DNA from: Acetobacteraceae bacterium
GTDB lineage: Bacteria > Pseudomonadota > Alphaproteobacteria > Acetobacterales > Acetobacteraceae
DNA length: 64,000 bases
NCBI GenBank assembly: GCA_035500775.1
Contig: DATJWY010000068.1
Location: 567 to 64,566, forward strand
Direction of reading: 5' to 3'
Shown: positions 1 through 64,000 of the stretch, piece after piece
Numbering within the stretch: position 1 is the stretch's first letter
Layout of the letters: each line of letters starts with the position of its first letter
Translations under genes and position numbers: made by a program
Notes under the pieces: model-generated
Seen by the model: only the letters and a program-made list of their open reading frames with translations
What the model was told of the DNA's origin: nothing
The model's database searches: none

Positions 1-750
1 GGCCATCATCTCGGTGACCCGGTTCGTATATTCCGGCGGCACCTGGATATCGATCGTCCCCATGTCTTCCGCCTTCGCCGACCCAGGGCCAAGACGCCTC
101 TCAACCACTTCCTTGATTCGTTGCGCGGTCACGAAATCCGGGGCGCGCAGTGCAAGCCGCACATGGCTCAGAGTCTCCAGCGTCCCAGGCACCTCCCGTT
201 CAACGATGGCACCGTCTGGGATCTGTCCGCTCGTTTGCACGCCGGTCTTCACGGACTGCGCCTGCCCGCCGACCTGCAGGCCGGCAACCAGCAACGAGCC
301 CTGCGCCACCGCATAGACCTCACCATCCGCGCCCATCAGGGGCGTCACCATCAGCACGCCGCCGGCCAGCGATTTGGCATCGCCCAGAGAGGCGACGGTG
401 ACATCGATGTTCGTCCCCTGGCGCGCGAAGGCGGGAAGATTCGCGGTCACGATCACCGCGGCGGTGTTGCGGGTCTGCAATTGCTGGCCGGTGACCTGCA
501 CCCCCATGCGCTCCAGCATCGTGAACAGCGATTGTTGCGTGAACTGCGAGTTGCGCAACGTATCGCCGCTTTGCTGCAGGCCGATGACGAGCCCATAACC
601 CACGAGCTGATTGCTTCGGGCGCCATCCACTGTCACCAGGTCGCGTATCTTGACCTGTGCGATCGTGGGATGGGTAAGGCCGACAAGTCCCGTCACCAGC
701 ACGGTGAGAAGGGAAAAACGCGGCATTCTGCCGGTGCGGGACGTCATCAT
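1..750 (-). CDS. flgI: flagellar P-ring protein FlgI (N-terminal ~250 aa; 3' end runs off the left window edge)
   Basis: Own minus-strand translation from the ATG at 750 gives MMTSRTGRMPRFSLLTVLV..AQVKIRDLVTVDGARSNQLVGYGLVIGLQQSGDTLRNSQFTQQSL.. This is a signal peptide plus the conserved FlgI N-terminal block. It is absent from the ORF track because it is open-ended. Confidence 0.9.
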   Translation of the reverse strand, partial: MMTSRTGRMPRFSLLTVLVTGLVGLTHPTIAQVKIRDLVTVDGARSNQLVGYGLVIGLQQSGDTLRNSQFTQQSLFTMLERMGVQVTGQQLQTRNTAAVIVTANLPAFARQGTNIDVTVASLGDAKSLAGGVLMVTPLMGADGEVYAVAQGSLLVAGLQVGGQAQSVKTGVQTSGQIPDGAIVEREVPGTLETLSHVRLALRAPDFVTAQRIKEVVERRLGPGSAKAEDMGTIDIQVPPEYTNRVTEMMA

Positions 751-769
751 GTCGCTCCGTTCCAAACCG

Positions 770-1849
770 TCAGATCACGCCGCTGATGTAATTCGACAGC
801 GACAGCTTGGCCAGCGAAGCCGTTATCTCGTACGTCGCCTGCAACTGGGTCGAGAGCGAGGTCAGTTTCTGTGCATCCGTGTAGGTATCGGCCTGTTCGT
901 AATTAGTGATCTGCTTGAGTGTCGCGTCGGACGCGCTTTTCTGGATGTCCTGGGCGCGTTGCAACTGGCTCTGCTTCGTGCCGAGAACACCCTGAACGGT
1001 CGTGAGCTCAGCTTGCCCCTGATTGATCAGCATCTGTGCCTGGGTGAGAATCTGCGACTTGGCCGTGTCGTCGATCTGCGACGAAGGAGCATCCAGCAGG
1101 CTGAGCATGGATAGGCCATGCAGCAAATCCTTAAAGGCCGGGTTGTCGCCCTTGACGTTGTATTTCAGAGTTTCTTGCGATCCGATCAGCACTTCGGTTT
1201 GCGGGCCAGCATTTGTCGTGTCCGACGATGTATAGAATGCAGACGTAAAATTATTTCCGGAGCTGGCTCCGGAATAGTTATCATTGAAGATATCAGAAAT
1301 TTTTGACAAAAGTGTTGAGACATTGCTCGATGCAATGGTTGTGGAGCCATTCCCTGTGGCGCTGTTCAGGGCATTGTTGATCGCATCGAGCGCGCCGCCG
1401 GACGCATCGGTTGCTTTCATTGGCGTGCCGGCGCTGTCGGAGCCGGCGAAGATGGCGTGCCCGTCATATTGCGTGTTGAGCAGGGACATGATCTGGCTCA
1501 TGTCGCTGCGTGCCGTCGCCGCCATAATGGTCATACCCTGTGACGTGCCCGTATTGACGTTGAGGGCAGCGTTCGAGGCGCTTTGCGCCACGGAGGCGAT
1601 GCTGGTCATGGCCGTTTGCATCGTATCCAGGCGCTCGCTCGCCGTGGTCATGGTCGTCTGTAGTGCGGTCTGCTGATCATTCTGGAGATGCAGCTGATAG
1701 AGCAGGGCAGCCGCTGTCCCCATCGATCCGGCCGGGTTTGCCTTCGCGCCGGAGGAAATCTCGGTTGTCAACTGAGCTTGCTGCGACTGCATCTGCTGGA
1801 TGAGATTCTGCAGAACCATCGAATTTGCGTATGGCGTAATGCGGTCCAT
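770..1849 (-). CDS. flgL: flagellar hook-associated protein 3 FlgL
   Basis: 359-aa ORF with flagellin-like N and C termini (MDRITPYANSMVLQNLIQQMQSQQAQL.. / ..LAKLSLSNYISGVI). It lies directly downstream of flgK. Confidence 0.85.
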   Translation of the reverse strand: MDRITPYANSMVLQNLIQQMQSQQAQLTTEISSGAKANPAGSMGTAAALLYQLHLQNDQQTALQTTMTTASERLDTMQTAMTSIASVAQSASNAALNVNTGTSQGMTIMAATARSDMSQIMSLLNTQYDGHAIFAGSDSAGTPMKATDASGGALDAINNALNSATGNGSTTIASSNVSTLLSKISDIFNDNYSGASSGNNFTSAFYTSSDTTNAGPQTEVLIGSQETLKYNVKGDNPAFKDLLHGLSMLSLLDAPSSQIDDTAKSQILTQAQMLINQGQAELTTVQGVLGTKQSQLQRAQDIQKSASDATLKQITNYEQADTYTDAQKLTSLSTQLQATYEITASLAKLSLSNYISGVI

Positions 1850-1859
1850 GGTGTCACCC

Positions 1860-3341
1860 TCACTTGATCGTGTTTAGCGTATCAAGCATCTTACTGACCG
1901 CTTGCAGGACCTGTGCGCTGGCCTGATAAGTCTGCTGAACCAGGATCAGACGCTGCAATTGCTGATCGACATTGACGCCGGTCGCGCCTTGCAAGCTGGT
2001 TTGCGCATCCGCGGATTGCTGCGCGCGGGTTGTGTTGCGGTCGGTCCATGTGCTGAGTGTTGCCTGCTGCGTGCCAGCGATCTGCGACGCCGCATCGCCG
2101 AGAGACATGGAACCTGGCAGGCCAGTCGCCGTGGTGTAGCTCTGCCCCGATTGCATGCCGTTGAGAAAGGCGAGGATGGTGCTGTTATCGGAGGCGTTGC
2201 CGGGTATCGCGGCATTGGCTCCGTCACGGAGCAGCGTTGGGGTGGCAATAACGTTGCCATTGACCTGAATCTTGCTCGCAATGCCCCCGATCGGCGTTGT
2301 GCCGGTCAGCGCGGCTCCGGTCGTGCTGCCATCGGCGATGCTGAACACCCCATGCGGCGTGGCGCTGGTGGAGAAAGTTTGGTCGTTCGACTGGAAGGTG
2401 TTTATGAGGTTGGCCGAGAGTTCATCGAGCTGCCGGGCAAATTGCGGTAGGGTCACGTCGCGCAGCTGCAGGTTCGCGGCAATGCTGCCGGTCTGTGACA
2501 TGGCGATTGGACGACCATCCACCGTCACGCCGGACAGACCAGAAAGATAACCGTCCGCCGTCTGCGCCGCCGTCGGATTGCTGATCAGGTTGTTCGGGAT
2601 ATCCGACGTTGCTGTGAAGGAGAGCTTGTGCTCCGTGCCATCCCACAAGGTCGTGCCTTGATCGGTGGTAACGATGATCCCGTTATTCGAGTCCTGGAAC
2701 ACCTTGATCGGCAGTTTTTGCGAGAGCTGCGAGAGCAACTTGTCCCGTGTGTCTGCATACGCCGCTGTGGAATCCCCGCGCGTCGTCGCGTTCTTCAGGG
2801 CAGCCTCATTCGTGGCGAGCTGGTCAAGCGCGTCATTGACACTCTGCGCATCAGTACCGATCGCCTGGTCCGCTTGTTGACGAGCGGAGGAAACCGCGCT
2901 GGCAAGCGTATGAATCGTGTCCGTCAGGTTTTGTGCCGCGGTTATGGTCTGCGTCTGAGCGGTCGTGTCATCCGGCGTCGAGGAGAGATTGGTCAGGTCG
3001 GTCTGGAACGCCGAGACGGTGGAGGGCAGGGAGGTGCTGTCCGATGGTTGCCCAACAGTTTGTATGTACTGGCCGAGGATGGCTACGATCTGATTGCTGT
3101 ATGCCGCCGATCCGCTGGCCTGATTCGCTGCATCGGTCAGAAGTTGATTGCTGAGGCGCACGATTGGTTCGGCCAGGACACCGGTGCCATTCTGGCCGGC
3201 GATATTTTCCGCGCGCGGGATATCGCGCTGCACGTAACCCGGCGTGTTTGCGTTCGCGATGTTGTTCGCGATGACCTGCGCCTGCTGCTGTTCGAGATTC
3301 AGCGAGGAAAGCGCGGAGGCGAGTGCGCCTTGAATGGTCAT
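1860..3341 (-). CDS. flgK: flagellar hook-associated protein 1 FlgK
   Basis: 493-aa ORF. The N terminus ..QQQAQVIANNIANANTPGYVQRD is the rod/hook family signature. The C terminus ..QRLILVQQTYQASAQVLQAVSKMLDTL is typical of FlgK. Confidence 0.9.
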   Translation of the reverse strand: MTIQGALASALSSLNLEQQQAQVIANNIANANTPGYVQRDIPRAENIAGQNGTGVLAEPIVRLSNQLLTDAANQASGSAAYSNQIVAILGQYIQTVGQPSDSTSLPSTVSAFQTDLTNLSSTPDDTTAQTQTITAAQNLTDTIHTLASAVSSARQQADQAIGTDAQSVNDALDQLATNEAALKNATTRGDSTAAYADTRDKLLSQLSQKLPIKVFQDSNNGIIVTTDQGTTLWDGTEHKLSFTATSDIPNNLISNPTAAQTADGYLSGLSGVTVDGRPIAMSQTGSIAANLQLRDVTLPQFARQLDELSANLINTFQSNDQTFSTSATPHGVFSIADGSTTGAALTGTTPIGGIASKIQVNGNVIATPTLLRDGANAAIPGNASDNSTILAFLNGMQSGQSYTTATGLPGSMSLGDAASQIAGTQQATLSTWTDRNTTRAQQSADAQTSLQGATGVNVDQQLQRLILVQQTYQASAQVLQAVSKMLDTLNTIK

Positions 3342-3375
3342 GGTCTTCTTCCTTCAGCCGGGCGGGCAACGAGTG

Positions 3376-3401
3376 GGGAGGCGGCCGCCTGACCGCCTCC
3401 C
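3376..3401 (-). terminator. GC-rich hairpin between flgE and flgK (possible attenuator/terminator)
   Basis: GGGAGGCGG (3376-3384) pairs perfectly with CCGCCTCCC (3393-3401) around an 8-nt loop. It sits 7 nt downstream of the flgE stop. Confidence 0.5.
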
Positions 3402-3407
3402 GCCGGA

Positions 3408-4910
3408 TCAGGGCTTCATCTGGTTCAGGGTTTGCAGCATCTGGTCGCTCGTGGTGACCACGGAAGCCGAGGACTGGTAGGCGCGCTGCGTCTGGATCAG
3501 ATTGGTCAGCTCGGTGCCGATATCGACGTTGGAGCCTTCGAGCGCTGAACCTTCAGTGGTCCCCGCGAGACCCTGCCCCGGCGTAAACAATCGCGCGGCG
3601 CCGGCGTTTGGTCCCATGCCATAGGCGCCGCCGGAGAGCGGGGTCAGCCCATCCTCGTTCGGGAACACGGCAAGATCGAGCTGGTAGATCGGCCGCGAGG
3701 CGCCGTTCGAGAAACTTGCGACGATCTGGCCGGAAGGATTGACGCTGACGCCTTGCAACAAGCCGAAGGTCGAGCCGTTCTTCTGGATCTTGGTCGCGAC
3801 ATAGCTGCCGCTCAACTGCGTCATCCCGCCTGTGGTATTCAGCGTGCCGATGGTGATTGGCAGCGGATTGCCATGTCCGGTCGGCACGGTGAACGTCCCG
3901 AGAGTCGGATCGTAACTATCGCCTGTAGGTGTCTGGCCCACATACGTCCAAGCTGCCGAGCCATCTGCGATCGATGCGGTTCCCGTGCCGCTCGGAGCGG
4001 TGCCGCCGGAGGTACCGGCTGTGGCGCAGGTATAGATGTTGCCATTCGCGACAATGCGCTGTCCGACCGTATAGTTAGTGCCGGTGGCCCAGGCGGCGGG
4101 GGCGGTCGTGTTTACGCTCGCCATGGTTCCGGCATCTGCGCCGGTGGCGTTGAAGGTGACCGTTGACGAGCCCACGAGTCCGGTCGTGTTGGTCGAGGAA
4201 ACGGACGCGGAATCGTAGATATCCATCGTCCAGGTATTGGTGTTCGCCGAGGCCGCGCTCGCCGGTATGATCGGCGTGAATTTGAATGTCATCGTCTGAG
4301 TTTGGCCGAGCGGATCGTAGTAATCGACCGTTGTAACATTCGGGCTCGGCGGCGGTGAGGCATATGCCGTATTGTCGCTCGGCAGGTTGGCATTGAACGT
4401 CATCGTCGTTGTCGGCGAACTCGCGACGTTGACGTTCGAGATATTGACCGTCGAGAGATTGGAGATGTTGTTGGCGTTCGAGTTGCCGACCGGATTGCCG
4501 TTCGCGTCGAGCGGGATACCCTGCAGGTAGTAGCCACCGGAATTGACGAGATTGCCGTTCGCATCCGGACGGAAGGAGCCGGCGCGGGTCACCGCATAGC
4601 CGCCGGAAAGTGAATTAGGCGAGGAGTTGACGACAAGGAAGCCGTCGCCGTTGATCGCGATGTCGGTCGCAACGCCGGTCGTGGAGATCTGACCCGAGGT
4701 CGAGATGTTCAGGCGATCGACCGTCGTAACGCCCGCTTGCTTGGCCGTGCCGGAGTTGGAACCATCCAGAACCAGGCTCTCGAAGCTGGTACCGGAGGAT
4801 TTGTAGCCAACGGTCGAGCTGTTCGCGATGTTGTTCGAGATGTTGGAAAGGGCGTCGGATTGCGCATTGAGCCCGGACAAGGCATCGCGCATCGCATCAA
4901 GGATGCTCAT
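3408..4910 (-). CDS. flgE: flagellar hook protein FlgE
   Basis: 500-aa ORF. The N terminus is MSILDAMRDALSGLNAQSDALSNISNNIANSSTVGYK. The C terminus ..LTNLIQTQRAYQSSASVVTTSDQMLQTLNQM is a hook-protein signature. Confidence 0.93.
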   Translation of the reverse strand: MSILDAMRDALSGLNAQSDALSNISNNIANSSTVGYKSSGTSFESLVLDGSNSGTAKQAGVTTVDRLNISTSGQISTTGVATDIAINGDGFLVVNSSPNSLSGGYAVTRAGSFRPDANGNLVNSGGYYLQGIPLDANGNPVGNSNANNISNLSTVNISNVNVASSPTTTMTFNANLPSDNTAYASPPPSPNVTTVDYYDPLGQTQTMTFKFTPIIPASAASANTNTWTMDIYDSASVSSTNTTGLVGSSTVTFNATGADAGTMASVNTTAPAAWATGTNYTVGQRIVANGNIYTCATAGTSGGTAPSGTGTASIADGSAAWTYVGQTPTGDSYDPTLGTFTVPTGHGNPLPITIGTLNTTGGMTQLSGSYVATKIQKNGSTFGLLQGVSVNPSGQIVASFSNGASRPIYQLDLAVFPNEDGLTPLSGGAYGMGPNAGAARLFTPGQGLAGTTEGSALEGSNVDIGTELTNLIQTQRAYQSSASVVTTSDQMLQTLNQMKP

Positions 4911-5019
4911 TGATTTTCGCTTCCTGGAGGGATCGTGACAGAATCGGAGACGGGGGATTTTTCCGCCGCTTCTGGCGGGCCGGCTCGGCCGGATATCCTG
5001 AGCAGGAATTCGGTCATGG

Positions 5020-5913
5020 CTATTTTTGCCCGGGAGTTTGCGCGTGCTCGCTCAGCGCATCCGCCGCGTCGCTCCGCAAAATGGTCACGGCAATTCGCCG
5101 GTTGCGCGGATCATCTGGCGTCTGCGGCACCAGCAGGTCGGTCGCCGCCCGGCCTTCGATCTTCAGCATGCGATCGGCGCTCACGCCTTTGCTCTCCAGT
5201 TCCCGGCGCGCCGCGTTGGCGCGGTCGGCTGACAATTCCCAGTTGGAATAGGCGCCATGGTTAAGCGCCTGCCCGTCAGTATGGCCGGTGATGATGATGG
5301 AATTCTGAACTGTCGCGAGAACCTGGCCGATCACGCCAAGAATGCGCATCAGCCGTGGCGTCGGCACGGCCGAGCCTGGCTGGAACATACCCTGGTCGTC
5401 GCGGTCGAAGATCTGTAGCCGCAGTCCCTCCGGCGTCATCTCCACCGAGAGATTTCCCGCCACATCCTTGAGTTCACCCTGCGCTATCATGTGCTCGACT
5501 TCGGCCTTCACCGCCTCGAAGCGCTGTCGTTCCTGCGGGTCCTTGAACAGGCCCTCCGGGTCGGCGTCATTCTCTGCCGATGCGTTATCCTGCTGGACAG
5601 AGGGACCGCCATCCTCGCTGCTATCGATGATCTTCTCGATTTTGGGGTCGGCGCCATTCAGTATGGATTTCCCGCCATCAAGCGCACCGTTGCCCCCCGA
5701 CATGTCGAGGATGGATGCCGTGTTGAAGAATTTCGCAATTCCCTTGCGCTGGCTCTCCGTCGTTGATGAGAGCAGCCACATGATCAGGAAGAACGCCATC
5801 ATCGCGGTCACGAAATCCGCGTAGGCGACCTTCCATTGACCGGAATGTTCGTTGCGCTCTTCCGCGGCACGCTTGATGACAATCGGGCGTTTCGCGTCGT
5901 TTTCGCCGCTCAT
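5020..5913 (-). CDS. motB: flagellar stator protein MotB (OmpA-like C-terminal domain)
   Basis: WKVAYADFVTAMMAFFLIMWLLSS forms the TM/plug region. ..ITGHTDGQAL...NWELSADRANAARREL.. is the OmpA/MotB peptidoglycan-binding motif. Start moved to the internal ATG at 5913 (MSGENDAKRPIV); the track ORF extends to 5976. Confidence 0.88.
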   Translation of the reverse strand: MSGENDAKRPIVIKRAAEERNEHSGQWKVAYADFVTAMMAFFLIMWLLSSTTESQRKGIAKFFNTASILDMSGGNGALDGGKSILNGADPKIEKIIDSSEDGGPSVQQDNASAENDADPEGLFKDPQERQRFEAVKAEVEHMIAQGELKDVAGNLSVEMTPEGLRLQIFDRDDQGMFQPGSAVPTPRLMRILGVIGQVLATVQNSIIITGHTDGQALNHGAYSNWELSADRANAARRELESKGVSADRMLKIEGRAATDLLVPQTPDDPRNRRIAVTILRSDAADALSEHAQTPGQK

Positions 5914-5972
5914 CCAGAACCTTGCCGCAAAAAATGAGTGCGACCAAGGATAACTCCAAAGACATTTCGCAA

Positions 5973-6674
5973 TCAAGTTTTCGCTGGGGCATTCGCCGAG
6001 CGGATGGTCAGTGTTCCCTCCAGCTTGAGCCGACGCAAGGCATGGCTGAAACTATCCACCGTATCCGCCGCGAGCGGCCGCGGCAGGCTGCGTTCCGTCT
6101 CCATGACGGCATCCAGCCGGCAAAGCTCGAGCCGCCCGCGAATTTCGACGTGACCGATTTCCGCAAGCCTCACCCGTAAGGCAAAGGCGCCGATTCGCAT
6201 GATCCTGGCGTTACGGTCGGGTCGCCAGAAAAATTCCAGCCAAGTGATCGCCCCGTCCTGCAGGATTGGCACCCGCCGTCCGATCCAGGGGGCGGGATCG
6301 CCGAGCGGCGCGGGCGGCCGCGGTGCCTGGTCCAGCAACCGAGCGACCGCCGACTCCTCGAGATGCATCGAACCGGCAAGCCGCTTCAGCCGTGTCGCCC
6401 CGAGCCAGATTTCGCCGTTCGGCCGCAACGCCGCCAGATAGAAGGCGAGCACGAAGAATCGCCCGTCCATCGGCACCAGTTCGTCCAGTCCGGCACCGGC
6501 CAGCTGCGTTTCGTTGTTCGCGTCCCCTGCCGGGAGGAGCGCGCCGATGCCTGAGCCCCGGAGGGAAGGCCCGGTGCGGCGAACCGTCTGCACATAGGCG
6601 TGGCTTGCCTCCTGCGGTGAGCCTATTTCGCCGATCGGTTCGATCCCGGCTGATTCCTCCATTTCCGGGATCAT
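5973..6674 (-). CDS. hypothetical protein; C-terminal segment resembles the FliK C-terminal (Flg_hook) fold
   Basis: 233-aa ORF with GC3-rich codons between fliG and motB. Its segment LRVRLAEIGHVEIRGRLELCRLDAVMETERS..FSHALRRLKLEG parallels VVELHPAELGRVEVRLSFQDGGIGVQMTLDRKQ..LEQQLTQAGIDLG of the fliK gene in this window. The similarity was judged by eye only. Confidence 0.45.
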   Translation of the reverse strand: MIPEMEESAGIEPIGEIGSPQEASHAYVQTVRRTGPSLRGSGIGALLPAGDANNETQLAGAGLDELVPMDGRFFVLAFYLAALRPNGEIWLGATRLKRLAGSMHLEESAVARLLDQAPRPPAPLGDPAPWIGRRVPILQDGAITWLEFFWRPDRNARIMRIGAFALRVRLAEIGHVEIRGRLELCRLDAVMETERSLPRPLAADTVDSFSHALRRLKLEGTLTIRSANAPAKT

Positions 6675-6744
6675 GCCTCGTCGCTGTGGCGGATCACGGT
6701 TTCACGGCTTGTCATTTCGCGGCCTGATGTCGTCCCGTGCGCCA

Positions 6745-7791
6745 TCATTGCTCGAAGCCGTTCTCCTCGTCCTCGTCGAGGATGAAGATCCGGCCCTCGT
6801 CGGCGAGGCGCTTGGTGATGGCGATGATCTCCGCCTGTGTGTCGTCGATTGTCTTGCGGCGCTGGGTTGGCAGGGACTCGAGTTCCTCCCGCAGCATGTT
6901 GGCGGCGCGTTCGGACATGTTGGAGAGAAACAAATCCTGGATCGCCTTGGTCGCGCCGGAGAGCGCGATCGGCAGCTTGTCGGCCGGGCATTCGGCGATG
7001 AGCACGCCGATGGTCGAGGGATCGACCCGGGCAAGATCCTCGAAGGTGAACATGACCCGGCGGATGCGTGCGGCCGCCTGCGGTTCCTTCTCCTCGATGG
7101 TCCGCATGACCTTCTCCACCATCTCCTTGTCCGAGCGGTTGAGCATCTCGGCCATGATCGAGGAGCTGTCGCGCTCGTAGGAACGGGAGAGATTGGTGAT
7201 GAATTCCCGCTTCAGCGTCTCCTCGATATCCATCAGCACCGAACGCTGGATGCTGTCCATGCGGACGAGGCGCACCGAGATCTCGGCGACCAGCGCCTCA
7301 GGCAGCAGGCGCAGCACCCGTGCCGCATGCTGCGCCGGCAGCTTGGCGAGGATCACGGCCGCGGTCTGCGGATATTCGTTGCGGAGATAGGTCGCGAGCA
7401 CCTCCGGGGAGATGTTCGACAACTTCTCCCACATGTTCTTGCCTTCGGGACCTTTGATCTCGTCCATGATGTCGTCGACCTTGTCGCCCGGCAGCATGCG
7501 GCGGAGCAGGCGTTCGGTCGTTTCCACGGTCCCGAAGATATTGCCGGTGCGGCCGACTTCCTGACGGAAATCGGCGATCGCCTTTTCCACCATCGTGACC
7601 TCGACCCGGCCGAGATTGGCCATCGCCCGGCTGACGCTGCGGATCTCCTCCTCATCCAGCTTGGAGAAGATGCGGTGCGAGCGTTCCTCGTCGAGCGCCA
7701 TCATGACAATGGCGACTTTGTCGATCGAGTCGGAGCCGTGCGGCACCTCTTCGCGTGGTATGCGGCTGGGGCGGCGTTCAGGCGCTCTCAT
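6745..7791 (-). CDS. fliG: flagellar motor switch protein FliG
   Basis: 348-aa ORF containing ..VAIVMMALDEERSHRIFSKLDEEEIRSVSRAMANLGRV.. and the C-terminal ..MSERAANMLREELESL.. torque-helix region. Confidence 0.93.
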   Translation of the reverse strand: MRAPERRPSRIPREEVPHGSDSIDKVAIVMMALDEERSHRIFSKLDEEEIRSVSRAMANLGRVEVTMVEKAIADFRQEVGRTGNIFGTVETTERLLRRMLPGDKVDDIMDEIKGPEGKNMWEKLSNISPEVLATYLRNEYPQTAAVILAKLPAQHAARVLRLLPEALVAEISVRLVRMDSIQRSVLMDIEETLKREFITNLSRSYERDSSSIMAEMLNRSDKEMVEKVMRTIEEKEPQAAARIRRVMFTFEDLARVDPSTIGVLIAECPADKLPIALSGATKAIQDLFLSNMSERAANMLREELESLPTQRRKTIDDTQAEIIAITKRLADEGRIFILDEDEENGFEQ

Positions 7792-8021
7792 GGGGTCTCT
7801 CGCGCGAGCTTACGGAGTTTCAGAAGGGGCAGCAGAGCGCCAGCCACCGCGAGCACGGCTTCCGGCGGTAGGCTCTCGCCTAGATCAAGGCGGGCAAGCA
7901 CGTTGGGGAGGTCGGCATCCGCGGCGACGATGCCGGTTTCGCTGGCGATCTCCAGGATCCGCTGGGCGACATGATCATCGTGTCGGATGAACAGGTAGTA
8001 AGTCTCGTCCTTGCCGGTCAT
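7788..8021 (-). CDS. small hypothetical protein (77 aa) between fliP and fliG
   Basis: Internal ATG at 8021 of track ORF 7788..8462 gives MTGKDETYYLFIRHDDHVAQRILEIASETGIV... Its TGA overlaps the fliG ATG (ATGA at 7788-7791), suggesting translational coupling. No family recognised. Confidence 0.4.
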   Translation of the reverse strand: MTGKDETYYLFIRHDDHVAQRILEIASETGIVAADADLPNVLARLDLGESLPPEAVLAVAGALLPLLKLRKLARETP

Positions 8022-8098
8022 GGCGCGTAGCGCGGCGGCGATGCGCCGCCGCCGCCGCACCCGGCGCGTCCGTTCCTCCACGGCGCCGGTGGCTCCGC

Positions 8099-9010
8099 TC
8101 AATTGGCGAAACTCCGGACCAGCGAGCCGGAAACCAGCTCCCAGCCATCCACCAGCACGAAGAAGATCAGCTTGAACGGCAGGCTGATCACGGTCGGCGG
8201 CAACATCATCATGCCCATGCCCATCAGCAGGGATGAGACGGCGATGTCGATCACCATGAACGGCAGGAACAGCAGGAAGCCGATCTGGAACGCCTTCGAC
8301 AGTTCGCTGATCAGGAAAGCGGCGCACAGGATCTGCAACGGCAGATCGCCGCGTGCGGCGCGGGAGACGGCGCCCGGCTTCGCTTCCTTCGCCGCGGGCA
8401 CGGCAGCTGGCGGATCGGGCATGGCGGCGCTGTCGCCCGCCGCATACTTCGGCGGCGTCCATTGCGCCAGGTCCATGAAGAGCTGCAGATCCTTGTCCTG
8501 GGTATTCGCCTCCATGAAGGCGCGGAACGGCCGCATGCCCCGGTCGAAGGCTTGTTCCTCGGTGATCGAGCCGTCCATCAGCGGCCGCAGCGCGTCGCGG
8601 TAGGCGGTGTCGAAGGCGGGCGCCATGACGAAGGCGGTGAGGAACAGCGCCAGGCTGACAATGACGATGTTCGGCGGGCTCTGCTGTAGGCCGATCGCCG
8701 TGCGCAGCAGGGAGAGCACCACGACCAACCGGGTGAAAGCAGTCGCGACGACCAGGATACCGGGGGCAATCGACAAGACGGTGGTGAGCGCGACCAGACC
8801 GACCACATTCGTGGTCATGCTCTGCCCTTCACCCGTCGGGCCGAGATTGAGCGAGAGGCTCTGGGCGTGCGATTCCCCGGCCAGGAGCAGCGTGGCCAGC
8901 AGCAGCGCGGGCAGCAAGGCGAGAACGGCAGGCCAGCGCCTGTATCTTTGCCCCGGGCCGCGGCATGGCCTGCTTCCGGCCGCCGGGCGCGGATCAGCCG
9001 TATTCGACAT
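8099..9010 (-). CDS. fliP: flagellar export apparatus protein FliP
   Basis: 303-aa ORF containing ..FLLFLPFMVIDIAVSSLLMGMGMMMLPPTVISLPFKLIFFVLVDGW.., a diagnostic FliP core, with a long N-terminal signal region. Confidence 0.93.
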   Translation of the reverse strand: MSNTADPRPAAGSRPCRGPGQRYRRWPAVLALLPALLLATLLLAGESHAQSLSLNLGPTGEGQSMTTNVVGLVALTTVLSIAPGILVVATAFTRLVVVLSLLRTAIGLQQSPPNIVIVSLALFLTAFVMAPAFDTAYRDALRPLMDGSITEEQAFDRGMRPFRAFMEANTQDKDLQLFMDLAQWTPPKYAAGDSAAMPDPPAAVPAAKEAKPGAVSRAARGDLPLQILCAAFLISELSKAFQIGFLLFLPFMVIDIAVSSLLMGMGMMMLPPTVISLPFKLIFFVLVDGWELVSGSLVRSFAN

Positions 9011-9049
9011 TCTGTCGGAGTTCCTTCCAGCGGTCTGACGACGGGCGGT

Positions 9050-9325
9050 TCAGGCGGTCGTGCAGGAAGCGATCTCGGTCATGGAAATGGCGAGCCGCCC
9101 TTCCTCTGTGAGCTGCACCTCCCCGCGGGCGACCAGCCGGTTGTTGACCAGGATGTCCACCGGCTCGCCGATCTTCTTGTCGATCTCGAGAATCGAGCCG
9201 CGGCTGAGGGAATAGAGCTTGCCGAGCGGCATCCGCTTTTCGCCGAGCACCACCGTCACGGTGACCGGAATGTCCATGACCGAGGCAAGGCGGTCCTGCC
9301 CCAGGGAAGTGCTGCTTTCACTCAT
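9050..9325 (-). CDS. fliN: flagellar motor switch protein FliN
   Basis: 91-aa ORF. ..MDIPVTVTVVLGEKRMPLGKLYSLSRGSILEIDKKIGEPVDILVNNRLVARGEV.. is the SpoA/FliN domain. Confidence 0.9.
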   Translation of the reverse strand: MSESSTSLGQDRLASVMDIPVTVTVVLGEKRMPLGKLYSLSRGSILEIDKKIGEPVDILVNNRLVARGEVQLTEEGRLAISMTEIASCTTA

Positions 9326-10002
9326 GCATGTGATTCCTTGCTGTCCTTGGGGCTGTCCTCAGGAGCGTCATGGCCGCCTCGCCCCTGGTCGATCGCCATG
9401 CTGACGCACTCGATCAGGGCTTGCGGATCGTAGGCGAGACCACCGCCGCTCCAGGCGATCTCGATGGCGCCGGGGGCGAGCCCGTCATCCGCGCGTGGGG
9501 TGAGGCGCGGCGCGAGGCCGGCCCAGCCGGGCAGGGCGGTGAGGGCGGCGATCGTGTCGGGGCGGGCGCGGAGCATCAATGTCTCCGGCGCCCGCTCCGC
9601 CAGCGTGTCGGCGATCAGTCGGTGTAGTTCCGCGCCGCCGGCATGGGCCATCAGCATCGGAAAAAGCGTGCGCAAGGCGGCGGCGAGGGTGAGCCGCATC
9701 CCAGCCTCCAGCGCCGCCAGATTCGCCGCGTGCGCCGCGTCGAGCCGCTCCAGCGCCGCCGCCAGATCCGTCTCGGTATCCCGCCGCGCCGCTTCCGTGC
9801 GCGCCGCTGCCAGTGCCGCCTCGCATTCTTCCCGGGCCGCCGCCATGCCTTCCTGGCGCCCAGCTTCCAGTCCGGCCGCGAGGCCGGCCGCATGCCCATC
9901 CGCATAGGCCTCGTCCCGCACGCGGACGAGGCCCTGCGCCTGTTCAGCCTCTGCCCCCTGGCCGAAGGCTGCCGCGGGCGGCGGAACGAAGCGCCGGTTC
10001 AT
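9322..10002 (-). CDS. fliH: flagellar assembly protein FliH
   Basis: Ala/Glu-rich protein (..EAYADGHAAGLAAGLEAGRQEG..) placed between fliF and fliN. The ATG at 10002 overlaps the fliF TGA (ATGA); the track ORF extends to 10026. Confidence 0.7.
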   Translation of the reverse strand: MNRRFVPPPAAAFGQGAEAEQAQGLVRVRDEAYADGHAAGLAAGLEAGRQEGMAAAREECEAALAAARTEAARRDTETDLAAALERLDAAHAANLAALEAGMRLTLAAALRTLFPMLMAHAGGAELHRLIADTLAERAPETLMLRARPDTIAALTALPGWAGLAPRLTPRADDGLAPGAIEIAWSGGGLAYDPQALIECVSMAIDQGRGGHDAPEDSPKDSKESHA

Positions 10003-11576
10003 GCCCGGCTGCTTTCCGCGATCCAAACCCGGATGACCGCGACCGATTCATCCAGGCGGTGATCAACCAGCTGATTGAGTTCGGAGATGAAGGAGGCGCG
10101 GATCGCCCCCTCCATGGAGGCGAGGGTGACCATCTCCTCATGCGGCGCTTCCAGCATTTGCTGCGCCTGCCGTTCGGCTTCGAGCCGCGCCAGTTCCGTC
10201 CTCTGGTTCCGCTGGCGCCGGCGCCACGCCAGCAGGAAGCCGCCGCCCGCCGCCAGCAGAAGCACCACGGCGCCGCCCCCGACCGCCATCATGCCGGTCG
10301 GCGAGCCGGTGAGCGCCTGGATGGCGGTCGGCGTTTCCGTGCCGGGCGAGTCCTCGGCGACGAAGGGCAGTGTGTCCACCGAAATGCGGTCGCCGCGCTT
10401 TTCGTCGAAGCCGACCGCGGAACGAACGAGATCCGTCAGCCGGGTGAGTTCCTCCTGCGGCCGTGGCTGAAATTTGCCCTGCGCGTCGGTCAGGCCGTCC
10501 ACCACGACCGCGACGGTCAGGCGCCTGATCCGTCCGGGTTCGCGGATTTTTTCGTCCACGGTTGAGCTGATCTCGTAATTGATCGTCTCGCCCTGGCGCG
10601 TGGAGGTGGTGGTGGAGCGGTCGTTATTCCCGCCCACCTGCTGGTTCGGCACGTTTTGCCCGACCGTCACCGGATCGCCGGGGCGCGTCTCGTCCGATTT
10701 CTCGGAATCATTCTGGGTCTGCCGGGAGCGTTCGACCTGCGACAGCGGATCGAACTTCTCCTCCCGCTGCGTTTCGCGCGTTTCGTCGATATCCACCGAG
10801 GCGATCGCCCGGACCTTGTCATGCCCGACGAACGGCTCCAGCAGAGCCAGCACCGCGCGCTGGATCTTCTGCTCCTCGGCCGCCTTCATCTCGTCGATCC
10901 GGCTTACCGCCAGGGCGTCCCCGTCTTCGGCGGCGAGCACGACGCCGGAGGGATCGAGGATCGACACATCCTCCTGCTTCAGCCGCGGCACGGCGCCCGC
11001 GACCAGCAGTCGGATCGCCGCGGCCTGGGACGGGGTGAGGCGCTCGGGGCCGGACATGGTGACCGCGACCGAGGCGGTCGGCTTCGGCGTATCCCTTGCG
11101 AAACTCTCGCGCTCGGGTAGCACGATATGGACCCGTGCCGTCCTGACCCCATCCAGGGTGGAGATCGTCCGCGCCAGTTCCCCCTCAAGCGCGCGCAGGC
11201 GCTGCACCCGCTGCATGAACGAGGTCATGTTCATGGGGGATTGCGAATCGAGCAGCTCGTAGCCCGCCCCGTTCAGATGCGGCAGGCCGGAGGCGGCAAG
11301 CTCCATGCGCACGCGCGCGACCTGCGAGTTTGGGATCAGGATCGTCGTGCCGTCGCCCCGGGCATCAGCCGGGATCTTCAGTTCCTCAAGCCGCTGCATG
11401 ATCCGTCCGCCCTCCGCGGGATCGAGCCCGGAATACAAGATCCCGAGCGGTTCCGCCGGGCGGGCGGCGATCCAGGCGATCAGGGCGAGAACAGTTATCG
11501 CAACGACGCCAAGCGTGCCCAGTTTCGCGGGAGGGAGCCGCAGGGCGGCGTTCTTGAGGTTTGCGAATTGCTCCAT
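9999..11576 (-). CDS. fliF: flagellar MS-ring protein FliF
   Basis: 525-aa ORF with an N-terminal TM (LGVVAITVLALIAWIAA), a YscJ/FliF periplasmic region (..ELAASGLPHLNGAGYELLD..LEGELARTISTLDGVRTARVHIVLP..) and a C-terminal TM. Confidence 0.93.
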   Translation of the reverse strand: MEQFANLKNAALRLPPAKLGTLGVVAITVLALIAWIAARPAEPLGILYSGLDPAEGGRIMQRLEELKIPADARGDGTTILIPNSQVARVRMELAASGLPHLNGAGYELLDSQSPMNMTSFMQRVQRLRALEGELARTISTLDGVRTARVHIVLPERESFARDTPKPTASVAVTMSGPERLTPSQAAAIRLLVAGAVPRLKQEDVSILDPSGVVLAAEDGDALAVSRIDEMKAAEEQKIQRAVLALLEPFVGHDKVRAIASVDIDETRETQREEKFDPLSQVERSRQTQNDSEKSDETRPGDPVTVGQNVPNQQVGGNNDRSTTTSTRQGETINYEISSTVDEKIREPGRIRRLTVAVVVDGLTDAQGKFQPRPQEELTRLTDLVRSAVGFDEKRGDRISVDTLPFVAEDSPGTETPTAIQALTGSPTGMMAVGGGAVVLLLAAGGGFLLAWRRRQRNQRTELARLEAERQAQQMLEAPHEEMVTLASMEGAIRASFISELNQLVDHRLDESVAVIRVWIAESSRA

Positions 11577-11655
11577 GAAATGCTTCCGCAGCTCCTCAAT
11601 TCGGCCTTCTGCCGGTTCGCGGGCGGTCCGTGCGGGACAGAGCCACCATTTTCAC

Positions 11656-11671
11656 TGGCGCGAAAACGGCA
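11656..11671 (+). promoter_or_regulatory. candidate sigma54-type -24/-12 element upstream of fliL
   Basis: TGGCGCGAAAACGGCA has GG at 11657-58 and GC at 11669-70, the exact GG-N10-GC spacing. It lies about 75 nt upstream of the fliL ATG. The -12 region is CGGCA rather than TTGCA, and no sigma54 activator gene is in the window. Confidence 0.3.
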
Positions 11672-11746
11672 GAGAGGTTATAGCTTGTGCGTCGCCAGTT
11701 GTCGCGCGAAAAACGCAGCGTTCCTCACGCAGGGCAGAAGGAAGCC

Positions 11747-12256
11747 ATGGCAGAAAACCCCCCGGGAGCGGATCGCAAGGAAAAGCCGGGCGCGTCGCCT
11801 GGGAAGCGCAGGCGCGGCCCTCTGATCATTCTCATCGCCGCCCCCCTCCTGCTCGCCGCCGGAGGCGGCGCGGCTATCTACCTTGTTCCCGGCGTCGGAA
11901 ATGTTGCGAAAAGCCTGTTCAGCCCGGCCGCCCCGCCACCGGATGCGAACCACCCCAATTTCGTCACCCTTCCCGAGATGACGATCACCCTGCCGAATGG
12001 CGGGCGTCCGCGCCAGCTCAAGATCACGATCGCCATGGAGCTTGCGAAAATTCCGGATAATGGCAAGCCGGAGGACATTATCACCCCCCGTCTTTACGAC
12101 CAGCTCATCACCTATCTGCGGACCCTGCGGGATGCGGATGTCGATGGCGGTATCGCCATCGACCGGCTGCGCGGCGATCTCTATCGTCGTCTCGTCCTGC
12201 TGCTCGGCGATGGCGTGGTGCGGGACGTGCTGATCACCAGTTTCGTTGTCGCGTGA
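11747..12256 (+). CDS. fliL: flagellar basal-body-associated protein FliL
   Basis: TM segment LIILIAAPLLLAAGGGAAIY followed by ..NFVTLPEMTITLPNGGRPRQLKITIAMEL..LRGDLYRRL.., the FliL pattern. Start set at the ATG at 11747 (MAENPP); the track ORF begins at 11687. Confidence 0.85.
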   Translation: MAENPPGADRKEKPGASPGKRRRGPLIILIAAPLLLAAGGGAAIYLVPGVGNVAKSLFSPAAPPPDANHPNFVTLPEMTITLPNGGRPRQLKITIAMELAKIPDNGKPEDIITPRLYDQLITYLRTLRDADVDGGIAIDRLRGDLYRRLVLLLGDGVVRDVLITSFVVA

Positions 12257-12269
12257 GGGCGCGGCCCGG

Positions 12270-13433
12270 ATGAGCGGAACCGATCCCAAGAACGGCCAGA
12301 TGAGCGAGGATGAGCTTGCGGCTGCCTGGGCTGCCGCGGCGGAGCAGCCGGCCACGGCAGACAAGGCGGCTGAGGCCGCGCCCGCTGCCGCCACGGCAGC
12401 GGCTGAGGCGCCCGCGCCCGCCACCGGAGGCGATGCCCTGGCCGCGGAATGGGCGAAATCGGCGGGCAGGGCGCTCGATCAGACGGATATCGACAATCTT
12501 TTCGGTGGTCCAACTCCCGCGAAAAATAAAGACCAGATCCGTTCCGGCTTCGAGGCCCTGGTTGGCGGCGCGGTCGTCGGCATGGAGCGGATGCCGATGC
12601 TCAACATTGTCGTTGACCGGCTGTCCCGGCTGATGACGACGAGCATCCGCAAGTTCACCGCCGATAATGCCGATGTCAGCATCGAGCGCACACGCCCCGT
12701 GCGGCTGCGGGATTTCCTCGATTCCATCGCCCTGCCGGCGATGATCGCCGTGATCCGCGCCGAGCAATGGGACAGCTATTGCCTGGCGGCGCTCGATTCC
12801 CGCCTGATCGGCTCGATCGTGGACGTGTTGCTGGGCGGCCGTAAAAATCAGCTGCAGCCGATCGAGGGCCGCCCCTACACGCCGATCGAGCGCACTTTCG
12901 TCGAGCGCCTGGTCGGGGATGTGATCACCAAGGATCTCAAGCGGTCCTTCGAGTCGATCTGCGAGGTGGATTTCACCCTCGAACGCTTCGAGGGCACGCC
13001 GTCCTACGCTGCCATCACCAAGCTCACGGCCGCGGCGGTGACGTTCCGGGCCGAGGTGATGATGGAGGGGCGGGGCGGGCATATCGACTTCCTGATCCCC
13101 TATGCCGCCCTCGAACCGGTGCGTGACGTGCTGAGCCAGGAATTCGTCGGCAAGAAGCAGGGCGGCGACACGATCTGGCGCTCCCATCTGCTCACCGAGG
13201 TGCCGCGGGCCGAGGTGCGGTTGCGCGCCGTCATCGAGAGGCGGCAGGTCCCGGCGCAGGAGCTCGCACGCTGGCAGGTCGGTTCCATGCTGGTGCTGGA
13301 CCGGCGCCACGATGATCCGATCGACGTGTTTTGCGGCGACCTGCTCGTATTCCGGGCGCGCATCGCCGAACAGGATGGCCGCGTCGCCCTCCATGTCGAG
13401 GAGCGGCACATCGCTGAGGACTGGCCCCACTGA
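12270..13433 (+). CDS. fliM: flagellar motor switch protein FliM
   Basis: ..PMLNIVVDRLSRLMTTSIRKFT.., ..RFEGTPSYAAI.. and the C-terminal SpoA-like ..VGSMLVLDRRHDDPIDVFCGDLLVFRARIAEQDGRVAL... Start 12270 or 12246. Confidence 0.9.
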   Translation: MSGTDPKNGQMSEDELAAAWAAAAEQPATADKAAEAAPAAATAAAEAPAPATGGDALAAEWAKSAGRALDQTDIDNLFGGPTPAKNKDQIRSGFEALVGGAVVGMERMPMLNIVVDRLSRLMTTSIRKFTADNADVSIERTRPVRLRDFLDSIALPAMIAVIRAEQWDSYCLAALDSRLIGSIVDVLLGGRKNQLQPIEGRPYTPIERTFVERLVGDVITKDLKRSFESICEVDFTLERFEGTPSYAAITKLTAAAVTFRAEVMMEGRGGHIDFLIPYAALEPVRDVLSQEFVGKKQGGDTIWRSHLLTEVPRAEVRLRAVIERRQVPAQELARWQVGSMLVLDRRHDDPIDVFCGDLLVFRARIAEQDGRVALHVEERHIAEDWPH

Positions 13434-13466
13434 GCCGGGGCTTTCGCACGGAGAATCCGAAAAACC

Positions 13467-13982
13467 ATGCCCTATTTTCTGCTCGATGCCACGGGCCTCG
13501 CCCTTCTCGGTTTCCTGGCCGCCTATCTCGCCTTCCTCGCCCGTCGCATGAATCGGCTGCGCGCCGCCATCGCCGAGGCCGGGGATGTGCTGCCCGCCCT
13601 CAATACCGCGGTCTCCCGCATGAGTGACGCCGCCAGCGGCTTTTCCCGGCGCATCCAGAAAGAGATGGAGACGATCGACACCCAGGTGGCCGGCGCCCGG
13701 CGGGTCTCCGCCGACCTCGCCGAGGCCAGCCGCAATGCAGGGGAGGTGGTTGCCCAGCTCGACCGGCAGTTGCGCCAGACGAAGCGGCTGGAAAGCGCCC
13801 GGGCGGCGGCCATTCCCCGCGAGCTTGCCGAGCCCAAGGGTTTCGCCGAGCGTCTCGCCCAGCAACGCGCCGCCCAGCCGGCGATGCAGACTTCCCCCAT
13901 CGCCTTCGCCGGCCGCCCGGCTGTCATCGCGGCCCCCATCACCGAGGCCGGCGAGCGCACCGTGCGGGTGAGCATGCTGTGA
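13467..13982 (+). CDS. hypothetical membrane-anchored coiled-coil protein of the fliLM unit
   Basis: 171-aa ORF with an N-terminal TM (GLALLGFLAAYLAFL) followed by a helical region. From memory, a similar ORF sits between fliM and motE-like genes in other alphaproteobacteria; this is not verifiable here. Confidence 0.55.
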   Translation: MPYFLLDATGLALLGFLAAYLAFLARRMNRLRAAIAEAGDVLPALNTAVSRMSDAASGFSRRIQKEMETIDTQVAGARRVSADLAEASRNAGEVVAQLDRQLRQTKRLESARAAAIPRELAEPKGFAERLAQQRAAQPAMQTSPIAFAGRPAVIAAPITEAGERTVRVSML

Positions 13983-14063
13983 TGCCGGTGGCGGACACGG
14001 ATCGCGCCGCGCGGCGGCCTGTCCGCCCTTGATCCCCCTCCTCAGTTCGCTTCGGAGTCCTTC

Positions 14064-14771
14064 ATGATCGCACCCTCGCGCGTCACTCCCCGGGTGGAGC
14101 CGCCTCGCTCCAAGGGAGGTGGCTGGCTGCTTCCCCTCGCCATGGTCGGGCTGGCCGCGCTGGTGCCTGGGCGGGTCGGCAGCTTGCTCGCGCACTGGGA
14201 CACCGCGGTCGCCATGCGCACAGGCGCCGAGGTGGTCGCCCTGGCCGGTGATCCGCCGGCGCCGGATGCCCCGGTGGTAACGTTGCGTGATGGCGTGCAG
14301 GCTCGCCCCGTCGTCTCCGTCACGCTTTCCGGGGATGCCCGGCCGGCGCCGGTCGGCGATGACCAGCCGGAGGATGGGCGGCTCTTGGCCGAGGTGGCGC
14401 GGCGGCAGGCGGAGCTGGACCGGCGGGAGCATGAGCTGGAAACCCGCGCGGCTCAGGTCGCGGCGGCGGAGAAGCTGGCCAGGGAACAGATCGTCGAACT
14501 GACGCACATGCGCCAGGAGATCGAGCGGTTGGTGACCGTCCAGAGCGCGGCGGCGGATGCCGATATCGACGCCCTGGTTGGGCTCTACCAGAACATGAAG
14601 CCGGTGCAGGCCGCCGCGGTGCTCGGCAAGCTGGAGCCGCCCAAGGCCGCGACCATCCTGCAGCGGCTGGACAACCGGACCGCCGGCCCGATCCTGGCGT
14701 CGATGGACCCGAACGCGGCGCTCGCCATCACCGAGGAAATCGTGCAGCGGCGGGCAGCGTTTCGCCACTGA
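14064..14771 (+). CDS. MotE-family / MgtE-N-like flagellar protein
   Basis: 235-aa ORF with a signal/TM, a coiled coil, then ..LVGLYQNMKPVQAAAVLGKLEPPKAATILQRLDNRTAGPILASMDP.., an MgtE intracellular N-domain-like motif typical of MotE/FlbB-type proteins. Confidence 0.7.
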   Translation: MIAPSRVTPRVEPPRSKGGGWLLPLAMVGLAALVPGRVGSLLAHWDTAVAMRTGAEVVALAGDPPAPDAPVVTLRDGVQARPVVSVTLSGDARPAPVGDDQPEDGRLLAEVARRQAELDRREHELETRAAQVAAAEKLAREQIVELTHMRQEIERLVTVQSAAADADIDALVGLYQNMKPVQAAAVLGKLEPPKAATILQRLDNRTAGPILASMDPNAALAITEEIVQRRAAFRH

Positions 14772-14831
14772 GGAAGAGCAGCAAGACAAACAGGGGAAGC
14801 GTGCTCCCCCAAACCTTTAAGTAAGGCGGGT

Positions 14832-14925
14832 CCGGGGGCGCTCGCCCCCGGCGGGGTTTCAGGGGCGGAGCCCCTGAGCCTTGGAGCATGATCGGATCAG
14901 GTTGACTGATACGATCATGATCCAA
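14832..14925. repeat. REP-like multi-hairpin intergenic element, copy A
   Basis: Three hairpins: CCGGGGGCG-CT-CGCCCCCGG (14832-14851); CAGGGGC-GGA-GCCCCTG (14860-14876); TTGGAGCATGATCG..17 nt..CGATCATGATCCAA (14881-14925, 13/14 pairing). Related copies are at 27903..27994 (opposite orientation) and 34046..34094. Confidence 0.7.
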
Positions 14926-15013
14926 CGCCTTGTTTTGAGAAAGCGATTCACGCTTTCAGACTGTCAGCTTCAAGCGATCGCGCTCTAAGGGCACCGGAAA
15001 TGCCCGCCCGCTC

Positions 15014-15892
15014 TCAGCAGGTCACATGCACGACGGAGGAAGCGGCGGCCCCGAAAGCCGGGTCCCAATCCTCCACTTTCGCCGGGGCGGGTTCCGCGAA
15101 GCCGGGCACGATGCCGGCCGCGGCCAGGAACGTCCTGAGATCGTCAAGCGTGACGGCGGAGGCATGGCCGCCCGCCGCATCGCCGGCGAAAATCACGCCG
15201 ACGACATTGCCGGCACCGTCGATCACCGGTCCGCCGCTTTCGCCGGGACCGGCGGAGGCAGCGATGTCCACCACCCAGCGCAGCCGCTCGGCGTTCCGTG
15301 CGCCGAAATAGGCGACGCCATCCGCCCAGGTCGGCTCGATCGTATGGCCGTTCTGGTCGGTCATTACGAAACTTGTCGAAACCCCGCCTTCGGGCTTGTG
15401 CAGGGTGAGGGCGGCGCCTTCCACCGTGCCCTGTGTGGCGCCGAGCGTGCCGGGGGCAACCTGGCCCTCACCGCTCATCGGGTAGCCCAGCAGCATGACT
15501 CGCGCCCCATGCGGCAGGCGCGGCGTGGCGGAGAGGGGCAGGGCAGGGATGCCCGCCTTCGGGCCGCTTAGCAAGGCAAGGTCCAGCGCCGGGTCCTCAT
15601 AGGCAATTCGCCAAGTGCCGGGATGGCCGTCCACGGAGATCGGCGCCTGCTCGGCCCGGCAACGCAGGGTGACATGGGCATTGGTAACCAGCATGCCATC
15701 GGCGATGGCGAAAGCGCTGCCGGAATGCCGGCCGGCGAGTGGCGTCTGCTGCTGAGGTTGGGGGGGCGCTTTGCCGGCACTATCCGGGGGAAGGAAGCGG
15801 GCGGCGAGCACCGTTCCGAGGAATCCGGTCATGAGCAAGGACGCGAAACCGCTCCAGTGCAGGAGCGGCCGTCCGGAATCGCGCGGAGCCAT
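15014..15892 (-). CDS. membrane-anchored trypsin-like (S1 family) serine protease
   Basis: 292-aa ORF with an N-terminal TM (FASLLMTGFLGTVLAA). Catalytic-triad contexts are TNAHV, DLALL and GPGESGGPVIDGAGNVVGVIFAG. Confidence 0.75.
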   Translation of the reverse strand: MAPRDSGRPLLHWSGFASLLMTGFLGTVLAARFLPPDSAGKAPPQPQQQTPLAGRHSGSAFAIADGMLVTNAHVTLRCRAEQAPISVDGHPGTWRIAYEDPALDLALLSGPKAGIPALPLSATPRLPHGARVMLLGYPMSGEGQVAPGTLGATQGTVEGAALTLHKPEGGVSTSFVMTDQNGHTIEPTWADGVAYFGARNAERLRWVVDIAASAGPGESGGPVIDGAGNVVGVIFAGDAAGGHASAVTLDDLRTFLAAAGIVPGFAEPAPAKVEDWDPAFGAAASSVVHVTC

Positions 15893-16032
15893 GCGCCTCG
15901 CTTCCAGTCTGCGAAAAGATACGAAGTTTTATCACAGATGGCGGATGATTCCAATCATCGCCGGATTGCAGCCGCTCTCCCCATCCGCGAGGGATCAGGA
16001 GAGAACGGCCTGACGACCAGAAAGGAGTGAAT

Positions 16033-16479
16033 ATGCGAAACGGAGAGGCTTCCAGACGCATCCGTCTGCAGAGTCTGGGGTCCCTGGTCAAGCTCGCGCG
16101 TCGTGGCGTGGATGAGCGTCGGGCGGAGCTGTCCAGGATTGAGCAGGCGCTGGCGGAGGCCGCTCAGCTTGTTGCCGGGCATGATGCGCGGGCAGCGGCG
16201 GAGATGGAGGCGGCCAGGCAGGACCTGGCGGCCATGACCGCCTATCCCGCCTGGTCGGCGCAGGCCATGCGCCAGCGTGAGCAGCTGGAATTGCGCTGCC
16301 AGCAGTTGGAGACGGCCGGCGAGGCGGCGCGCGAGGCCCTGCGGGAGGCTTTCGCCGAACTCAAGCGTCTGGAGTTGGCGCAGCAGGCGGCGGAGCGGGA
16401 TGCGCGCCGGGCCGCGCTGTGCCGGGCGGAGAAGCGGGCGGAGGATCAAGAATACGCACGCCTGCGGGAAGTAGCCTGA
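16033..16479 (+). CDS. fliJ: flagellar export protein FliJ (alphaproteobacterial type)
   Basis: 148-aa all-helical Arg/Ala/Glu-rich protein (..LVKLARRGVDERRAELSRIEQALAEA..FAELKRLELAQQAAERD..). AAAGGAG lies 6 nt before the ATG at 16033. Confidence 0.65.
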   Translation: MRNGEASRRIRLQSLGSLVKLARRGVDERRAELSRIEQALAEAAQLVAGHDARAAAEMEAARQDLAAMTAYPAWSAQAMRQREQLELRCQQLETAGEAAREALREAFAELKRLELAQQAAERDARRAALCRAEKRAEDQEYARLREVA

Positions 16480-16639
16480 TCCGGTAGCCATGGGGCGTTG
16501 CCCGGCTTTGGCGATGGCATGCCCCGGATGCCGTGCTTCGTGAGCTTGCCCGGTGAGCACCAGCCGGACCGCGCGCGGTCCGGCTGGTGCTGGGTTGAGC
16601 CGTCCGGCGCGGATGGGTGCGCCGGACAGACATCGGTCC

Positions 16640-18367
16640 TCAGTCCTGCGTGTCCACCGCGATCCCCGGCCGCTTGCGGAACTTCTCCCACACCGCCAGT
16701 ACTTCGTTGATCTGGCTGTTCTGATCCGCCTTGCGCAGATCGAGCAGCCGGTCCCGCAGCTTCAGGATCATGTGCCCGGCCGGCAGGTCGGCCGCCGATT
16801 CCAGCCGGTCGAGGAAGACCCGGCCAAGGCGCGGATCATCCCGCAGGATCTTGTGCGCGACATACAGCATGGCCGAGGAGCGGCCATGCCGGACCATCTT
16901 CCGGCTGAAGCCGCGGAGCTGCATCAGATCCGGATTGTCGCGGATCACGTCCCGCACCTCAATGGCGGTCGGACGGGCATTCGGCTGGTCGGCGGGGCGC
17001 AGATCGCGCCGCCAGAGCAGAACGGCGGTGGCCGAGATCAGCGCCTTGTCGCCGAAATCCTCGAACAACTCATCGACGGGCGGCGCCTTCTTGGCCTGCT
17101 TGTCGTAGGTCTCGAACGCCTCTTCCGGCAGGCCGCGCATCACCATGACCTCGATCGGCTGCCCGGCCTCGATCACCGCGGAGAGGCGGTGCTGGCCGTT
17201 CAGGAGCCGGCCGGAGCGGGAGAAGCAGATCGGCTGCGCATTGAACATCCACTGGCCGTTCTTGATGTCCCGCGCCAGGGCCTCGACATGGGATTGCACG
17301 ATGTTGCGGTTGCCGCGATTGGCCGCGAGGTAAAGCTCGGCCTGCTGCGGCGTGATCGTCTCGACGGTCATGGAATAGGTGGAGGGATCGCGCAGCGCCT
17401 CCTCCGCCTCGGCGACGAGGCGCATCTCGGTCCGGGCGCGGTCCTCGGAATGCACCGGGTCCTTGAGGCCGTGATAGCCGGCGAGAGCCGGGAATTCCTC
17501 GCCGGTGCGTGGATGCTTGACGATGTCACTCCAGGTGTAGGCGTCGCTGCGCGTGCCGGCGATGGTGTCATTCAGCGCCTTGATGCAGACGGCGAAGAGC
17601 GCGACCGAGGAGAGGCGGTGCGCCTTGTCGGCCCGGCCTTCCAGCAGGCGGCGGCGGATCATCACGCCCGGCTCGTCCGCCTCGAACTTCTCGGGATGCG
17701 CGATCGCGTCGAGGAAGCGGCGGATCGCCGTGCGGTCCACCTGCAGGCCCATGAAGGTGAGCGGGGTGCGGATGCTCTCGGAGAGGAGGCGCGCCGGATG
17801 GTCGAAGCTGAATTTCACCGCTGTCTCGATCTCGGCGCGGTTCGCCTCCAGGCTGCGCTCCATGCGGCTCCAGGGCGGGGTGGAGGTGCCGCGGGTCAGC
17901 GTGCCGTCATCGTAGCGGATCAGCTTGGCGAGCATGCCGGCGACCGCGCCCGGCCGGTGCACGCCCCGCGTCTCCAGCACGCCGGTGAAGGAGCGGCGGC
18001 GCTGCTGGTCGATCGTGTGGACGGTGTCGTCCGAGACGTTCTGGGCGAGGGCGGTGATGAAGGGGGTCTTAGCCTCGATGCAGGCATAGAGGCGCTGCAG
18101 CCCGTCCAGCAGCACGCCGTTGCGCGAGATGATGATCGGCATGCCGTTCAGCACCCACTCGCCATTGCGCATCGCCTGGGCATAGCTGGCGACGGCCGCG
18201 GCGTTGCGCTTACCGGCGGGGCGTTTGCGGGCGAGGAATTCGGGCGCCATTTCCGGCGTGATGCGCACGATCGAGAATTCCGCCGAATGCGCGTCCGCGC
18301 TCCTGTTTTGCGCTGTCTGGCTGAACAGATCGGCCGTGGTTTTGGCGAGCGCGGTATCGACTGGCAT
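16640..18367 (-). CDS. tandem-duplicated ParB/sulfiredoxin-fold (ParB N-terminal-like) protein
   Basis: Two homologous halves. Half 1: ITPEMAPEFLA..NAAAVASYAQAMRNGEWVLNGMPIIISRNGVLLDGLQRLYACIEAKTPF. Half 2: ITPQQAELYLAANRGNRNIVQSHVEALARDIKNGQWMFNAQPICFSRSGRLLNGQHRLSAVIEAGQPI. The GQHR motif is intact only in half 2. Start set at the ATG at 18367, preceded by GAGGAGGAGA; the track ORF extends to 18568. Confidence 0.65.
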   Translation of the reverse strand: MPVDTALAKTTADLFSQTAQNRSADAHSAEFSIVRITPEMAPEFLARKRPAGKRNAAAVASYAQAMRNGEWVLNGMPIIISRNGVLLDGLQRLYACIEAKTPFITALAQNVSDDTVHTIDQQRRRSFTGVLETRGVHRPGAVAGMLAKLIRYDDGTLTRGTSTPPWSRMERSLEANRAEIETAVKFSFDHPARLLSESIRTPLTFMGLQVDRTAIRRFLDAIAHPEKFEADEPGVMIRRRLLEGRADKAHRLSSVALFAVCIKALNDTIAGTRSDAYTWSDIVKHPRTGEEFPALAGYHGLKDPVHSEDRARTEMRLVAEAEEALRDPSTYSMTVETITPQQAELYLAANRGNRNIVQSHVEALARDIKNGQWMFNAQPICFSRSGRLLNGQHRLSAVIEAGQPIEVMVMRGLPEEAFETYDKQAKKAPPVDELFEDFGDKALISATAVLLWRRDLRPADQPNARPTAIEVRDVIRDNPDLMQLRGFSRKMVRHGRSSAMLYVAHKILRDDPRLGRVFLDRLESAADLPAGHMILKLRDRLLDLRKADQNSQINEVLAVWEKFRKRPGIAVDTQD

Positions 18368-18456
18368 GGAATTCTCCTCCTCGGTCACCCTCCGGTCCGC
18401 CGGGCCGAGGGGTTGCGAATGGTGATGGCGGCCGGTGTCGTCACTATTAATGGATG

Positions 18457-18483
18457 GCGAAAATTTGCCAAGCGCCTTTTCGC
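18457..18483. promoter_or_regulatory. inverted pair of the GCGAAA box upstream of the ParB-like gene
   Basis: GCGAAAA (18457-18463), 13 nt, TTTTCGC (18477-18483). It lies 90-115 nt upstream of the ATG at 18367. Confidence 0.4.
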
Positions 18484-18590
18484 AAGCGGCCCGATTCTTT
18501 CGTAGCTCCTTAATCGACCTGTGATCCGCGTCTTCGGTCGCCACCAGTGACATCCTTATCCACGGCACGTCAGAGCCTCCGCTGGGGCGA

Positions 18591-18629
18591 TGCGAAATGC
18601 GTGCTAACGATTTTGCGAAATCGTGCTAT
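18591..18629 (+). promoter_or_regulatory. tandem TGCGAAAT-(1-2 nt)-GTGCTA boxes
   Basis: TGCGAAATGCGTGCTAA (18591-18607) and TGCGAAATCGTGCTAT (18614-18629) form a direct repeat with 23-nt periodicity in the divergent region between the ParB-like gene and the 18913 ORF. Confidence 0.45.
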
Positions 18630-18912
18630 GTTCGGAACCGAGAATAGCGGCTTTCCCGGAAAAGACCAGAGCCGTCACGCCGCTTCCTGGGGCGAAGCCC
18701 CCGTAACATGGAAGGAAAAATTCCTGGTGGCCACGCCCTCCCGTAGCATCGTCGAGCATGCTTCCGCCCCGCTCCTGGGGCGGATGGCGGTGGAGGCCGC
18801 CATGCGAATCTCCAACAATAGTGGAGGCGCATATCCACCCGGCGGCAGCCGGGAGCCCATGGCGGCCGGGCCAGAGCGGGCCGCCTTGTCCGAGCCGGAG
18901 ATTGGAGAAGCC

Positions 18913-19314
18913 ATGACCGAGGGTGCACAAATCAATCCCTATTTCGTCAGCCAGAGGATCTCGCTGAGCCGCAACGACGTCATCGACGCCCTGCGTGCCG
19001 CCGTCCTTTCCCGAGCCGGGGAACTGGCGCGATTCGGGGAACCGAACGTCCGTCAGCTCGCGCTCGATGCGAAAGTCAGCCAGAACGCGGGGGTGGATAT
19101 TCTCGGCGTGGTCGCGACGGTGGAGGCGCAGCTCGATGCGGCGCTGGTCGCGGCCCTGTCCCCTCCGGCTCTGTCCGTCCCCGCTCTATCTGGTCCGGCG
19201 TGGCCCGCTTCCGACCATGGTGCGGAGCCTGCCGGCCAGGTGACTTCCAGCCCGGTTCGTGGGGAGCAGGCGGGGCTCCGGCTCGCGGACGAACGCGTCG
19301 AAACGGCGGCCTGA
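18913..19314 (+). CDS. hypothetical protein
   Basis: C-terminal part of track ORF 18547..19314. The ATG at 18913 is preceded by GGAGAAG; an alternative ATG at 18802 is preceded by GGAGG. No family recognised. Confidence 0.4.
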   Translation: MTEGAQINPYFVSQRISLSRNDVIDALRAAVLSRAGELARFGEPNVRQLALDAKVSQNAGVDILGVVATVEAQLDAALVAALSPPALSVPALSGPAWPASDHGAEPAGQVTSSPVRGEQAGLRLADERVETAA

Positions 19315-19385
19315 CCGCGCGCCATCTCCTTGCCCGCGCCGCTCCGTCCGGCCAAAAAGGCCGCGGACGGCGCGAAGGGGACGAC

Positions 19386-20288
19386 GTGCGGAAGATCGTG
19401 TCGGAGGCTGACGGGACGTATCGGGTCATCGTTACCCGCAAGGGGGTGGCGCCGCGCGAGGCCCGTTGCGCCGATGCCGAAGCGGCGCTTGCCTGGGCTG
19501 CGGGGGCTGAAGCGGATCTGCGCCGGAGCACGCTGCGTTTCGGCGGTCAGGCTATCGTCGTGACGGGCGCCTTCTGCTTGCGCGACTATTTCCTTTCCTG
19601 CGGCATTCTTGGCGCGGCAGAGGGCGGTTCCGGCGACGACCTGGCGCTCCGCCTCGCGGATCTGCTCGCTGATGATCTGCTCGGCCTGCCGCTCGCCGCG
19701 ATCGATGGCGCGGTGCTTGCGGCCTTGCGCGTCCGTCGCGGGGAGGGGCGTGCCCCTCAGGCCGTGCTGTTGGAGCAGGCCATGTTGGCGGCGGCCTTTG
19801 CCCGCATGGTGCGGCGGGAATTGACGGGGCTTGAGTTGCCTTACGCCTTGCCGGCGCCGGATGGCATCCGGGTCCTCACGGTCGAGGAGCGGGCGACTTT
19901 GTTACGGATGGCCCAGCGCTCTTTCCATCCGGCTTTTGCCCTGGTGCTCCGCCTCGCTCTCGCCGTCGCCGCCCCGCTGGCCGCGATCTGCGCCCTGGGG
20001 TGGGAGGATCTTGACCTCCGCGCCCGGACTCTCCGCCTCGGCGGATGGCTGGAGCGCCTGCCGCCTGAGATGGCCGACGCCATCGAACATCATGTGCAAA
20101 CCAGCAGTGGCCTGCTCTTCCCGGAAGCGACCGAAGCGCGCGTCGCCTCTGGCCTTGCCGCGCTTGGCCGCCGCCTGGAATGGGGGAATCTGGCGCCGGA
20201 GACTCTGTTGCTGACCGCCTGGCAGGGGCGCTTGCTGGACGGTGCGCACCCGGAGAGCATCGAGCGCGCCCGTGCCGTGCGGCTTTGA
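19386..20288 (+). CDS. tyrosine-recombinase (phage integrase)-like protein apparently lacking catalytic residues
   Basis: GTG at 19386 follows AAGGGGA. The N terminus VRKIVSEADGTYRVIVTRKGVAPREARCADAEAALAWAAGAEADL resembles integrase N-terminal domains. ..LTVEERATLLRMAQ..LALAVAAPLAAICALGWEDLDLRARTLRL matches the box-I region but has no Arg. I see no HxxR or terminal Tyr context in the short C terminus. Confidence 0.45.
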   Translation: MRKIVSEADGTYRVIVTRKGVAPREARCADAEAALAWAAGAEADLRRSTLRFGGQAIVVTGAFCLRDYFLSCGILGAAEGGSGDDLALRLADLLADDLLGLPLAAIDGAVLAALRVRRGEGRAPQAVLLEQAMLAAAFARMVRRELTGLELPYALPAPDGIRVLTVEERATLLRMAQRSFHPAFALVLRLALAVAAPLAAICALGWEDLDLRARTLRLGGWLERLPPEMADAIEHHVQTSSGLLFPEATEARVASGLAALGRRLEWGNLAPETLLLTAWQGRLLDGAHPESIERARAVRL

Positions 20289-20317
20289 GGGGGGTACAAG
20301 CGGCCATCGACGGATTT

Positions 20318-20366
20318 GCGAAAAACACGTGTTCTTGTCTGTTTCGGCTTGAATGATTACGCGAAA
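20318..20366 (+). promoter_or_regulatory. two GCGAAA boxes and a sigma70-like promoter upstream of the bactofilin gene
   Basis: TTTGCGAAAAA begins at 20315 and CGCGAAATGCG at 20360. TTGAAT-N16-TAGAGT (20349-20376) encloses the second box. Confidence 0.35.
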
Positions 20367-20466
20367 TGCGTAGAGTTGCGAGGCAACGGTCCTCGTGCGG
20401 GGCGAATGTGTTCCTCGGGCCGTGCCAGCCTCTCGGCAACTCCAGAATGGAAAGGTCAATCTGTCC

Positions 20467-21117
20467 ATGTTCATGCGCGGCAAGGGCGCTCTCGGGGGCA
20501 ATAACGAGCTTGAGATCACGTTCGAGGGGCGCCGTCCTCTGGAAGAGTCGCGAGAAGCCTTCAGCGAAACGCTGAAGCTCGATGGGGAGATGGCCGAGGC
20601 GCGGCCTGCCGCCGTCCATGCCGCGTCCGGCACGGTGATCATGGCGGGCAGCGTCTTCGAGGGTACGATCAAGTCGAGCGGCCCCATCCGGATCGAAGGC
20701 ATTTTCTGCGGCACGATTTCCGGCACATCGGTCTCGGTCGAGCCCGGCGGACAGATCAGCGGCAGCGTCGAGGCGCTGAGCGTGCGTATCGCCGGCGATC
20801 TCAAGGGCATGGTTGATGCACGCGAAATCGACGTGGTGCGGACTGCCCAGGTCAATGCGGAGCTGACCTATACCGAGATCGCGATCGAGCGCGGCGCGCG
20901 GGTGCGCGGCGTGCACAAGCAGCGTGAGGAAGAGGCGCTGCCTGAGGCCGCCGCGCCCGACATCGCCGCCCATGTGACCAGCCCGATCAGCATCCCCGAT
21001 TTCGACACGGCGCGGCAGAAGGAAGAGGCTCAGAACGTGATCGGGCTCGACGAGCTGAAATCCCGAATCTCCCAACTGGTTCCGGGCCACGCCAAGGCGG
21101 AGGCTGCGGCGGGCTGA
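20467..21117 (+). CDS. bactofilin-family cytoskeletal protein
   Basis: ..GTVIMAGSVFEGTIKSSGPIRIEGIFCGTISGTSVSVEPGGQISGSVEALSVRIAGDLKGMVDAREIDVVRTAQVNAELTYTEIAIERGARVRG.. shows the repetitive beta-helical bactofilin (DUF583) pattern, followed by a Glu/Ala-rich tail. Confidence 0.75.
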   Translation: MFMRGKGALGGNNELEITFEGRRPLEESREAFSETLKLDGEMAEARPAAVHAASGTVIMAGSVFEGTIKSSGPIRIEGIFCGTISGTSVSVEPGGQISGSVEALSVRIAGDLKGMVDAREIDVVRTAQVNAELTYTEIAIERGARVRGVHKQREEEALPEAAAPDIAAHVTSPISIPDFDTARQKEEAQNVIGLDELKSRISQLVPGHAKAEAAAG

Positions 21118-21184
21118 TTCCGGGCGTCGGGGCAGAAACCCGAGGGCCAGGCTTCTTGCTGGCGGCCGGCCGGGAGGCGGGGGG

Positions 21185-21213
21185 GGCGTGCGAAAATAAA
21201 ACAGTCGCACGCC
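21185..21213. terminator. hairpin between the convergent bactofilin and 21224 ORFs
   Basis: GGCGTGCG (21185-21192) pairs with CGCACGCC (21206-21213) around a 13-nt A-rich loop. It is preceded by a G8 run (21179-21186). Confidence 0.5.
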
Positions 21214-21223
21214 AGCCCTGTTC

Positions 21224-21805
21224 TCACGAAGACAGACCGGGGCGTAGGGGCGTTGGCTGATGCGTGGCCAGGCCCGGATAGGGGATTGGTCTTTCACCCA
21301 TGGCCCGCAGCTTTTCATTGGCGGCTTTCACCACGTCGCGTGGGCCGACGCGGTAGCCGCGGAGCAGGTAGGTGCCGCCATGCGATCGACGGGCCAGGCC
21401 ATTGAGCACAATGATCGCCGCCTCGATCGGACCGCGCTCTGCGAGAAGCGTTTCCATCCTGGCTGGTTTCGGCGCCGGACGTGCCTTGCGTTGGTGCGCG
21501 GCGAGGACACGGTCTGCCCGGCGGGCGGCATACCAGGGCTCGAACCCGTATTCACGCGCAAGGCTGCGCACGTCCTCGCCGGCGAGCACACGGGCATCGA
21601 AGGCCGGGCGAAGTTCCGGCGGCAGGCTCTTGCGTCGCTTTCCGCTGTGCGAAGATTCGTTATCAGACACGACAACACCTCTCACGGCCGGCGCGGCCGC
21701 CTCGATGATCTCCCCTTCTGGGTCTGGGAAAAGCCGGTTTTCTACCGGCTTGAGGGATCGCGTTCCGCGCGGCCGGATCGGCGTGGCGGGCGGCGGGTCA
21801 GTCAA
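21224..21805 (-). CDS. hypothetical protein
   Basis: 193-aa ORF with GC3-rich codons, divergent from the flgJ-like gene. The opposite-strand ORF 21260..21835 is Arg-rich and looks like a shadow. No family recognised. Confidence 0.45.
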   Translation of the reverse strand: MTDPPPATPIRPRGTRSLKPVENRLFPDPEGEIIEAAAPAVRGVVVSDNESSHSGKRRKSLPPELRPAFDARVLAGEDVRSLAREYGFEPWYAARRADRVLAAHQRKARPAPKPARMETLLAERGPIEAAIIVLNGLARRSHGGTYLLRGYRVGPRDVVKAANEKLRAMGERPIPYPGLATHQPTPLRPGLSS

Positions 21806-21868
21806 TTCTTAGGTCAAAAACCTTGCAAATCGTGAACAGAATACCGTTGCGCGCGGGTGGGTGAGACG

Positions 21869-22186
21869 ATGCAGACCAGGATCGATGGCGTTGCCGGATT
21901 CAATCCCGTTGGGCCGACGCGGCGCGCGGGCCATGCGCCTGTGCCGCGGAAGCTGGAGCAGGCTGCGCGGCAGTTCGAAGCCATGTTCATGACCGAGATG
22001 CTTCGGCAGGCGCGGCCGCAAAACAAGGCGGCTGGTGCTTTCGCCGTAGGCGATGGCGAGCGTACCTGGAGCACGTTCATGGATCAGGCGTTGGGGGAGG
22101 CTGCCGTCGCCAAGCAAGGCACCGGATTGTTGCGCGAGATCGAGCGGGCGATGCAGGCCGGACAGGGGCGGTCGGGGACGCGGTGA
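21869..22186 (+). CDS. flgJ: rod-binding protein (FlgJ N-terminal-domain-only)
   Basis: ..LEQAARQFEAMFMTEMLRQARP.. is the rod-binding domain signature. The protein is about 105 aa with no muramidase domain. Start at ATG 21869 or GTG 21857. Confidence 0.8.
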   Translation: MQTRIDGVAGFNPVGPTRRAGHAPVPRKLEQAARQFEAMFMTEMLRQARPQNKAAGAFAVGDGERTWSTFMDQALGEAAVAKQGTGLLREIERAMQAGQGRSGTR

Positions 22187-22331
22187 AGCGGCGTCCGGTC
22201 GTGCCGTGCGCTGTTGAGCGGGTGCGCTGCTGCCCCGCCAGGCGCGCCGGCGTAGACGAAACATGGGGGCGGCCGGTTCTGGGCATCTATCCGGCCCGGC
22301 CGCGACGTGCAGCGAGGAGGACAGAGGGACG

Positions 22332-22733
22332 ATGAGCAAGGAAGCGCAAACGCCGGCGCCGACGCTTTCCGGCGCGGCGCGGAAGCTGACCCAGGCGTTG
22401 CGGCGGGAGACCGGGCTGGCTCGTTCCGGCGCCCTGCCGGAACTCGCCGCTGCGGCGGAGGCCAAGGAGGCTGCCTTTCGCCTGTTCCTGGCCGCGCGCG
22501 ATGCGCGGAGCGAGACGGCGCCGGTAGAACAGACCGAGCGTGCGGCGGTGCGGGATTTGCTGGATGCCGCGGACGAGAACGCGCTGGTTCTGGAAGCGGT
22601 GCGGGCGACGCTGGATGACGTGGCGGAGAAGCTTCGCCGCGCGCTGAGTTCGGCTGCTGATCCGGGGCTTTATGGCCCGGCCGGGCGTGGCCCGCGGCAT
22701 ACGCTGGCAGCGCAGGTGGACGCGACAATCTGA
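22332..22733 (+). CDS. hypothetical helical protein, possibly a FlgN-like export chaperone
   Basis: 133-aa Ala/Glu/Arg-rich helical ORF after GAGGAGGACAGAGGGACG-ATG, downstream of the flgJ-like gene. The assignment rests on position and composition only. Confidence 0.35.
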   Translation: MSKEAQTPAPTLSGAARKLTQALRRETGLARSGALPELAAAAEAKEAAFRLFLAARDARSETAPVEQTERAAVRDLLDAADENALVLEAVRATLDDVAEKLRRALSSAADPGLYGPAGRGPRHTLAAQVDATI

Positions 22734-22817
22734 ACTTCCACCGCACGGGTTTCTGGCGAAATCCGTGCAGTCGCCAGGGTTTCGAGGGAGAAGCGGATAG
22801 TCGCCTCAGGGTGAGGT

Positions 22818-22957
22818 TGGATACTGAATATTATAGCGATATATTAAAGAAACGAAAAATCGTTCATAAAAATAAATATTTTGCATTAATCAGTTTTTAG
22901 GGTGGCGGCGGACCGGATATTTTCATTTTAGTCTATGACGGATTATCCACCAAAATA
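22818..22957 (+). promoter_or_regulatory. AT-rich island upstream of the flagellin gene
   Basis: ..GGATACTGAATATTATAGCGATATATTAAAGAAACGAAAAATCGTTCATAAAAATAAATATTTTGCATTAATCAGTTTTTAG.. is strikingly AT-rich against a ~65% GC background. A sigma54-like TGGCGAAATCCGTGCA lies at 22754-22769. Confidence 0.5.
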
Positions 22958-23099
22958 GCGAAAGCCGTTTGCGGTACAAGCTTTACAATGGTGTGCCGTT
23001 TTTGGATCATTCCGTGGTCACTGACCGGGTATAGAATTCTTCCGGCGGCGGCTTGCGTCAGAAGGACGCTCCCGCAAAACCCCCGAATGGGAGCTTCTC

Positions 23100-25046
23100 G
23101 TGGTCAACTCCATTCTCACGAACTACAACAGCCTGGTTGCCCTTCAGAACCTGCAGGCCACGCAGCAGATGCTGGCCCAGACGCAGAACCAGATCTCCAC
23201 GGGTCTGAAGGTCAGCAGCGCGAAGGACGATGCCGCGACCTGGGCGATTTCCACCGCCATGAAGTCGAACATCTCCAATCTGCAGCAGACCAGCGCCAAT
23301 CTGAGCCAGTCGGATTCGGTGGTTGGCACGGCGGTGAGCGCGACCAACACGATCGCGTCGCTTCTGACCAAGATCAGCACGGCCGTTACCTCGGCCGAGA
23401 GCCCGACCGCCAGCACCAGCCTGACCTCGATCCAGAACAACATCAAGAGCTACATCGCGCAGATCCAGTCCACGATCGACGGCTCCTCCGTCAACGGCGT
23501 GAACCTGCTGAACAGCTCTGGCTCGACGCAGTTCCTGGCCTCGGTCAACGCCAACGCGAACGGCACCACGACCCCGACCTATATCAACCTCGCCCAGCAG
23601 AACCTGGCCACCACCGGCAGCGGCGCGCTCGCGGCGCTCAGCTCGCTGAGCGTGCAAGATGTTGGCAGCACCGTCCTCGCCAACGTGACCGACAGCAACC
23701 AGGCCGTGACCTATGCGCCGACGGTCGCCGCCGGTCAGGTGCAGTTCGCCTATACCGATGCCAACGGCAAGGCTCAGAGCATCGGCGTGACGACGACCGC
23801 CGCGACGCAAGCCAACCTCGTCCAGCAGTTGAACGCGAACTCGACCTTCAGTTCGCTGTTCACGGCTACGGCGACGGCGAACTACACCGCCGCGTCGTTG
23901 GGCGTGATCGCCAACGGCGCCACGGCCACCTTCAGCTACACCGATTCCGGCGGCGTATCGCACTCCGTCACGACCGGTAATACCGGGGCGGCCACTGTGG
24001 CGAACCTGATCACCACCCTGAACAACACCGCAGGCTTCTCCAACTACTTCACCGCTTCGTCGGACGGTTCTGCCGGCATCAACATTGACGCCAACAACGC
24101 CGGCATCGCGGCGGGTCTCACGGCGGGTGCGCTGGGGGGAGCTGCTGTTAACGGTGGTACCGCTGTTAACGTGACGCCGAATAGTGGCGCTACGCTTAAC
24201 GGGTCCATCACCATTGAGGCGAAGACCCGTGCTATCGGCGCCAGCAACACAATCGGCGCGCTGTCCGGCGCTGGCGTCGGTGGCGGCACTGTGACTGGAA
24301 CCACCAGCACCACGCTGAACTTCCAGGACAACGAGCCGCTGAGCCTGGGTCAGCAGTTCGCGCTCACCTACAACACCAATACCGCTGCGGTGGCCGGCAG
24401 CACGGCCGACCAGAAGACGGTGATCCTGCAGGTGGCCAACGACGCCAGCGGCACCAGCCTCGGCACCAACTCCAACGGCGATCAGATCATCGCGGTGAAT
24501 TCCGCCGTGGTGACGGCGTTCAACGCCACGGGCGCGCAGATCGCGGGCGAGTTTAAGACTGCCCTGCTCGGCAGCGGCGGCTCGGGTAACACCTCCCTCG
24601 AGACCATCGCCGGCACCAGCGATTTCGATAACGCTGCCGGTGTTGCCAACCGGCTCGGTGTCGCCGTAGCCACCGGCTCCGCGGGCGCCGGCGCGGGTAA
24701 TAGCGCGCTGGTGATCAGCGCGACCGGCGCCGGCACCCAGTTGGTCTCGCTCACGCCGCCGGCGACCAACTACAGCACCCTGCTCAACACGGTGAACACC
24801 GCGACCAACACCGTGACGACCTACGGCGCGCAGCTCGGTTCGGCCCAGAACCAGATCGAGGGTCAGAAAACCTTCGTCGACAGCCTCACCAGCACACTGC
24901 AGAACGCCGTCAGCAACATGATCGACGCCGACATGTCGAGCGAGTCCGCCCGTCTGACCGCGCTGCAGGTGCAGCAGCAGCTCGGCACGCAGGCGCTTTC
25001 GATCGCCAACCAGGCGCCGCAGAACATCCTTTCGCTCTTCAAGTGA
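23100..25046 (+). CDS. fliC: flagellin (large, 648 aa)
   Basis: GTG start after GGGAG. The N terminus is MVNSILTNYNSLVALQNLQATQQMLAQTQNQISTGLKVSSAKDDAATWAIS. The C terminus is ..RLTALQVQQQLGTQALSIANQAPQNILSLFK. A long Thr/Ser/Ala/Gly/Asn-rich central region contains internal repeats. Confidence 0.95.
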   Translation: MVNSILTNYNSLVALQNLQATQQMLAQTQNQISTGLKVSSAKDDAATWAISTAMKSNISNLQQTSANLSQSDSVVGTAVSATNTIASLLTKISTAVTSAESPTASTSLTSIQNNIKSYIAQIQSTIDGSSVNGVNLLNSSGSTQFLASVNANANGTTTPTYINLAQQNLATTGSGALAALSSLSVQDVGSTVLANVTDSNQAVTYAPTVAAGQVQFAYTDANGKAQSIGVTTTAATQANLVQQLNANSTFSSLFTATATANYTAASLGVIANGATATFSYTDSGGVSHSVTTGNTGAATVANLITTLNNTAGFSNYFTASSDGSAGINIDANNAGIAAGLTAGALGGAAVNGGTAVNVTPNSGATLNGSITIEAKTRAIGASNTIGALSGAGVGGGTVTGTTSTTLNFQDNEPLSLGQQFALTYNTNTAAVAGSTADQKTVILQVANDASGTSLGTNSNGDQIIAVNSAVVTAFNATGAQIAGEFKTALLGSGGSGNTSLETIAGTSDFDNAAGVANRLGVAVATGSAGAGAGNSALVISATGAGTQLVSLTPPATNYSTLLNTVNTATNTVTTYGAQLGSAQNQIEGQKTFVDSLTSTLQNAVSNMIDADMSSESARLTALQVQQQLGTQALSIANQAPQNILSLFK

Positions 25047-25052
25047 GGATAG

Positions 25053-25080
25053 GTCCGGGGCCGGCGTGCCGGCCCCGGAC
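25053..25080 (+). terminator. flagellin terminator hairpin
   Basis: GTCCGGGGCCGG (25053-25064), CGTG loop, CCGGCCCCGGAC (25069-25080). This perfect 12-bp stem lies 7 nt after the stop. No T-tract follows. Confidence 0.65.
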
Positions 25081-25204
25081 GCAGCGCCGGAGAGTGCGCC
25101 GGCCACGCGGCAATCGTTCCCCGAGAGGAGTCGGGAAACGCGACCCCGGATGTCCGGCGTCCGCCCGGATGTGAATCGTAACAGGACGAGGAAGAAGGTT
25201 CCGT

Positions 25205-25618
25205 TTGATGTCCTTGTTGGATACGTTCGAACTTCCAATGGCCATGCCGAGAGGCGCCGCCGCTGCTTTTGCCTACGACCGCATCATCCGCGGGATAGAA
25301 ACACCGCGCGATACCGAATATCGCATCTTCACCCACCTTACCGCCGCGCTGGAAGCAGCCGACCAGCCGGATGTGCCGCTTGGTAGTCGTACCGAGGTCA
25401 TCCAACGCAATCGCGAGTTCTGGCTGGCGCTTGGCTACGATCTCGCCCACCCGGATAATTCCCTCCCCGACACGCTGCGCGCTGGTCTGATCAATCTCGC
25501 AATCTGGGTGCAGGGCGAGAGCTCGCGTGCGGTGCGCACCGGCACGAAGCTACGCGATCTGATCGATGTGAACCGCTCGGTCATGGCCGGGCTGAGCCGT
25601 CTTCCGGAGGCAGACTGA
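25205..25618 (+). CDS. flaF: flagellin synthesis regulator FlaF
   Basis: ..AAAFAYDRIIRG..RDTEYRIFTHLTAALEAA..VIQRNREFWLALGYDLAHPDNSLPDTLRAGLINLAIWV.. matches the FlaF family pattern. It is directly followed by flbT. The exact start is uncertain. Confidence 0.8.
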   Translation: MMSLLDTFELPMAMPRGAAAAFAYDRIIRGIETPRDTEYRIFTHLTAALEAADQPDVPLGSRTEVIQRNREFWLALGYDLAHPDNSLPDTLRAGLINLAIWVQGESSRAVRTGTKLRDLIDVNRSVMAGLSRLPEAD

Positions 25619-26079
25619 TGCCGTTGAAGCTTAAACTGGCAGCGCATGAGCAGCTCGTCGTCAATGGCGCCGTCATGATGAATGGCGGCTACCGAGCTAC
25701 CCTGGTTATCCGCAACTATGCGCACATCATGCGCGAGAAGGATGTGTTGCAGGAGCAGGATGCCGATACGCCGACGAAGCGGTTGTATTTCCAGGTGCAG
25801 GCCATGCTGATGCAGCCGCCGCCACCGCCCGAATTGCTCGTGTCATTCCGCGAAAACATGACCCTTTTGCGCACAGCCTATGACAATCCGGAGCAGCTGG
25901 CTGCGCTCGATCAGACGGACGCTTTGGTTGAAGCGGGAGACTACTACAAGGCATTGATGAAGCTGCAACCAGTCATCCGCTATGAGGCGGAATTGCTCGA
26001 CATGCCGGCGCATGAGTGGCGGCGGCCGTCGCACAAAACCCTCTCCAGCCTGGAGTCTCAAAATGGGGCGCCGACCTGA
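25618..26079 (+). CDS. flbT: flagellin translational repressor FlbT
   Basis: MPLKLKLAAHEQLVVNGAVMMNGGYRATLVIRNYAHIMREKDVLQEQDADTPTKRLYFQVQAMLM.. is the canonical FlbT N terminus. Confidence 0.85.
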   Translation: MPLKLKLAAHEQLVVNGAVMMNGGYRATLVIRNYAHIMREKDVLQEQDADTPTKRLYFQVQAMLMQPPPPPELLVSFRENMTLLRTAYDNPEQLAALDQTDALVEAGDYYKALMKLQPVIRYEAELLDMPAHEWRRPSHKTLSSLESQNGAPT

Positions 26080-26142
26080 TCCACCCGAGTGCGGCTGGGA
26101 TAAGAGACCCCGGTGATCGCGCACCAGAGAAGGTCTCGGAAT

Positions 26143-26463
26143 ATGACCGAAGCCGTTAATGCCATCGGCGGAGCCGGCGAGCCGCCTCCTCCCACTCCCT
26201 TGGATACCGGTGTGACGGCCCACAAGTCCGCCAAGACCGATACGGGAGCGGCCAAGGTGCGGGTGGTGGAGCGGCAGAAGGAGGTTCCGGCGCCCGGGCC
26301 GACCTTCGAGGTGATGCTGAACGACAAGACGCTGCGCCTCTACAGTGAGTTGCTTGACCCCACCACCGGCCAGGTGTTGCTGCGCATTCCGGACAGCTAT
26401 TCCGCGGGCCAGGGATCGGACGGCTCCAACACAGGCGCGGGCGGTGTGGAGCAGATCGCCTGA
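26143..26463 (+). CDS. flaG: FlaG-like flagellar protein
   Basis: ..TFEVMLNDKTLRLYSELLDPTTGQVLLRIPDSY.. matches the FlaG C-terminal motif. Start set at the ATG at 26143. Confidence 0.65.
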   Translation: MTEAVNAIGGAGEPPPPTPLDTGVTAHKSAKTDTGAAKVRVVERQKEVPAPGPTFEVMLNDKTLRLYSELLDPTTGQVLLRIPDSYSAGQGSDGSNTGAGGVEQIA

Positions 26464-26624
26464 CGCGCACGGGGCGGAGGCGGGGTGCGCAGCCTGCGCA
26501 TTGGCAGGCCGGGAGAAAAAACCGTTCGGTCTTCTGGGATGGCGAGGGCAGGCGCGCCCGGCCATGAAGGCAAGGCGTTGCCCAGCCTCCCCGGGCGGGA
26601 ATGCGCCAGAGAAGCGAGGCGAAA

Positions 26625-27821
26625 ATGGACTTGCTGACAACGAATATCGGTGTTCCGGACAGTATCGCTGGCTGGCAGATGCTGTCCAGCAAGCCGCTGA
26701 CCGATTTCGGCGCCTTCATGAACGATCCGGTGCTGAAGCAGCAGATTACCTATTTCGAGGCGAATGCGCCGAAGGCGACCACGGCGCAGGCCCTGCTCTC
26801 TGATCCGCAATTGCAGGATTTCGTGCTGACCGCGTTCGGCCTCACCGCCGAGAATGGCATGACGGCGTTGATGGAGAAGGTGCTTAACTCGAATACGAAC
26901 CAATCCGGAAACTTCGCAGCGACGCTGGCCAATCCGCACTACACGGCGATCGCGAAGGCCTTCAATTACGGCGGCCCCGTGACGCCGGGCACACCGGCTG
27001 CCGCCTCTTCCGCCCAGGTGATGCTCGACACCGGCAACGCCTCCGGCACGCCGAGTTACCAGAGCTTCAGCGGCACGTTCGGCGGCGTCACGCTCAGCAA
27101 TGTCGATCTCTCCGGCGCTACATCATGGCAGGCCGTGGCGAGCACCTTGCAAAACGCCTTTCAGAAGGCCGGTAATGGCAGCATCACCGTAACCGCTCTT
27201 GGACCGTCTCTGACCTTCAAGGATGCCAGCGGTCATGGGACGGCGCGCAACTTCACCTGGCAGAGTGGCACGGGCGGATCGACCGCGGGGTCGCCCTACG
27301 ACCTGGTTGCCGGCTCTACCGCCGTGGCGCAGCAGGGCGGTCCGAACGTCACCAATCCCAGCTTCATCAGTAATGTCGTCAACCTTTATGCCCAGGCGCA
27401 GTTCCAGGCTGTCGTCGGCAGCACCTCGCCTATCTTGCAGCAGGCGCTGTATGCCAAGGAGACGCTGCCGAACATGACCAATTGGTATTCGATCATGGGC
27501 GATACGACGCTTGCCCCGATCGTGTACACCGCGCTCAACCTGCCCTCGACCTTCGGCAAGCTTGACGTGGATCAGCAGAATCGGATTCTGAGCTCGAAGA
27601 TGAACATCACGGATTTCCAGAATCCGACCAAGCTGAACCAGTTCCTGAACAAGTTCGTGGCGATCAGCGAGTCGCAGAACAGCAATGCGGCCAGCCAGTC
27701 GCCGGCGGTGCAACTCTTGACCGCGTTCAATTCCGGGCAGCAGATCATCAATCTGACCTTGCCGGATGCGATCTCCAGCAACACCCTTGCCGCCATGCTG
27801 GGGGTTTCGAGCGGCTCATAA
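26625..27821 (+). CDS. DUF1217-type flagellar-cluster protein
   Basis: ..KQQITYFEANAPKATTAQALLSDPQLQDFVLTAFGLTAENGMTALMEKVLNS.. and ..ILQQALYAKETLPNMTNWYSIMGDTTLAPIVYTALNLPSTFGKLDVDQQ.. match, from memory, the two-lobed DUF1217 pattern found next to alphaproteobacterial flagellin genes. Confidence 0.65.
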   Translation: MDLLTTNIGVPDSIAGWQMLSSKPLTDFGAFMNDPVLKQQITYFEANAPKATTAQALLSDPQLQDFVLTAFGLTAENGMTALMEKVLNSNTNQSGNFAATLANPHYTAIAKAFNYGGPVTPGTPAAASSAQVMLDTGNASGTPSYQSFSGTFGGVTLSNVDLSGATSWQAVASTLQNAFQKAGNGSITVTALGPSLTFKDASGHGTARNFTWQSGTGGSTAGSPYDLVAGSTAVAQQGGPNVTNPSFISNVVNLYAQAQFQAVVGSTSPILQQALYAKETLPNMTNWYSIMGDTTLAPIVYTALNLPSTFGKLDVDQQNRILSSKMNITDFQNPTKLNQFLNKFVAISESQNSNAASQSPAVQLLTAFNSGQQIINLTLPDAISSNTLAAMLGVSSGS

Positions 27822-27902
27822 ACCGGCGCCCCCAGACGTATACCAACTGCCTTATTGATCGGCCTATCTGAAAGGCCAGGGACTTTGCCCCTTGACCCCA
27901 CG

Positions 27903-27994
27903 GGGGCCGTAGGCCCCAGCCCCTTTTGTTCATGATTCCAAACGTGTACGGGTCTGGGGGCGCTGCCCCCAGCGGGTCCAGGGCAGAGCCCTGG
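27903..27994. repeat. REP-like multi-hairpin intergenic element, copy B
   Basis: Hairpins: GGGGCC-GTA-GGCCCC (27903-27917); CTGGGGGC-GCT-GCCCCCAG (27954-27972); CCAGGGC-AGA-GCCCTGG (27978-27994). CATGATTCCAA precedes the last two, as in the reverse complement of copy A. It sits between the convergent DUF1217-type gene and fliI. Confidence 0.7.
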
Positions 27995-28009
27995 CCTTTC
28001 CTTTTCCCG

Positions 28010-29392
28010 CTACGCCGCTGCCAGAGGCTGCTGCCCCAGAATCCGCGCCAGCCCGGCAAACGCCTCGGCGGCGGTCGCGCGCTCATCCACGCCCTGACGC
28101 AGGAATGCCTCGAATTCGGGCTGTTTCAGGATAGCGCGATCCACCAGCGGGTCTGAACCGGCGCGATAGGCGCCGAGCCGGATCATCTCCGCCATGCCAT
28201 CGTAGGCGCCGAGCAGGCGCCGCGCCTCGTTGAGCAGGTCGTTCTCCTCGGCGCTGTGGCAGCGGGGCAGGGCGCGGCTGACCGAGCGCAGGATGTCGAT
28301 CGCCGGCCAGCGGCCGCGCTCACCGATGCGGCGGTCGAGCACCAGATGGCCGTCCAGGATGCCGCGCACGGCATCGGCGATCGGTTCGTCATGGTCATCG
28401 CCATCGACGAGGACGGTGAAGATGGCGGTGATGTCGCCTTCGCCCTCCGGGCCTGGCCCGGCTCGCTCCAGCAGTCCCGGCAATTCCGCGAAAACAGAAG
28501 GTGTGTAGCTGCGGGCGGTCGCCGGCTCGCCGGCGGCGAGGCCGACCTCGCGCTGGGCATGGGCGAGGCGAGTAATGCTGTCGAGCAGGCAGAGTACCTG
28601 CAGGCCTTCGCCCCGGAACCATTCCGCGACGGCGAGCGTGGCCTGGGCGGCGCGGCGGCGGGCGAGGGCGGGCTGGTCGGAGGTGGAGACGACAACCACG
28701 GTGCGGGCGAGCGCCTCCTCGCCGAGAATGACATCAAGGAATTCCCGGACCTCGCGGCCGCGCTCGCCGATCAGCCCGACCACGATCACGTCGGCGGTAA
28801 CGAAGCGCGCCAGCATGCCCATCAGGGTGGATTTGCCGACGCCGGATGCTGCGAAAACGCCAAGGCGCTGACCGCGGCAGACCGGCACGAACGTATCCAG
28901 CGCGCGCAGCCCGGTTTCCAGCCTGTCGCCGACCAGCCGACGGCCGAGCGCATCCGGTGCGGTGCGGCGCAGCTTCATGGCGCGGTCGCCGAGGGGGAGG
29001 GGGCCCTTGCCGTCGAGCGGCCGGCCGAGCCCGTCCACAACCCGGCCGAGCCAGGCAGAGCATGGGTAGAGCGCCAGCGTGTCATCCAGCCAGACGCGGG
29101 CGCCGGGGGAGAGGCCATCCGACCGCCCCTCCGGCATGACAGTCACACGCCCCTCCGCGAAGGCCACGATCTCACCGGGAATGGCGCCGTCATCGTGATC
29201 GATATGCACACGGTCGCCGACCGAGGCCGCGTGGCCGAAACCAGTTACGGAAAGCGCCGCGCCGCGCACGGCGAGAAGTTCGCCCCAGCGCGCGACCCGG
29301 TGTTGCCGCGCCACGTGCAGCGCGGTTCCCGCCAGGGAGGCGTTAGGCTGGGTGATGGCCTGGGCGGCGCTGCCGGAACAATCTGCGGTCAT
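28010..29392 (-). CDS. fliI: flagellum-specific ATPase FliI
   Basis: Walker A GVFAASGVGKSTLMGM, Walker B-like VIVVGLIGERGREV and ..SITAIFTVLVDGDDHDEPIAD.. Start set at the ATG at 29392 after GAAGGAAA; the track ORF extends to 29482 across repeated regulatory boxes. Confidence 0.92.
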   Translation of the reverse strand: MTADCSGSAAQAITQPNASLAGTALHVARQHRVARWGELLAVRGAALSVTGFGHAASVGDRVHIDHDDGAIPGEIVAFAEGRVTVMPEGRSDGLSPGARVWLDDTLALYPCSAWLGRVVDGLGRPLDGKGPLPLGDRAMKLRRTAPDALGRRLVGDRLETGLRALDTFVPVCRGQRLGVFAASGVGKSTLMGMLARFVTADVIVVGLIGERGREVREFLDVILGEEALARTVVVVSTSDQPALARRRAAQATLAVAEWFRGEGLQVLCLLDSITRLAHAQREVGLAAGEPATARSYTPSVFAELPGLLERAGPGPEGEGDITAIFTVLVDGDDHDEPIADAVRGILDGHLVLDRRIGERGRWPAIDILRSVSRALPRCHSAEENDLLNEARRLLGAYDGMAEMIRLGAYRAGSDPLVDRAILKQPEFEAFLRQGVDERATAAEAFAGLARILGQQPLAAA

Positions 29393-29430
29393 GGTATTTC
29401 CTTCGCGGCCAGGGGGTGATTCATGGCGAT

Positions 29431-29557
29431 TTTGCGAAAGTGGAACGATCATGTCCACAAATCTTTGCGAAAAGTGGTGCATTGAGTGCGATCCATCCGC
29501 CGTGCAGGCGGCCAGTGCGGTCGCTGCGCGTATGCGAAATGTTTTGACTATGCGAAA
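29431..29557 (+). promoter_or_regulatory. four TGCGAAA boxes plus a sigma70-like promoter in the fliI/flgB divergent region
   Basis: TTTGCGAAAGTGG (29431), TTTGCGAAAAGTGG (29464), TGCGAAATG (29533) and TGCGAAACGG (29551). TTGACT-N17-TAAAGT (29544-29572) encloses the last box and lies about 30 nt upstream of the flgB ATG. Confidence 0.5.
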
Positions 29558-29599
29558 CGGTGCAGATAAAGTTCCTGCGATGTTCCATTCCGAGGCGAC

Positions 29600-30019
29600 A
29601 TGCTCGAAGGACTAGATCTCTTTCGCCTGGCCGGCGAACGCATGCGCTACCTGACCGAGCGGCAAGCGGTGATCACTCGCAACATCGCCAATGCGGATAC
29701 GCCGCATTACCGGGCGCAGGATCTGGCTCCGTTCAGTTTCGAGAGCACCTTGCTGCGTTCCGGCAGCGGCGCCGGCGAGGCGCCTTCCCTGGCGATGGCC
29801 CGCACCTCCGCGGCCCATCTCGGCATGGGGAGCGGCGGCGGCGGGGTGCGCATCGATCGCTTTGCCAAGGCGACCAGCGAGAAGCCGAACGGCAATACCG
29901 TCTCGCTCGAGGAGCAGATGGTGAAATCCACGGAGGTGGCGAACGCCTTCGACCTCGCCAGCGCGGCCTACAGCAAGAGCATCACACTCATGAAGATTGG
30001 GATCGATTTCGGCAAATGA
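29600..30019 (+). CDS. flgB: flagellar proximal rod protein FlgB
   Basis: ..YLTERQAVITRNIANADTPHYRAQDL.. is the rod N-terminal signature. 139 aa. Confidence 0.9.
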   Translation: MLEGLDLFRLAGERMRYLTERQAVITRNIANADTPHYRAQDLAPFSFESTLLRSGSGAGEAPSLAMARTSAAHLGMGSGGGGVRIDRFAKATSEKPNGNTVSLEEQMVKSTEVANAFDLASAAYSKSITLMKIGIDFGK

Positions 30020-30456
30020 TGGACATTTCCACCGTCGATGGGGCGGATCCGCTCGCGCAGGCCATCGCCACCTCGGCTTCCGGCATGCGGGCGCAGGCGA
30101 CCCGCTTGCGCATCGTCGCTGAGAACCTGGCCAACGCGAATGCCACCGCCTCCACCCCCGGCGGCGATCCGTACCGGCGCAAGGTGGTCACCTTCGAGCA
30201 GGTGCTCGATCGGAGCAGCGGGGCGGGACTCGTCCGTCCGGCGCGCATCACCAGGGATTCGTCACCGTTCCGGATAGAATACGACCCCTCGCATCCGGCC
30301 GCCAACGCGCAAGGCTACTACAAGCTGCCGAACGTCTCCGAGGTGATCGAGACGGCGGATGCGCGCGAGGCGCAGCGTTCCTATGAGGCCAATTTGTCCG
30401 CGCTCAGCGAGGCGCGAACGATGATCACCAAGACCCTCGACATCCTGAAGGCATGA
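30016..30456 (+). CDS. flgC: flagellar proximal rod protein FlgC
   Basis: The ATG at 30016 overlaps the flgB TGA (ATGA). ..MRAQATRLRIVAENLANANATASTPGGDPYRRKVVTFE.. and ..EAQRSYEANLSALSEARTMITKTLDIL are FlgC signatures. The upstream part of track ORF 29560..30456 is out-of-frame overlap with flgB. Confidence 0.92.
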   Translation: MMDISTVDGADPLAQAIATSASGMRAQATRLRIVAENLANANATASTPGGDPYRRKVVTFEQVLDRSSGAGLVRPARITRDSSPFRIEYDPSHPAANAQGYYKLPNVSEVIETADAREAQRSYEANLSALSEARTMITKTLDILKA

Positions 30457-30463
30457 GGTTCCC

Positions 30464-30760
30464 ATGAGCATCCAGCCGATCACGCCGCTGACCCAGGTCG
30501 CCACCGCCTATGCCACCAGTCAGCTCCGCCCCGCGCGCAATTCCTCTGACTTCGCCGACATGGTTGGGAATGCGGCCTCGGCGGCGATCCAGACCGTGCA
30601 TGAGGCCGAGCATGTGACCGCGCTCGGCGTGGCCGGCAAGGCGGATGTCCAGGACGTGGTGCAGTCGATGAGCAATGCCGAGGTCACCATGCAGGCCGTC
30701 GTTGCGGTACGGGACAAAGTGCTCAGCGCCTATAACGACGTCATGCGTATGAGTGTCTGA
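30464..30760 (+). CDS. fliE: flagellar hook-basal body protein FliE
   Basis: 98 aa. ..DVQDVVQSMSNAEVTMQAVVAVRDKVLSAYNDVMRM is the FliE C-terminal motif. Confidence 0.88.
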   Translation: MSIQPITPLTQVATAYATSQLRPARNSSDFADMVGNAASAAIQTVHEAEHVTALGVAGKADVQDVVQSMSNAEVTMQAVVAVRDKVLSAYNDVMRMSV

Positions 30761-30883
30761 CGCCTGTCGTTCCGCGGTCCGGCAGAAGCCGGAGGGTTGA
30801 TCCATGGCAGAAAAGCCGGAGCAGGTTGCAGGCGTCCGTGGTGTCACGACGATGCCCATGCGATCACGGCGTGGGGGATTTGT

Positions 30884-31147
30884 GTGAACGAAGGCGACGT
30901 CGTTGAAATCATCCGCGGCGCCTTTCATACCGCGGTCATCGTCACCGGTCCCACCCTGGCCGGCACGCTTGTCGCCGGACTTGCCGTCAGCATCCTGCAA
31001 ACGCTGACGCAGGTGCAGGAAATGACGCTCGCCAATATCCCCAAGATCGTCGTGACCATGATCCTCACCATGCTGTTCCTGCCGCTCTCCTTCTCGGCAT
31101 TGCGCAGTTACATGGAGGAGATCGCTCACCTGATTGTCGGCTTGTGA
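30884..31147 (+). CDS. fliQ: flagellar export apparatus protein FliQ
   Basis: GTG at 30884 gives VNEGDVVEIIRGAFHTAVIVTGPTLAGTLVAGLAVSILQTLTQVQEMTLANIPKIVV.., an 87-aa two-TM FliQ pattern. The upstream part of the track ORF is not FliQ-like. Confidence 0.88.
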   Translation: MNEGDVVEIIRGAFHTAVIVTGPTLAGTLVAGLAVSILQTLTQVQEMTLANIPKIVVTMILTMLFLPLSFSALRSYMEEIAHLIVGL

Positions 31148-31163
31148 GCGGAGTCCGCGCGCC

Positions 31164-33233
31164 ATGAGTTTTTTCGACAGGTTGCGCCGTGGTCTGGGGC
31201 ATCAGGACCTGTTCTTCGCGGCGGCCCTGGTTGTCCTGCTCGCTGTCCTCGTCCTGCCGATGCCGACCTGGGTGGTCGATATCGGGCTTGCGACCTCGAT
31301 CACGCTCTCCGTGCTGATCCTGATGGTTTCCGTCTGGATCGAACGGCCGCTGGATTTCTCCAGTTTCCCGACCGTGCTGCTGGTCGCGACACTGCTTCGC
31401 CTCGCCCTCAACCTGGCGACGACGCGCCTGATTCTTTCCAATGGTCACAAGGGCCTTGGCGCCGCCGGCTCGGTGATCAACGGATTCGCCTCCTTCGTGG
31501 TCGGCGGCGACTTCGTCATAGGCACCGTCGTCTTCGCCATCTTGATCATCATCAACTTCATGGTGATCACCAAGGGCGCCGGGCGCATCGCCGAGGTCGC
31601 AGCCCGCTTCTCGCTGGACGCAATGCCCGGCAAGCAGATGGCGATCGATGCCGACGTCGCTTCCGGCACCATCAACGAGGAGGAGGCGAGGCGCCGGCGC
31701 AAGGAACTCGAGGACGAGAATTCCTTCTTCGGCGCCATGGACGGCGCCTCGAAATTCGTCCGCGGTGATGCGGTCGCGGCGATCATCATCACCTTGGTCA
31801 ACGTTATCGGCGGCATCGTCATGGGAACGGTGCGGCATGGTCTCGGCGTCAGCCAGGCCGCGACCTTCTACACGACGCTCACCATCGGCGATGGCATCGT
31901 CAGCCAGATTCCGGCGCTGATCGTCAGCCTCGGCGCTGGCATGCTCGTCTCCAAGGGTTCGGTGCGCGGCTCCACGGATCGAGCGTTCATTGCCCAGCTC
32001 GGTGGCCAGTCGAAGCCGCTGTTCCTCGCCGCCGGCCTCGCCGGGCTGTTCGCGGTGCTCCCCGGTCTGCCCTTCCTGCCCTTCGCCGCCCTTGGCGCCC
32101 TGGCGGCCGGCGGCGGCTACCTGGCCCGCGAGGCCGACAAGAAGCGCACCCGCCTCGCCGCGGAGGCCGGGCAGAAGCGGGATGTCGTCGATGCCACCAG
32201 GGAGGAGTCGATCAACGAGCTGATGCGGGTGGACGATATCCGCATCGAGCTTGGCATGGGGCTCGTTTCCCTCACCTCCGGTGCGGATGGCGGCCTGTCG
32301 GAAAAGATCCGCAAGCTGCGTCGCTCGATCGCGCTTGATTTCGGCTTCCTGTTACCGCCGGTGCGGATCAAGGACAATATGGACCTGCAATCGGGCGAGT
32401 ACTCGATCCAGGTGCAGGGCGTCGAGGTTGCGCGCGAATCACTGATGATCGGCCGGATGCTGGCCTTCTCGCCGAATGGCCAGCCGATCAACATTCCCGG
32501 CAAGGACACGCAGGAACCCTCCTTCCGCATCCCGGCTCGTTGGATCGAGCCGACCCAGCGGCAGGAAGCGATCCGGCAGGGCCTCACCGTCGTCGATATC
32601 GAAACCGTGCTGACCACGCATCTCTCTGAGATCGTGCGGGCGAACATGAGCCAGCTTCTGTCCTATTCCCTGACGCAGAAGCTACTGGACGGGCTCGGAC
32701 CGGAGAACCAGAAGCTTATCTCGGACCTCACGCCGGCGCTCGTGCCGATGACCACGATCCAGAAGGTGCTGGCGAACCTGCTGGCCGAGCGGGTTTCGAT
32801 CCGCACCCTGCCGCTGATCCTGGAAGCGATCCACGAGGCCTGCGGCTTCACGCGCAATGTCAGTCAGATCACCGAGCATGTGCGCACGCGGCTTTCCTTG
32901 CAGATCTGCAAGGCGTTGCAGGGTGATGATGGATTTGTCGCCGCCGTGCCGCTCTCCCCGCAATGGGAGAAGGAGCTGTCGGAGGCCGTGATACTGGATG
33001 GCGATCAGCGCAGCTTCGTGCTTTCGCCTTCGCGCACGCAGGAATTCGTCAAGATCGTGCGTGCCAAGATCGCCACAATCGCCGCGCACGGCGAGTGGCC
33101 GGCCATCCTGACGAGTGCCGAGATCCGTCCCTTTGTCCGCGCACTGGTTGAGCGGATCAATCCGACCATCACGGTGATCTCCCATCCGGAGATTCATCAA
33201 CGCACCAGGCTGCGCACCGTGGACCAGATCTGA
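31164..33233 (+). CDS. flhA: flagellar export apparatus protein FlhA
   Basis: ..FVVGGDFVIGTVVFAILIIINFMVITKGAGRIAEVAARFSLDAMPGKQMAIDADV.. is a diagnostic FlhA core. About 690 aa. Confidence 0.95.
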   Translation: MSFFDRLRRGLGHQDLFFAAALVVLLAVLVLPMPTWVVDIGLATSITLSVLILMVSVWIERPLDFSSFPTVLLVATLLRLALNLATTRLILSNGHKGLGAAGSVINGFASFVVGGDFVIGTVVFAILIIINFMVITKGAGRIAEVAARFSLDAMPGKQMAIDADVASGTINEEEARRRRKELEDENSFFGAMDGASKFVRGDAVAAIIITLVNVIGGIVMGTVRHGLGVSQAATFYTTLTIGDGIVSQIPALIVSLGAGMLVSKGSVRGSTDRAFIAQLGGQSKPLFLAAGLAGLFAVLPGLPFLPFAALGALAAGGGYLAREADKKRTRLAAEAGQKRDVVDATREESINELMRVDDIRIELGMGLVSLTSGADGGLSEKIRKLRRSIALDFGFLLPPVRIKDNMDLQSGEYSIQVQGVEVARESLMIGRMLAFSPNGQPINIPGKDTQEPSFRIPARWIEPTQRQEAIRQGLTVVDIETVLTTHLSEIVRANMSQLLSYSLTQKLLDGLGPENQKLISDLTPALVPMTTIQKVLANLLAERVSIRTLPLILEAIHEACGFTRNVSQITEHVRTRLSLQICKALQGDDGFVAAVPLSPQWEKELSEAVILDGDQRSFVLSPSRTQEFVKIVRAKIATIAAHGEWPAILTSAEIRPFVRALVERINPTITVISHPEIHQRTRLRTVDQI

Positions 33234-34009
33234 TGGCGCTGCCTGGCACGTTGGTTCTCCCGCTTTCAGGATTTCTGTCCATCTCGGCATACAGGATGTT
33301 GCTGGTCTTCGCCCGCGTCAGCGCCGCCTTTCTGATGGTGCCGGGTTTCGGCGAGCCCGGCGTACCGGTGCGCGTGCGCATTCTGGCCGGTCTTGGCCTT
33401 GCTGCAACGATCTCTTCCGTTATTCCAGGTATGCCGACCAATGTGCCTGGCACCTACGGCATCCTGCTCGCGGTCGCGGCCGAGGTGTTGAATGGGGCGT
33501 TGCTCGGAACGATTTCCCGCGTTCTCATGACTGGCCTGCTGATTGGTGGCCAGGTCGCTGGACAGGCGGTTGGTCTCAGCAATATCTTCGTTATGGGCCT
33601 CGGCTTTGACCAGTCCGCTACCATTGGCGCGGCATTCTATGCGGGTTTCCTCGCCGTTCTGTTCGCGACGGATGGCCATCATCTGATCATCCGGACCATT
33701 GCCGACAGTTACACCCTGATGCCGCCAGGGCTGTTCCCGGACATGGCGGACGATGCGCATGCCGTGGTCGCGGCGGCGCTGCGCGCCTTTCGTCTCGCCG
33801 CTCAGCTTGGCATGCCGTTCCTGGTGTTGTCGCTGATGTTCAACGTGTCGTTGGCAGGCATCAACAAGGCCTTGCCTGCAATGCCCGTGTTCATGATCGG
33901 CGCGCCGGCCATCGTCATGGCGGGGCTTTATCTGATGACCGCGGTGATTCCGGGGGTAATCGAGCAGGGCATGCTGGCTTTCACCGATCTGGCGTCGGTG
34001 CTGCGCTGA
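33233..34009 (+). CDS. fliR: flagellar export apparatus protein FliR
   Basis: 258-aa polytopic membrane ORF. Its ATG overlaps the flhA stop by 1 nt. ..FLLVFARVSAAFLMVPGFGE.. is the FliR N-terminal motif. Confidence 0.9.
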   Translation: MALPGTLVLPLSGFLSISAYRMLLVFARVSAAFLMVPGFGEPGVPVRVRILAGLGLAATISSVIPGMPTNVPGTYGILLAVAAEVLNGALLGTISRVLMTGLLIGGQVAGQAVGLSNIFVMGLGFDQSATIGAAFYAGFLAVLFATDGHHLIIRTIADSYTLMPPGLFPDMADDAHAVVAAALRAFRLAAQLGMPFLVLSLMFNVSLAGINKALPAMPVFMIGAPAIVMAGLYLMTAVIPGVIEQGMLAFTDLASVLR

Positions 34010-34045
34010 GAGAGGCGTGGTTTCGGGACTCCGCCCCGGACCCCG

Positions 34046-34094
34046 GCAGGAGGCTTTGCCTCCTGCACCTCCACCAAAGGCCGGGGGCCTTTGG
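34046..34094. repeat. REP-like double hairpin, copy C
   Basis: GCAGGAGGC-TTT-GCCTCCTGC (34046-34066) and CCAAAGGCC-GGG-GGCCTTTGG (34074-34094), between fliR and flhB. Confidence 0.65.
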
Positions 34095-34126
34095 AAACCA
34101 TGCACTAGGCAATAAGGGCGAGGCGG

Positions 34127-35206
34127 ATGGCCGAAGAAGAGGGCGGTGAAAAGCGGCTTGAAGCCTCGGCGCGTAAGCTCGAACAGGCGCGCCAGCGCGG
34201 CGACGTCCCGATCTCCCGCGAAGGTTCGGCGGCGGCACTCTATCTCGCCGTATTGCTGGGCATTCTGCTGACCGGTGGTCTGACGGCACGAAAGATCGCC
34301 GATATTTTGTTGCCGCTGCTCGATCAGCCGGACGGCTTCCTGGATCTCACGCCGGAGGGGCTACGGGACGCGGGCCAGGCATTCGGCCTCGCCTTGGTCA
34401 CGGCGTTGGCGCCGTTCTTCGGCTTCGCTATCGCTGCGGCGATCCTGCCGTATGTTTTGCAGCGGTCGATCGTTATCGCTTCTGAGCGTTTGACGGTGAA
34501 GCTCTCCAATCTCTCACCGCGCCGCGCCGTGGAGCGGATCTTCGGTCCGCGCGCGTTGTTCGAGTTCGCCAAGTCGATCATCAAGATGATCGCGGTCGGT
34601 GCTGCCTGTTTCATGGTCGGCTACCCGATCTATAGGCAATCGGCCGATCTTGTCGCGCTCGATCCCGCAGCCATGCCGTCGCTTGCCACGCATGGCATCA
34701 CCTCGATCATGTTTGCGGTGACGCTGGTTGCCTTCATCATTGCCGGCATCGATGTGCCTTATCAGCACTTTGTATATCGCCGGAAGCAGCGCATGAGCTT
34801 CCAGGAGATGCGCGAGGAGATGCGGGCAACCGATGGCGATCCGCACATCAAGGCGAAGTTGCGGCGTCTGCGGCGTCAGCGTTTGCAGCGCCGGATGATG
34901 AAGGATCTGCCGAAGGCGACCGTGGTGATCGCCAATCCGACCCATTTTGCCGTCGCGCTGAAATACGATCGTGGCGGGGCGGCGCCGGTCGTGGTGGCGA
35001 AGGGGGTGGATGGGGTGGCGCTGCATATCCGCAAACTCGCGGCGCGGCATAACATCCCTGTTGTGGAGGATCGTCCGCTGGCACGGGCCCTTTACGCGGC
35101 AGTCGAGGTCGGGGACATGATCCCGCGGGAGCATTTCGAGGCGGTGGCCAAGGTCATCGGACTGGTCTGGGCGCAACGTGGCAAGGGCGCGTCCTCGATC
35201 GCCTGA
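34127..35206 (+). CDS. flhB: flagellar export switch protein FlhB
   Basis: MAEEEGGEKRLEASARKLEQARQRGDVPISRE.. is the FlhB N terminus. The autocleavage context VVIANPTHFAVAL contains NPTH. Confidence 0.95.
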   Translation: MAEEEGGEKRLEASARKLEQARQRGDVPISREGSAAALYLAVLLGILLTGGLTARKIADILLPLLDQPDGFLDLTPEGLRDAGQAFGLALVTALAPFFGFAIAAAILPYVLQRSIVIASERLTVKLSNLSPRRAVERIFGPRALFEFAKSIIKMIAVGAACFMVGYPIYRQSADLVALDPAAMPSLATHGITSIMFAVTLVAFIIAGIDVPYQHFVYRRKQRMSFQEMREEMRATDGDPHIKAKLRRLRRQRLQRRMMKDLPKATVVIANPTHFAVALKYDRGGAAPVVVAKGVDGVALHIRKLAARHNIPVVEDRPLARALYAAVEVGDMIPREHFEAVAKVIGLVWAQRGKGASSIA

Positions 35207-35214
35207 TGATCGGC

Positions 35215-35625
35215 TCAGGGGGTGATCCCGTGCGTTCCGCCGCCGATCGCGAGGTCTTCCTGCTGGATCAGACGGCGGACGAATTTCAAGGCTTGATAGA
35301 GATTATCCGCCTCCGCCGCGGCCAGCGCGTCGTCCAGCATCTCCCGCGCCGTCGGCGGCACCACCGGGCGCAGGGCGGCCGCGATCTGCCGGGCGTTCAT
35401 CAGCCCAACCGCTCGTTCGTGCTCTGCGCCGATATAGGCGCATTGGAGGGCATAGTAGATACGTCTGGCGGGCGTATCGGCGTTCTCCGCCTGCATGATC
35501 TGCTTGCCGAACATGAAACGCGCATGCGTCGTCAGTTCGATGCTGGATTTCGTGCGGAAGCGGAGGGCGGCGCCATTCACGATCATCAGATCGTTGGCGC
35601 GCAATTCCAGAACCAGATTAGACAT
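35215..35625 (-). CDS. flbT: second FlbT-family protein (no adjacent FlaF)
   Basis: MSNLVLELRANDLMIVNGAALRFRTKSSIELTTHARFMFGKQIMQAENADTPARRIYYALQCAYIG.. parallels the FlbT at 25618. Confidence 0.75.
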   Translation of the reverse strand: MSNLVLELRANDLMIVNGAALRFRTKSSIELTTHARFMFGKQIMQAENADTPARRIYYALQCAYIGAEHERAVGLMNARQIAAALRPVVPPTAREMLDDALAAAEADNLYQALKFVRRLIQQEDLAIGGGTHGITP

Positions 35626-35811
35626 GCCTCTCTTCCCGGGTCGGTTTTTCGACGCGGCCGGGCAGTGCCCGCCTCTCGGGCAGTTTTGCGGGAGGGGTTT
35701 AACCCAAGGTGAAGGCCTTGGGCGTGGGGAGGGGAGGTGGCCGCCGGGCCACTTCCCGGGCGGTCAGCCGCCCGGGTGGGACGCCCCGAGGGCGCTGGCG
35801 TGTTGATCGCC

Positions 35812-36180
35812 TTAGGGTGAAACCAGGCCCTGACGGATGGCCCAGAGGACAAGAGATGTCCGGTTCGGCAGGTTAAGTCGTTCGAGCAGTCCCTTGATGT
35901 GAGTCTTGACCGTGGCCTCGCCGATTTGCAGCCGCCGCGCGATGGCACGGTTACTGAGGCCTTGGGCAAGCAATTCCAGGGTGGCCAATTGTCGGCCGGT
36001 CAGCGGGATGGTTTTCGGCCGGCTCGTCCGCATCAGCGTTTGAAGTTCGGCCTGCACCAGACCCAGCCGCTCCTCGGCGCTGCCGGGCCCCTCGATGAGG
36101 GCCCGTAAGCGGATCAGCGCATGCTCCGGGGCCGCTCGGTTCGTCAAGGCGGAAGCGCGGCCTATCGCTGCCGGGAACAT
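35812..36180 (-). CDS. short LuxR/FixJ-type HTH transcriptional regulator (no receiver or ligand domain)
   Basis: ..LTGRQLATLELLAQGLSNRAIARRLQIGEATVKTHIKGLLERLNLPNRTSLVLWAI.. is the GerE/LuxR HTH. Start set at the ATG at 36180 (about 122 aa); the track ORF extends to 36330. Confidence 0.75.
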   Translation of the reverse strand: MFPAAIGRASALTNRAAPEHALIRLRALIEGPGSAEERLGLVQAELQTLMRTSRPKTIPLTGRQLATLELLAQGLSNRAIARRLQIGEATVKTHIKGLLERLNLPNRTSLVLWAIRQGLVSP

Positions 36181-36347
36181 CGTCGGTGCCGGGCTGGTCA
36201 CGTCCTGGGTGTCTCCTTGTCCGAGGCGTCGGTTCCCCGGGGCATCTCGGTGCAGGATCGGCGCGTTTCCGCCCGGGTGGGTGGTCTCCTTCGGCCTGAC
36301 GCGACAGGTCGGCTCGGGGGCATGCGGCATGCAGCGTGAGGCCCCGC

Positions 36348-36626
36348 TTAGCCTGGTGTCCTGTAGATGATGCGAATCCGCATGCCCGTCTGGGTGGGGA
36401 TCGCGATCACCTCGGACCGGGCCGCGCCGTTCGGCAGGTCGAGCAGCGAACTGCTCCGAAAGCCGATCAGCAGCGCCGCGCCGCCCAGGGTCAGCAGGAT
36501 GAGGGCGGCACTGATGGCCACCGGCAGCGGCGCATCGAATGGCTCCTGGGTGGAGATGGCGGCGCCGACCGAAAGCAGGATGGCGAGTGGGCCGATCAGT
36601 CTGAAAGCCTGGTTATGCGTGGACAT
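36348..36626 (-). CDS. small hypothetical two-TM membrane protein
   Basis: MSTHNQAFRLIGPLAILLSVGAAIS...PVAISAALILLTLGGAALLIGF... lies downstream of minE on the same strand. No family recognised. Confidence 0.35.
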   Translation of the reverse strand: MSTHNQAFRLIGPLAILLSVGAAISTQEPFDAPLPVAISAALILLTLGGAALLIGFRSSSLLDLPNGAARSEVIAIPTQTGMRIRIIYRTPG

Positions 36627-36658
36627 GGCTTCCTCTCCTTTCCGGATTTCGCGGCGAT

Positions 36659-36901
36659 TCAAGGCCGCACCCGCGGCACTAGGTCGATATCGATCTCGAG
36701 CACTTTCAGCTGACGCGAGATCCCCTGCCGGACATTGACGTGGCCGCAGCGCAGGTTGCGCTTTATCGCGTTCAGGATGTCGTCCTGCAGGCGGTCCAGC
36801 GGATTTTCGCCCGCCAACTGGACGCGATCCGAGGCAATCAGGTTTGTCAGACGGTCGCCGGCGACGGTAGCGGCCGGCTTTTTCTTAAGACTGATCGACA
36901 T
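36659..36901 (-). CDS. minE: cell-division topological specificity factor MinE
   Basis: MSISLKKKPAATVAGDRLTNLIASDRVQLAGENPLDRLQDDILNAIKRNL..QLKVLEIDIDL is the MinE pattern, 80 aa. It starts 7 nt after the minD stop. Confidence 0.8.
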   Translation of the reverse strand: MSISLKKKPAATVAGDRLTNLIASDRVQLAGENPLDRLQDDILNAIKRNLRCGHVNVRQGISRQLKVLEIDIDLVPRVRP

Positions 36902-36908
36902 TGGGCCT

Positions 36909-37769
36909 TCACTCCACTTCCGCCCGGGCGGCGATCTTGCGGCTGAACAACCGCTGGAAGATGGTGCGGTTCTCGGCTTTCGGCGCTTCCGGCGCGCGCA
37001 CTTCGGCCGGGTCGCCGAGGAAGCGGGCGATCGCGTCCTTGTAGGCTTGGCCGGCATCGCTGTTCGGTTCCAGGCTGACCGGCCGGCCGAGATTCGAGGC
37101 GCGCAAGATCCAGTGGCTTTCCGGAATGATCCCGAGCAGATCGACGGACAGGATGTCCTGGATGACGTTGACATTGAGCATCGCGCCGGACTTCACCCGG
37201 CTCTCGTCGTAGCGGGTGACGAGTAAATGCTCCTTCACCGGGGCGCGCTCTTCCTCGGCGCGCTTCGAGCGCGAGGCGATCAGGCCGAGGATGCGGTCAG
37301 AGTCGCGGACGGAGGAGATCTCCGGGTTGGTGACGACGATCGCCTGATCGGCGTGGTAGAGCGCCATCAGCGCGCCCTGCTCGATGCCGGCCGGGCTGTC
37401 GCAGATAATGTATTCGAACTCGTTTCGCAAGGCTTCGATGACGGCGTTGACGCCGGCCTGGGTCAGCACGTCCTTGTCCTTGGTCTGGGAGGTCGCGAGG
37501 ACATAGAGGTTATCGACCCGCTTGTCCTTGATCAGTGCCTGCCCAAGCTTCGCTTCACCGCTGATGACGTGGGTGATGTCGAAGATCACGCGGCGCTCGC
37601 AGCCCATCACCAGGTCAAGATTTCGCAGGCCGACATCGAAATCAACGACGACGGTCTTGTGGCCGCGCAGGGCGAGTCCGGCCGCGAAGGCGGCGGAGGT
37701 GGTCGTCTTGCCGACCCCGCCCTTGCCGGAGGTTACGACGATCACCTGGGAGTTCTGGACCTCGGTCAC
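36909..37769 (-). CDS. minD: septum site-determining ATPase MinD
   Basis: ..VIVVTSGKGGVGKTTTSAAFAAGLALRGHKTVVVDFDVGLRNLDLVMGCERRVIFD.. contains the deviant Walker A. GTG start at 37769 after GGAGA; the track ORF is longer. Confidence 0.92.
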   Translation of the reverse strand: MTEVQNSQVIVVTSGKGGVGKTTTSAAFAAGLALRGHKTVVVDFDVGLRNLDLVMGCERRVIFDITHVISGEAKLGQALIKDKRVDNLYVLATSQTKDKDVLTQAGVNAVIEALRNEFEYIICDSPAGIEQGALMALYHADQAIVVTNPEISSVRDSDRILGLIASRSKRAEEERAPVKEHLLVTRYDESRVKSGAMLNVNVIQDILSVDLLGIIPESHWILRASNLGRPVSLEPNSDAGQAYKDAIARFLGDPAEVRAPEAPKAENRTIFQRLFSRKIAARAEVE

Positions 37770-37794
37770 TGGGATTCTCCTCTGATGGACCGGT

Positions 37795-38496
37795 TCAGGA
37801 CAATGCGCCGAAGCGCAAATAGCCCTCTTGCAGGAAGAGTTGTGTCCGCTTCCCCCGCCATTCTGGCAGGAAGTCTTCCGCGGCCATGTAGTAGCCGCTG
37901 ATCGAGACCAGTTCGGCCTCCAGCGTGCTGACGAAGATTCGCGCCTGCTGGTCGTCATTGATCCCGGCGAGGGCGCGGCCGCGCAGGGTGCCGTAAATGT
38001 GGATATTCCCGTCCGCCAGAACTTCCGCGCCGGCGGAGACGGAGGCGAGCACGATCAGATCGCCTCCCGCGGCATAGATCGAGCGGCCGGACCGGATCGG
38101 TTCGCGGATGATCAGCGGCGGCCGGCGCGGTGATTCCGCGGCCGTGCCGACGCCGTGAGTTTCGCCGGGAATGATTTTCGCAAGACCGATATCGGCGGCG
38201 CGCCGCGCGAGGTCGGGGTTGCCGCTCTGGATGCCGACGGGGATCAGTCCGTAGCTGCGAACGCGTTCGCTGATCGCGGCAAGGTCGATCTCGTTGGCTT
38301 GCAGGGGGGAGTTGGTGAAGTCAAGGACGACCGGGGCGACGGAGAAGAAGCCGGGTGCCTGGGCGATTTTTTCGGCCAGGAGGGTATCGAAATTCCCGTC
38401 ATGCGGGTTTTGCACCTCCAGCGTGACCAGGGCGTGCGACTGGCTTTTCAGCCGGAGAGGGGGAAGTCTGCTGCTCGCACCGGAGGAAGCGTTCAT
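37795..38496 (-). CDS. minC: septum site-determining protein MinC
   Basis: ..IREPIRSGRSIYAAGGDLIVLASVSAGAEVLADGNIHIYGTLRGRALAGINDDQQARIF.. is the MinC C-terminal beta-helix motif. Confidence 0.88.
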   Translation of the reverse strand: MNASSGASSRLPPLRLKSQSHALVTLEVQNPHDGNFDTLLAEKIAQAPGFFSVAPVVLDFTNSPLQANEIDLAAISERVRSYGLIPVGIQSGNPDLARRAADIGLAKIIPGETHGVGTAAESPRRPPLIIREPIRSGRSIYAAGGDLIVLASVSAGAEVLADGNIHIYGTLRGRALAGINDDQQARIFVSTLEAELVSISGYYMAAEDFLPEWRGKRTQLFLQEGYLRFGALS

Positions 38497-38573
38497 CTGG
38501 CCACGACCCGCATTCTGCTGGGGTTGACTTGCTTCGTCGCTAGCGTCCTTCTGTGTGAAGGGACAAAGCTACG

Positions 38574-38650
38574 TTTCGCATACCTTTTCCTGTAGTCCTG
38601 ATCGGAAAATTTCGCAAGGCTTTTGTGAGGCGAGCGCCTCGAAATTTCGC
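38574..38650 (-). promoter_or_regulatory. three GCGAAA boxes (minus orientation) upstream of minC
   Basis: TTTCGC at 38574, 38610 and 38645, with 35-36 nt spacing. On the minC strand they read ATGCGAAACG, TTGCGAAATT and CGCGAAATTT. They sit between the SLT-gene terminator and the minC start. Confidence 0.45.
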
Positions 38651-38670
38651 GCTACCGCCCTGTTCGGGTA

Positions 38671-38708
38671 AAGCCCCGCGCCGGCCTGGGCGGCGCGGGG
38701 GGGGGCTT
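38671..38708 (-). terminator. terminator-like hairpin after the SLT gene
   Basis: AAGCCCCGCGCCG (38671-38683) pairs with CGGCGCGGGG..GCTT (38691-38708), which contains a G9 run at 38697-38705. On the minus strand the stem is followed by TTT. Confidence 0.55.
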
Positions 38709-38713
38709 GCGTT

Positions 38714-39685
38714 TCAGGTGTTTTGTCCGGCGGCCTGGTAGGCGCTACGGCTTTGCGAGGGGCTGGTTAGACGCTCCTCCATGGCGGAGAGCACTCCGTT
38801 CGGCAAGGGCGTGCCATGGCCCCCGCGGCGCATCCGGCTGTCGGAGGCGTGCGCCAGGTTACGGTCTAGCCGGGTAAAGACCTCAGCAAGAGAGGCCAGG
38901 GCGAGTTGCTCTTGCGTGCTGGTTGCTTGTCGTGGCCGGTTCGTCCCCCACCCCGTCGCGCCGGAATCCAGGCTGTCCGCCTGTGCGCTGCCGGTTTTGC
39001 CGAAGCTCATCCCGCCCTGCGGCACGGGCAGGCCGAGTTCGGCGAAGGCCCGATCAACTTTCGCGCGAATGTGATTGATGAACTGGGTGGCCGTATAGGG
39101 TGTGCCGTCCGCGGCATAAAACATGGCTGGGTTGGCGTGGGCCGCTGCGGGCAGGATATCGGCGGCGGCCTTGCCGGGGGCGGTCTGCGCCGTCTGCAGC
39201 ATTTGCGCGGCGCCGCCCTGGCCGAGGAAGTGGCCGAGATAGGTCTCGGCCGCGTCCGGCGCTCGGCCGAGCACCCCAGTCAGCTTGTCGGCGACCGCTT
39301 GCAGGGTGTTGCCGGCCATCGAGGCGGCCAGTTTCGCATCATTTCGCAAGTCCAATATGTGCTGCCGGAGGCTGGGGTCCTCCACGGTCAGCTGGCCGCT
39401 GCGGCGCACGATGGCGGCGGCTTCCGCGCTCAGCCCATGGTTCGCGCCATAGTCGTGCACCGCTTGCAGCCAGCTCTGTTCGACGAACTGGAACAAGCCC
39501 TTGGCGGAGGACGATGCCGAGCGGGCATCCGGCCGGAGACCGCTTTCCATCGAGGCGGATGCCAGGAGCACATTGAAGCTCGTGCCCGTTTCCGCGCTGG
39601 CGTTGCGCAGCGCGGATATAACTCCTGCCGTGGCATTTAGCCCGCTTGGGGCGGAAGCTTCGGTGTCTGGAATGCGGAAGGTCAC
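38714..39685 (-). CDS. lytic transglycosylase (SLT domain), probable flagellar peptidoglycan-remodelling enzyme
   Basis: ..LLASASMESGLRPDARSASSSAKGLFQFVEQSWL.. shows the SLT catalytic Glu-Ser and GLFQF motifs. It is divergent from motA. A separate SLT enzyme partnering a muramidase-less FlgJ is known for Rhodobacter SltF. Confidence 0.75.
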   Translation of the reverse strand: MTFRIPDTEASAPSGLNATAGVISALRNASAETGTSFNVLLASASMESGLRPDARSASSSAKGLFQFVEQSWLQAVHDYGANHGLSAEAAAIVRRSGQLTVEDPSLRQHILDLRNDAKLAASMAGNTLQAVADKLTGVLGRAPDAAETYLGHFLGQGGAAQMLQTAQTAPGKAAADILPAAAHANPAMFYAADGTPYTATQFINHIRAKVDRAFAELGLPVPQGGMSFGKTGSAQADSLDSGATGWGTNRPRQATSTQEQLALASLAEVFTRLDRNLAHASDSRMRRGGHGTPLPNGVLSAMEERLTSPSQSRSAYQAAGQNT

Positions 39686-39709
39686 GCGATCCTCCTCTCA
39701 GTCTCCGGT

Positions 39710-39745
39710 TTTCGCAAAAAGCGTCTGGCCGAAGGTCGTGCGAAA
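39710..39745. promoter_or_regulatory. divergent pair of GCGAAA boxes between the SLT gene and motA
   Basis: TTTCGC (39710-39715), 24 nt, GCGAAA (39740-39745, within TGCGAAATGATAAG). Each box points toward its downstream gene. Confidence 0.45.
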
Positions 39746-39808
39746 TGATAAGAACAAGCATGCGGCACGGTGTGTCATCCGTCAACGTGAAAGCGAGTCT
39801 GAGCGGGC

Positions 39809-40693
39809 ATGTGGCAAGGGATCGGGCTGGTTGGCGTCTTCGTCGTGGTCTGGCTCGGCTATACCATCAGCGGCGGCAAGTTCGGGGTCATCCTGCAAGC
39901 CGCGGGGCCGGAACTGCTGGTGATCGGCGGCGCGGGGACGATGACCCTGCTGATCTCCAATGACACGAGTACCGTCAAAAAAGTCTGGGATGGGCTCAGG
40001 AAGGTGTTCTCCGGCCCCAAATGGAAGAAGACCGACTACGCGGACGCGCTGTGCCTGATGTTTCTGCTGGTCCGTGTGGCCCGGCAGGAGGGCAACGTGG
40101 CGCTCGAGCGGCACATCGAGAACCCGGAGAAATCCGCGATCTTCGCCCATTATCCGCATTTTCTGGCGGATAAGGATCTGACCGCCTTCATATCCGACGT
40201 TTTTCGCAGCATCACGCTTAACTTCACCGATGCGTACAAGGTCGGCGAAATGATGGAGACGGAAGTCGCGAAGCGTTACCAGGAACAGCTCAGGGCGGCG
40301 AAGGCGCTGAGCACCGTGGCGGACGCCTTCCCGGCGCTCGGCATCGTCGCCGCCGTGCTCGGCATCATCAAGGCGATGGGCGCGATATCCGAATCCCCGC
40401 AGGTGCTTGGTCACATGATCAGTTCGGCGCTGGTCGGCACGTTCCTCGGCGTATTCCTCTCCTATGCTCTCGTGGGGCCGCTCGCTGGCCGTATCCGCAA
40501 CGTGGTCGATGAGGAGAACGCCATGCCGAACCTGATCAGGCAGATCATCACCTCCCATCTGGACAATCTTGTCCCGCAGCTCGCGGTCGAGGTTGGCCGG
40601 AAGTCGATCCCGAGCAAGTTCCAGCCCTCCTTCAATGAGATGGACGGGATGCTGAAGGAAGCCGCCAAGGTGGCTCGCAAGGGGGAGGGCTGA
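39809..40693 (+). CDS. motA: flagellar stator protein MotA
   Basis: 294 aa. ..AFPALGIVAAVLGIIKAMGAI..LGHMISSALVGTFLGVFLSYALVGPLA.. is the MotA/TolQ/ExbB channel motif. Confidence 0.92.
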   Translation: MWQGIGLVGVFVVVWLGYTISGGKFGVILQAAGPELLVIGGAGTMTLLISNDTSTVKKVWDGLRKVFSGPKWKKTDYADALCLMFLLVRVARQEGNVALERHIENPEKSAIFAHYPHFLADKDLTAFISDVFRSITLNFTDAYKVGEMMETEVAKRYQEQLRAAKALSTVADAFPALGIVAAVLGIIKAMGAISESPQVLGHMISSALVGTFLGVFLSYALVGPLAGRIRNVVDEENAMPNLIRQIITSHLDNLVPQLAVEVGRKSIPSKFQPSFNEMDGMLKEAAKVARKGEG

Positions 40694-40697
40694 GGTC

Positions 40698-43043
40698 TTG
40701 GTCCACTATCCCGTCCGGCAACTGAGCGTCGCCGCCGCGCTGTGCCTTGCGGCGCTGCCGGCCCTGGGCGCCGCGCCCCTGCCGCTCACGTCCCCCCTGG
40801 CGCGGCCCGCGCCAGCTGTGCTGCCCGTGTCCACGGCCATGGCGGCGCCGTCCGACTCAGTCCCGGCCGGGGTGATCGTGCCGGTGCGGGCGGGTGTGCG
40901 AAACAAGGGCGGCCGCCTTGCTTTCCAGATCGATGCCGAGGCGGGCTCGCCGAGCCTGCGGCGGGTGTCGGGCGGCGTGGAGATCCGCTTGCCGGGGGCG
41001 GCCGATCTCGATCTCTCCGGACTGCGCCACATCCGGCAGGTGGCTGGTATCGAGCAGCGGCGGGAAGGGGATGCCCTCATCGCGACGGTTCGGCTCACCT
41101 GCGCCTGCGATATCCATGCCGGTCATATCCCCGGCTACTTCTTCGTGGATTTTCGCGATGCGCGGGAGCCGGTGTCGGCGGCGAGGCTGTCGGTCGCTGC
41201 CGCCGCCGGTTCGGCGCCCGGCAACGCGCCGCCCGCGGTCGCGACAAAGCCCGCGCCCCGGGGGGATGACATGGACTCGCTGCGCGCGAGCTTATCCACC
41301 AAAATCGCGCTGCTGAACGGCGTGGCGCCGGCGGCGGATGCCGCCCCTCAGTCTGCGCCTGCGGCGGCTCCGGCCGTGCCTCCGCCTCCGCCCAAGCCGA
41401 TCTGCCAGCCGGATTTCGATATGGCTGCCTGGCGTGGCGAAGGCTCCTTCACCGAACGGCTGGTCGCTCTTCGCCGCCAGGCGGCGAACGCCATGGAGGG
41501 CGCGCCGGAGATGGCGGCCCTGGCCGAGTTCTATGTTGCCAATGGTCTGCCGAACGAAGCCCTCGCCGCCGTCAATGAATGGCATGCGGAGGACCCTTCC
41601 GCGGCCGACCGGACACGACTCGCGCGTGTCGCCGACATCGCGCATCTGATGCGTCGCGAGTCGATCGACGCTGCCTCGCCACTGCTCGCCGAGCATGCAG
41701 GCTGCGATCGCGATGATCTCGGCCTTTGGCGCGCCCTCGCCGCCACCGCGATCGGCGATACGCAGACCGTCGTGCAGCAGGCGGGCAAGGCGCGCGCAGA
41801 GCTGCGTGACATCCCCGATACGCCACGGCAGATCTTCGCCATGGCGATCGCCGATGCCTCCGGCGACGACCCCGGAACACTACGCGCGATGGCCGCTGCT
41901 GTGCAAAACGCCGACAGTAGCGCGCCGGATGACGAGGCCGACCGTCTGTTGCTGCAAGCGAAAATCGCCAGCAGCGAGGGGAACCTTTCCGACGAGGTCC
42001 TGTTCCTCGGGCGTGCCGCCGAGCAGGACAGCACGGTTCCCGGCCTGATCGCCAGAATGCGCCTTGCCGCGCTCGATGCATCCCGGCCGGGGCCGGTTGG
42101 TAGTCATGCGGAGGCGGTGTTGCTGGATCTGGCGCATGCCTATCGCTACGACCCGCTTGGCGAGGAGGCCGCCCTGCTACTGGCGCAGCGCCGGCTGGAG
42201 GAGGGCGACTACGCCGAGACACTCGCCCTTGCCGATCAGAGCGCGGCGGGGGAGAGCCACCGCGGTGAGAGCCGGGGCGCCGAGCTGGTCGCCCGCATCC
42301 TGCGTATCCTGGTCGGACCGGACAGTCCGTCCCTGCCTGACGCCGACCAGCGCCTGACGCTCTATTGGCGCTATGAGGGCTATGCGACCCCTGGCGCGAA
42401 AGGTGACGATATCCGCCTGGGTGCGATCAGGCTGTTGTTGGCGCGGAACCTGCCGGAGGCGGCGTTGTCCGTGGCCAACCAGCTTTCGCCGGTGACCACC
42501 GCCTCACCCGGCGCCATGGTGCTCCGCGCCCTTGCGGAAGCGCGTGCCGCCACCGGCGACCCGCAAAAGGCGCTCGCCCTGCTTGGTCAGGTGCCGGCGT
42601 CCCCGGAGGCGCATCGCGCGACCGCGGCGGCCCTGGCGCGGCTCGACCGGGCGGACGATGCCGCGCATGCGCTTGACGGGCTCCCGGCGTATGCGGACCG
42701 GTTGCGCCGCGCCGACCTGTTCTATCAGGCGCAGGATTGGGATGCGGCCGCCGCAGCCTATGCCGATCTGCTGCGTGATCCGGCAACGGAGAAGACGGCA
42801 CGGGCCGACCTGACGACGCGTTACGCCCTGACCGCCAGCCTGGCGCGGCGTGCGCCGGCGGATCGTCCCGCGACGGAGTTGCTCTCGGCCCAGGGGGCGG
42901 CGCGGGATGCACTTTCCCTGGTCGATGCCCCGCCTCCGGCCGCGTCCTCTGTCGCCGTTTCGAGCGGGGCGGTGACCCAGGTGGACGAAGTGCGTCAGGC
43001 CATCGAGCGGTCGAAGCACATTGAAGACCTTCTCGCGCCATAG
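40698..43043 (+). CDS. large secreted/periplasmic protein with Ala-rich TPR-like helical repeats
   Basis: 781-aa ORF with a TTG start 5 nt after motA and a signal peptide (AAALCLAALPALGAAP). A beta-rich N-terminal module and a Pro-rich linker are followed by long helical repeats (..EFYVANGLPNEALAAV.., ..RRLEEGDYAETLALAD.., ..FYQAQDWDAAAAAYADLL..). No family assigned. Confidence 0.45.
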   Translation: MVHYPVRQLSVAAALCLAALPALGAAPLPLTSPLARPAPAVLPVSTAMAAPSDSVPAGVIVPVRAGVRNKGGRLAFQIDAEAGSPSLRRVSGGVEIRLPGAADLDLSGLRHIRQVAGIEQRREGDALIATVRLTCACDIHAGHIPGYFFVDFRDAREPVSAARLSVAAAAGSAPGNAPPAVATKPAPRGDDMDSLRASLSTKIALLNGVAPAADAAPQSAPAAAPAVPPPPPKPICQPDFDMAAWRGEGSFTERLVALRRQAANAMEGAPEMAALAEFYVANGLPNEALAAVNEWHAEDPSAADRTRLARVADIAHLMRRESIDAASPLLAEHAGCDRDDLGLWRALAATAIGDTQTVVQQAGKARAELRDIPDTPRQIFAMAIADASGDDPGTLRAMAAAVQNADSSAPDDEADRLLLQAKIASSEGNLSDEVLFLGRAAEQDSTVPGLIARMRLAALDASRPGPVGSHAEAVLLDLAHAYRYDPLGEEAALLLAQRRLEEGDYAETLALADQSAAGESHRGESRGAELVARILRILVGPDSPSLPDADQRLTLYWRYEGYATPGAKGDDIRLGAIRLLLARNLPEAALSVANQLSPVTTASPGAMVLRALAEARAATGDPQKALALLGQVPASPEAHRATAAALARLDRADDAAHALDGLPAYADRLRRADLFYQAQDWDAAAAAYADLLRDPATEKTARADLTTRYALTASLARRAPADRPATELLSAQGAARDALSLVDAPPPAASSVAVSSGAVTQVDEVRQAIERSKHIEDLLAP

Positions 43044-43153
43044 GCATGACCGTCAGGATACAACACCATTTGGTTTGGAAAAGCTGATTGAAAATCTGGA
43101 GTTTTTCTGTTGGCGCCTGTCTTGTTCCCGTTGATTGAGAAGGAGCTTGGGTT

Positions 43154-43909
43154 ATGGAGGACACGACCTACGTCACGCTTTCCGCCCAGGTCGCGCTACA
43201 GCATCAGCTTGAAGTGGTCGCCAACAACATCGCGAACGCCAACACGAGCGGTTACAAGGCGGACCGGCAGCTGTTTCAGACCTATGTAAATCGGCTTGCC
43301 GTTCCGGGAAACCAGGTTGCCTTCGTGCAGGACCGGGCGACCTACTTCGACCGCTCCGCTGGTCAGTTTCAGACAACCGACAATCCGTTCGATCTCGCGA
43401 TCGATGGGGATGGGTTCCTTTCGGTGCGCACGCCGCAGGGCCCATTCTATTCGCGGGATGGCAGGCTGCACCTTTCCCCGGACAGGACGTTGGTAGATAC
43501 GAACAGCAATCCGTTGCTCGGTGAGGATGGTCAGCCGATCCAGTTGCCGGACGACTATACGCGCGTGCGGGTGGAAGGCGACGGCACGGTTAGCATTCTG
43601 ACCGCCAACAGCATTGACTGGCAGGATATCGGCCGCATTGCGACCTATCGCCCGGTCAGCCCGGAGACGCTGCGCAAGGCCGGCAATGGCCTGGTCAGCG
43701 CACCGCCGAACGGCATGACCCTGATTCCAGCGCAAGATACCGGATCACGCATCATGCAAGGCACGGTCGAGGCTTCGACCGTCCAGCCGGTGAAGGAAAT
43801 CGCCAACATGACGGAGCTTAGCCGGGCCTATGAGCGTCTGCAGACCCTGTTGAGTGACGATAACGACCGCGAACGCACCATGATCCAGACGCTCGGTCGC
43901 ACGAACTGA
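43154..43909 (+). CDS. flgF: flagellar proximal rod protein FlgF
   Basis: ..LEVVANNIANANTSGYKADRQLF.. and the C terminus ..TELSRAYERLQTLL... 251 aa, upstream of flgG. Confidence 0.9.
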   Translation: MEDTTYVTLSAQVALQHQLEVVANNIANANTSGYKADRQLFQTYVNRLAVPGNQVAFVQDRATYFDRSAGQFQTTDNPFDLAIDGDGFLSVRTPQGPFYSRDGRLHLSPDRTLVDTNSNPLLGEDGQPIQLPDDYTRVRVEGDGTVSILTANSIDWQDIGRIATYRPVSPETLRKAGNGLVSAPPNGMTLIPAQDTGSRIMQGTVEASTVQPVKEIANMTELSRAYERLQTLLSDDNDRERTMIQTLGRTN

Positions 43910-43937
43910 CCGGCGAGTCGACAGGAGACACCACACT

Positions 43938-44723
43938 ATGTTGCGCGCACTCGGCATCGCCGCGACCGGCATGCAGGCTCAGCAAACCAACGTGGAAGTC
44001 ATTTCCAACAACATAGCGAACGTCAGTACGACCGGATTCAAGAGGAGTATGGCCGAGTTCCAGGATCTGCTCTATCAGAATGCCGATCGCGTCGGCACTG
44101 AATCGTCGGAAACGGGAACCATCCTGCCGACCGGCACGCAGATCGGCCTCGGCGTGCGCAATTCCGGCGTCAATCGGATCACCTCGCAGGGCACGCTGAC
44201 GCAGACGGACAACAAGCTCGACGTCGCGGTCGATGGTCGCGGCTATTTCGGCGTCCTTCTGCCGAACGGAGACACCGCCTACACGCGCGACGGAAGCTTC
44301 AAATTCTCCGACACGGGGCAGATCGTCACGAATGAGGGGTATCAGGTGCTGCCCGGCATCACCATCGATCCGCGTGCCAAGGATGTGACGATCAACCAGG
44401 CGGGTGAAGTGGTGATGACCGATTCGAGCGGCAAGCAGCAGACCATTGGCCGTCTGCAACTCTATATGTTCGCCAACGAGGCGGGGCTCGAAGCACAAGG
44501 CGGCAATAATTTTCTTTCCACCACCGCGTCCGGTGATCCGATCCAGGGTTTGCCGAATGATCCGGGCTTTGGCTCCATCCGCCAGGGTTATCTCGAATCG
44601 TCGAACGTCAATGTCGTGCAGGAGATCACTTCGTTGATCCAGGCGCAGCGATCTTACGAGTTGAACAGCAAGGTCATCGAAGCCGCTGATCAGATGATGC
44701 AGACCACATCCCAGCTCCGGTAA
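43938..44723 (+). CDS. flgG: flagellar distal rod protein FlgG
   Basis: MLRALGIAATGMQAQQTNVEVISNNIANVSTTGFKRS.. and ..EITSLIQAQRSYELNSKVIEAADQMMQ... 261 aa. Confidence 0.95.
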   Translation: MLRALGIAATGMQAQQTNVEVISNNIANVSTTGFKRSMAEFQDLLYQNADRVGTESSETGTILPTGTQIGLGVRNSGVNRITSQGTLTQTDNKLDVAVDGRGYFGVLLPNGDTAYTRDGSFKFSDTGQIVTNEGYQVLPGITIDPRAKDVTINQAGEVVMTDSSGKQQTIGRLQLYMFANEAGLEAQGGNNFLSTTASGDPIQGLPNDPGFGSIRQGYLESSNVNVVQEITSLIQAQRSYELNSKVIEAADQMMQTTSQLR

Positions 44724-44725
44724 GG

Positions 44726-45190
44726 ATGATGCGCATGCAGGGTTTCCGCTCCATCGCTGCCTATATCGGCGTTGTCCTGTTCGTCGGGCTGTCGTCGGCC
44801 AGGGCAGGGGACGAGGCCTGGTACGCGACCGAGATGCTCATGCCAGGCGACGTTGTGCACGCCGAGAATGTCCAACTTAGGTCGTTGACCCGGCCGATCT
44901 ATGGCGCCTTGTCAGCCGACAAAAATCCGGTTGGGCTCGAGGTCAAGCACCATGTTGTCGCCGGACATCCGCTGACTGTCCATGATGTGGGGCCGATCTG
45001 TCTCGTCCATGCCAACGAGACCGTGCAGGTCCATTGGCGGGTCGGTAATCTGTCGATGGTCCTGAGTGGCCGTGCTCTGGAACCGGGCGCAGCCGGGCAA
45101 GAGATCCGTGTGCTCAATCCGTCCACCTCGCGCACCATCAGCGGCATTGTCGTCGGGCCTGACACTCTGGAAATACAGCCCAACCAATGA
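44726..45190 (+). CDS. flgA: P-ring assembly chaperone FlgA
   Basis: Signal peptide plus the C-terminal SAF-like ..GRALEPGAAGQEIRVLNPSTSRTISGIVVGPDTLEI. It lies between flgG and flgH. Confidence 0.8.
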   Translation: MMRMQGFRSIAAYIGVVLFVGLSSARAGDEAWYATEMLMPGDVVHAENVQLRSLTRPIYGALSADKNPVGLEVKHHVVAGHPLTVHDVGPICLVHANETVQVHWRVGNLSMVLSGRALEPGAAGQEIRVLNPSTSRTISGIVVGPDTLEIQPNQ

Positions 45191-45921
45191 GGAAAATCCT
45201 CGGCCTGCTGCCGTTCATGCTGTCGCTCGCGGCATGCGACACGTTCGATCATTTCCAGAAACCGCCGGATATGAGCAGTCCGGGGAAGATCAATGCCATC
45301 CCGGCAACCGCCTACCAGTCCCAACCATTGATGGCGGCAATGCCTCCGCCGGAGCTTGCTCCACATGGTTCGCTTTGGCTGCCTGGTGCGAAAACTTTCT
45401 TTCGTGATCCGCGAGCCCGCACCATCGGTGATCTTGTGACCGTTGCTGTCTCCATTCAGGATCAGGGTCAGTTCAACAACCAGACGCAGTTGCAGCGCAA
45501 CACCTCGAATTCTGTGGCCATCAATAATGTGTTCGGTCTCGGCACGTGGATCGGGCACATGATTCCGGGTATCGCCGATACCACTCCCACAGTGAATACC
45601 ACTGGGTCCGAGAACACCAACGGGAAGGGTCAGATCCAGCGCAGCGAGACGATCGTGACAAATGTCGCGGCGACCGTCGTCAGCGTCCTGCCGAACGGCA
45701 ATCTGGAGATCGCCGGCAGTCAGGAGATCCGGCTCGATAACGAACTGCGGGACATCGAGGTGCGTGGCATTGTCCGGCCGGAGGACATTGCGTCGGACAA
45801 TACCATCCCGTCTGACCGCATCGCCGAGGCGCGGATCAATTATGCCGGAAGGGGTGTCTCCTCCGATCTGCAACGGCCGAAATGGGGGCAGGACGTTCTC
45901 AGTCGGTTTGAGCCGTTCTGA
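45187..45921 (+). CDS. flgH: flagellar L-ring lipoprotein FlgH
   Basis: Lipobox LSLAAC. ..ARTIGDLVTVAVSIQDQGQFNNQT.. and ..LPNGNLEIAGSQEIRLDNELRDIEVRGIVRPEDI.. are FlgH motifs. ATGA overlap with flgA. Confidence 0.93.
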   Translation: MRKILGLLPFMLSLAACDTFDHFQKPPDMSSPGKINAIPATAYQSQPLMAAMPPPELAPHGSLWLPGAKTFFRDPRARTIGDLVTVAVSIQDQGQFNNQTQLQRNTSNSVAINNVFGLGTWIGHMIPGIADTTPTVNTTGSENTNGKGQIQRSETIVTNVAATVVSVLPNGNLEIAGSQEIRLDNELRDIEVRGIVRPEDIASDNTIPSDRIAEARINYAGRGVSSDLQRPKWGQDVLSRFEPF

Positions 45922-46123
45922 AGTCTGTAAACGAAGGATGAAAAAGGGCGTCCGGTCAGGTGTAATTAAATAAACAAAATCAGTCTCATAAAAGAAACAA
46001 TTTTGATTGACTTTGCCTGTCCGCGGATGCGATCAAATACCCGCACCGCAGCATGGCAAAAGCCGACTTCTTGAGAGGTTTGGCTGTGGGTGCTCCCCGC
46101 AACGCAGTCTCAGGAGGTCGATC

Positions 46124-46537
46124 ATGCGCCGTGCTCTTCTCCTTGCCGCCTTGCTTGTCGCTGGCGTGGCCGGTGCTTCGCCCATCCTCCCGTCTGCCCC
46201 CGCTTTGGCCGAGGATGCCGCGACGCCGGCAAAGGTAAATTTCATTCCGATCGGCGATTTCACGGTGAATCTGCCGCTCGCCGGGCATCGGACTGGGTAC
46301 CTGCTCATCAGCGTTACCGTGCAGGCGACAAATGACGCCGCAGCCAGCATTCAGGCAATGATGCCACGCTACAAGGAAGCCGTGATGCGGGAGCTGATGG
46401 TCATGTCGGACCGGCACATCTTGCAGCCGGATCAGACCGATCCGCTGATAGTAAAGGATGCCCTGATGGCGGTTATCAGCAAGCTGCAACCGTCTGGTGT
46501 GCAGGATGTGCTGATCACGCGTCTCCTTTATACGTGA
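46124..46537 (+). CDS. FliL-like protein (second paralog)
   Basis: AGGAGG precedes the ATG at 46124. A signal/TM (MRRALLLAALLVAGVAG) is followed by ..VNFIPIGDFTVNLPLAGHRTGYLLISVTVQA..MPRYKEAVMRELM.., resembling the FliL core. Confidence 0.55.
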   Translation: MRRALLLAALLVAGVAGASPILPSAPALAEDAATPAKVNFIPIGDFTVNLPLAGHRTGYLLISVTVQATNDAAASIQAMMPRYKEAVMRELMVMSDRHILQPDQTDPLIVKDALMAVISKLQPSGVQDVLITRLLYT

Positions 46538-46550
46538 GAGCTTCTGTCAT

Positions 46551-46576
46551 TCCGCCGGGTCACGTCTTCCGGCGGA
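46551..46576 (+). terminator. hairpin after the fliL-like gene
   Basis: TCCGCCGG (46551-46558) pairs with CCGGCGGA (46569-46576) around a 10-nt loop. Confidence 0.4.
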
Positions 46577-46686
46577 AGACAGGGGAGTTCGCGAGCCGCT
46601 CCGCGGTGCGCGATAAACAAGAGGCTCGTTCCAGGATCGCCCTGCTGCGGTGACGTGCCCCGGTACACGGACACGCCTCGCGGCGC

Positions 46687-47382
46687 TCAGCTGCTCAGAG
46701 ACGAGACGCTCGAAGCATCGACCGAGCGGCCATCCTGCAATTGCAGCTGCCAGGTGCCATCGCTGGCCTGCACCACCTGCGACACCACGCCCGAGGTCGT
46801 GAACGTGCCGGCGCTTTGCTGCGTGCCATCCGTGGCCTGCCCGACCAGGTTGATCTGATAGGTTCCGGCCGCGAGGGCGTTGCCGCTGGAATCCCGTCCG
46901 TCGAAGGAAAGCGTGCCGCTGGTTCCGTTGACAGGCAGCGAGCGCAGCAGGTTGCCCGACGAATCGAGGATATTGGCCTGGATGTTGGAGAGCGACGTCG
47001 ATGTCACGGTGTAGGACATCGGCGACGGACTGCCGGAGGCCGGCACGGCGATGCTGGTGGCGGCCGCGGTGACGGTGTGGTTGACCATGCCGGTATACTG
47101 GCCGAGCGCCATGCCGGAGACGGTCTTGTTGATCGTATCCAGCTTCGTGTTCGTGTTGACCTGCTGTTCGACCTGAGAGAATTGCGCGAGCTGAGCGACG
47201 AACTGCGTCGGGTCCGTGGGCTTCGTCGGGTCCTGGTTCTTGAGCTGGGCGGTCAGAAGCTGGAGGAAGGTGTTCATCTGGCCGTCGCTCGCCTGGGCGC
47301 CGATCTTGGTCGTCGAGGCGGTGCTGCCGAGGCTGCTGATCAGTGAGTTGCTGGCGGTCTGGGTGGCGCTGGTCGTCGTCAT
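46687..47382 (-). CDS. flgD: flagellar hook capping/assembly protein FlgD
   Basis: ..DGQMNTFLQLLTAQLKNQDPTKPTDPTQFVAQLAQFSQVEQ.. is the diagnostic FlgD motif. 231 aa. Confidence 0.93.
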   Translation of the reverse strand: MTTTSATQTASNSLISSLGSTASTTKIGAQASDGQMNTFLQLLTAQLKNQDPTKPTDPTQFVAQLAQFSQVEQQVNTNTKLDTINKTVSGMALGQYTGMVNHTVTAAATSIAVPASGSPSPMSYTVTSTSLSNIQANILDSSGNLLRSLPVNGTSGTLSFDGRDSSGNALAAGTYQINLVGQATDGTQQSAGTFTTSGVVSQVVQASDGTWQLQLQDGRSVDASSVSSLSS

Positions 47383-47416
47383 GGAACGCTCCGGTTTTGC
47401 GCGTCGGGGGGCTGCC

Positions 47417-49240
47417 TCAGGCGAGGATGTTCACCAGGCTGTCGCTGCTGCTGGAGGGGGGCGGGGCGGCTTCTGGCTCCGCGGCGGTCTCGGGCTCCGC
47501 GGCGACGACGCGGAAATGGGCCGCGTCGCCTTGTGCATCCTGGCTGGAATGTTGCTGCCCGAAGCGCAGATCGAGCCCGCCATTGCCGAGATCGATGCCG
47601 GCCTGGGTGAGTTGCTGCTCCAGCCCGGCGCGATTATCGGTAAAGGCTTCGTAGGTCTGCTTGCGGTCTAGCGTCATCTGCACGCCGATCCCGCCGTCCT
47701 GGAAAGAGAGCCGCACTTCCACCCGTCCGAGTTCGGCGGGATGCAGTTCGACGACGACGGTTTGCGCCCCGTCCTGCAACGCCCGGCCGAGGCGCAGCGC
47801 GACCTGGCTGCCGGCGCTTTCCGCGGTCTGGCGCAGAGTCAGCTCGCTCCCCGGCGCCTGCGTTTTCTGGGGGGCCGGGGAGGTGGCGCTGCTCTGATCG
47901 GCGCTGTGCAAGATCGGAACCTGGAACGCGCCGGACTGGTTTCCGGCCTGAGGGGGGGCGTGGCTGGTCGCTGCGGGCGTGATGGCCTGGGCGGCATGCG
48001 GCGCGGCGATGGTGGGGCCGCCTCCACCAGATGCGGCGCGGGGGCCGTTATCCAATGTCGTCCCCCGGCCGCCGATGCCGCCGGTATTCTCATCATGGGC
48101 GAGGCCGGTCCCGCCCGGCGCCGGTGATGCGGTCGTGGCGCTCGCCGGGAAGATCGCGGCTGGACGCGCGGGCTGGTCCTGGGGGGAGGCCGTATTGTTG
48201 TCCCGGGGGGCGGGTTGGTCGGTCTGGGCGGTGCCCGCTCCGGCGAGCGCGGTCAGCAAGGCGGCGGGAGATGATGCCGTCGCGGCTGCAGCCATGGCGG
48301 TTTGGGGCGTGGTGCCGCTGTCGCCGGGCGTCTGGGGAGCTGTGGTCGGCTTGGTGCTGGCCTGTCGGTGAGGCCGGCTCCCCTGCACTGTTCCGCCGGG
48401 TTGCGCGGTGGCGGGGGCGGTATTCCGGGTGGCCAGCTTGTCCAGTGACTGCGCCGGGGTGGGCGTCGCCTCTTTACCAGCCAGCGTATCCGGCGGTGTT
48501 GGCGGTGATCCGGCGGGGGCGGTCGATTGTGCGGCCGGCGGTGCTATCATGGGCTGGGCCGCCGTGCTATCGGTCGCGGTCGTGTCGCCGGGCGATGGTT
48601 GCGTGGAGGTGCCCGTCGGCGCCGGTGTTTCCTGTTTGGCGGCGACGGCGATCCCCGGTGGTGTAACGGCGCTCGCGGTGACGGCCTGACCCACGGCCTG
48701 CTCCGTGGCCGAGGTGATGGCGGGATTGGAGGTCAGCGGGGCGGACACGCCGTCAGACTGGGCCGGCGACAGGACGTTGCCTTGCGTGGCGGTGGCGCCG
48801 GGAACCGCGTCAGCAAGCGAGCCGTGGGCCAAGCTGGTTCCGTCCGGGGGCGAGGGGCGCGCATCAACCATCGTCTGCGTGGTGTCCGGCAGGCCCGCGA
48901 GTTGCAGTCCGCCGATCAGGGCCGGGGTCAGTGTCCCCGGCGTCGGGGGAGGCACGCTTGTCGGATCAGGGGGAGAGGCGGTGGCGGGTGCCGCGTTGCC
49001 GGTTCCGTCAGCGGTGAAACCGAGCGGGCCGAATTTGAGTCCGGCCGGCTTGCCGGAGCGCGGTCCGGCCTGGGCGGTGCCAGGCGACGCCGTTGCGGCT
49101 CCGCCGGCGCTGGGGTCGATCGAGAGTTGCCCGATGAGGGAGGCAAAGTCCGTCCCCGTATCAGGGCCGCCGGTCTTGCCCGGCACGGCGGCGGAGGTGC
49201 CGTCGAGGCCAAGCGGGGTCAGGGTCACGGAAGCTGCCAT
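47417..49240 (-). CDS. fliK: flagellar hook-length control protein FliK
   Basis: Long Pro/Ala/Thr-rich region followed by the C-terminal Flg_hook domain ..VVELHPAELGRVEVRLSFQDGGIGVQMTLDRKQTYEAFTDNRAGLEQQLTQAGIDLG... The start is uncertain (49240, 49276 or 49312). Confidence 0.85.
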   Translation of the reverse strand: MAASVTLTPLGLDGTSAAVPGKTGGPDTGTDFASLIGQLSIDPSAGGAATASPGTAQAGPRSGKPAGLKFGPLGFTADGTGNAAPATASPPDPTSVPPPTPGTLTPALIGGLQLAGLPDTTQTMVDARPSPPDGTSLAHGSLADAVPGATATQGNVLSPAQSDGVSAPLTSNPAITSATEQAVGQAVTASAVTPPGIAVAAKQETPAPTGTSTQPSPGDTTATDSTAAQPMIAPPAAQSTAPAGSPPTPPDTLAGKEATPTPAQSLDKLATRNTAPATAQPGGTVQGSRPHRQASTKPTTAPQTPGDSGTTPQTAMAAAATASSPAALLTALAGAGTAQTDQPAPRDNNTASPQDQPARPAAIFPASATTASPAPGGTGLAHDENTGGIGGRGTTLDNGPRAASGGGGPTIAAPHAAQAITPAATSHAPPQAGNQSGAFQVPILHSADQSSATSPAPQKTQAPGSELTLRQTAESAGSQVALRLGRALQDGAQTVVVELHPAELGRVEVRLSFQDGGIGVQMTLDRKQTYEAFTDNRAGLEQQLTQAGIDLGNGGLDLRFGQQHSSQDAQGDAAHFRVVAAEPETAAEPEAAPPPSSSSDSLVNILA

Positions 49241-49397
49241 GGAACAGGATCTCGTCTGGTGGATCGAGCATGGCATGGCCCGGCCCGTTTTGGTGTTGTC
49301 CCGTGTGGTCACGCGGGCGGATTTTCGCCGGTGAAAGTGGCCGAAGCGGACTTACGCGGCGGATCGCTTCCGACCAGCCGCATTGCCCGCCGGCTCG

Positions 49398-50150
49398 TCA
49401 GGGGAACAGTGCATCGATCGCGTCCTGCGAGGCCTCCCCGGTCGGTGCTGAGCCGGTGCCATTCAGCAGGGCGTCGATCGCATTCTGTTCGAGGCCGTTC
49501 TCCGTCGGCCCGTTCAGGAGATGCGAATCCGGTCGATCATCCACGCTCGGCGCTTCCGCACCTGTGAGGTCAACAGATCCTTCCCAAAGTGCCGCGAGCG
49601 AGATGATGCGCTGCTCGATATAGTTCAGCGCCTGCACCACCTTGCGGATGCGTTGGCCCGTGAGATCCTGGAAGGAACAGGCCATCACGATATCCATCGC
49701 CGCGTTGTCGATCACATCGACATGGCGCAGCACCTCGGGCGACAGGCCGGGTTCGGCGCGGATGTGCTGGATCGCGTCCTGCGACCGTTCCGCCGCCCCC
49801 ATGATCTCGACCGCGGCCCGCTCTGTCGCGCTGACGACGCTGTCGAGTTCGCCGGAGGCACAGGTCAGCCGGGAATGCGCCTGCTCGCCGGGGATCAGCC
49901 CGGCCACTTCCGACCGCGTCTCCGCGATCAGCCGGCCCATGCCTCGCAGCTCGTCCTGCAACAGCTTGAGCTGGTGCTGCGCCTCAGCTTCGCCTCCCGG
50001 GCGTACCGTGCCGAGGCGCGCGACTTCATGATGCAGCTGCGCGGTGATCTGTTCCAGCCGCGATGCCATGGCCGCGGCGGCGGCGTAGGTATTTTCGCCC
50101 AACGCCGCACCGCCGGGAACGGATGCGGCGCCTGCCCCTGTTGCGTTCAC
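49398..50150 (-). CDS. cheZ: CheZ-like CheY-P phosphatase
   Basis: ..IVMACSFQDLTGQRIRKVVQALNYIEQRI.. contains the CheZ catalytic DLTGQ context. A long helical hairpin precedes it and an acidic C-terminal peptide (..SQDAIDALFP) follows. It lies immediately downstream of cheY. Confidence 0.75.
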   Translation of the reverse strand: MNATGAGAASVPGGAALGENTYAAAAAMASRLEQITAQLHHEVARLGTVRPGGEAEAQHQLKLLQDELRGMGRLIAETRSEVAGLIPGEQAHSRLTCASGELDSVVSATERAAVEIMGAAERSQDAIQHIRAEPGLSPEVLRHVDVIDNAAMDIVMACSFQDLTGQRIRKVVQALNYIEQRIISLAALWEGSVDLTGAEAPSVDDRPDSHLLNGPTENGLEQNAIDALLNGTGSAPTGEASQDAIDALFP

Positions 50151-50167
50151 GCGGCCCTCCGTTCGCT

Positions 50168-50527
50168 TCAGATGACCGTGGCGATCTTCGCCTTCAGCGT
50201 GTCGGCGGTGAACGGCTTGACGATGTAGTTGCTGACTCCGGCCTTCTTGGCCTCGATCACGTTTTCTGTCTTGCTCTCCGCCGTGACCATGATGAAGGGC
50301 AAGGGCGCGAGCGCGCTGTCCGCCCGCACTTGCTTGAGCAGTTCGAGTCCGGTCATCGGCTCCATGTTCCAGTCGGAGATGACCAGATCGAACTTTCCCG
50401 AGCGCAGCTTCGCGAGCGCCTCGCTGCCATCGGCCGCCTCATCGATGTCGGCGTGTCCGATCTGACCGAGGAGGTTCCGCACGATCCGGCGCATGGTGGC
50501 ATAATCGTCAACAACGAGAATTTTCAC
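50168..50527 (-). CDS. cheY: chemotaxis response regulator CheY (single receiver domain)
   Basis: GTG at 50527 after GGAGA gives [64 protein letters not shown]. The DD, D and K receiver residues are in place. Confidence 0.9.
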
Positions 50528-50598
50528 GGTGTCTCCGCCAGCAAGCGATAAAAGAGAGGCTCCGACCATTGCGGTCGGAGTGAGCCTATCTGACAGGA

Positions 50599-50628
50599 TT
50601 TCGCGAAGGGTTAATGTCGCCGGCGAAA
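50599..50628. promoter_or_regulatory. inverted pair of GCGAAA boxes upstream of cheY
   Basis: TTTCGC (50599-50604), 18 nt, GCGAAA (50623-50628). It lies about 70-100 nt upstream of the cheY GTG. Confidence 0.4.
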
Positions 50629-50694
50629 ATCCGATTTTGCCATTGAGTGTGGCGCGTGGCGGTTGCCGCCGGCAAGTCAACCAGAGGGCTGACT

Positions 50695-51933
50695 TCAGAG
50701 GGCGAACAGCGCGTCCAGTTCGTCGAGACCGGGGCCCAGGCCGAACCAGGAGGCATTGCCGATCTCGCCCCCTTCCGGGTCCAGGCGATGACAGAACCCC
50801 CAGCACGGCGCCGCGGCCAGCACCGCGGCTTCGGTCCTGGCCGCGGCGCCGTAAGCGAGCGCGTAGAGATCGGCCGGGTCAGGGCTGTTTTTGAGCAGGA
50901 GGCAGAGTCGCCGCGCCGCGCCTGCCTGCCGCGCCAGGAAGACGGCCTGGTCGCTGCCCAGACTAACCGGCGCCGCGCCGCCGCCTTCCCGGAACAGCAC
51001 GGCCTCGCCACGCCCCTTCAGCGCGGCGCGCAGGCCCTGGATGAGGGGGGTGCCTTTGCCCCGCGGCTCAATCGCGAGCAGGGCCTGGCCCGGCGCGGCG
51101 CGCAGCCGTGCCGCCGCTTCCGGCCAGGATTCCAGCATCTGATAGCCGGGTCGCGTCGTGGCACCGCCCAGGAAGCCGCTCGGGAGCACGCCAAGCGCGT
51201 CGGCGATCCGGCTGGCAAGGCAGGTTTCCCCATCCGTGCAGGCCTGGATCAGCGCGTAGCGCAGATCGTCGGAAATCTCCGCCGCGAGCAGCGCGTCGAG
51301 ATGCTCGGCGATGCCGAGGGTCAGGAACCGGAAGCGTTCCCAGCCCTCTCCCGCCTGCCACATCTCGGGCGGCAGCGGCGCGTCCGGCCGGAGAGGGGCG
51401 CCGCAGACCGTGGCGGCCAGGGCGAGGCAATCCGGCGCCGGCGTGAACGGCCAGGCGACCGCCCCCTCCTCGCCCCAGAGCAGCAGCCAGGGGGTTGCCG
51501 GGGCCGCGTCCTGTGGTGATGCCCCGGCGAGGCCGTCAGGGCTCGAAAGGATGCTCGCGGCCTGCGGCGGCATGATTTCCGGCAGGCCAGGCACGGTCCG
51601 CACGCCGCTTTCGTCGCGCAGGAGCGTCAGGACGCCGGGGGCAGCCGCGATGCGAGCGCGCAGGCCGGATATATCTGGCGCTGTCACGACGTGGCAGGCC
51701 TGCGGGTCTGGCACCAGCACCCCGGTTTCCGGGCCGCGCAGCGCGACCGCACCACCCGGCAGCAGGACGATGTCCGGGCGCGCGGTTTCGGCCGGCGGCA
51801 CGGTGATGCAGAGGTCCCGCAGCAAGGCGGTGTGCTCCGTCTCCGCCATTCCCGCCCAGTCGCGGTCGATGCGGCGCAGCAACCCGATCGCGCCCGGGTT
51901 GCCGAGATCAAGCTCCCTGATAGTTGCCAGCAT
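50695..51933 (-). CDS. hypothetical protein (412 aa)
   Basis: Long ORF with consistent GC3-rich codons upstream of cheY on the same strand. I see no recognisable motif, no P-loop and no TM. The overlapping plus-strand ORFs look like shadows. Confidence 0.5.
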
Positions 51934-52051
51934 CCCGGCCTCAGCCCTCCGTCACGGCGGATGCGCCAACGGGCCATGCCCTGTGCGCTCCGTTTCGTGC
52001 GTAATCCGTTTACCGCGCCGCGGCTATGCTCGTTCTGATTGTGAGAGGTCC

Positions 52052-52408
52052 ATGCATATCGTTCGGAATGAAGAGGGAGAAGCGACCCTGATCGCCGCGG
52101 ATGGGCGCGAATTGCTGGCGATATCCGCCCTCCTCGCCTCGGACGAGGAGTTCGACACGCTGCTCCGGCAGATTGAATCGATCACCGGCGGCAACTCAGT
52201 GCCGCGTATCGTCGTGAACTATAAGGAGGGGCTGTTCGATACCGCGCAGGCTGACATTGCCTGCGAGGTCATCCTGATCGAGGAAGATCCGTTCGACGAA
52301 CCGCCGACCGCGATCTGCCGGAAGAGCGTGACCGAGGGAGACCCGGCCGGGGTGGCGGCCCGGATCGGCCTCGCGGAACAGCGACAGAAGCGGCTGGCCG
52401 GTCAGTAA
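52052..52408 (+). CDS. hypothetical protein (118 aa)
   Basis: GAGAGG precedes the ATG at 52052 (MHIVRNEEGEATLIAADGRELLAISALLASDEEFDTLLRQIE..), the C-terminal part of track ORF 51311..52408. A CATGGCGG..CCGCCATG hairpin (52413-52434) follows. Confidence 0.45.
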   Translation: MHIVRNEEGEATLIAADGRELLAISALLASDEEFDTLLRQIESITGGNSVPRIVVNYKEGLFDTAQADIACEVILIEEDPFDEPPTAICRKSVTEGDPAGVAARIGLAEQRQKRLAGQ

Positions 52409-52539
52409 CGGGCATGGCGGTCGCGTCCGCCATGGCGCGCCATGCCTGCGCGGCCCGGCCGGGCATTAAGATCTTGGTCATCACCTCCGGGTAGCGTCGC
52501 CTCAGGCAGCAGAAGGTTGCCGGCTGAAAGGCAAAACGC

Positions 52540-53214
52540 ATGACGCTCATCCTCCGCCCGCTCCTCAACACGACCGCTACCTTGCTTGAGCAGCTGTGGC
52601 ATGCACGCATGCGGAAGCCGGTGAGCGTGCTGTTGCCCGATTGGATGGACCCAGGGCTGACCGATGCCGTGGCTGACCCCATCGCCACCGAGACGGAGAC
52701 GGCCTTGCGCGCCAGGCTGCTGGCCATCGGGGCGCAGCTTCGCGCCGTCAGCCCGGTCGCCACGGCGCGGGATGTGCTCCGCCGCCCCGACGCGGATGCC
52801 GGACGGCGCGCCGCTCTTCTTGCCCTGGCCGGCGCTGCGGAGTGGACGCGTGTGGCGAGGGCGCCAGGGAGCTTCCGCTGCACGCGCATATCGGCCGATG
52901 GACTGACCTACCGCATCGACATGGAGAGTGCTGGCGGCGCCGGGCATGCCGAGCACGCGGCCATCGCCCTGCGGCAGACGCTGCATGTGGAGGGGGCAGA
53001 GCGGCCCCGCTCCCTTGTGCAGACCGCCGACACGACCTGCTTCTCCCTGCTCTGCGGCGTGCGCGATCTGGTCGTGCTGCTGGTGCGGGAGGGAGAGGGG
53101 CATCTGGCCAGGGAAGTCGCTCAGCTCGGCGGGTTGCCGGCCGAGTTGCTGCCGGAGGCGCTGCTGCCGGGAACGATGCCGGACGTGGCGGGTGCGCGGC
53201 GCCTGGCGGGGTGA
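52540..53214 (+). CDS. hypothetical protein (224 aa)
   Basis: ORF with GC3-rich codons. No family recognised. Confidence 0.4.
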   Translation: MTLILRPLLNTTATLLEQLWHARMRKPVSVLLPDWMDPGLTDAVADPIATETETALRARLLAIGAQLRAVSPVATARDVLRRPDADAGRRAALLALAGAAEWTRVARAPGSFRCTRISADGLTYRIDMESAGGAGHAEHAAIALRQTLHVEGAERPRSLVQTADTTCFSLLCGVRDLVVLLVREGEGHLAREVAQLGGLPAELLPEALLPGTMPDVAGARRLAG

Positions 53215-53415
53215 CGCAGCGGCCAGCCATGCCGGGAACATGGCCCGCTTCCCTGACCGGCGATAAGCACGGTCAGGATTTTTGCCTGTAGAAACCGCAT
53301 GTCAGGCTGATCCTTATCTCGTCACGTCGATAAATCGCCCTTCATATGGTCAAATGCGCCAGATCATGACATCTTCGGCCGGGCGGTCTTTATAAATGCA
53401 CGGATTTAGAGCATT

Positions 53416-54438
53416 ATGCGGCAGGCAGGCGAGCGGATCCCTTTCACGAACGCGACGTTTCGCTACCCGGATGGCGCCTGGCCGAACCGGCTGGCGCTCG
53501 GCCTCACCTTCCTCGGCTGGATCGGCGGGATCGTTCTGCTGACGCTGCGGTCCTGGCCGCTGAACGCTGTGGGCGTGCTCCTGACCGCGCAGGCGCTCGT
53601 CTATTCCGCCTATTTCATTCATGAATGCGCGCATGGCGCCTTGTTCACCACGGCGCGCGACAATGACCGGCTGGGTCGGGCGCTGAGTTGGCTGAATGGT
53701 GCGTGCACTCTTTCCTATGCCGGACTGAAGCATAAGCACATGCGCCACCACGTCGACCGGCTGGATGTGGTCAGCGTCGATTACCGTAAGGCCCTGCTTC
53801 GCTGGCCGGCCTGGGCGCGCCGTATGATGCTCGCCCTGGAATGGGCCTATGTGCCGGCGGTGGAATTCCTGATGCGCGGCCTCGTGCTGGCCGACGTCTG
53901 GCGGGAAGCGCCGGGGCGTACGGCCGCCACCCTCGCGGCGCGCATCGCCGGCTTTGCCGTGCTTGGCGTGATCTCGCCGAAGGCGCTGGCGCTCTATGCC
54001 CTCGCCTACATCCTGTTCCTGCACGTTCTCCGCTTCATGGATGCGTTTCAGCATACATACGAGGTGGTCGCGGCTGAGCATGCCGACGCGCTTGTCGCGG
54101 CGCGTCAGTACGACCGGGCCTATGAGAACGAGAACACCTATTCCAATCTGGTTTCGGTGCAGCAGCCATGGCTCAACCTGCTGACGCTGAATTTTGCTTA
54201 CCACAACGCGCATCACGCGAAGCCGGCTGCACCGTGGCACCAATTGCCGACGTTGCATCAGCGGCTGTACGGCCGGGATGAGCGGCAGGTGCTGCCATGT
54301 CGCACGCTGTTCGCCACCTATCATCGCAACCGGGTGAAACGGGTGCTGAGTGAGGATTACGGCTTAGTGGCGCCTGCCGGCGACCGCGCAGCGGATTTCC
54401 TCGGGGCTGTCGGCGTCTCCTTCCTTACCGCCGTCTAA
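53416..54438 (+). CDS. membrane fatty-acid desaturase family protein
   Basis: Three histidine boxes: HECAH, HKHMRHH and HNAHH. Hydrophobic N-terminal segments are present. Confidence 0.85.
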   Translation: MRQAGERIPFTNATFRYPDGAWPNRLALGLTFLGWIGGIVLLTLRSWPLNAVGVLLTAQALVYSAYFIHECAHGALFTTARDNDRLGRALSWLNGACTLSYAGLKHKHMRHHVDRLDVVSVDYRKALLRWPAWARRMMLALEWAYVPAVEFLMRGLVLADVWREAPGRTAATLAARIAGFAVLGVISPKALALYALAYILFLHVLRFMDAFQHTYEVVAAEHADALVAARQYDRAYENENTYSNLVSVQQPWLNLLTLNFAYHNAHHAKPAAPWHQLPTLHQRLYGRDERQVLPCRTLFATYHRNRVKRVLSEDYGLVAPAGDRAADFLGAVGVSFLTAV

Positions 54439-56072
54439 GCCGCCACGGCGCGTCGCCAGTCGCGAATGGCCGCGAGTTCCCGCTCTGGCCGCTCGGTTAC
54501 CACCTCCAGCGCCCCGGCGAAGATCCGCCCCTCATTGCCGTCGAGCGAGATCGTATCCCCCTCGTCCAGCACGCGCTCGCCGATCCGGCACTGCTGCCGC
54601 GCGAGGTCGATGGCAAGGGCGGTACAGCCGACCAGGCACACCTTGCCGAGTTGCCGCGCCACCACGGCGGCGTGTGAGGTGCGGCCGCCGGTCGCGGTCA
54701 GGGTGCCTTCCGCCCGGGCGAGGCCGGCGATGTCCTCGGTCGCGATTTCCCGCCGCACCAGGATCACCTTCTGGCCGGCTTCTGCCATGCGCTCGGCGGC
54801 TTCCGGACTCAGTGCGATGGCCCCGGTGGCGATGCCAGGGCACGCCACCCGCGCGGTGGCCAGCAACTGCCCGGATTCGGCGGCCAGCCGGGAGCGCGTG
54901 ATGCTGTCGAGGTCGATGGCGCGCAGGCGCGCGAGTGCCTCCGCGGGCGTGATCAGCCCCTCCTCCACCAGTTCGACGGCGATGCGCAGCGCCGCCCAGG
55001 GCGTCGTCTTGGCATTGCGTGTCTGCAGCAGATAAAGCGAGCCGGATTGCAGGGTGAACTCGAAATCCTGCGCGTCGCCGAACAGCGCCTCCAGTGTGTG
55101 GCAGGTGGCTTCCAGCTCGGTCACCAGTAGTGGCAGGCGGCGGCTCAGCCGCTCATTGTCGTTCAGCACCTGTCGCCCGGCGACGACATCCTCGCCTTGG
55201 CCATTGAACTGGAAATCGACGTAGAGCGTGCGCGCGCCGGTCGCCGGATCGCGGGTGAAGCCGACCCCGGCGCCCGATGCGCCGCCGGCATTGCCGAACA
55301 CCATGGTCTGCACGGTCACGGCGGTGCCCATGCTGTCGGCGATGCCGTTCAGCTTCCTGTAAGTCACCGCTTTCGGCGCTTCCCAGGAGGCGAACACCGC
55401 TGCCGAGGCACGGCCGAGCTGCACGTACACGTCCTCGGGGAAGGGTTCGCCCGCGAGGTCTTCGTACCGCTTCAGCATACCGAAGGTCATGGCGCGCAGG
55501 GTGATGTGATCGAAGCCGCCGGCTGGCTCGTCCTGGGCGTTGCCCGTGACCGAGGCGATCACGGCATCGAACGGCTCGGCCGGCAAGCCGGCGACCACGC
55601 CCGCGAATTGCCGTACCAGCCGCCGGTAGCTGTCCCAGGCGAGGCGTGGATTACCGGTCTGGCGGATCAGGCCCTCCACGGTCTCCTGGTTCAGGCCGAT
55701 ATCGAGGACCGTCTCCAGCATGCCCGGCATGGAAACCGGGGCGCCGGAGCGCACGGAAACCAGCAGCGGCCGGCGCGCCGAACCGAAGCCGAGACCGCTG
55801 ACCTGCTCAAGACCGGCGATGCCGCGCCGGAGCGCCGCGGCCAGGGTCGCGTCCGGTTTCGGCTGGCGCCTCGCGGCGTCCGGTGACGCGCCGGCCGCGT
55901 GGAACCGCTGACACCATCCGGTCGGCAGCGCGAAGCCGGGTGGCACACGCAGGCCGGCAGCCGCCATGCGCATCAGGTTCCAGGCCTTGTTGCCGACTTC
56001 CGCCGCACCGCCGCGCGGCAGCACCACGCCCGGCCCAAAAGGGTAGAGATCCGGCGTCCGATCTTCACTCAC
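54435..56072 (-). CDS. pyruvate-phosphate-dikinase-like enzyme with only the ATP-grasp and phosphohistidine domains (no PEP/pyruvate TIM-barrel domain)
   Basis: Colinear with the PPDK N-terminal ~535 aa. Matching blocks: ..VGNKAWNLMRMAAAGLRVPPGF.., ..LLVSVRSGAPVSMPGMLETVLDIGLN.., ..NPRLAWDSYRRLV.., ..GTAVTVQTMVFGN.., ..NGQGEDVVAG.., ..LYLLQTRNAK.., and the catalytic-His motif TGGRTSHAAVVARQLG. It ends right after ..ISLDGNEGRIFAG... Start at GTG 56072 (or 56081), after GGGGAG. Confidence 0.8.
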   Translation of the reverse strand: MSEDRTPDLYPFGPGVVLPRGGAAEVGNKAWNLMRMAAAGLRVPPGFALPTGWCQRFHAAGASPDAARRQPKPDATLAAALRRGIAGLEQVSGLGFGSARRPLLVSVRSGAPVSMPGMLETVLDIGLNQETVEGLIRQTGNPRLAWDSYRRLVRQFAGVVAGLPAEPFDAVIASVTGNAQDEPAGGFDHITLRAMTFGMLKRYEDLAGEPFPEDVYVQLGRASAAVFASWEAPKAVTYRKLNGIADSMGTAVTVQTMVFGNAGGASGAGVGFTRDPATGARTLYVDFQFNGQGEDVVAGRQVLNDNERLSRRLPLLVTELEATCHTLEALFGDAQDFEFTLQSGSLYLLQTRNAKTTPWAALRIAVELVEEGLITPAEALARLRAIDLDSITRSRLAAESGQLLATARVACPGIATGAIALSPEAAERMAEAGQKVILVRREIATEDIAGLARAEGTLTATGGRTSHAAVVARQLGKVCLVGCTALAIDLARQQCRIGERVLDEGDTISLDGNEGRIFAGALEVVTERPERELAAIRDWRRAVAA

Positions 56073-58020
56073 CGAGCACACTCCCCATCACATGATCCCG
56101 GGCGCCGAGAGCGGCGCGCTTGAGGCTGTCAGCGGCTTCTTCCAGGCTGTTGCCGATGGTGGTGTAGAGGTGCAACTGCCGGAAATCCCGCGCATGGCGC
56201 AGGGCCGTGACGGTCAGGGCGCGCTGGACATCATCCGCCTGGTGCTCGAGTGCGAGGATGCGGTCAACCGCGCTCAGGAAATCCTCGGTATCCTCCCGTG
56301 CGACCTTCACGCCCTGCCCCGGGCTCGCGATGGTGGCGGCGTCGGCGAGGGTCTTGACCCATTCCTGCGTGCCTTCCGCCACCAGGTCGGCGAGTCCGGC
56401 CAGCGCCTCCAGCGCCTCGCCCCCGGCTTCGTTGCTGGCGAGCAGGCCGAGCAGGAAGGCGGCCTCCTCCATCGCGTCGGCGGCGTCGTCGGCCGTCTGG
56501 GCGAGGCGCAGCAGCGGCGCCTGCTCCGGCCGCCGCCGCGCCGCGTCCCGTATCTCGCTCACCTTCTGGTCGGCAGCGTGCTCGAAATCCCGGGCGCGGC
56601 GGGCAAGCTGCTCTGCCGTCATGGGCGAGAGGTCGCGCAGCCCCTCGCGCAGCACCGTCGCGATCTCGAACGTCAGGGCGGCGTGCTCGACAAGGACACG
56701 CAGCAGGCGGCGGCCCTCATTGCTGACATGGGCATGCAGCTCGGTGCGGATGCGGTCGTGGATCATTCCCGCCGACTGCCCGGCGCGCAATCCCTCGCTC
56801 GCGGCGCGCAGCACGAAGCAGACGTAGTCGCGTGCCGCCGCGTCGCCGAGCACGTCGCAAAGCCGGTCGCCGAAATGCAGGGCGGAGCTGGCCGCCACCT
56901 CGATCGCCTGATTGATCAGCCGCGCGCCGCCAAGGGAGAGGAAGCCACGATGGCCGACCTCCTTATCCGCCGCCCAGCGCAGCACGGCGATGCGGTCGGA
57001 GCCGCGCAGGAAGCCACGGAGTTCCTTGCGGGCGCGGTTCCAGTCGATCAGGAAGACGAGGCGGGAGCCGACGAATTCGAGGCAGTCGCGCAGCGCCGCG
57101 TCGTCCGCCGCTTCGTGGCGGCCGATCGCCATCTCGAAGCTCAGGCCGGAGGCGGCGCGTTCGACCGGCTGTTCGCCGTCGTTCCAGGAAAAGTCGCGCG
57201 CGGTCAGCATGTCCTTGAGGAAGCGCAGCCGCTCCGGGTGGATATCCGTATAGGTGATGGTGACGCAGCGGCCTTCCACGTGCACGACGATGACGTGCGC
57301 GTCCGTGGTGCCGATGTCGTTCTGGATGACCAGCCGGTTCCCGGCCCGGGTGGCTGTGGTGGCGAGGCCGGGATGGTCGAATTTCAGCGGTGCGGTGCGG
57401 TTGAGGCCGCGCATGAAGGCGGCAACCAAGGGTTTATCCGCTTCGTCGAGGCCATAGACGGCGGCGCCGTCCAGCGTTGCCTCGGCAAGCCCCGCCTGCA
57501 GCGCGTTGAGCTGGCGATGCAGGTCCATGACCAGCAGATGCAGGCTGTCTGTCCCGGCGCGGTTGGCGCTGGTCATGGCGAGGATCGCCGGACCGTCCAC
57601 CAGGTCGTCCGCCGCGCCGGGGAGATCGGCGAACCTGGCCTCGAGGCGCTGTTGCAGCGCGGCGGTCGTCGCGTCCGGGCCGGCTTCCAGCACCGGCACG
57701 GCCATCACCCGCATATCCTGCGCGATGCGCGCCAGCATCCGGGCGGCGCCCGGGATGCGGATGCGATCGCCTTCCCGCCTTGCACCGGCCACAGCCGTAT
57801 CGAGCCCGATATCGTCGATGCCGGCGGCGAGGCGCTCGCGTTTCAGCGATGGCGCCGGATGATCCGGGTTCTCCGCATGGGCGATCGCCATTTGCAGTAG
57901 CGAGAACAGGTATTTGACCCGGTCGTTCGCCGCGAGGGCGGCATTGACGCGCGAGGAGCGCCTGAGCGCGGTCTCGCCGATGGCATCCAGAACCGCCGCC
58001 TTCATGCTGTCCACGTCCAT
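56065..58020 (-). CDS. large uncharacterised protein with a C-terminal PhoU/DUF47-like helical repeat
   Basis: About 650-678 aa. The C-terminal ~200 aa carry two E..AD repeats (..DFEHAADQKVSEIRDAARR.. and ..LALEHQADDVQRALTVTAL..LEEAADSLKRAA..) typical of PhoU_div/DUF47. The N-terminal ~450 aa are unassigned. Its stop overlaps the PPDK-like start (GTGAGTGA). The start is uncertain (58020, 58005 or 58101). Confidence 0.55.
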   Translation of the reverse strand: MDVDSMKAAVLDAIGETALRRSSRVNAALAANDRVKYLFSLLQMAIAHAENPDHPAPSLKRERLAAGIDDIGLDTAVAGARREGDRIRIPGAARMLARIAQDMRVMAVPVLEAGPDATTAALQQRLEARFADLPGAADDLVDGPAILAMTSANRAGTDSLHLLVMDLHRQLNALQAGLAEATLDGAAVYGLDEADKPLVAAFMRGLNRTAPLKFDHPGLATTATRAGNRLVIQNDIGTTDAHVIVVHVEGRCVTITYTDIHPERLRFLKDMLTARDFSWNDGEQPVERAASGLSFEMAIGRHEAADDAALRDCLEFVGSRLVFLIDWNRARKELRGFLRGSDRIAVLRWAADKEVGHRGFLSLGGARLINQAIEVAASSALHFGDRLCDVLGDAAARDYVCFVLRAASEGLRAGQSAGMIHDRIRTELHAHVSNEGRRLLRVLVEHAALTFEIATVLREGLRDLSPMTAEQLARRARDFEHAADQKVSEIRDAARRRPEQAPLLRLAQTADDAADAMEEAAFLLGLLASNEAGGEALEALAGLADLVAEGTQEWVKTLADAATIASPGQGVKVAREDTEDFLSAVDRILALEHQADDVQRALTVTALRHARDFRQLHLYTTIGNSLEEAADSLKRAALGARDHVMGSVLGE

Positions 58021-58171
58021 TGCAGGTTGTGGGCCGCCCCTTAACAGGCCGGGCGTCGAGCCTCCTCGATTTCCGTCAATGGCGCATCCCAGGCCATTCA
58101 CGCCGTCCAGACAGGGGGGCGCTGGCCCCGGTTTCTTGCGCCCTTACCGGGGATCGGCTAAGGGCGCTCGC

Positions 58172-59026
58172 ATGAGCCAAGCCACCGGTCTTCAGCCAAG
58201 CCACGAGACTCTCGAACTGTTCTCCAACGTCACGGGCGCGGCCCGCCGCCGCCTTGCGTTGCGGGATTTTCGCGAGGGGCTCGGGCTCTGGCGATTGTTC
58301 TTCACCCTCGGCTGGCTCGACATCAAGCTCAAATACCGCGGCTCGGTGATCGGCCCGTTCTGGCTCACCTTGTCCACCGCGGTGATGGTGTGCGCGCTCG
58401 GCTTTCTCTACTCGCACCTGTTCAAGATGGTGCTGCGGGATTACCTGCCCTACCTGGCGTTGTCGATTATCCTGTGGAATTTCCTGTCCGCCATTGTCGG
58501 CGAAGCCTGCACGAGCTTCCTGCAGGCGGAAAGCATGATCCGCTCGGTGCGGATGCCGTTCTCGGTCCACGCCGCCCGGGTGGTCGTGCGCAACGTGCTG
58601 ACCCTGCTGCATAATTTCGTGGTCATCGTCGCGGTTTTCGCGATCTTCGCCATCGTTCCGCGAACCTCCGCCCTCCTCGCCATTCCCGCCTTCGGGCTCT
58701 GGATTCTCGACGGCTTCGCGGCTTGCCTGCTGCTCGGCGCCTTCTGCGCCCGCTTCCGGGATGTCCCGCCGGTGGTTGCCAGCGTCATGCAGATCGCCTT
58801 CTTCGTCAGCCCGATCATCTGGAAGCCGGAATTGCTGGGTGCCGGCGCCAAATGGCTGGCATTCAATCCGTTCTTCACCATGCTTGAGATCGTTCGCGGG
58901 CCGCTGCTCGGCTATGTTCCCGGGGTCAACATCTGGGCGAGCGCGTTCGGCTTCAGCCTGCTGCTCTGCGTCGGCGCGTGGATGCTGTTCGCCCGGGTGC
59001 GCGGGCGGCTCGCCTTCTGGATCTGA
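58172..59026 (+). CDS. ABC-2 type (Wzm/KpsM-like) polysaccharide-export permease, no adjacent ATPase
   Basis: ..LFFTLGWLDIKLKYRGSVIGPFWLTLSTAVMV.. and six hydrophobic segments match the typical ABC-2 permease. ATG at 58172. Confidence 0.8.
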   Translation: MSQATGLQPSHETLELFSNVTGAARRRLALRDFREGLGLWRLFFTLGWLDIKLKYRGSVIGPFWLTLSTAVMVCALGFLYSHLFKMVLRDYLPYLALSIILWNFLSAIVGEACTSFLQAESMIRSVRMPFSVHAARVVVRNVLTLLHNFVVIVAVFAIFAIVPRTSALLAIPAFGLWILDGFAACLLLGAFCARFRDVPPVVASVMQIAFFVSPIIWKPELLGAGAKWLAFNPFFTMLEIVRGPLLGYVPGVNIWASAFGFSLLLCVGAWMLFARVRGRLAFWI

Positions 59027-59104
59027 CCGGTTGATGCAAGGGGGGCTTCCCCTTGCCTCCCGGCGTGGGCGTGAACCAGTCCCCCGCCGGCACGCCGCCT
59101 GAAG

Positions 59105-60376
59105 TCAGGCGGTGTGGGCCACGGCCCGCAGCTCTTCCGCCCCACCAGCGGCAACCGGCGCCGCGGTCGCCTGAGCGCCTGGCCGCGCCGTCAGCGCCTG
59201 CAGGATCTCCCGCACGCTGCAAACGCCGACAATGCGCTCGCCATCCGCCAGGATAACCGGATAGCGGCTACCCTGCTGCACTTCGATCAGGTCGCTCAGC
59301 GCCATGTCCGCCCGCGCGAGGTGGAACGCATCGAACGGCCGCGCCGGTGCGGGCGCCTCGGCTGGCGGCAGCAGCGGCCGCGTCTCGCCCCCGACACTCG
59401 CGCTCAGCGCCCGGCCGGCTTGATCCAGCACCAGACGGAACTCACCGGCCGGGCCGAAGACCAGGGCGTCCCGGTCGCGGCTCAGGGCTGAAAGCGGGGT
59501 CATCACGCTGCGGCCCTTCAGCACCGGCAGCGGGTTCATGTGGTGGACGAAGCTCGCCACGTAGTCATTGGCCGGACGCAGCGCGATGTCCTCGGGGGTG
59601 CCGTCCTGGATGATCCGGCCGCCTTCCAGGATCGCGATGCGGTTGCCGAGCTTCATCGCCTCGTTGAGGTCGTGGCTGACGAACAGGATCGTCTTGTGCA
59701 CGGCGGCCTGCAGCGCGAGCAACTCGTCCTGCAGCTTGTTGCGGATCAGCGGATCGAGGGCTGAGAACGGCTCGTCCATCAGCAGGATGTCGGCGTCGGT
59801 CGCGAAGGCGCGGGCAAGGCCGACGCGCTGCTGCATGCCGCCCGAGAGTTCCTGCGCGTAGCGGTCGGCCCATTGTTCGAGCCCAACCAGATGCAGCTTC
59901 TCGTCAACGATGCGCCGACGCTCGCTCGATCGCATGCCGCGCAGTTCCAGGCCGAGCCCGACATTCTCCCGCACCGTGCGCCAGGGCAGCAGGGCGAATT
60001 GCTGGAATACCATGGCGACCGCCTCGGTGCGCACGCGGCGCAGGGTGGCGGCGTCGCAGGTGGCCAGATCGACCATGCCGTCCCGGTGGTGCACGAGGGC
60101 GTTGCCGCGCGTCACCGCATTAAGCCCATTGGCGGCGCGCAGCAGCGTCGATTTACCGGAGCCGGACAGACCCATCAGGACGCAGATCTCGCCCCGCTCC
60201 ACCTGGAGGCTGGCGTTGGAGATGCCGAGGATCAGTCCGGTCTTGGAAGCCACATCGCCGCGGCTCGCGCCGGCATCCATCATCCGCAGCGCCTCGGCAA
60301 CCTTCGGATCTTCGGCGCGGGCGCGCTTCTTGCCGAAAACGATATCAACATTGCGGAAGTCGATGGCGACGGTCAT
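59105..60376 (-). CDS. proV: glycine betaine/choline/proline ABC transporter ATP-binding protein with a C-terminal CBS pair
   Basis: Walker A GLSGSGKSTLLR, signature LSGGMQQRVGLARA, Walker B ILLMDEPFSALD, followed by a CBS-like tail. The ATG at 60376 overlaps the permease stop (ATGA). Confidence 0.9.
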   Translation of the reverse strand: MTVAIDFRNVDIVFGKKRARAEDPKVAEALRMMDAGASRGDVASKTGLILGISNASLQVERGEICVLMGLSGSGKSTLLRAANGLNAVTRGNALVHHRDGMVDLATCDAATLRRVRTEAVAMVFQQFALLPWRTVRENVGLGLELRGMRSSERRRIVDEKLHLVGLEQWADRYAQELSGGMQQRVGLARAFATDADILLMDEPFSALDPLIRNKLQDELLALQAAVHKTILFVSHDLNEAMKLGNRIAILEGGRIIQDGTPEDIALRPANDYVASFVHHMNPLPVLKGRSVMTPLSALSRDRDALVFGPAGEFRLVLDQAGRALSASVGGETRPLLPPAEAPAPARPFDAFHLARADMALSDLIEVQQGSRYPVILADGERIVGVCSVREILQALTARPGAQATAAPVAAGGAEELRAVAHTA

Positions 60377-61227
60377 TGCGCGGCGTCCTCCTTGGGACGG
60401 CTGAGCCGGTCCAGCACGATGGCCAGCAGCACGATGGCGAAACCAGCCTCGAAACCCATATCGACGCGCACCGTGTTCAGGGCGCGCACGACGGGAACCC
60501 CGAGCCCGCCGGCACCGACCAGGGCCGCGATCACCACCATCGACAGGCTGAGCATGATGCACTGGGTGATGCCGGCAACGATGGTCGGGCGCGCCGCGGG
60601 CAACTCCACCTTCCACAGTAATTGCCAGGGCGTGGCGCCGAAGGCGCGGCCGGCTTCCAGCAGCGGTTGCGGCACGGAGCTGATGCCGAGCTGGGTGAGG
60701 CGTACCGGCGCCGGCAGGGCGAAGATCACGGTCGAGATCAGGCCGGGCACGGAGCCGAGGCCGAACAGGACAAGGGTCGGGATCAGATAGACGAAGGTCG
60801 GCAAGGTCTGCATCAGGTCCAGGACCGGACGCAGCAGATGGTTCAGCCAGGGCCGGTGCGCCGCGGCGATGCCGAGCGGGATGCCGATGACCGCCGAGAG
60901 CAGTGCCGAGAACAGCACGAGCGACAGCGTCTCCTGCAACTCCTCCCAGTAGCCCTGATTCATGATGAAGGCCAACGCGAGCACGGTGAACAGCGTGACG
61001 CCCCAGGATCTGCGGATCAGGTAAGCGACGACGCCGAACAGCACGATCAGCAGTGGACCGGGGATGAGTTCGAGCGCGTTGGTCACGCTATCGATGCAGA
61101 ATCCGATCGCGGACGATATCGTATCGAAGAACCCGACGAAATCGGTCTTCACGAAATCCACGAGGCTGGAGACCCAGTCTCCGACAGGGATTTTATGGTC
61201 CGTGATCCAGTCTTGTACCGAGCTCAT
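60373..61227 (-). CDS. proW: glycine betaine/choline ABC transporter permease
   Basis: ..WEELQETLSLVLFSALLSAVIGIPLGIAAA..LMQTLPTFVYLIP.. is the ProW/OpuAB-type permease pattern. Start set at the ATG at 61227. Confidence 0.88.
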   Translation of the reverse strand: MSSVQDWITDHKIPVGDWVSSLVDFVKTDFVGFFDTISSAIGFCIDSVTNALELIPGPLLIVLFGVVAYLIRRSWGVTLFTVLALAFIMNQGYWEELQETLSLVLFSALLSAVIGIPLGIAAAHRPWLNHLLRPVLDLMQTLPTFVYLIPTLVLFGLGSVPGLISTVIFALPAPVRLTQLGISSVPQPLLEAGRAFGATPWQLLWKVELPAARPTIVAGITQCIMLSLSMVVIAALVGAGGLGVPVVRALNTVRVDMGFEAGFAIVLLAIVLDRLSRPKEDAAQ

Positions 61228-61430
61228 ACCCGTATCCTGACAGGATGATAGGTAAACATGACGGCGGAACAGGCCGGCTATCGGCCGCCGGCCGTCTTCG
61301 TGCGGCCTGTTCCCGTGCCTGAAACGGTGCCTTGCATGAAACGTTCCAGAGACCGTGGCTCCGGAAGAGAGCCGGGGCATCGCGCCCAGGCTCATGTCCC
61401 GCCGCCAGCGCGTGGTGGCGGGATCGGGCT

Positions 61431-62378
61431 TTAACCGCTGACCTTACCCTTGACCGCCGGCAGGCCAGGCTGACCGTCCAGGGTAGTGACACCGTCAAGC
61501 CAAGTGCCGAGCACACCCGGATTGGCCCTCAGCCAGGCGGCGACGGCGATGTCCGGATCCTGCTTCTTGACCAGGATCGCGGTCATCATCTCGTTCTCCG
61601 CCTTGAGCGAGAATTTCAGGTTGTGCAGGAACTTGCCGACATTCGGGCACTCGGCGGCATAGCCGGCGCGGGTATTGGTGTAGATGGTGGCGCCGCCGTA
61701 ATTCGGGCCAAAGGTGGAGTCACCGCCCGGCAGGTATTTGATCGAATATTGCGTGTTCATCGGGTGCGGCTCCCACCCCAGGAACACGATGGGCTTCTTG
61801 GCGCGGGTCGCGCGCTCCACTTCGGCCAGCATGCCCTGCTCGCTCGATTCCACCAGCTGGAACTTGCCGAGGCCGAACATGTTGCCATGGATCATGTCGA
61901 GCACATGGCGGTTGCCGTCATTGCCCGGCTCGATGCCATAGATCTTGCCGTGCAGCTGATGGCTGAACTTCGCGATGTCGGCGAAGGATTTCAGGCCCTG
62001 GTTGTAGAGGTAGGTCGGCACCGCCAGCGTGTATTTCGCGCCTTCAAGGTTCGCGCCCACCACCTCGATCGAGTGATCGTCGAGATACGGTTTCCGGTCC
62101 GCCTCCATCGACGGCATCCAGTTACCGAGGAACACGTCGATGTTCTTGTTCTTCAGCGACGCGTAGGTCACCGGCACGGAGAGCATGGTGGTCTTCGGCT
62201 CATAGCCGAGGTCCTTCAGCACCAGGCTGGTGAGGGCGGTCACGGCGGTGACATCGGTCCAGCCGATATCCGAGAAACGAACAGTGCCGCACGGGGCCGG
62301 ATCGGCCGCGGCGGCGGCCCCTGTCTGTAGGCCGATCGCCGCCGTGAGCGTCAGGGCAGCCCAAGAACACAAGCGCAT
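61431..62378 (-). CDS. proX: glycine betaine/choline ABC transporter substrate-binding protein
   Basis: Signal peptide followed by ..VRFSDIGWTDVTAVTALTSLVLKDLGYEPK..KNKNIDVFLGNWMPSM.., a ProX/ChoX-type binding protein. Confidence 0.88.
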   Translation of the reverse strand: MRLCSWAALTLTAAIGLQTGAAAAADPAPCGTVRFSDIGWTDVTAVTALTSLVLKDLGYEPKTTMLSVPVTYASLKNKNIDVFLGNWMPSMEADRKPYLDDHSIEVVGANLEGAKYTLAVPTYLYNQGLKSFADIAKFSHQLHGKIYGIEPGNDGNRHVLDMIHGNMFGLGKFQLVESSEQGMLAEVERATRAKKPIVFLGWEPHPMNTQYSIKYLPGGDSTFGPNYGGATIYTNTRAGYAAECPNVGKFLHNLKFSLKAENEMMTAILVKKQDPDIAVAAWLRANPGVLGTWLDGVTTLDGQPGLPAVKGKVSG

Positions 62379-62613
62379 GTTGATTCTCCCCTTCGTCCAG
62401 CCGAGGTCGGCAGACCTTTCCAGCGACCATCATGACCGTCCTGAATGCACGTTTAATGCTTTTTTGCGCGCCAGTCATCGGTGATTCTGCGGCCTGTCGG
62501 AGATATACAAGCCAAAACATCCGCGCGTTGAGCATAAAATGTGCTGTATGTACGTTTGGTAGGCACACAAAGTGGTTCCTTGACAATCGGTCGGCTGGCG
62601 TGGGAGGAGCCGA

Positions 62614-62629
62614 TTGAATGACCGTTCAA
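62614..62629. promoter_or_regulatory. palindrome TTGAA-N6-TTCAA, candidate BetI operator
   Basis: TTGAATGACCGTTCAA lies 18 nt upstream of the betI ATG, in the divergent proX/betI region. TetR-type autoregulation at such palindromes is the norm. Confidence 0.5.
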
Positions 62630-62646
62630 CCCTTCGGGAGCTCCGC

Positions 62647-64000
62647 ATGGGACAACACGTAGCGCCCCAGCCCCGGCGCGGCGCACCGGACGACAGCCGG
62701 CGTCTGCAACTCATCGAGACCACCCTCGACACGCTGGCGGAATGCGGTTTCGTCGGCACCACGCTCGCGCGCATCGCCGAGCGGGCGCAGATCTCGCCTG
62801 GCCTGATCGCGCATTATTTCGGGGATAAGGACGGTCTGCTGGAAGCTGCGTTCCGCTCCGTGGCGCGTCGCCTCGCCCGCAATGTGCAGGCCAGGCTCGC
62901 GCATGCGCGCACCCCGCGGGAGCGCGTGCAGGCGGTGATCGATGCCAATCTCGGCACCGAGGAATTCGATCAGCGCGTCGGCTCGGTCTGGCTCGCCTTC
63001 TGGGGGCAGGTACCGCACCAGCTGCGGCTGAACCGCGTGCAGATGGTCTATCAGCGCCGCATGCTGTCGAATCTGCGGCACGGGCTGAATGCGCTCGTGC
63101 CCCGGGAGCAGGCGGAAAAACTCGCCGCGATGACGGCGGCGATGATCGACGGCGTGTGGCTGCGCGCGGCGCTCTCCGGCTGGGCGGAAGCCGACAGCGA
63201 AAGCGCCCGGCGGCTGCTCACGAGTTTCCTGGATAGTTGCCTTGCCGGTGCGCCGCGGCCGGCGCCGATACCGGCGCCGGCCATCCTGCGGCGCGACACC
63301 CGTTACGGCCTCACCCGCGCCTATATCGGCGGCCGCTCCGTCGATGCGCATGGCGATCTGTTCGAGACGATTGACCCCGCCACCGGCGAGGTGATCGCGC
63401 AGGTGCAGGCGGCGAACGCGGCGGATGTTGATGCCGCCGTGGCGGCCGCGCGGCGCGGCCAAACCATCTGGGCCGCGATGACCGGGGCGGAGCGGGGCCG
63501 TATCCTGCGCCGCGCCGCTGACAAATTGCGCGAGCACAACGCGGAACTCGCCGAGATCGAGACACGCGACACTGGTAAGCCGATCCAGGAGACGAGCGTC
63601 GTCGATATCCTTTCCGGCGCCGACTGCCTGGAATATTTCGGCGCCCAGGCGGCGACGATGACCGGCGAGCAGGTCGATCTCGGCTCGGCAGCCTTCGGCT
63701 ATACGCGGCGCGAGCCGCTGGGCGTCGTCGCCGGCATTGGCGCCTGGAACTATCCGATCCAGATTGCCTGCTGGAAGGCGGCGCCGGCGCTGGCCTGCGG
63801 CAATGCCATGCTGTTCAAGCCGGCCGAACTGACGCCGCTCACCGCTGTCCGGCTGGCGGAGATCCTGAGTGCCGCCGGGCTGCCGGATGGCGTGTTCAAT
63901 GTCGTACAAGGCTTCGGCGATACCGGGCGTATGCTCACCGCGCATCCCGACATCCGCAAGGTTTCGCTGACCGGCGAGGTCGGCACCGGCAAGGCGGTGA
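62647..64000 (+). CDS. betIB: BetI (TetR-type choline-responsive repressor) fused in frame to betaine-aldehyde dehydrogenase BetB (3' end beyond the window)
   Basis: Own codon-by-codon translation from the ATG at 62647 finds no stop through 64000. BetI part: ..[62 protein letters not shown].. A linker follows: ..[21 protein letters not shown].. BetB part: ..[78 protein letters not shown].. It is absent from the ORF track because it is open-ended. Confidence 0.85.

Follow-up and report, generated by a model that had tools for sequence, protein, structure and literature searches.

An oriented TGCGAAA box as a putative operator of motility genes in a clade of Acetobacteraceae

The CtrA site (TTAA-N7-TTAA) is a well-known case of one short oriented motif that precedes most flagellar and chemotaxis operons, and the rhizobial CtrA regulon, from work in S. 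meliloti, reportedly includes minCD. The TGCGAAA box described here, from a 64,000-nucleotide stretch of Acetobacteraceae DNA (the window), resembles it in this respect, and also in its 11-bp periodicity and its regulon (flagella, cheY, minCDE and a cell-wall hydrolase). However, the two sequences are unrelated, and the box consists of single 7-mers at least 18 nt apart, whereas CtrA half-sites are paired 11 bp apart. The window has CtrA sites at chance level only (3 one-mismatch hits versus 0.96 expected, none of them in a box-carrying region), and the box was rejected as a CtrA site. A second parallel is provided by FtcR and Rem of Rhizobiales, lineage-specific master regulators of the OmpR type that act directly on flagellar class II promoters in alphaproteobacteria lacking FlhDC or FleQ. 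The published FtcR ChIP-seq motif, TGTGGGCA (PMC9456535), differs from TGCGAAA, and the box is not an FtcR site. A CtrA-like regulator gene of the OmpR type adjoins the cluster in relatives L086, L093 (partial), L096 and L098, but this narrowly distributed family occurs in few lineages only, and neither the window nor the Rhodovastum plasmid has such a gene.

Regulators of the NarL/GerE family use 7-bp sites (NarL TACYYMT) that occur singly, in tandem or inverted and at variable positions, much like the box, although the heptamer is another one and strict orientation is atypical of that family. The minCDE operon, which boxes precede, ends with the gene of a NarL-like, LuxR-type protein with a GerE domain (35812-36330), and the L099 homologue of this gene follows a box by 69 nt. 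The -10 element of sigma-28 (FliA), GCCGATAA, also has a CGA core followed by A/T and is oriented with transcription. The box was rejected as a sigma-28 site, because it lacks a TAAA -35 partner and its copies are multiple, phased and also present at early operons; a spacing test excluded sigma-54. Finally, the Spo0A 0A box of Bacillus, TGTCGAA (TGnCGAA), resembles TGCGAAA and is used repeatedly, in varying orientation, at many promoters of a single developmental regulon. This likeness is a lead only. The phylum and protein family are different, 0A boxes are usually paired at 10-11 bp, and a Spo0A homologue was neither seen nor expected.

When the k-mers of the window's intergenic DNA (7.0 kb) were all ranked against dinucleotide shuffles of the same DNA, the top words were GCGAAA among 6-mers (29 versus 7.7 expected), TGCGAAA among 7-mers (17 versus 1.26 expected; Poisson 4.5e-14) and TTGCGAAA among 8-mers (8 versus 0.38 expected). 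GCGAAA occurs 4.1 times per kb between genes and 1.07 times per kb within coding sequence (CDS), and every intergenic copy in the window falls within 4915-50628. The consensus is yTTGCGAAAw, with an invariant GCGAAA core and a first base that is T > C > A. Only two single-base variants, CGCGAAA and AGCGAAA, exceed 12 intergenic copies (each about 3-fold over CDS), and CGCGAAA alone shows clear intergenic enrichment (3-fold); GGCGAAA shows none in the intergenic DNA of relatives.

An earlier note on this DNA had listed copies of GCGAAA/TTTCGC by eye, and all were present on recheck. Intergenic copies at 13442 (minus strand) and 21190 (plus strand) are missing from that list, as is a copy at 45388 (plus strand) that probably lies within flgH. 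The note's 9-mer TGCGAAATG does occur exactly five times where claimed (0.76 expected; 0 of 100 shuffles reach 5), and its tandem pairs, inverted pairs and 36/35-nt triplet are as it described them. On the other hand, the 8-mer GCGAAATG, offered as a rare word with about one copy expected, is not significant, because 5 of 100 shuffles reach the observed 8 and the shuffle expectation is 3.9. The statement that the box recurs in almost every intergenic region was too broad, since of some 31 such regions in the cluster that are 60 nt or longer, only about 14 carry it; in essence these are the regions at operon starts. Some listed copies are weak variants and probably chance, namely AGCGAAA at 4915-4921 (minus strand), which overlaps the flgE ribosome-binding site, the copy at 26619 and the GGCGAAA copies.

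The copies can be followed along the cluster, with their counterparts in relatives. About 50 nt upstream of motB lies a TGCGAAA (5965-5971, minus), matched at the same place in Rhodovastum (127353) and Teichococcus L097 (20877), and the CGCGAAA variant precedes orf233 (5973-6674) at 6715-6721 (minus). The fliF/fliL divergent region contains a distal (11659-11665, plus) and a proximal (11705-11711, plus) CGCGAAA box for fliL; fliL-oriented pairs recur in L001 (16877, 16900) and Rhodovastum (132898, 132960). Between fliM and the next gene, a TGCGAAA has the opposite orientation (13442-13448, minus) and is one of the two exceptions to the orientation rule counted below. Upstream of the fliJ-like gene (16027-16479) there is a TGCGAAA at 15910-15916 (plus), and boxes oriented toward this gene occur in L092 (14578) and L093 (12222). 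The tandem ParB-like gene orf582 (16640-18388) is faced by a TGCGAAA at 18478-18484 (minus), which forms an inverted pair with a weak GGCGAAA (18456-18462, plus) of doubtful membership, because that variant lacks intergenic enrichment. Relatives L084, L092, L093, L094 and L095 have orf582-oriented boxes, and L096 and L098 have none. Two TGCGAAA copies 23 nt apart (18591-18597 and 18614-18620, both plus) face a small conserved ORF whose true start is probably 18913. The bactofilin gene (20422-21117) follows a TGCGAAA (20317-20323, plus) and a CGCGAAA (20360-20366, plus), with counterparts in Rhodovastum L092 (9355) and Teichococcus L097 (8070, 8093). A 739-nt gene-free stretch past this gene holds a TGCGAAA oriented as the flanking genes (21189-21195, plus).

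The flagellin gene has an AGCGAAA variant (22957-22963, plus) 18 nt upstream of a TTTACA -35-like hexamer and, far upstream, a weak and doubtful GGCGAAA (22755-22761, plus); the flagellin upstream regions of relatives carry strong TGCGAAA boxes. All four boxes in the fliI/flgB divergent region of the window are TGCGAAA and face flgB: 29433-29439, 29466-29472 (33 nt from the first), 29533-29539 (4 nt upstream of the -35-like TTGACT) and 29551-29557, all plus. The last is within the spacer of the predicted sigma-70-type core promoter TTGACT-17-TAAAGT (29544-29572, plus). There are two or three flgB-oriented boxes in L001, L082, L095, L096, L098 and Rhodovastum, and one in L094. Upstream of the minCDE-orf104b-luxR operon stands a minus-strand triplet, consisting of a proximal TGCGAAA (38574-38580), a middle TGCGAAA at spacing 36 (38610-38616) and a distal CGCGAAA at spacing 35 (38645-38651); Rhodovastum has two minC-oriented boxes (51545, 51564). 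The GTG start of the SLT-domain gene follows a TGCGAAA at 39710-39716 (minus) by 24 nt, with GAGGAGG as the ribosome-binding site between them, and a TGCGAAA(TG) at 39739-39745 (plus) is 63 nt upstream of motA, which has three boxes in Rhodovastum (30889, 30917, 30943). The GGCGAAA upstream of fliK (49323-49329, minus) is weak and doubtful. The CGCGAAA upstream of cheY (50599-50605, minus) has an inverted partner in a weak GGCGAAA of opposite orientation (50622-50628, plus), itself a doubtful member; cheY-oriented TGCGAAA copies occur in Rhodovastum (41994, 42051) and Rhodopila L093 (20605, 20672).

With the word fixed beforehand, TGCGAAA ranked first in the intergenic DNA of the relative L001 (76% identical FlhA; 5 versus 0.49 expected) and in previously unused zones of the 220-kb plasmid RHOApa of Rhodovastum atsumiense (13 versus 1.26). 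The note had suggested comparing motility with other intergenic DNA and with CDS. On RHOApa, the motility intergenic regions hold 21 copies in 13.2 kb and the others 2 in 26.1 kb (1.59 versus 0.08 per kb, about 20-fold; Fisher 1.3e-8), and the pooled relatives have 1.76 copies per kb between motility genes, 0.45 per kb of other intergenic DNA and 0.30 per kb of CDS. Orthologous upstream regions of flgB, flagellin, fliL/fliF, motA, motB, cheY, minC and bactofilin carry boxes in several lineages, as the note's footprinting proposal anticipated, and the boxes are kept despite divergence of the surrounding sequence. The clade that carries them comprises Rhodopila, Rhodovastum, the Roseomonas/Teichococcus group and uncultured soil relatives including the window; among 77 flagellar loci outside the clade, the median is 0 per kb. 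Of the four additions to the flagellar regulon that the note proposed, three are conserved members (minC in Rhodovastum, bactofilin in Rhodovastum and Teichococcus, the ParB-like gene in several lineages), while the box of the fourth, the SLT gene, is seen in the window only.

The claim that copies point toward the downstream gene is borne out: of 30 TGCGAAA copies in co-directional intergenic regions (12 loci), 28 have the direction of the gene and 2 the reverse (p 9e-7), whereas CDS copies have no strand bias (34 sense versus 32 antisense). The clearest enrichment near a copy is for further copies of the same word, giving same-word, same-strand clusters, and 72 aligned copies revealed no second promoter element at a fixed distance. 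Same-strand spacings peak at 23, 33-36, 55-58, 65-68 and 79 nt, with a Rayleigh period of about 11 (empirical p 0.006, a value that ignores the shared ancestry of promoters). At flgB a conserved -35-like hexamer follows the proximal box by 4-5 nt, an arrangement also found in four relatives; in relatives the promoter reads by eye as T(T/G/A)GACA, 17-18 nt and a hexamer starting with TA. In flagellin promoters the proximal box is 7-16 nt upstream of TTTACA-N17-CTAAAC. Distances from box to predicted -35 and to start codon vary; in L096 and L098 a copy directly adjoins the start codon of flgB, and several flagellin copies sit downstream of the predicted -10.

These patterns make it fairly probable that the TGCGAAA box is a DNA operator for one putative sequence-specific transcription factor of motility genes. 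The box could instead act in RNA, with UGCGAAA in the 5' leaders of motility mRNAs bound by a small RNA or by an RNA-binding regulator that behaves like CsrA or FlbT, using several sites per leader, sometimes at the ribosome-binding site, and tuning translation or stability of flagellar operons. We regard this as unlikely. The 28-to-2 sense bias would fit it, as would the copies close to the SLT and L096/L098 flgB starts and those that several flagellin and fliL leaders have past the predicted -10; several sites per leader are usual for CsrA-type repressors, and the window encodes two FlbT paralogues and FlaF. However, a period of about 11 nt fits the DNA helix rather than RNA, and transcripts from the flgB and flagellin promoters would not include the copies that lie ahead of the conserved -35-like hexamers. 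The distal copy of the 207-nt fliI/flgB region, 42 nt away from the start of fliI, would imply a leader of 190 nt. CDS copies lack sense bias, A-to-G variants that a small-RNA seed could tolerate by G-U wobble are not enriched, and no Rfam family matches the box.

An even smaller likelihood attaches to TGCGAAAw being a core promoter element, a sigma-28-type -10 (GCCGATAA) that has diverged into the main recognition element for an alternative sigma factor specific to motility, with transcription starting about 7 nt downstream. The 7-mer is sharply defined, oriented with transcription and placed before nearly every operon; it has the same CGA core as the sigma-28 -10, and TGCGATAA stands at the corresponding position of one Rhodopila flagellin promoter. 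Purines are enriched 7 nt past the box, a plausible leader of 17 nt holding the ribosome-binding site would result from the SLT copy, and a subset of boxes is followed by TGnTA, resembling an extended -10. The missing -35 partner among the aligned copies argues against it, as do the two to four tandem, helically phased copies per promoter and the conserved sigma-70-like -35/-10 pairs that follow the proximal copy at flgB and flagellin. The same box serves early genes (flgB, fliF, fliL and the flhA operon) and late genes, which in known sigma-28 regulons do not share one element, and no sigma-factor gene was found among the scanned genes of the window or annotated on the Rhodovastum plasmid. 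Mere abundance of GCGAAA-like words in the AT-richer non-coding DNA of high-GC genomes has next to no probability and is already refuted by enrichment, orientation, specificity and replication. The insignificant whole-window count of GCGAAATG (8 versus 3.9) and the weak GGCGAAA and some AGCGAAA copies, with little or no intergenic enrichment, would suit chance, but the excess survives intergenic-only shuffles (17 versus 1.26), the 20-fold density contrast lies on one replicon, the orientation is 28 to 2, the enrichment repeats in independent genomes and the word is missing from other-clade flagellar loci of similar GC.

The operator reading accords with the note's view of an undescribed regulator distinct from CtrA, sigma-28 and sigma-54, which is supported, the comparisons of density, CDS and orthologues having come out in its favor. 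Binding by its three candidate proteins is not supported: the LuxR-type protein, confined to a few lineages, has only about 8 close homologues and its gene is absent from Rhodovastum clusters, the tandem ParB-like protein is without a demonstrated sequence-specific DNA-binding domain, and no family or fold support was found for an integrase-like product of 19386..20288. No regulator gene was consistently linked to the box-bearing clusters. Dimeric helix-turn-helix regulators do not usually bind single 7-bp sites in one strictly kept orientation. The SLT box cannot be an upstream activator site, because it is too close to the start codon, and a pure upstream-activator model leaves this copy, the L096/L098 flgB copies and the downstream flagellin copies unexplained.

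Protein binding, activation and transcription-start positions are inferred. Each operon start offers between one and four copies, read on the coding strand of the gene that follows and set on one helix face with spacings near multiples of 11 bp. The factor would bind them, probably cooperatively, and recruit or stabilize RNA polymerase; at flgB and flagellin the proximal copy would act from just upstream of a weak sigma-70-type -35 hexamer. Copies at or downstream of the predicted promoter (SLT, and the flgB and flagellin leaders of relatives) could repress or fine-tune expression. Such a factor would control the motility regulon in this Acetobacteraceae clade, consisting of flagellar, chemotaxis (cheY-cheZ), stator, minCDE and bactofilin genes together with several clade-specific genes.

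The intergenic DNA of the motility genes carries a real, conserved and clade-specific cis-element, the oriented 7-mer TGCGAAA (core GCGAAA; the box). The window has a GC content of 65%, and 66 genes were called in it with a codon log-odds model and named from Pfam and NCBIfam. One motility supercluster spans positions 1-50.5 kb and contains flgI-L-K-E, motB, fliG-P-N-F, fliL-M, a fliJ-like gene, orf582 (582 aa, without a family match), the genes for a bactofilin, a rod-binding protein and flagellin, flaF, flbT, a DUF1217 gene, fliI, flgB-C-fliE-Q-flhA-fliR-flhB, a second flbT, a GerE/LuxR-type gene, minE-D-C, an SLT-domain gene, motA, flgF-G-A-H, flgD, fliK, cheZ and cheY. The other 13 kb, with a desaturase and ABC transporters, are unrelated to motility. 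Corrected gene starts probably lie near 29620 for flgB and at 18913 (the small ORF after orf582), 45187 (flgH) and 36330 (the LuxR-type gene).

When all 6-, 7- and 8-mers in the 7.0 kb of intergenic DNA were ranked, with strands collapsed and dinucleotide shuffles of the same DNA as the null, the top words were GCGAAA (29 observed, 7.7 expected; Poisson p 3.7e-9), TGCGAAA (17 against 1.26; p 4.5e-14) and TTGCGAAA (8 against 0.38; p 7.2e-9), with no rival word near them in this intergenic ranking. Ranking every k-mer avoids choosing a word after the fact. It replaced the whole-window 8-mer statistic of the earlier note because that count proved non-significant (8 occurrences against 3.9 expected, with 5 of 100 shuffles reaching 8); the coordinates listed in the note are all correct, as is its count of the 9-mer (5 against 0.76 expected). 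The core occurs at 4.1 per kb in intergenic DNA of the window versus 1.07 in coding sequence, and the intergenic DNA outside the motility genes, roughly 1.1 kb, is free of copies. The box had been said to recur in almost every intergenic region, which overstates the case, since copies are present in only about 14 of the roughly 31 regions that measure 60 nt or more. The box-bearing regions are divergent regions and gaps ahead of operons.

Copies also occur within genes. In the window, 14 are found in motility coding sequences and none in other coding sequences; examples are 11906 and 12044 (fliL), 37423 and 37621 (minD), and 39332 and 39342 (SLT gene). On the Rhodovastum plasmid described below, TGCGAAA is about five times denser in motility coding sequence than in other coding sequence (0.30 vs 0.06 per kb). 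Such copies may be internal promoters or sites, or may reflect mis-set start codons.

The box is strongly oriented. In 12 non-redundant loci, where the genes flanking an intergenic region run the same way, TGCGAAA points along them 28 times and against them twice (binomial p 9e-7), and GCGAAA does so 46 and 13 times; copies inside coding sequence favor neither strand (34 sense, 32 antisense). Where the flanking genes diverge, each copy is directed at its own gene and is usually nearer to that gene, as with 39710(-) and 39739(+) between the SLT gene and motA, or the four flgB-oriented copies. Distances between same-strand neighbors cluster at 23-24, 30-36, 55-58, 65-68 and 79 nt, with a Rayleigh peak at a period of 11-11.5 (R 0.46-0.70; empirical p 0.006 for the maximum over periods 10-12), and orthologous flgB promoters differ by roughly whole turns (56-58, 65-68 and 79 nt). 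Helical phasing of the copies is only suggested by these distances, because related promoters are not independent.

A complete replicon, the 220,129-bp plasmid RHOApa of Rhodovastum atsumiense G2-11 (NZ_OW485602.1), provided a control. Its flagellar, chemotaxis and minCDE genes are spread over four zones, and about 150 kb of unrelated DNA encode hydrogenase, formate dehydrogenase, glycosyltransferases, transporters and insertion sequences. TGCGAAA occurs 21 times in the 13.2 kb of motility-zone intergenic DNA (1.59 per kb) and twice in the 26.1 kb of other intergenic DNA (0.08 per kb; Fisher's exact p 1.3e-8). Equal abundance of the words in non-motility DNA, which the earlier note had named as grounds for abandoning the box, is thus not what this plasmid displays. 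In the three zones that were new to the analysis, an unbiased ranking again placed TGCGAAA first (13 against 1.26; p 1e-9), and among 8-mers TTGCGAAA (8 against 0.24). Regulon membership was confirmed on the plasmid by boxes ahead of minC (51545, 51564), motA (three), cheY (two) and flgB (three), and boxes also precede fliL, fliF and motB.

A search of genome contigs with FlhA yielded one close relative, the metagenome-assembled genome L001 (76% identity), and 79 other loci at no more than 53%. L001 contains 13 copies of TGCGAAA, against 8 or fewer in each other FlhA locus, and the box is again the top 6-mer and 7-mer in its intergenic DNA (5 copies, 0.49 expected; p 1.6e-4 for a word chosen in advance). 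The box is clade-specific, since its intergenic density has a median of 0 (mean about 0.13 per kb) in 77 other FlhA loci. The tandem ParB-like gene orf582 serves well to mark the lineage, with homologues of 50-79% identity, the named ones coming from Rhodopila, Rhodovastum atsumiense, Roseomonas, Teichococcus and Pseudoroseomonas, the acidophilic/Roseomonas part of the Acetobacteraceae. Eighteen further loci were retrieved with orf582, and a metagenome search with it yielded mostly short contigs; the co-distribution of orf582 and box is therefore partly circular, as most relatives were fetched by this gene. In the loci so fetched, copies recur upstream of flgB (usually 2-3), flagellin where included (usually 1-3), and the rod-binding-protein, bactofilin, motB, cheY and fliL/fliF genes, nearly always pointing at the gene. 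All seven TGCGAAA copies in Teichococcus vastitatis (orf582 53% identical) are intergenic, with none in coding sequence.

Several features of gene arrangement were noted along the way. The minCDE genes lie inside the flagellar supercluster both in the window (region 35812-38496 (-)) and on NZ_OW485602.1 (region 51676-54025), with boxes upstream of minC in both; the genes that follow minE differ: a small membrane protein and the GerE/LuxR-type regulator in the window, an XRE-family regulator and a small membrane protein in Rhodovastum. A module of orf412, a 118-aa gene and a 224-aa gene is conserved at the edge of the motility cluster (window 50695-53214; relative L099 219-3555; Rhodovastum plasmid 49466-51287), with boxes upstream in L099 and Rhodovastum. 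The window encodes two FlbT paralogues, one at 25618-26079 (+) beside flaF and the other at 35215-35625 (-) after flhB on the opposite strand. Its bactofilin and rod-binding-protein genes are separated by a 739-nt gap (21118-21856; 66% GC) that has no convincing gene and one TGCGAAA (21189), whereas the two genes directly adjoin in Rhodovastum.

Flagellin itself is unusual in the window. In the stretch 22734-25046 the gene encodes 648 aa, versus about 300 aa in most relatives, and the region upstream of it is unusually AT-rich (47% GC) with weak box variants only, where relatives have strong TGCGAAA copies; this suggests that the gene or its promoter has been replaced. A 5' leader element, GCGTCAGAA-N-GGCGCTCCCGCAA...CCCTGAATGGGAGC, is strongly conserved just before the flagellin start codon in the window and 10 relatives (window 23050-23105 (+), L001 3213-3270, Rhodovastum locus L092 7481-7539(-), Teichococcus locus L097 5586-5640(-), and others). 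In its consensus fold GCUCCCG pairs with UGGGAGC, covering the ribosome-binding-like GGGAG, with slight covariation. The element matches no Rfam family and is plausibly a target of FlaF/FlbT.

In alignments of 39 and 72 copies, information is limited to yT-TGCGAAA-w, with purine enriched 7 nt downstream, and no partner element (-35, -10 or half-site) stands at a fixed distance on either side. A k-mer search within 50 nt of the copies found little besides further boxes, so that the sites form clusters of the same word.

Apart from OmpR/PhoB-type and NarL/GerE-type sites, for which the observations point both ways, none of the known sites compared with the box accounts for it. CtrA binds direct half-sites, TTAA-N7-TTAA(C), to which the box is unrelated in sequence; three one-mismatch matches occur in the 64 kb (0.96 expected), none of them in a box-bearing intergenic region. 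A sigma-54 promoter needs GG at -24 and GC at -12 with a spacing of exactly 10 nt (TGGCAC-N5-TTGCW); with the GC of the box taken as the -12 element, neither alignment shows G conserved where the GG should lie. The sigma-28 (FliA) promoter combines a -35 TAAA with a -10 GCCGATAA about 15 nt downstream; the box shares only the CGA core of this -10, and 10-40 nt upstream no position or k-mer is enriched except further boxes. OmpR/PhoB-type operators consist of two direct half-sites 10-11 bp apart that bind a head-to-tail dimer. The box spacings fall near multiples of 11, yet none of 30 same-strand spacings is 10-12 nt (one pair is 9 nt apart, and the shortest others are 18-24 nt), and the aligned copies have no degenerate second half-site at +/-11. 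The 16-bp palindrome parS, TGTTNCACGTGAAACA, is bound by the helix-turn-helix domain of ParB; there is no such palindrome here, and GCGAAAC resembles only the half-site GTGAAAC, with one base different. UP elements, bound by the alpha-CTD, are A/T-rich regions from -38 to -59 without a fixed G/C core. The box is like them in its T-tract and A-tract flanks, but its GCG core was fixed by selection, core substitutions are not enriched and its position relative to the -35 varies. Nor does the box match a known cis-regulatory RNA: Rfam gave a single sub-threshold, unrelated match in the window (COG2908 at 52959-53006) and none anywhere in the motility cluster. The Brucella FtcR operator motif from ChIP-seq and EMSA is TGTGGGCA (PMC9456535), which is missing from the listed enriched intergenic k-mers of the window, L001 and the RHOApa zones. 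In the literature on Rem/FtcR sites only this motif, unrelated to the box, was found, and no description was found of the TGCGAAA word or of flagellar gene control in Acetobacteraceae. A regulon-defining operator is a known kind of element; the word itself is undescribed.

The best-supported role is that of a transcription-factor operator, which we consider probable. The proximal flgB box stands 4-5 nt ahead of a conserved -35-like hexamer, which reads TTGACT in the window and TGGACA or TAGACA in relatives, and a hexamer starting with TA comes 17-18 nt further on; in the flagellin promoters of relatives the box lies 7-16 nt upstream of TTTACA-N17-CTAAAC. With promoter positions predicted in this way, both layouts suit an activator that binds immediately 5' of a weak sigma-70-type promoter. 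(A scan for E. coli-like sigma-70 promoters downstream of copies gave 7 of 136 at no fixed offset, and is uninformative for alphaproteobacterial promoters.) Some copies are at odds with this model. Between the SLT copy and the GTG are 24 nt that include the ribosome-binding site, several flagellin and fliL leaders carry a copy downstream of the putative -10, and a copy directly adjoins the flgB start codon in L096 and L098. The flgB-start copy is part of an inverted repeat, TCGCA-AGAAA-TGCGA, kept in five relatives. This repeat of two box-like halves, T(T)CGCA-AGAAA-TGCGA(A), lies directly against the flgB start codon in L001 (about 8525-8545), L082, L095, L096 (4245-4270) and L098 (4234-4260), but not in the window. 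It might act as a palindromic operator, or as a hairpin in the leader that covers the ribosome-binding site.

Such leader copies are what a site acting at the RNA level might look like, a reading that we regard as rather unlikely beside the flgB and flagellin layouts. A single-element promoter for a dedicated sigma factor is quite unlikely. Chance or composition probably explains several weak copies listed in the earlier note, because GGCGAAA and substitutions in the GCGAAA core have no intergenic enrichment; only CGCGAAA (35) and AGCGAAA (13) among single-base variants exceed 12 intergenic copies, each about 3-fold over coding sequence. As an account of the box itself, chance is extremely improbable. 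A less classical view, which is unlikely, is that the box is an oriented signal that each motility operon presents on its non-template strand or its nascent RNA. It could then be where a dedicated elongation factor or RNA-binding regulator is recruited or polymerase pauses, or it could be the single element of a new motility sigma factor. Room for such a signal is left by the strict sense orientation, by copies next to ribosome-binding sites and by the absence of a linked transcription-factor gene. If this view were correct, the whole flagellar hierarchy, minCDE and the bactofilin would be coordinated at or after initiation, by a mechanism that is not known for flagella.

For the favored operator, three leads to the binding protein were considered. 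Helix-turn-helix proteins with a GerE domain bind NarL/GerE-type sites, 7-bp sequences whose arrangement varies. The arrangement of the box is compatible with them, but the regulon's own GerE-domain protein (35812-36330), whose helix-turn-helix domain is most NarL-like, is much narrower in distribution than the box. Its gene ends the minCDE-orf104b operon, the promoter of which has three boxes; the L099 homologue has a box 69 nt upstream and adjoins homologues of orf412 and the 224-aa gene, both of the extended motility cluster. The protein thus belongs to the regulon, but only about 8 close homologues were found and the box-bearing Rhodovastum plasmid has none, an XRE-family gene occupying the corresponding position. 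The second lead is a CtrA-like response regulator of the OmpR type, whose best NCBIfam match is CtrA, well short of the family cut-off. Its gene neighbors the fliJ-like gene and orf582 in L086 (3703-4329 (-)), L096 (12154-12954 (-)), L098 (12171-13013 (-)) and Rhodopila locus L093 (16151-16678, partial); the regulator is absent from the window and RHOApa and has only 18 homologues at E <= 1e-20. The product of orf582 (16640-18388 (-)), which adjoins flagellar genes in all 9 loci with surroundings examined, contains a ParB-N/DUF262-like module that is duplicated internally and bears DGxQR motifs (DGVQRL at 95-100, NGQHRL at 397-402). Its AlphaFold2 model (mean pLDDT 79) finds the ParB N-domain as best PDB match, weakly (Foldseek E 0.025); beyond this weak match to an NTP-binding fold, no helix-turn-helix or other clear sequence-specific DNA-binding domain was identified. 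The LuxR-type and ParB-like proteins had been put forward earlier as binders, and neither suggestion convinces; the likeness to a parS half-site is mere resemblance. As none of the three leads is convincing, the regulator gene probably lies in another part of the genome.

These promoters lack the signals customary in alphaproteobacteria (CtrA boxes, sigma-54 and sigma-28), and the sequence of the box is by itself enough to define the regulon. With its 7-bp core the box offers a direct handle on the missing master regulator through DNA-affinity capture or one-hybrid screening. Rhodovastum atsumiense G2-11, a culturable and genetically tractable relative (PMC9938234), carries the whole system on one 220-kb replicon. 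By its placement, the box shows a predicted wiring to motility, in at least three lineages, of minCDE (division-site placement), the bactofilin and several conserved unknown genes, among them those for the tandem ParB/DUF262-like protein, orf412 and a 100-aa protein.

Follow-up and report, generated by a model that had tools for sequence, protein, structure and literature searches.

A truncated PPDK-type kinase gene and its co-conserved DUF47-tailed partner gene in an Acetobacteraceae genome

The window, i.e., the whole stretch of 64,000 nt from contig DATJWY010000068.1 of an Acetobacteraceae bacterium that was analysed here, harbors two genes on its minus strand, in the orientation described in an earlier note on this DNA. 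The first gene of this two-gene operon (56065..58005; ORF with the start set by homolog alignment) encodes a protein of 646 aa, hereafter called the partner, and the second one (54435..56072; ORF together with Pfam, NCBIfam and homolog comparison) a 545-aa kinase of the short pyruvate phosphate dikinase (PPDK) type. The partner starts with the ATG at 58005 (MKAAVL...), and the equivalent residue begins all homologs. The large protein announced in the earlier note hence stands, but its length of ~650 aa and its end at 58020 are corrected by the homolog starts to 646 aa and 58005. Both genes overlap by 8 nt at the translational-coupling junction (56065..56086, minus strand), which can be read directly from the sequence: within GTGAGTGA at 56065-56072 the GTG start of the kinase (56070-56072) overlaps the TGA stop of the partner (56065-56067), and the SD-like motif GGGGAG is located 8 nt upstream of the GTG (56081-56086), exactly as previously recognised. 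The same −8 nt overlap is found in 52 of 75 related loci.

According to the ORF layout, the divergent intergenic region upstream of the partner gene (58006..58170; no strand assigned) is the presumed promoter region of the operon, and a plus-strand gene for an ABC-2 (Wzm-like) permease is located on its far side. Neither a sigma-70 consensus nor an Rfam element nor a strong Pho box was found in this region, and the best Pho-box candidate upstream of the pair (8/14 matches) is at background level. The counts of sigma-70 promoters and intrinsic terminators do not exceed those of shuffled sequence; Rfam searches retrieved no match between 53000 and 59500 at E<=1, nor did the window as a whole yield one at gathering score.

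The kinase comprises an ATP-grasp (PPDK_N) nucleotide-binding domain at aa ~26-360 (54993..55997, minus strand; Pfam PPDK_N, E=3.7e-38, and residue alignment to 9pzl/1kbl) and a mobile phospho-histidine (PEP-utilizers) domain at aa ~397-523 (54504..54884, minus strand; PF00391, E=7.6e-20), which is matched by the isolated His domain 2fm4 with E=1e-25. PEP-utilizers_C is absent from the protein in the Pfam search. The PPDK model TIGR01828 yields 501 bits versus a cut-off of 843, its match spanning model positions 18-523 of 865, while the alignment with the PPDK of C. symbiosum stops at residue ~513-529, which corresponds to the linker after the His domain. Judged by these profile scores, the 545-aa protein is placed below the full-length PPDK equivalog, and the PEP/pyruvate TIM barrel is missing. 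The earlier claim of a colinearity with PPDK that ends behind the His domain is thus borne out. The resemblance to canonical PPDK (EC 2.7.9.1; TIGR01828; 1kbl, 1dik) extends over residues ~18-525 (E~1e-113) and includes the nucleotide-site and phospho-His residues, so that a swivelling-domain mechanism is expected, but the window kinase lacks the C-terminal TIM barrel of ~340 aa, which the partner does not contribute either. The alignment to 9pzl/1kbl documents the retention of residues equivalent to K22, R92, G101, R135, E279, D280, D321, E323, Q335 and R337 of C. symbiosum. In addition, the protein contains the motif TGGRTSHAAVVARQLG, and the catalytic His467 (codon 54672-54674) as well as Thr465 are located within GGRTSHAAVVAR, a motif of the G-G-x-T-S-H type. 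The current database names “pyruvate, phosphate dikinase” and “PEP/pyruvate-binding domain-containing protein” are misleading for a kinase that lacks this very domain.

The partner is composed of two parts. Its C-terminal 235 aa (aa 412-646; 56068..56772, minus strand; Pfam PF01865 and Foldseek) represent a DUF47/PhoU-like six-helix domain, with the two three-helix repeats and the E..AD-type motifs of PhoU_div proteins of the YkaA/PitR type. The PF01865 (PhoU_div/DUF47) score of 28.7 bits exceeds the cut-off of 24.4 (E=1e-6; model positions 10-205 of 214). Foldseek places the tail of the AF2 model, whose pLDDT is ~90 over the DUF47 part, onto the DUF47 crystal structure 3l39 (TM 0.83, E=8.5e-5, rmsd 2.6 A) and onto the PhoU structures 4q25 and 1t8b (TM 0.69). 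The repeats read FEHAAD, DDAADAMEE, LEHQADD and LEEAAD, with the residue pairs E475/D479 and D510/E513, and they corroborate the DUF47 tail that had been proposed for the last ~200 aa. Typical DUF47/PhoU proteins are single-domain proteins of ~205-240 aa that are encoded beside pit or pstSCAB, whereas the 646-aa partner carries a novel region of 410 aa in addition.

This N-terminal region (aa 1-411; 56773..58005, minus strand) has no relative in Pfam, among PDB sequences or in Foldseek. It had been described as the first ~450 aa without recognisable match; the lack of a match was confirmed, but the stretch is limited to the first ~410 aa. Neither the whole region nor three sub-segments matched Pfam at E<=10, NCBIfam gave no match for the region, and the PDB sequences contained none at E<=10, be it with the single sequence or with a 15-sequence profile. 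The predicted fold is a helical bundle with a small antiparallel alpha/beta sandwich (AF2 pLDDT 85, pTM 0.75). Foldseek against the PDB retrieved matches exclusively in the DUF47 tail for the full-length model and a best E of 0.07 with TM<=0.23 for the model of the N-domain. The candidates Arp2/3 p34, PDK and ACT-like domains (E>=0.07, TM<=0.23) were judged to be meaningless, and a cryptic PhoU repeat was rejected based on hhalign probabilities of <1% between the sub-segments. Across 96 representatives, with identities down to 32%, about 27 positions of the partner outside of the DUF47 part are >=97% invariant and rich in His, Asp, Arg and Asn; the invariant polar cluster of the N-terminal region comprises R120, T204, H211, H237, D254, H256, R259, D321, N323 and R326. 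Partners from different phyla share 55-60% identity. More than 3,768 homologs were found at 90% clustering, and the N-terminal profile is matched by 1,247 representatives at 50% clustering. The partner, whose ~410-aa domain has no described relative, defines a large protein family.

The check for co-occurrence proposed in the earlier note revealed a strict association of both genes. The kinase gene is located directly downstream of the partner gene in all 75 informative genome loci, which represent about five phyla (Alpha-, Beta- and Gammaproteobacteria, Acidobacteriota, Binataceae, Vulcanimicrobiaceae), and a search starting from the PPDK side likewise found the partner gene adjacent in Bosea and Rhodoblastus. 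In Actinomycetota partner and kinase are fused to proteins of ~1,200 aa (86 distinct sequences), whose linkers of ~40 aa are variable and 80 of which retain the GGxTSH motif. In a third clade (8 clusters) a CHAD domain is fused to the N-terminus of the partner. Further apparent architectures were discarded, namely P0473 and P0475 as frameshift-garbled fusions and P0380 (a partial partner with Porin_O_P) as a probably chimeric gene call. Clustering of all neighbors from 80 loci showed no conserved third gene beside the pair. The adjacency in 75 of 75 loci, the identical overlap in 52 of them and the 86 fusions are indicative of a functional coupling, and the two genes probably represent one obligate functional unit that is split in the window and fused in Actinomycetota; the chemistry that would connect kinase and partner is inferred from the evidence discussed below.

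The genomic context provides hints to the role of this unit. An orphan PstB gene (TIGR00972, 342-373 bits) immediately precedes the pair on its strand in three loci and is found within 7 kb in eight more, and these pstB copies have no pstSCA genes beside them. MgtA (TIGR01524) adjoins the pair in 11 of 84 loci and also occurs on the two contigs of the CHAD variant that were inspected, and PPK2 is encoded beside one fusion. Pho-box-like repeats occur upstream of 8 of 83 loci versus 7 of 301 controls (OR 4.5, p=0.006), a soft statistic given the phylogenetic non-independence of the loci. Phosphate-related neighbors are found in only ~10-25% of the loci, most neighborhoods being unrelated, and in the window neither pstB, mgtA, ppk nor a recognisable Pho box is present near the pair. 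A general survey of the neighbor clusters and the annotated loci brought up no Pit gene, and methylcitrate-cycle genes (prpR/prpDC) neither flank the pair in the window nor recur in the 84 related loci. It has been reported that CHAD is a polyphosphate-binding module (PMC6537752), and that PhoU contacts PstB-linked transport and the PhoR kinase, also under low Mg2+ (PMC9239213). The PstB, MgtA and PPK2 neighbors, the CHAD fusions and the Pho-box-like sites strengthen the link to phosphate that had previously been raised as a possibility, and from this context we infer a role of the module in phosphate, polyphosphate and Mg2+ homeostasis.

The closest described counterpart of the kinase is VadK (Rv1127c), a truncated PPDK of M. 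tuberculosis that autophosphorylates His422 with ATP and Mg2+ (EMBO Rep 2026; PMC13400623). VadK stands alone next to prpR/prpDC, has methylcitrate-cycle enzymes as interactors, and its targets seem to be metabolic enzymes; a DUF47/PhoU partner is not mentioned for it (PMC13400623). Both kinases share the restriction to the ATP-grasp and phospho-His domains, the missing PEP/pyruvate domain and the conserved catalytic His motif, and the 545 aa of the window kinase are in keeping with the VadK-type two-domain architecture (~490-540 aa). However, the VadK-type model NF004531 (PRK05878) assigns 429 bits to the window kinase versus a cut-off of 456, 404-431 bits to three members of the family and two halves of fusions, and 425 bits to the PPDK beside the CHAD variant, and the window kinase and its relatives score higher on the N-terminal half of canonical PPDK. 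Moreover, the 646-aa partner is obligatory or fused, and the invariant neighbor is the DUF47-tailed protein rather than prpR/prpDC. With rifampicin phosphotransferase, phenylphosphate synthase, PEP synthase and PigC/RedH the kinase shares the principle that the ATP-grasp and the swivelling His domain serve a third, family-specific module, but the partner is unrelated to any of their acceptor modules. In phenylphosphate synthase the modules of a dikinase can be separate subunits. The rifampicin phosphotransferase model NF041857 reaches 45.5 bits versus a cut-off of 999 on the window kinase and is confined to a 75-aa stretch of the ATP-grasp domain, and the PEPS models score 63-87 bits. The pairing of a PhoU-like protein with a histidine kinase is reminiscent of the PstB-PhoU-PhoR complex (PMC9239213), and an orphan PstB adjoins the module in several lineages, but the window kinase is derived from PPDK and not of the HisKA/HATPase type.

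Taken together, we regard it as probable on balance that kinase and partner form an obligate phosphotransfer machine with a function in phosphate, polyphosphate or Mg2+ homeostasis, in which the partner would be the acceptor or specificity subunit. By homology, the short PPDK would bind ATP in its ATP-grasp domain and phosphorylate His467 on the swivelling domain, in analogy to the partial reactions 1-2 of PPDK: ATP + Pi + E-His -> AMP + PPi + E-His~P. The conserved nucleotide-site residues, the retained catalytic His and Thr and the autophosphorylation of the equivalent His in VadK argue for a competent kinase, and residue conservation and VadK homology suggest that His467 may be autophosphorylated with ATP. 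In a second step, the phospho-His domain may swivel onto the partner in place of the PEP/pyruvate TIM barrel, where H211, H237, D254, H256, R259, D321, N323 and R326 would represent the acceptor or catalytic site and the phosphoryl group could be passed on to a partner residue or to a bound anionic ligand (Pi, PPi or polyphosphate). The invariance of the many His, Asp, Arg and Asn positions outside of the DUF47 part points to a catalytic or acceptor module. Finally, the genomic context suggests that the DUF47/PhoU-like bundle may link the state of the module to the status of phosphate or metal, or else to an ATPase of the PstB type, much as PhoU forms the bridge from PstB to the histidine kinase PhoR.

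The function of VadK without such a partner speaks against an acceptor role, so that the kinase may have other targets (PMC13400623). Accordingly, the short PPDK could be a protein histidine kinase of the VadK type with targets elsewhere in the cell, for instance metabolic enzymes, and with the partner as a mere sensor or regulator that perceives Pi, polyphosphate or metal via DUF47, a scenario that we consider possible, if rather unlikely. It is in agreement with the autophosphorylation of VadK and its interaction with methylcitrate-cycle enzymes in the absence of a DUF47 partner (PMC13400623), with the known regulation of a histidine kinase by PhoU-type proteins (PMC9239213), and with fusion and co-conservation, which a sensor-kinase pair explains as well as an enzyme does. 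However, such invariance as that of the N-terminal region would be unusual in a sensor domain: its His/Asp/Arg cluster is kept down to 32% identity, and partners of different phyla are 55-60% identical. In addition, the neighborhoods offer no conserved third gene as a candidate target, and the whole clade scores below the VadK equivalog cut-off.

A rather speculative variant, which we deem doubtful, is a new inorganic phosphate-anhydride enzyme, i.e., a dikinase with a swivelling phospho-His and a partner domain that would bind Pi, PPi or polyphosphate. An example would be ATP + Pi + polyP(n) <-> AMP + PPi + polyP(n+1), the reversal of which would regenerate ATP from AMP in one step with polyP and PPi. 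The CHAD fusions, the PPK2 neighbor, the PhoU-like Pi-binding tail, the His/Arg-rich invariant site and the intact Pi/PPi-handling residues of the ATP-grasp domain are all compatible with such a reaction. PPK1 makes polyphosphate via a phospho-His intermediate, and CHAD proteins are linked to the partner family by the one clade with N-terminal CHAD; the partner of the window has no CHAD, and no part of the module resembles PPK1, PPK2 or PPK3 in sequence or fold. The archaeal polyphosphate kinase PPK3 belongs to an unrelated family of the thymidylate-kinase type. Polyphosphate chemistry is put forward as a conjecture, which, if true, would add a fourth, unrelated class of polyphosphate/pyrophosphate kinases with a wide distribution among soil Acidobacteriota, Alphaproteobacteria and Actinomycetota.

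A split canonical PPDK, in which the partner supplies the PEP/pyruvate function and the pair interconverts pyruvate and PEP, is essentially refuted and extremely improbable: only adjacency and the loss of exactly the third PPDK domain speak for it, but at no threshold does the partner give a PEP-utilizers_C signal, helical bundles and a small alpha/beta sandwich are predicted for it instead of a TIM barrel, and it has neither a Foldseek nor a sequence match to the C-domains of PPDK, PEPS or EI. The notion of a decaying ppdK pseudogene with an accidental overlap, for which nothing beyond the truncation itself can be invoked, is refuted by conservation and hardly conceivable, as all 120 closest homologs have 519-564 aa, its end point is shared by the genes of 75 loci from several phyla, and the catalytic residues are all intact and the junction is conserved. 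With the co-conservation in 75 of 75 loci, all three objections anticipated in the earlier note, a split enzyme, a lack of co-conservation and a gene fragment, were examined, and none of them refutes the proposed two-protein module. With regard to defence systems, PADLOC returned no match for either protein at E<=0.01.

The phosphotransfer module had initially been proposed as an undescribed system. Our literature search found no paper that pairs DUF47 with PPDK or PPDK_N, or a truncated PPDK with PhoU, but truncated PPDK kinases have meanwhile been published; the novelty is therefore restricted to the partner and the pairing, since a truncated PPDK as a histidine kinase is known from VadK (PMC13400623). 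It is only recently that PPDK “half enzymes” came to be seen as histidine kinases, through the work on VadK. In the present family the kinase has an obligate, genetically fixed partner, whose gene never lies elsewhere, is as a rule translationally coupled to that of the kinase and in some cases has merged with it, so that two purified proteins would suffice for a direct test of whether it is acceptor or regulator. A cytoplasmic sensing or handling of phosphate and polyphosphate outside of the textbook PhoR/PhoB scheme is suggested by the ties of the module to PhoU, orphan PstB, MgtA, CHAD and PPK2. Members of the family are abundant in bacteria from acidic soils, peats and bogs, i.e., from habitats limited in phosphorus and magnesium.

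The region from 54435 to 58005 is filled by two minus-strand ORFs that form an isolated two-gene operon, with a plus-strand fatty-acid desaturase gene converging on its 3' end and a plus-strand ABC-2 (Wzm-like) permease gene diverging from its 5' end. The upstream ORF encodes a protein of 646 aa (the partner), whose start was moved from 58020, as proposed in the earlier note, to the ATG at 58005, because all homologs begin with MK(T/A/S). The downstream ORF (54435-56072) encodes a pyruvate phosphate dikinase (PPDK)-type protein of 545 aa (the short PPDK). Its GTG start (56070-56072) overlaps the TGA of the partner gene within GTGAGTGA and is preceded by GGGGAG 8 nt upstream; the sequence, read directly, agrees exactly with the previous description of this junction. 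The stop codons of the convergent genes also overlap (short PPDK TAG, minus strand, 54435-54437; desaturase TAA, plus strand, 54436-54438), and therefore leave no intergenic room for terminators between them.

The short PPDK matches the Pfam families PPDK_N (E=3.7e-38) and PEP-utilizers (E=7.6e-20), and the same search returned no match to PEP-utilizers_C. It is colinear with positions 18-523 of the 865-position model TIGR01828 (501 bits, cut-off 843) and with residues 19-513 of the PPDK of C. symbiosum (E=7e-113), and its C-terminus lies in the linker that follows the His domain. These comparisons bear out the initial reading of a PPDK that extends through the ATP-grasp and phospho-His domains and lacks the C-terminal barrel. 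All aligned residues of the nucleotide/phosphate site are retained (K22, R92, G101, R135, E279, D280, D321, E323, Q335, and R337 in C. symbiosum numbering), and the equivalents of T453 and H455 are Thr465 and His467 of the short PPDK, located in GGRTSHAAVVAR. In a mechanism of the PPDK type, the His receives the beta-phosphate of ATP, and the release of PPi depends on Pi. The integrity of the kinase half is strongly supported.

The last ~235 aa of the partner match PhoU_div/DUF47 (28.7 bits, cut-off 24.4). In an AlphaFold2 model with a mean pLDDT of 86.6, this part can be superposed on the crystal structure of a DUF47 protein (3l39; TM 0.83) and on PhoU structures (TM ~0.69). The PhoU_div/DUF47-type tail suspected from the sequence is hence corroborated by both profile and predicted fold, and there is strong support for a PhoU-like domain at the C-terminus of the partner. 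The N-terminal 410 aa had been described as unrecognisable, and database comparison led to the same result: no Pfam family was found at E<=10 with the entire segment or with pieces of it, no NCBIfam family, and no PDB sequence, whether the query was a single sequence or a profile. A model of the N-domain only (pLDDT 85, pTM 0.75) retrieved nothing from the PDB with Foldseek (best E=0.07, TM<=0.23), and a cryptic PhoU repeat is rejected by an hhalign probability below 1%. This part of the partner is new, and no described relative was found.

Clustered at 90% identity, the partner family amounts to more than 3,768 clusters, almost all of them of 631-650 aa, and at 50% identity the N-domain profile matches 1,247 representatives. 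When one genome per species was scanned, 575 relatives emerged, and the best 80 loci were used to count pairing; five of them stop at a contig edge. In all 75 informative loci the short PPDK gene immediately follows the partner gene on the same strand and its product terminates near residue 530-545; the junction shows the identical -8 nt overlap in 52 of the 75. The converse approach from the PPDK side located the partner directly upstream in Bosea and Rhodoblastus. The co-occurrence recommended for inspection in the earlier note is documented by these loci. Taxa with the pair include Acetobacteraceae, Beijerinckiaceae, Sphingomonas, Acidobacteriota, Binataceae, Vulcanimicrobiaceae, and one gammaproteobacterium; the closest relative stems from an Acidisphaera MAG (Acetobacteraceae; 76%), and an intact pair with 40% identity resides on a plasmid of the betaproteobacterium Aquabacterium olei.

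Both genes are moreover fused in Actinomycetota. Three fusions were found initially in the representative library (P0292, P0303, and P0333), and a search with P0292 retrieved 86 distinct proteins of at least 1,150 aa with the order N-domain, DUF47, ATP-grasp, and His domain, many of them from Solirubrobacteraceae on contigs of up to 3.5 Mb. Their linkers of ~40 aa vary in sequence, and the GGxTSH motif is retained in 80 of the 86. Such natural fusions are classical Rosetta-stone evidence for one functional unit. Co-conservation and fusions exclude a chance adjacency and a pseudogene, and strongly support that partner and short PPDK are functionally inseparable.

The module is thus real and widespread, either as two genes or as a fusion, and full-text searches for DUF47 with PPDK or PPDK_N, and for a truncated PPDK with PhoU, provided no description of the pairing. 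It belongs with the dikinase-type phospho-His systems. The truncated PPDK as such is already known from VadK (Rv1127c) of M. tuberculosis, a modulator of the methylcitrate cycle that uses ATP and Mg2+ to autophosphorylate its His422 (PMC13400623). The NCBI model for the VadK type (NF004531; 534 positions) has a cut-off of 456 bits, whereas the short PPDK of the window scores 429 bits, three relatives and two fusion halves 404-431 bits, and the PPDK beside a CHAD-bearing partner 425 bits; all of them score lower on this model than on the canonical PPDK N-half. The VadK study mentions no PhoU or DUF47 partner (PMC13400623), in contrast to the DUF47-tailed partner found here. The kinase half is of a kind recognised only in 2025-26, and the partner holds a domain family without known relative. 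RefSeq names the partner "DUF47 family protein" or "phosphate transport regulator", and the short PPDK "PEP/pyruvate-binding domain-containing protein", a misnomer because that very domain is missing. Defence-system models did not match the pair.

The conservation of the N-domain provides a hint to its role. In 96 representatives with identities as low as 32%, R120, T204, H211, H237, D254, H256, R259, D321, N323, and R326 form a compact polar set that is at least 97% invariant, and D153, H156, D161, H163, N229, D230, K327, and H352 are conserved at 90-97%. The invariant polar set seems to resemble a catalytic site, or one that binds metal or phosphate, more than a loosely constrained sensor surface. 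We lean towards phosphotransfer, in which the phospho-His domain would dock on the invariant His/Asp/Arg site of the partner, this site would serve as acceptor or specificity module in place of the PEP/pyruvate barrel, and the DUF47 tail would link the state of the module to a PstB-type ATPase or to the status of Pi or metal; PstB-PhoU-PhoR signalling offers a parallel for the latter coupling (PMC9239213). A partner that merely regulates a kinase whose targets are other proteins is a rather unlikely alternative. That the module is a new enzyme of PPi or polyphosphate metabolism working through a swivelling His appears doubtful. The recently described polyphosphate kinase PPK3 belongs to an unrelated family. 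A pseudogene fragment or a split PPDK, both raised in the earlier note, jointly retain hardly any probability, given that the 120 nearest homologs of the 545-aa protein all have 519-564 aa, that this protein itself keeps the catalytic residues, and that the fold predicted for the N-domain, with long helices and a small antiparallel alpha/beta sandwich, differs from a TIM barrel, so that the pair is not a split PPDK.

Genes related to phosphate recur around the pair, and no universally conserved third gene is present among the neighbours. In pst operons the slot directly downstream of pstB is occupied by phoU, and the partner takes the equivalent slot in L072, Bosea, and Rhodoblastus, where an orphan pstB immediately precedes it on the same strand; eight further loci have such a gene within 7 kb. 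These orphans score 342-373 bits on TIGR00972, from just below to above the equivalog cut-off of 343 bits, and no pstSCA was seen alongside. Four PstB paralogs at or above the equivalog score that adjoin the module (L087, 3153-4025; L088, 3119-3982; L072, 2230-3072; L065, 5816-6757) carry an N-terminal extension of ~35-65 aa, adjoin mgtA in some loci, and likewise have no pstS, pstC or pstA alongside; they may represent a regulatory family of their own. The module is flanked by mgtA, the gene of the Mg2+ P-type ATPase (TIGR01524, 920-1158 bits), in varying orientation in 11 of 84 loci, which come from both Alphaproteobacteria and Acidobacteriota. In Rhodopila MAGs (L025), a 228-aa ORF (13048-13734) situated between mgtA and orphan pstB a short way downstream of the module looked, by its sequence, like a VIT1/CCC1-type metal transporter, which would be the second metal-transport gene of this cluster.

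In the CHAD variant of the partner (eight clusters), CHAD (27-254), an established polyphosphate-binding module (PMC6537752), precedes the partner part (350-999). Both contigs looked up have a gene directly downstream and an adjacent mgtA; this gene encodes a short PPDK in L089, and its counterpart on the other contig is truncated by the end of that contig and unannotated. The reading frame of the L089 short PPDK (10020-11558) is lost just before the phospho-His motif (…AGLAVAAGAPPTPPSWPASS…), which points to a frameshift in the assembly or else to a copy in decay. PPK2 adjoins one fusion, and a gene of the phospholipase-C/alkaline-phosphatase family is found near the Methylocella pair. In the predicted library protein P0380 (700 aa), a partial N-domain (aa 5-279) is joined to a phosphate-selective porin O/P domain (aa 350-684). 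Although this protein probably results from a chimeric gene call, it suggests that a phosphate porin gene adjoins the module in that organism. Pho-box-like direct repeats (at least 11 of 14 matches to CTGTCAT-N4-CTGTCAT), exemplified by TTGTCGTAAAACTGTCAT in Methylocella, occur upstream in 8 of 83 loci versus 7 of 301 other upstream regions of the same, mutually non-independent loci (odds ratio 4.5, p=0.006). This context is suggestive, not decisive, because the locus of the window itself has neither pstB, mgtA, CHAD or PPK2 neighbours nor a convincing Pho box.

Rfam revealed no RNA element at the locus and no family at gathering score across the window (1-64000), which also has no tRNA or tmRNA gene. 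Elsewhere in the window, a 412-aa minus-strand ORF without Pfam match (50695-51933) immediately precedes the genes of a CheY-like response regulator (50168-50806) and a CheZ-like phosphatase (49398-50150), which share its strand. The GC content is 0.58-0.62 at 1-6000 and 44001-46000 versus 0.63-0.70 over most of the window, and these two stretches may be acquired segments.
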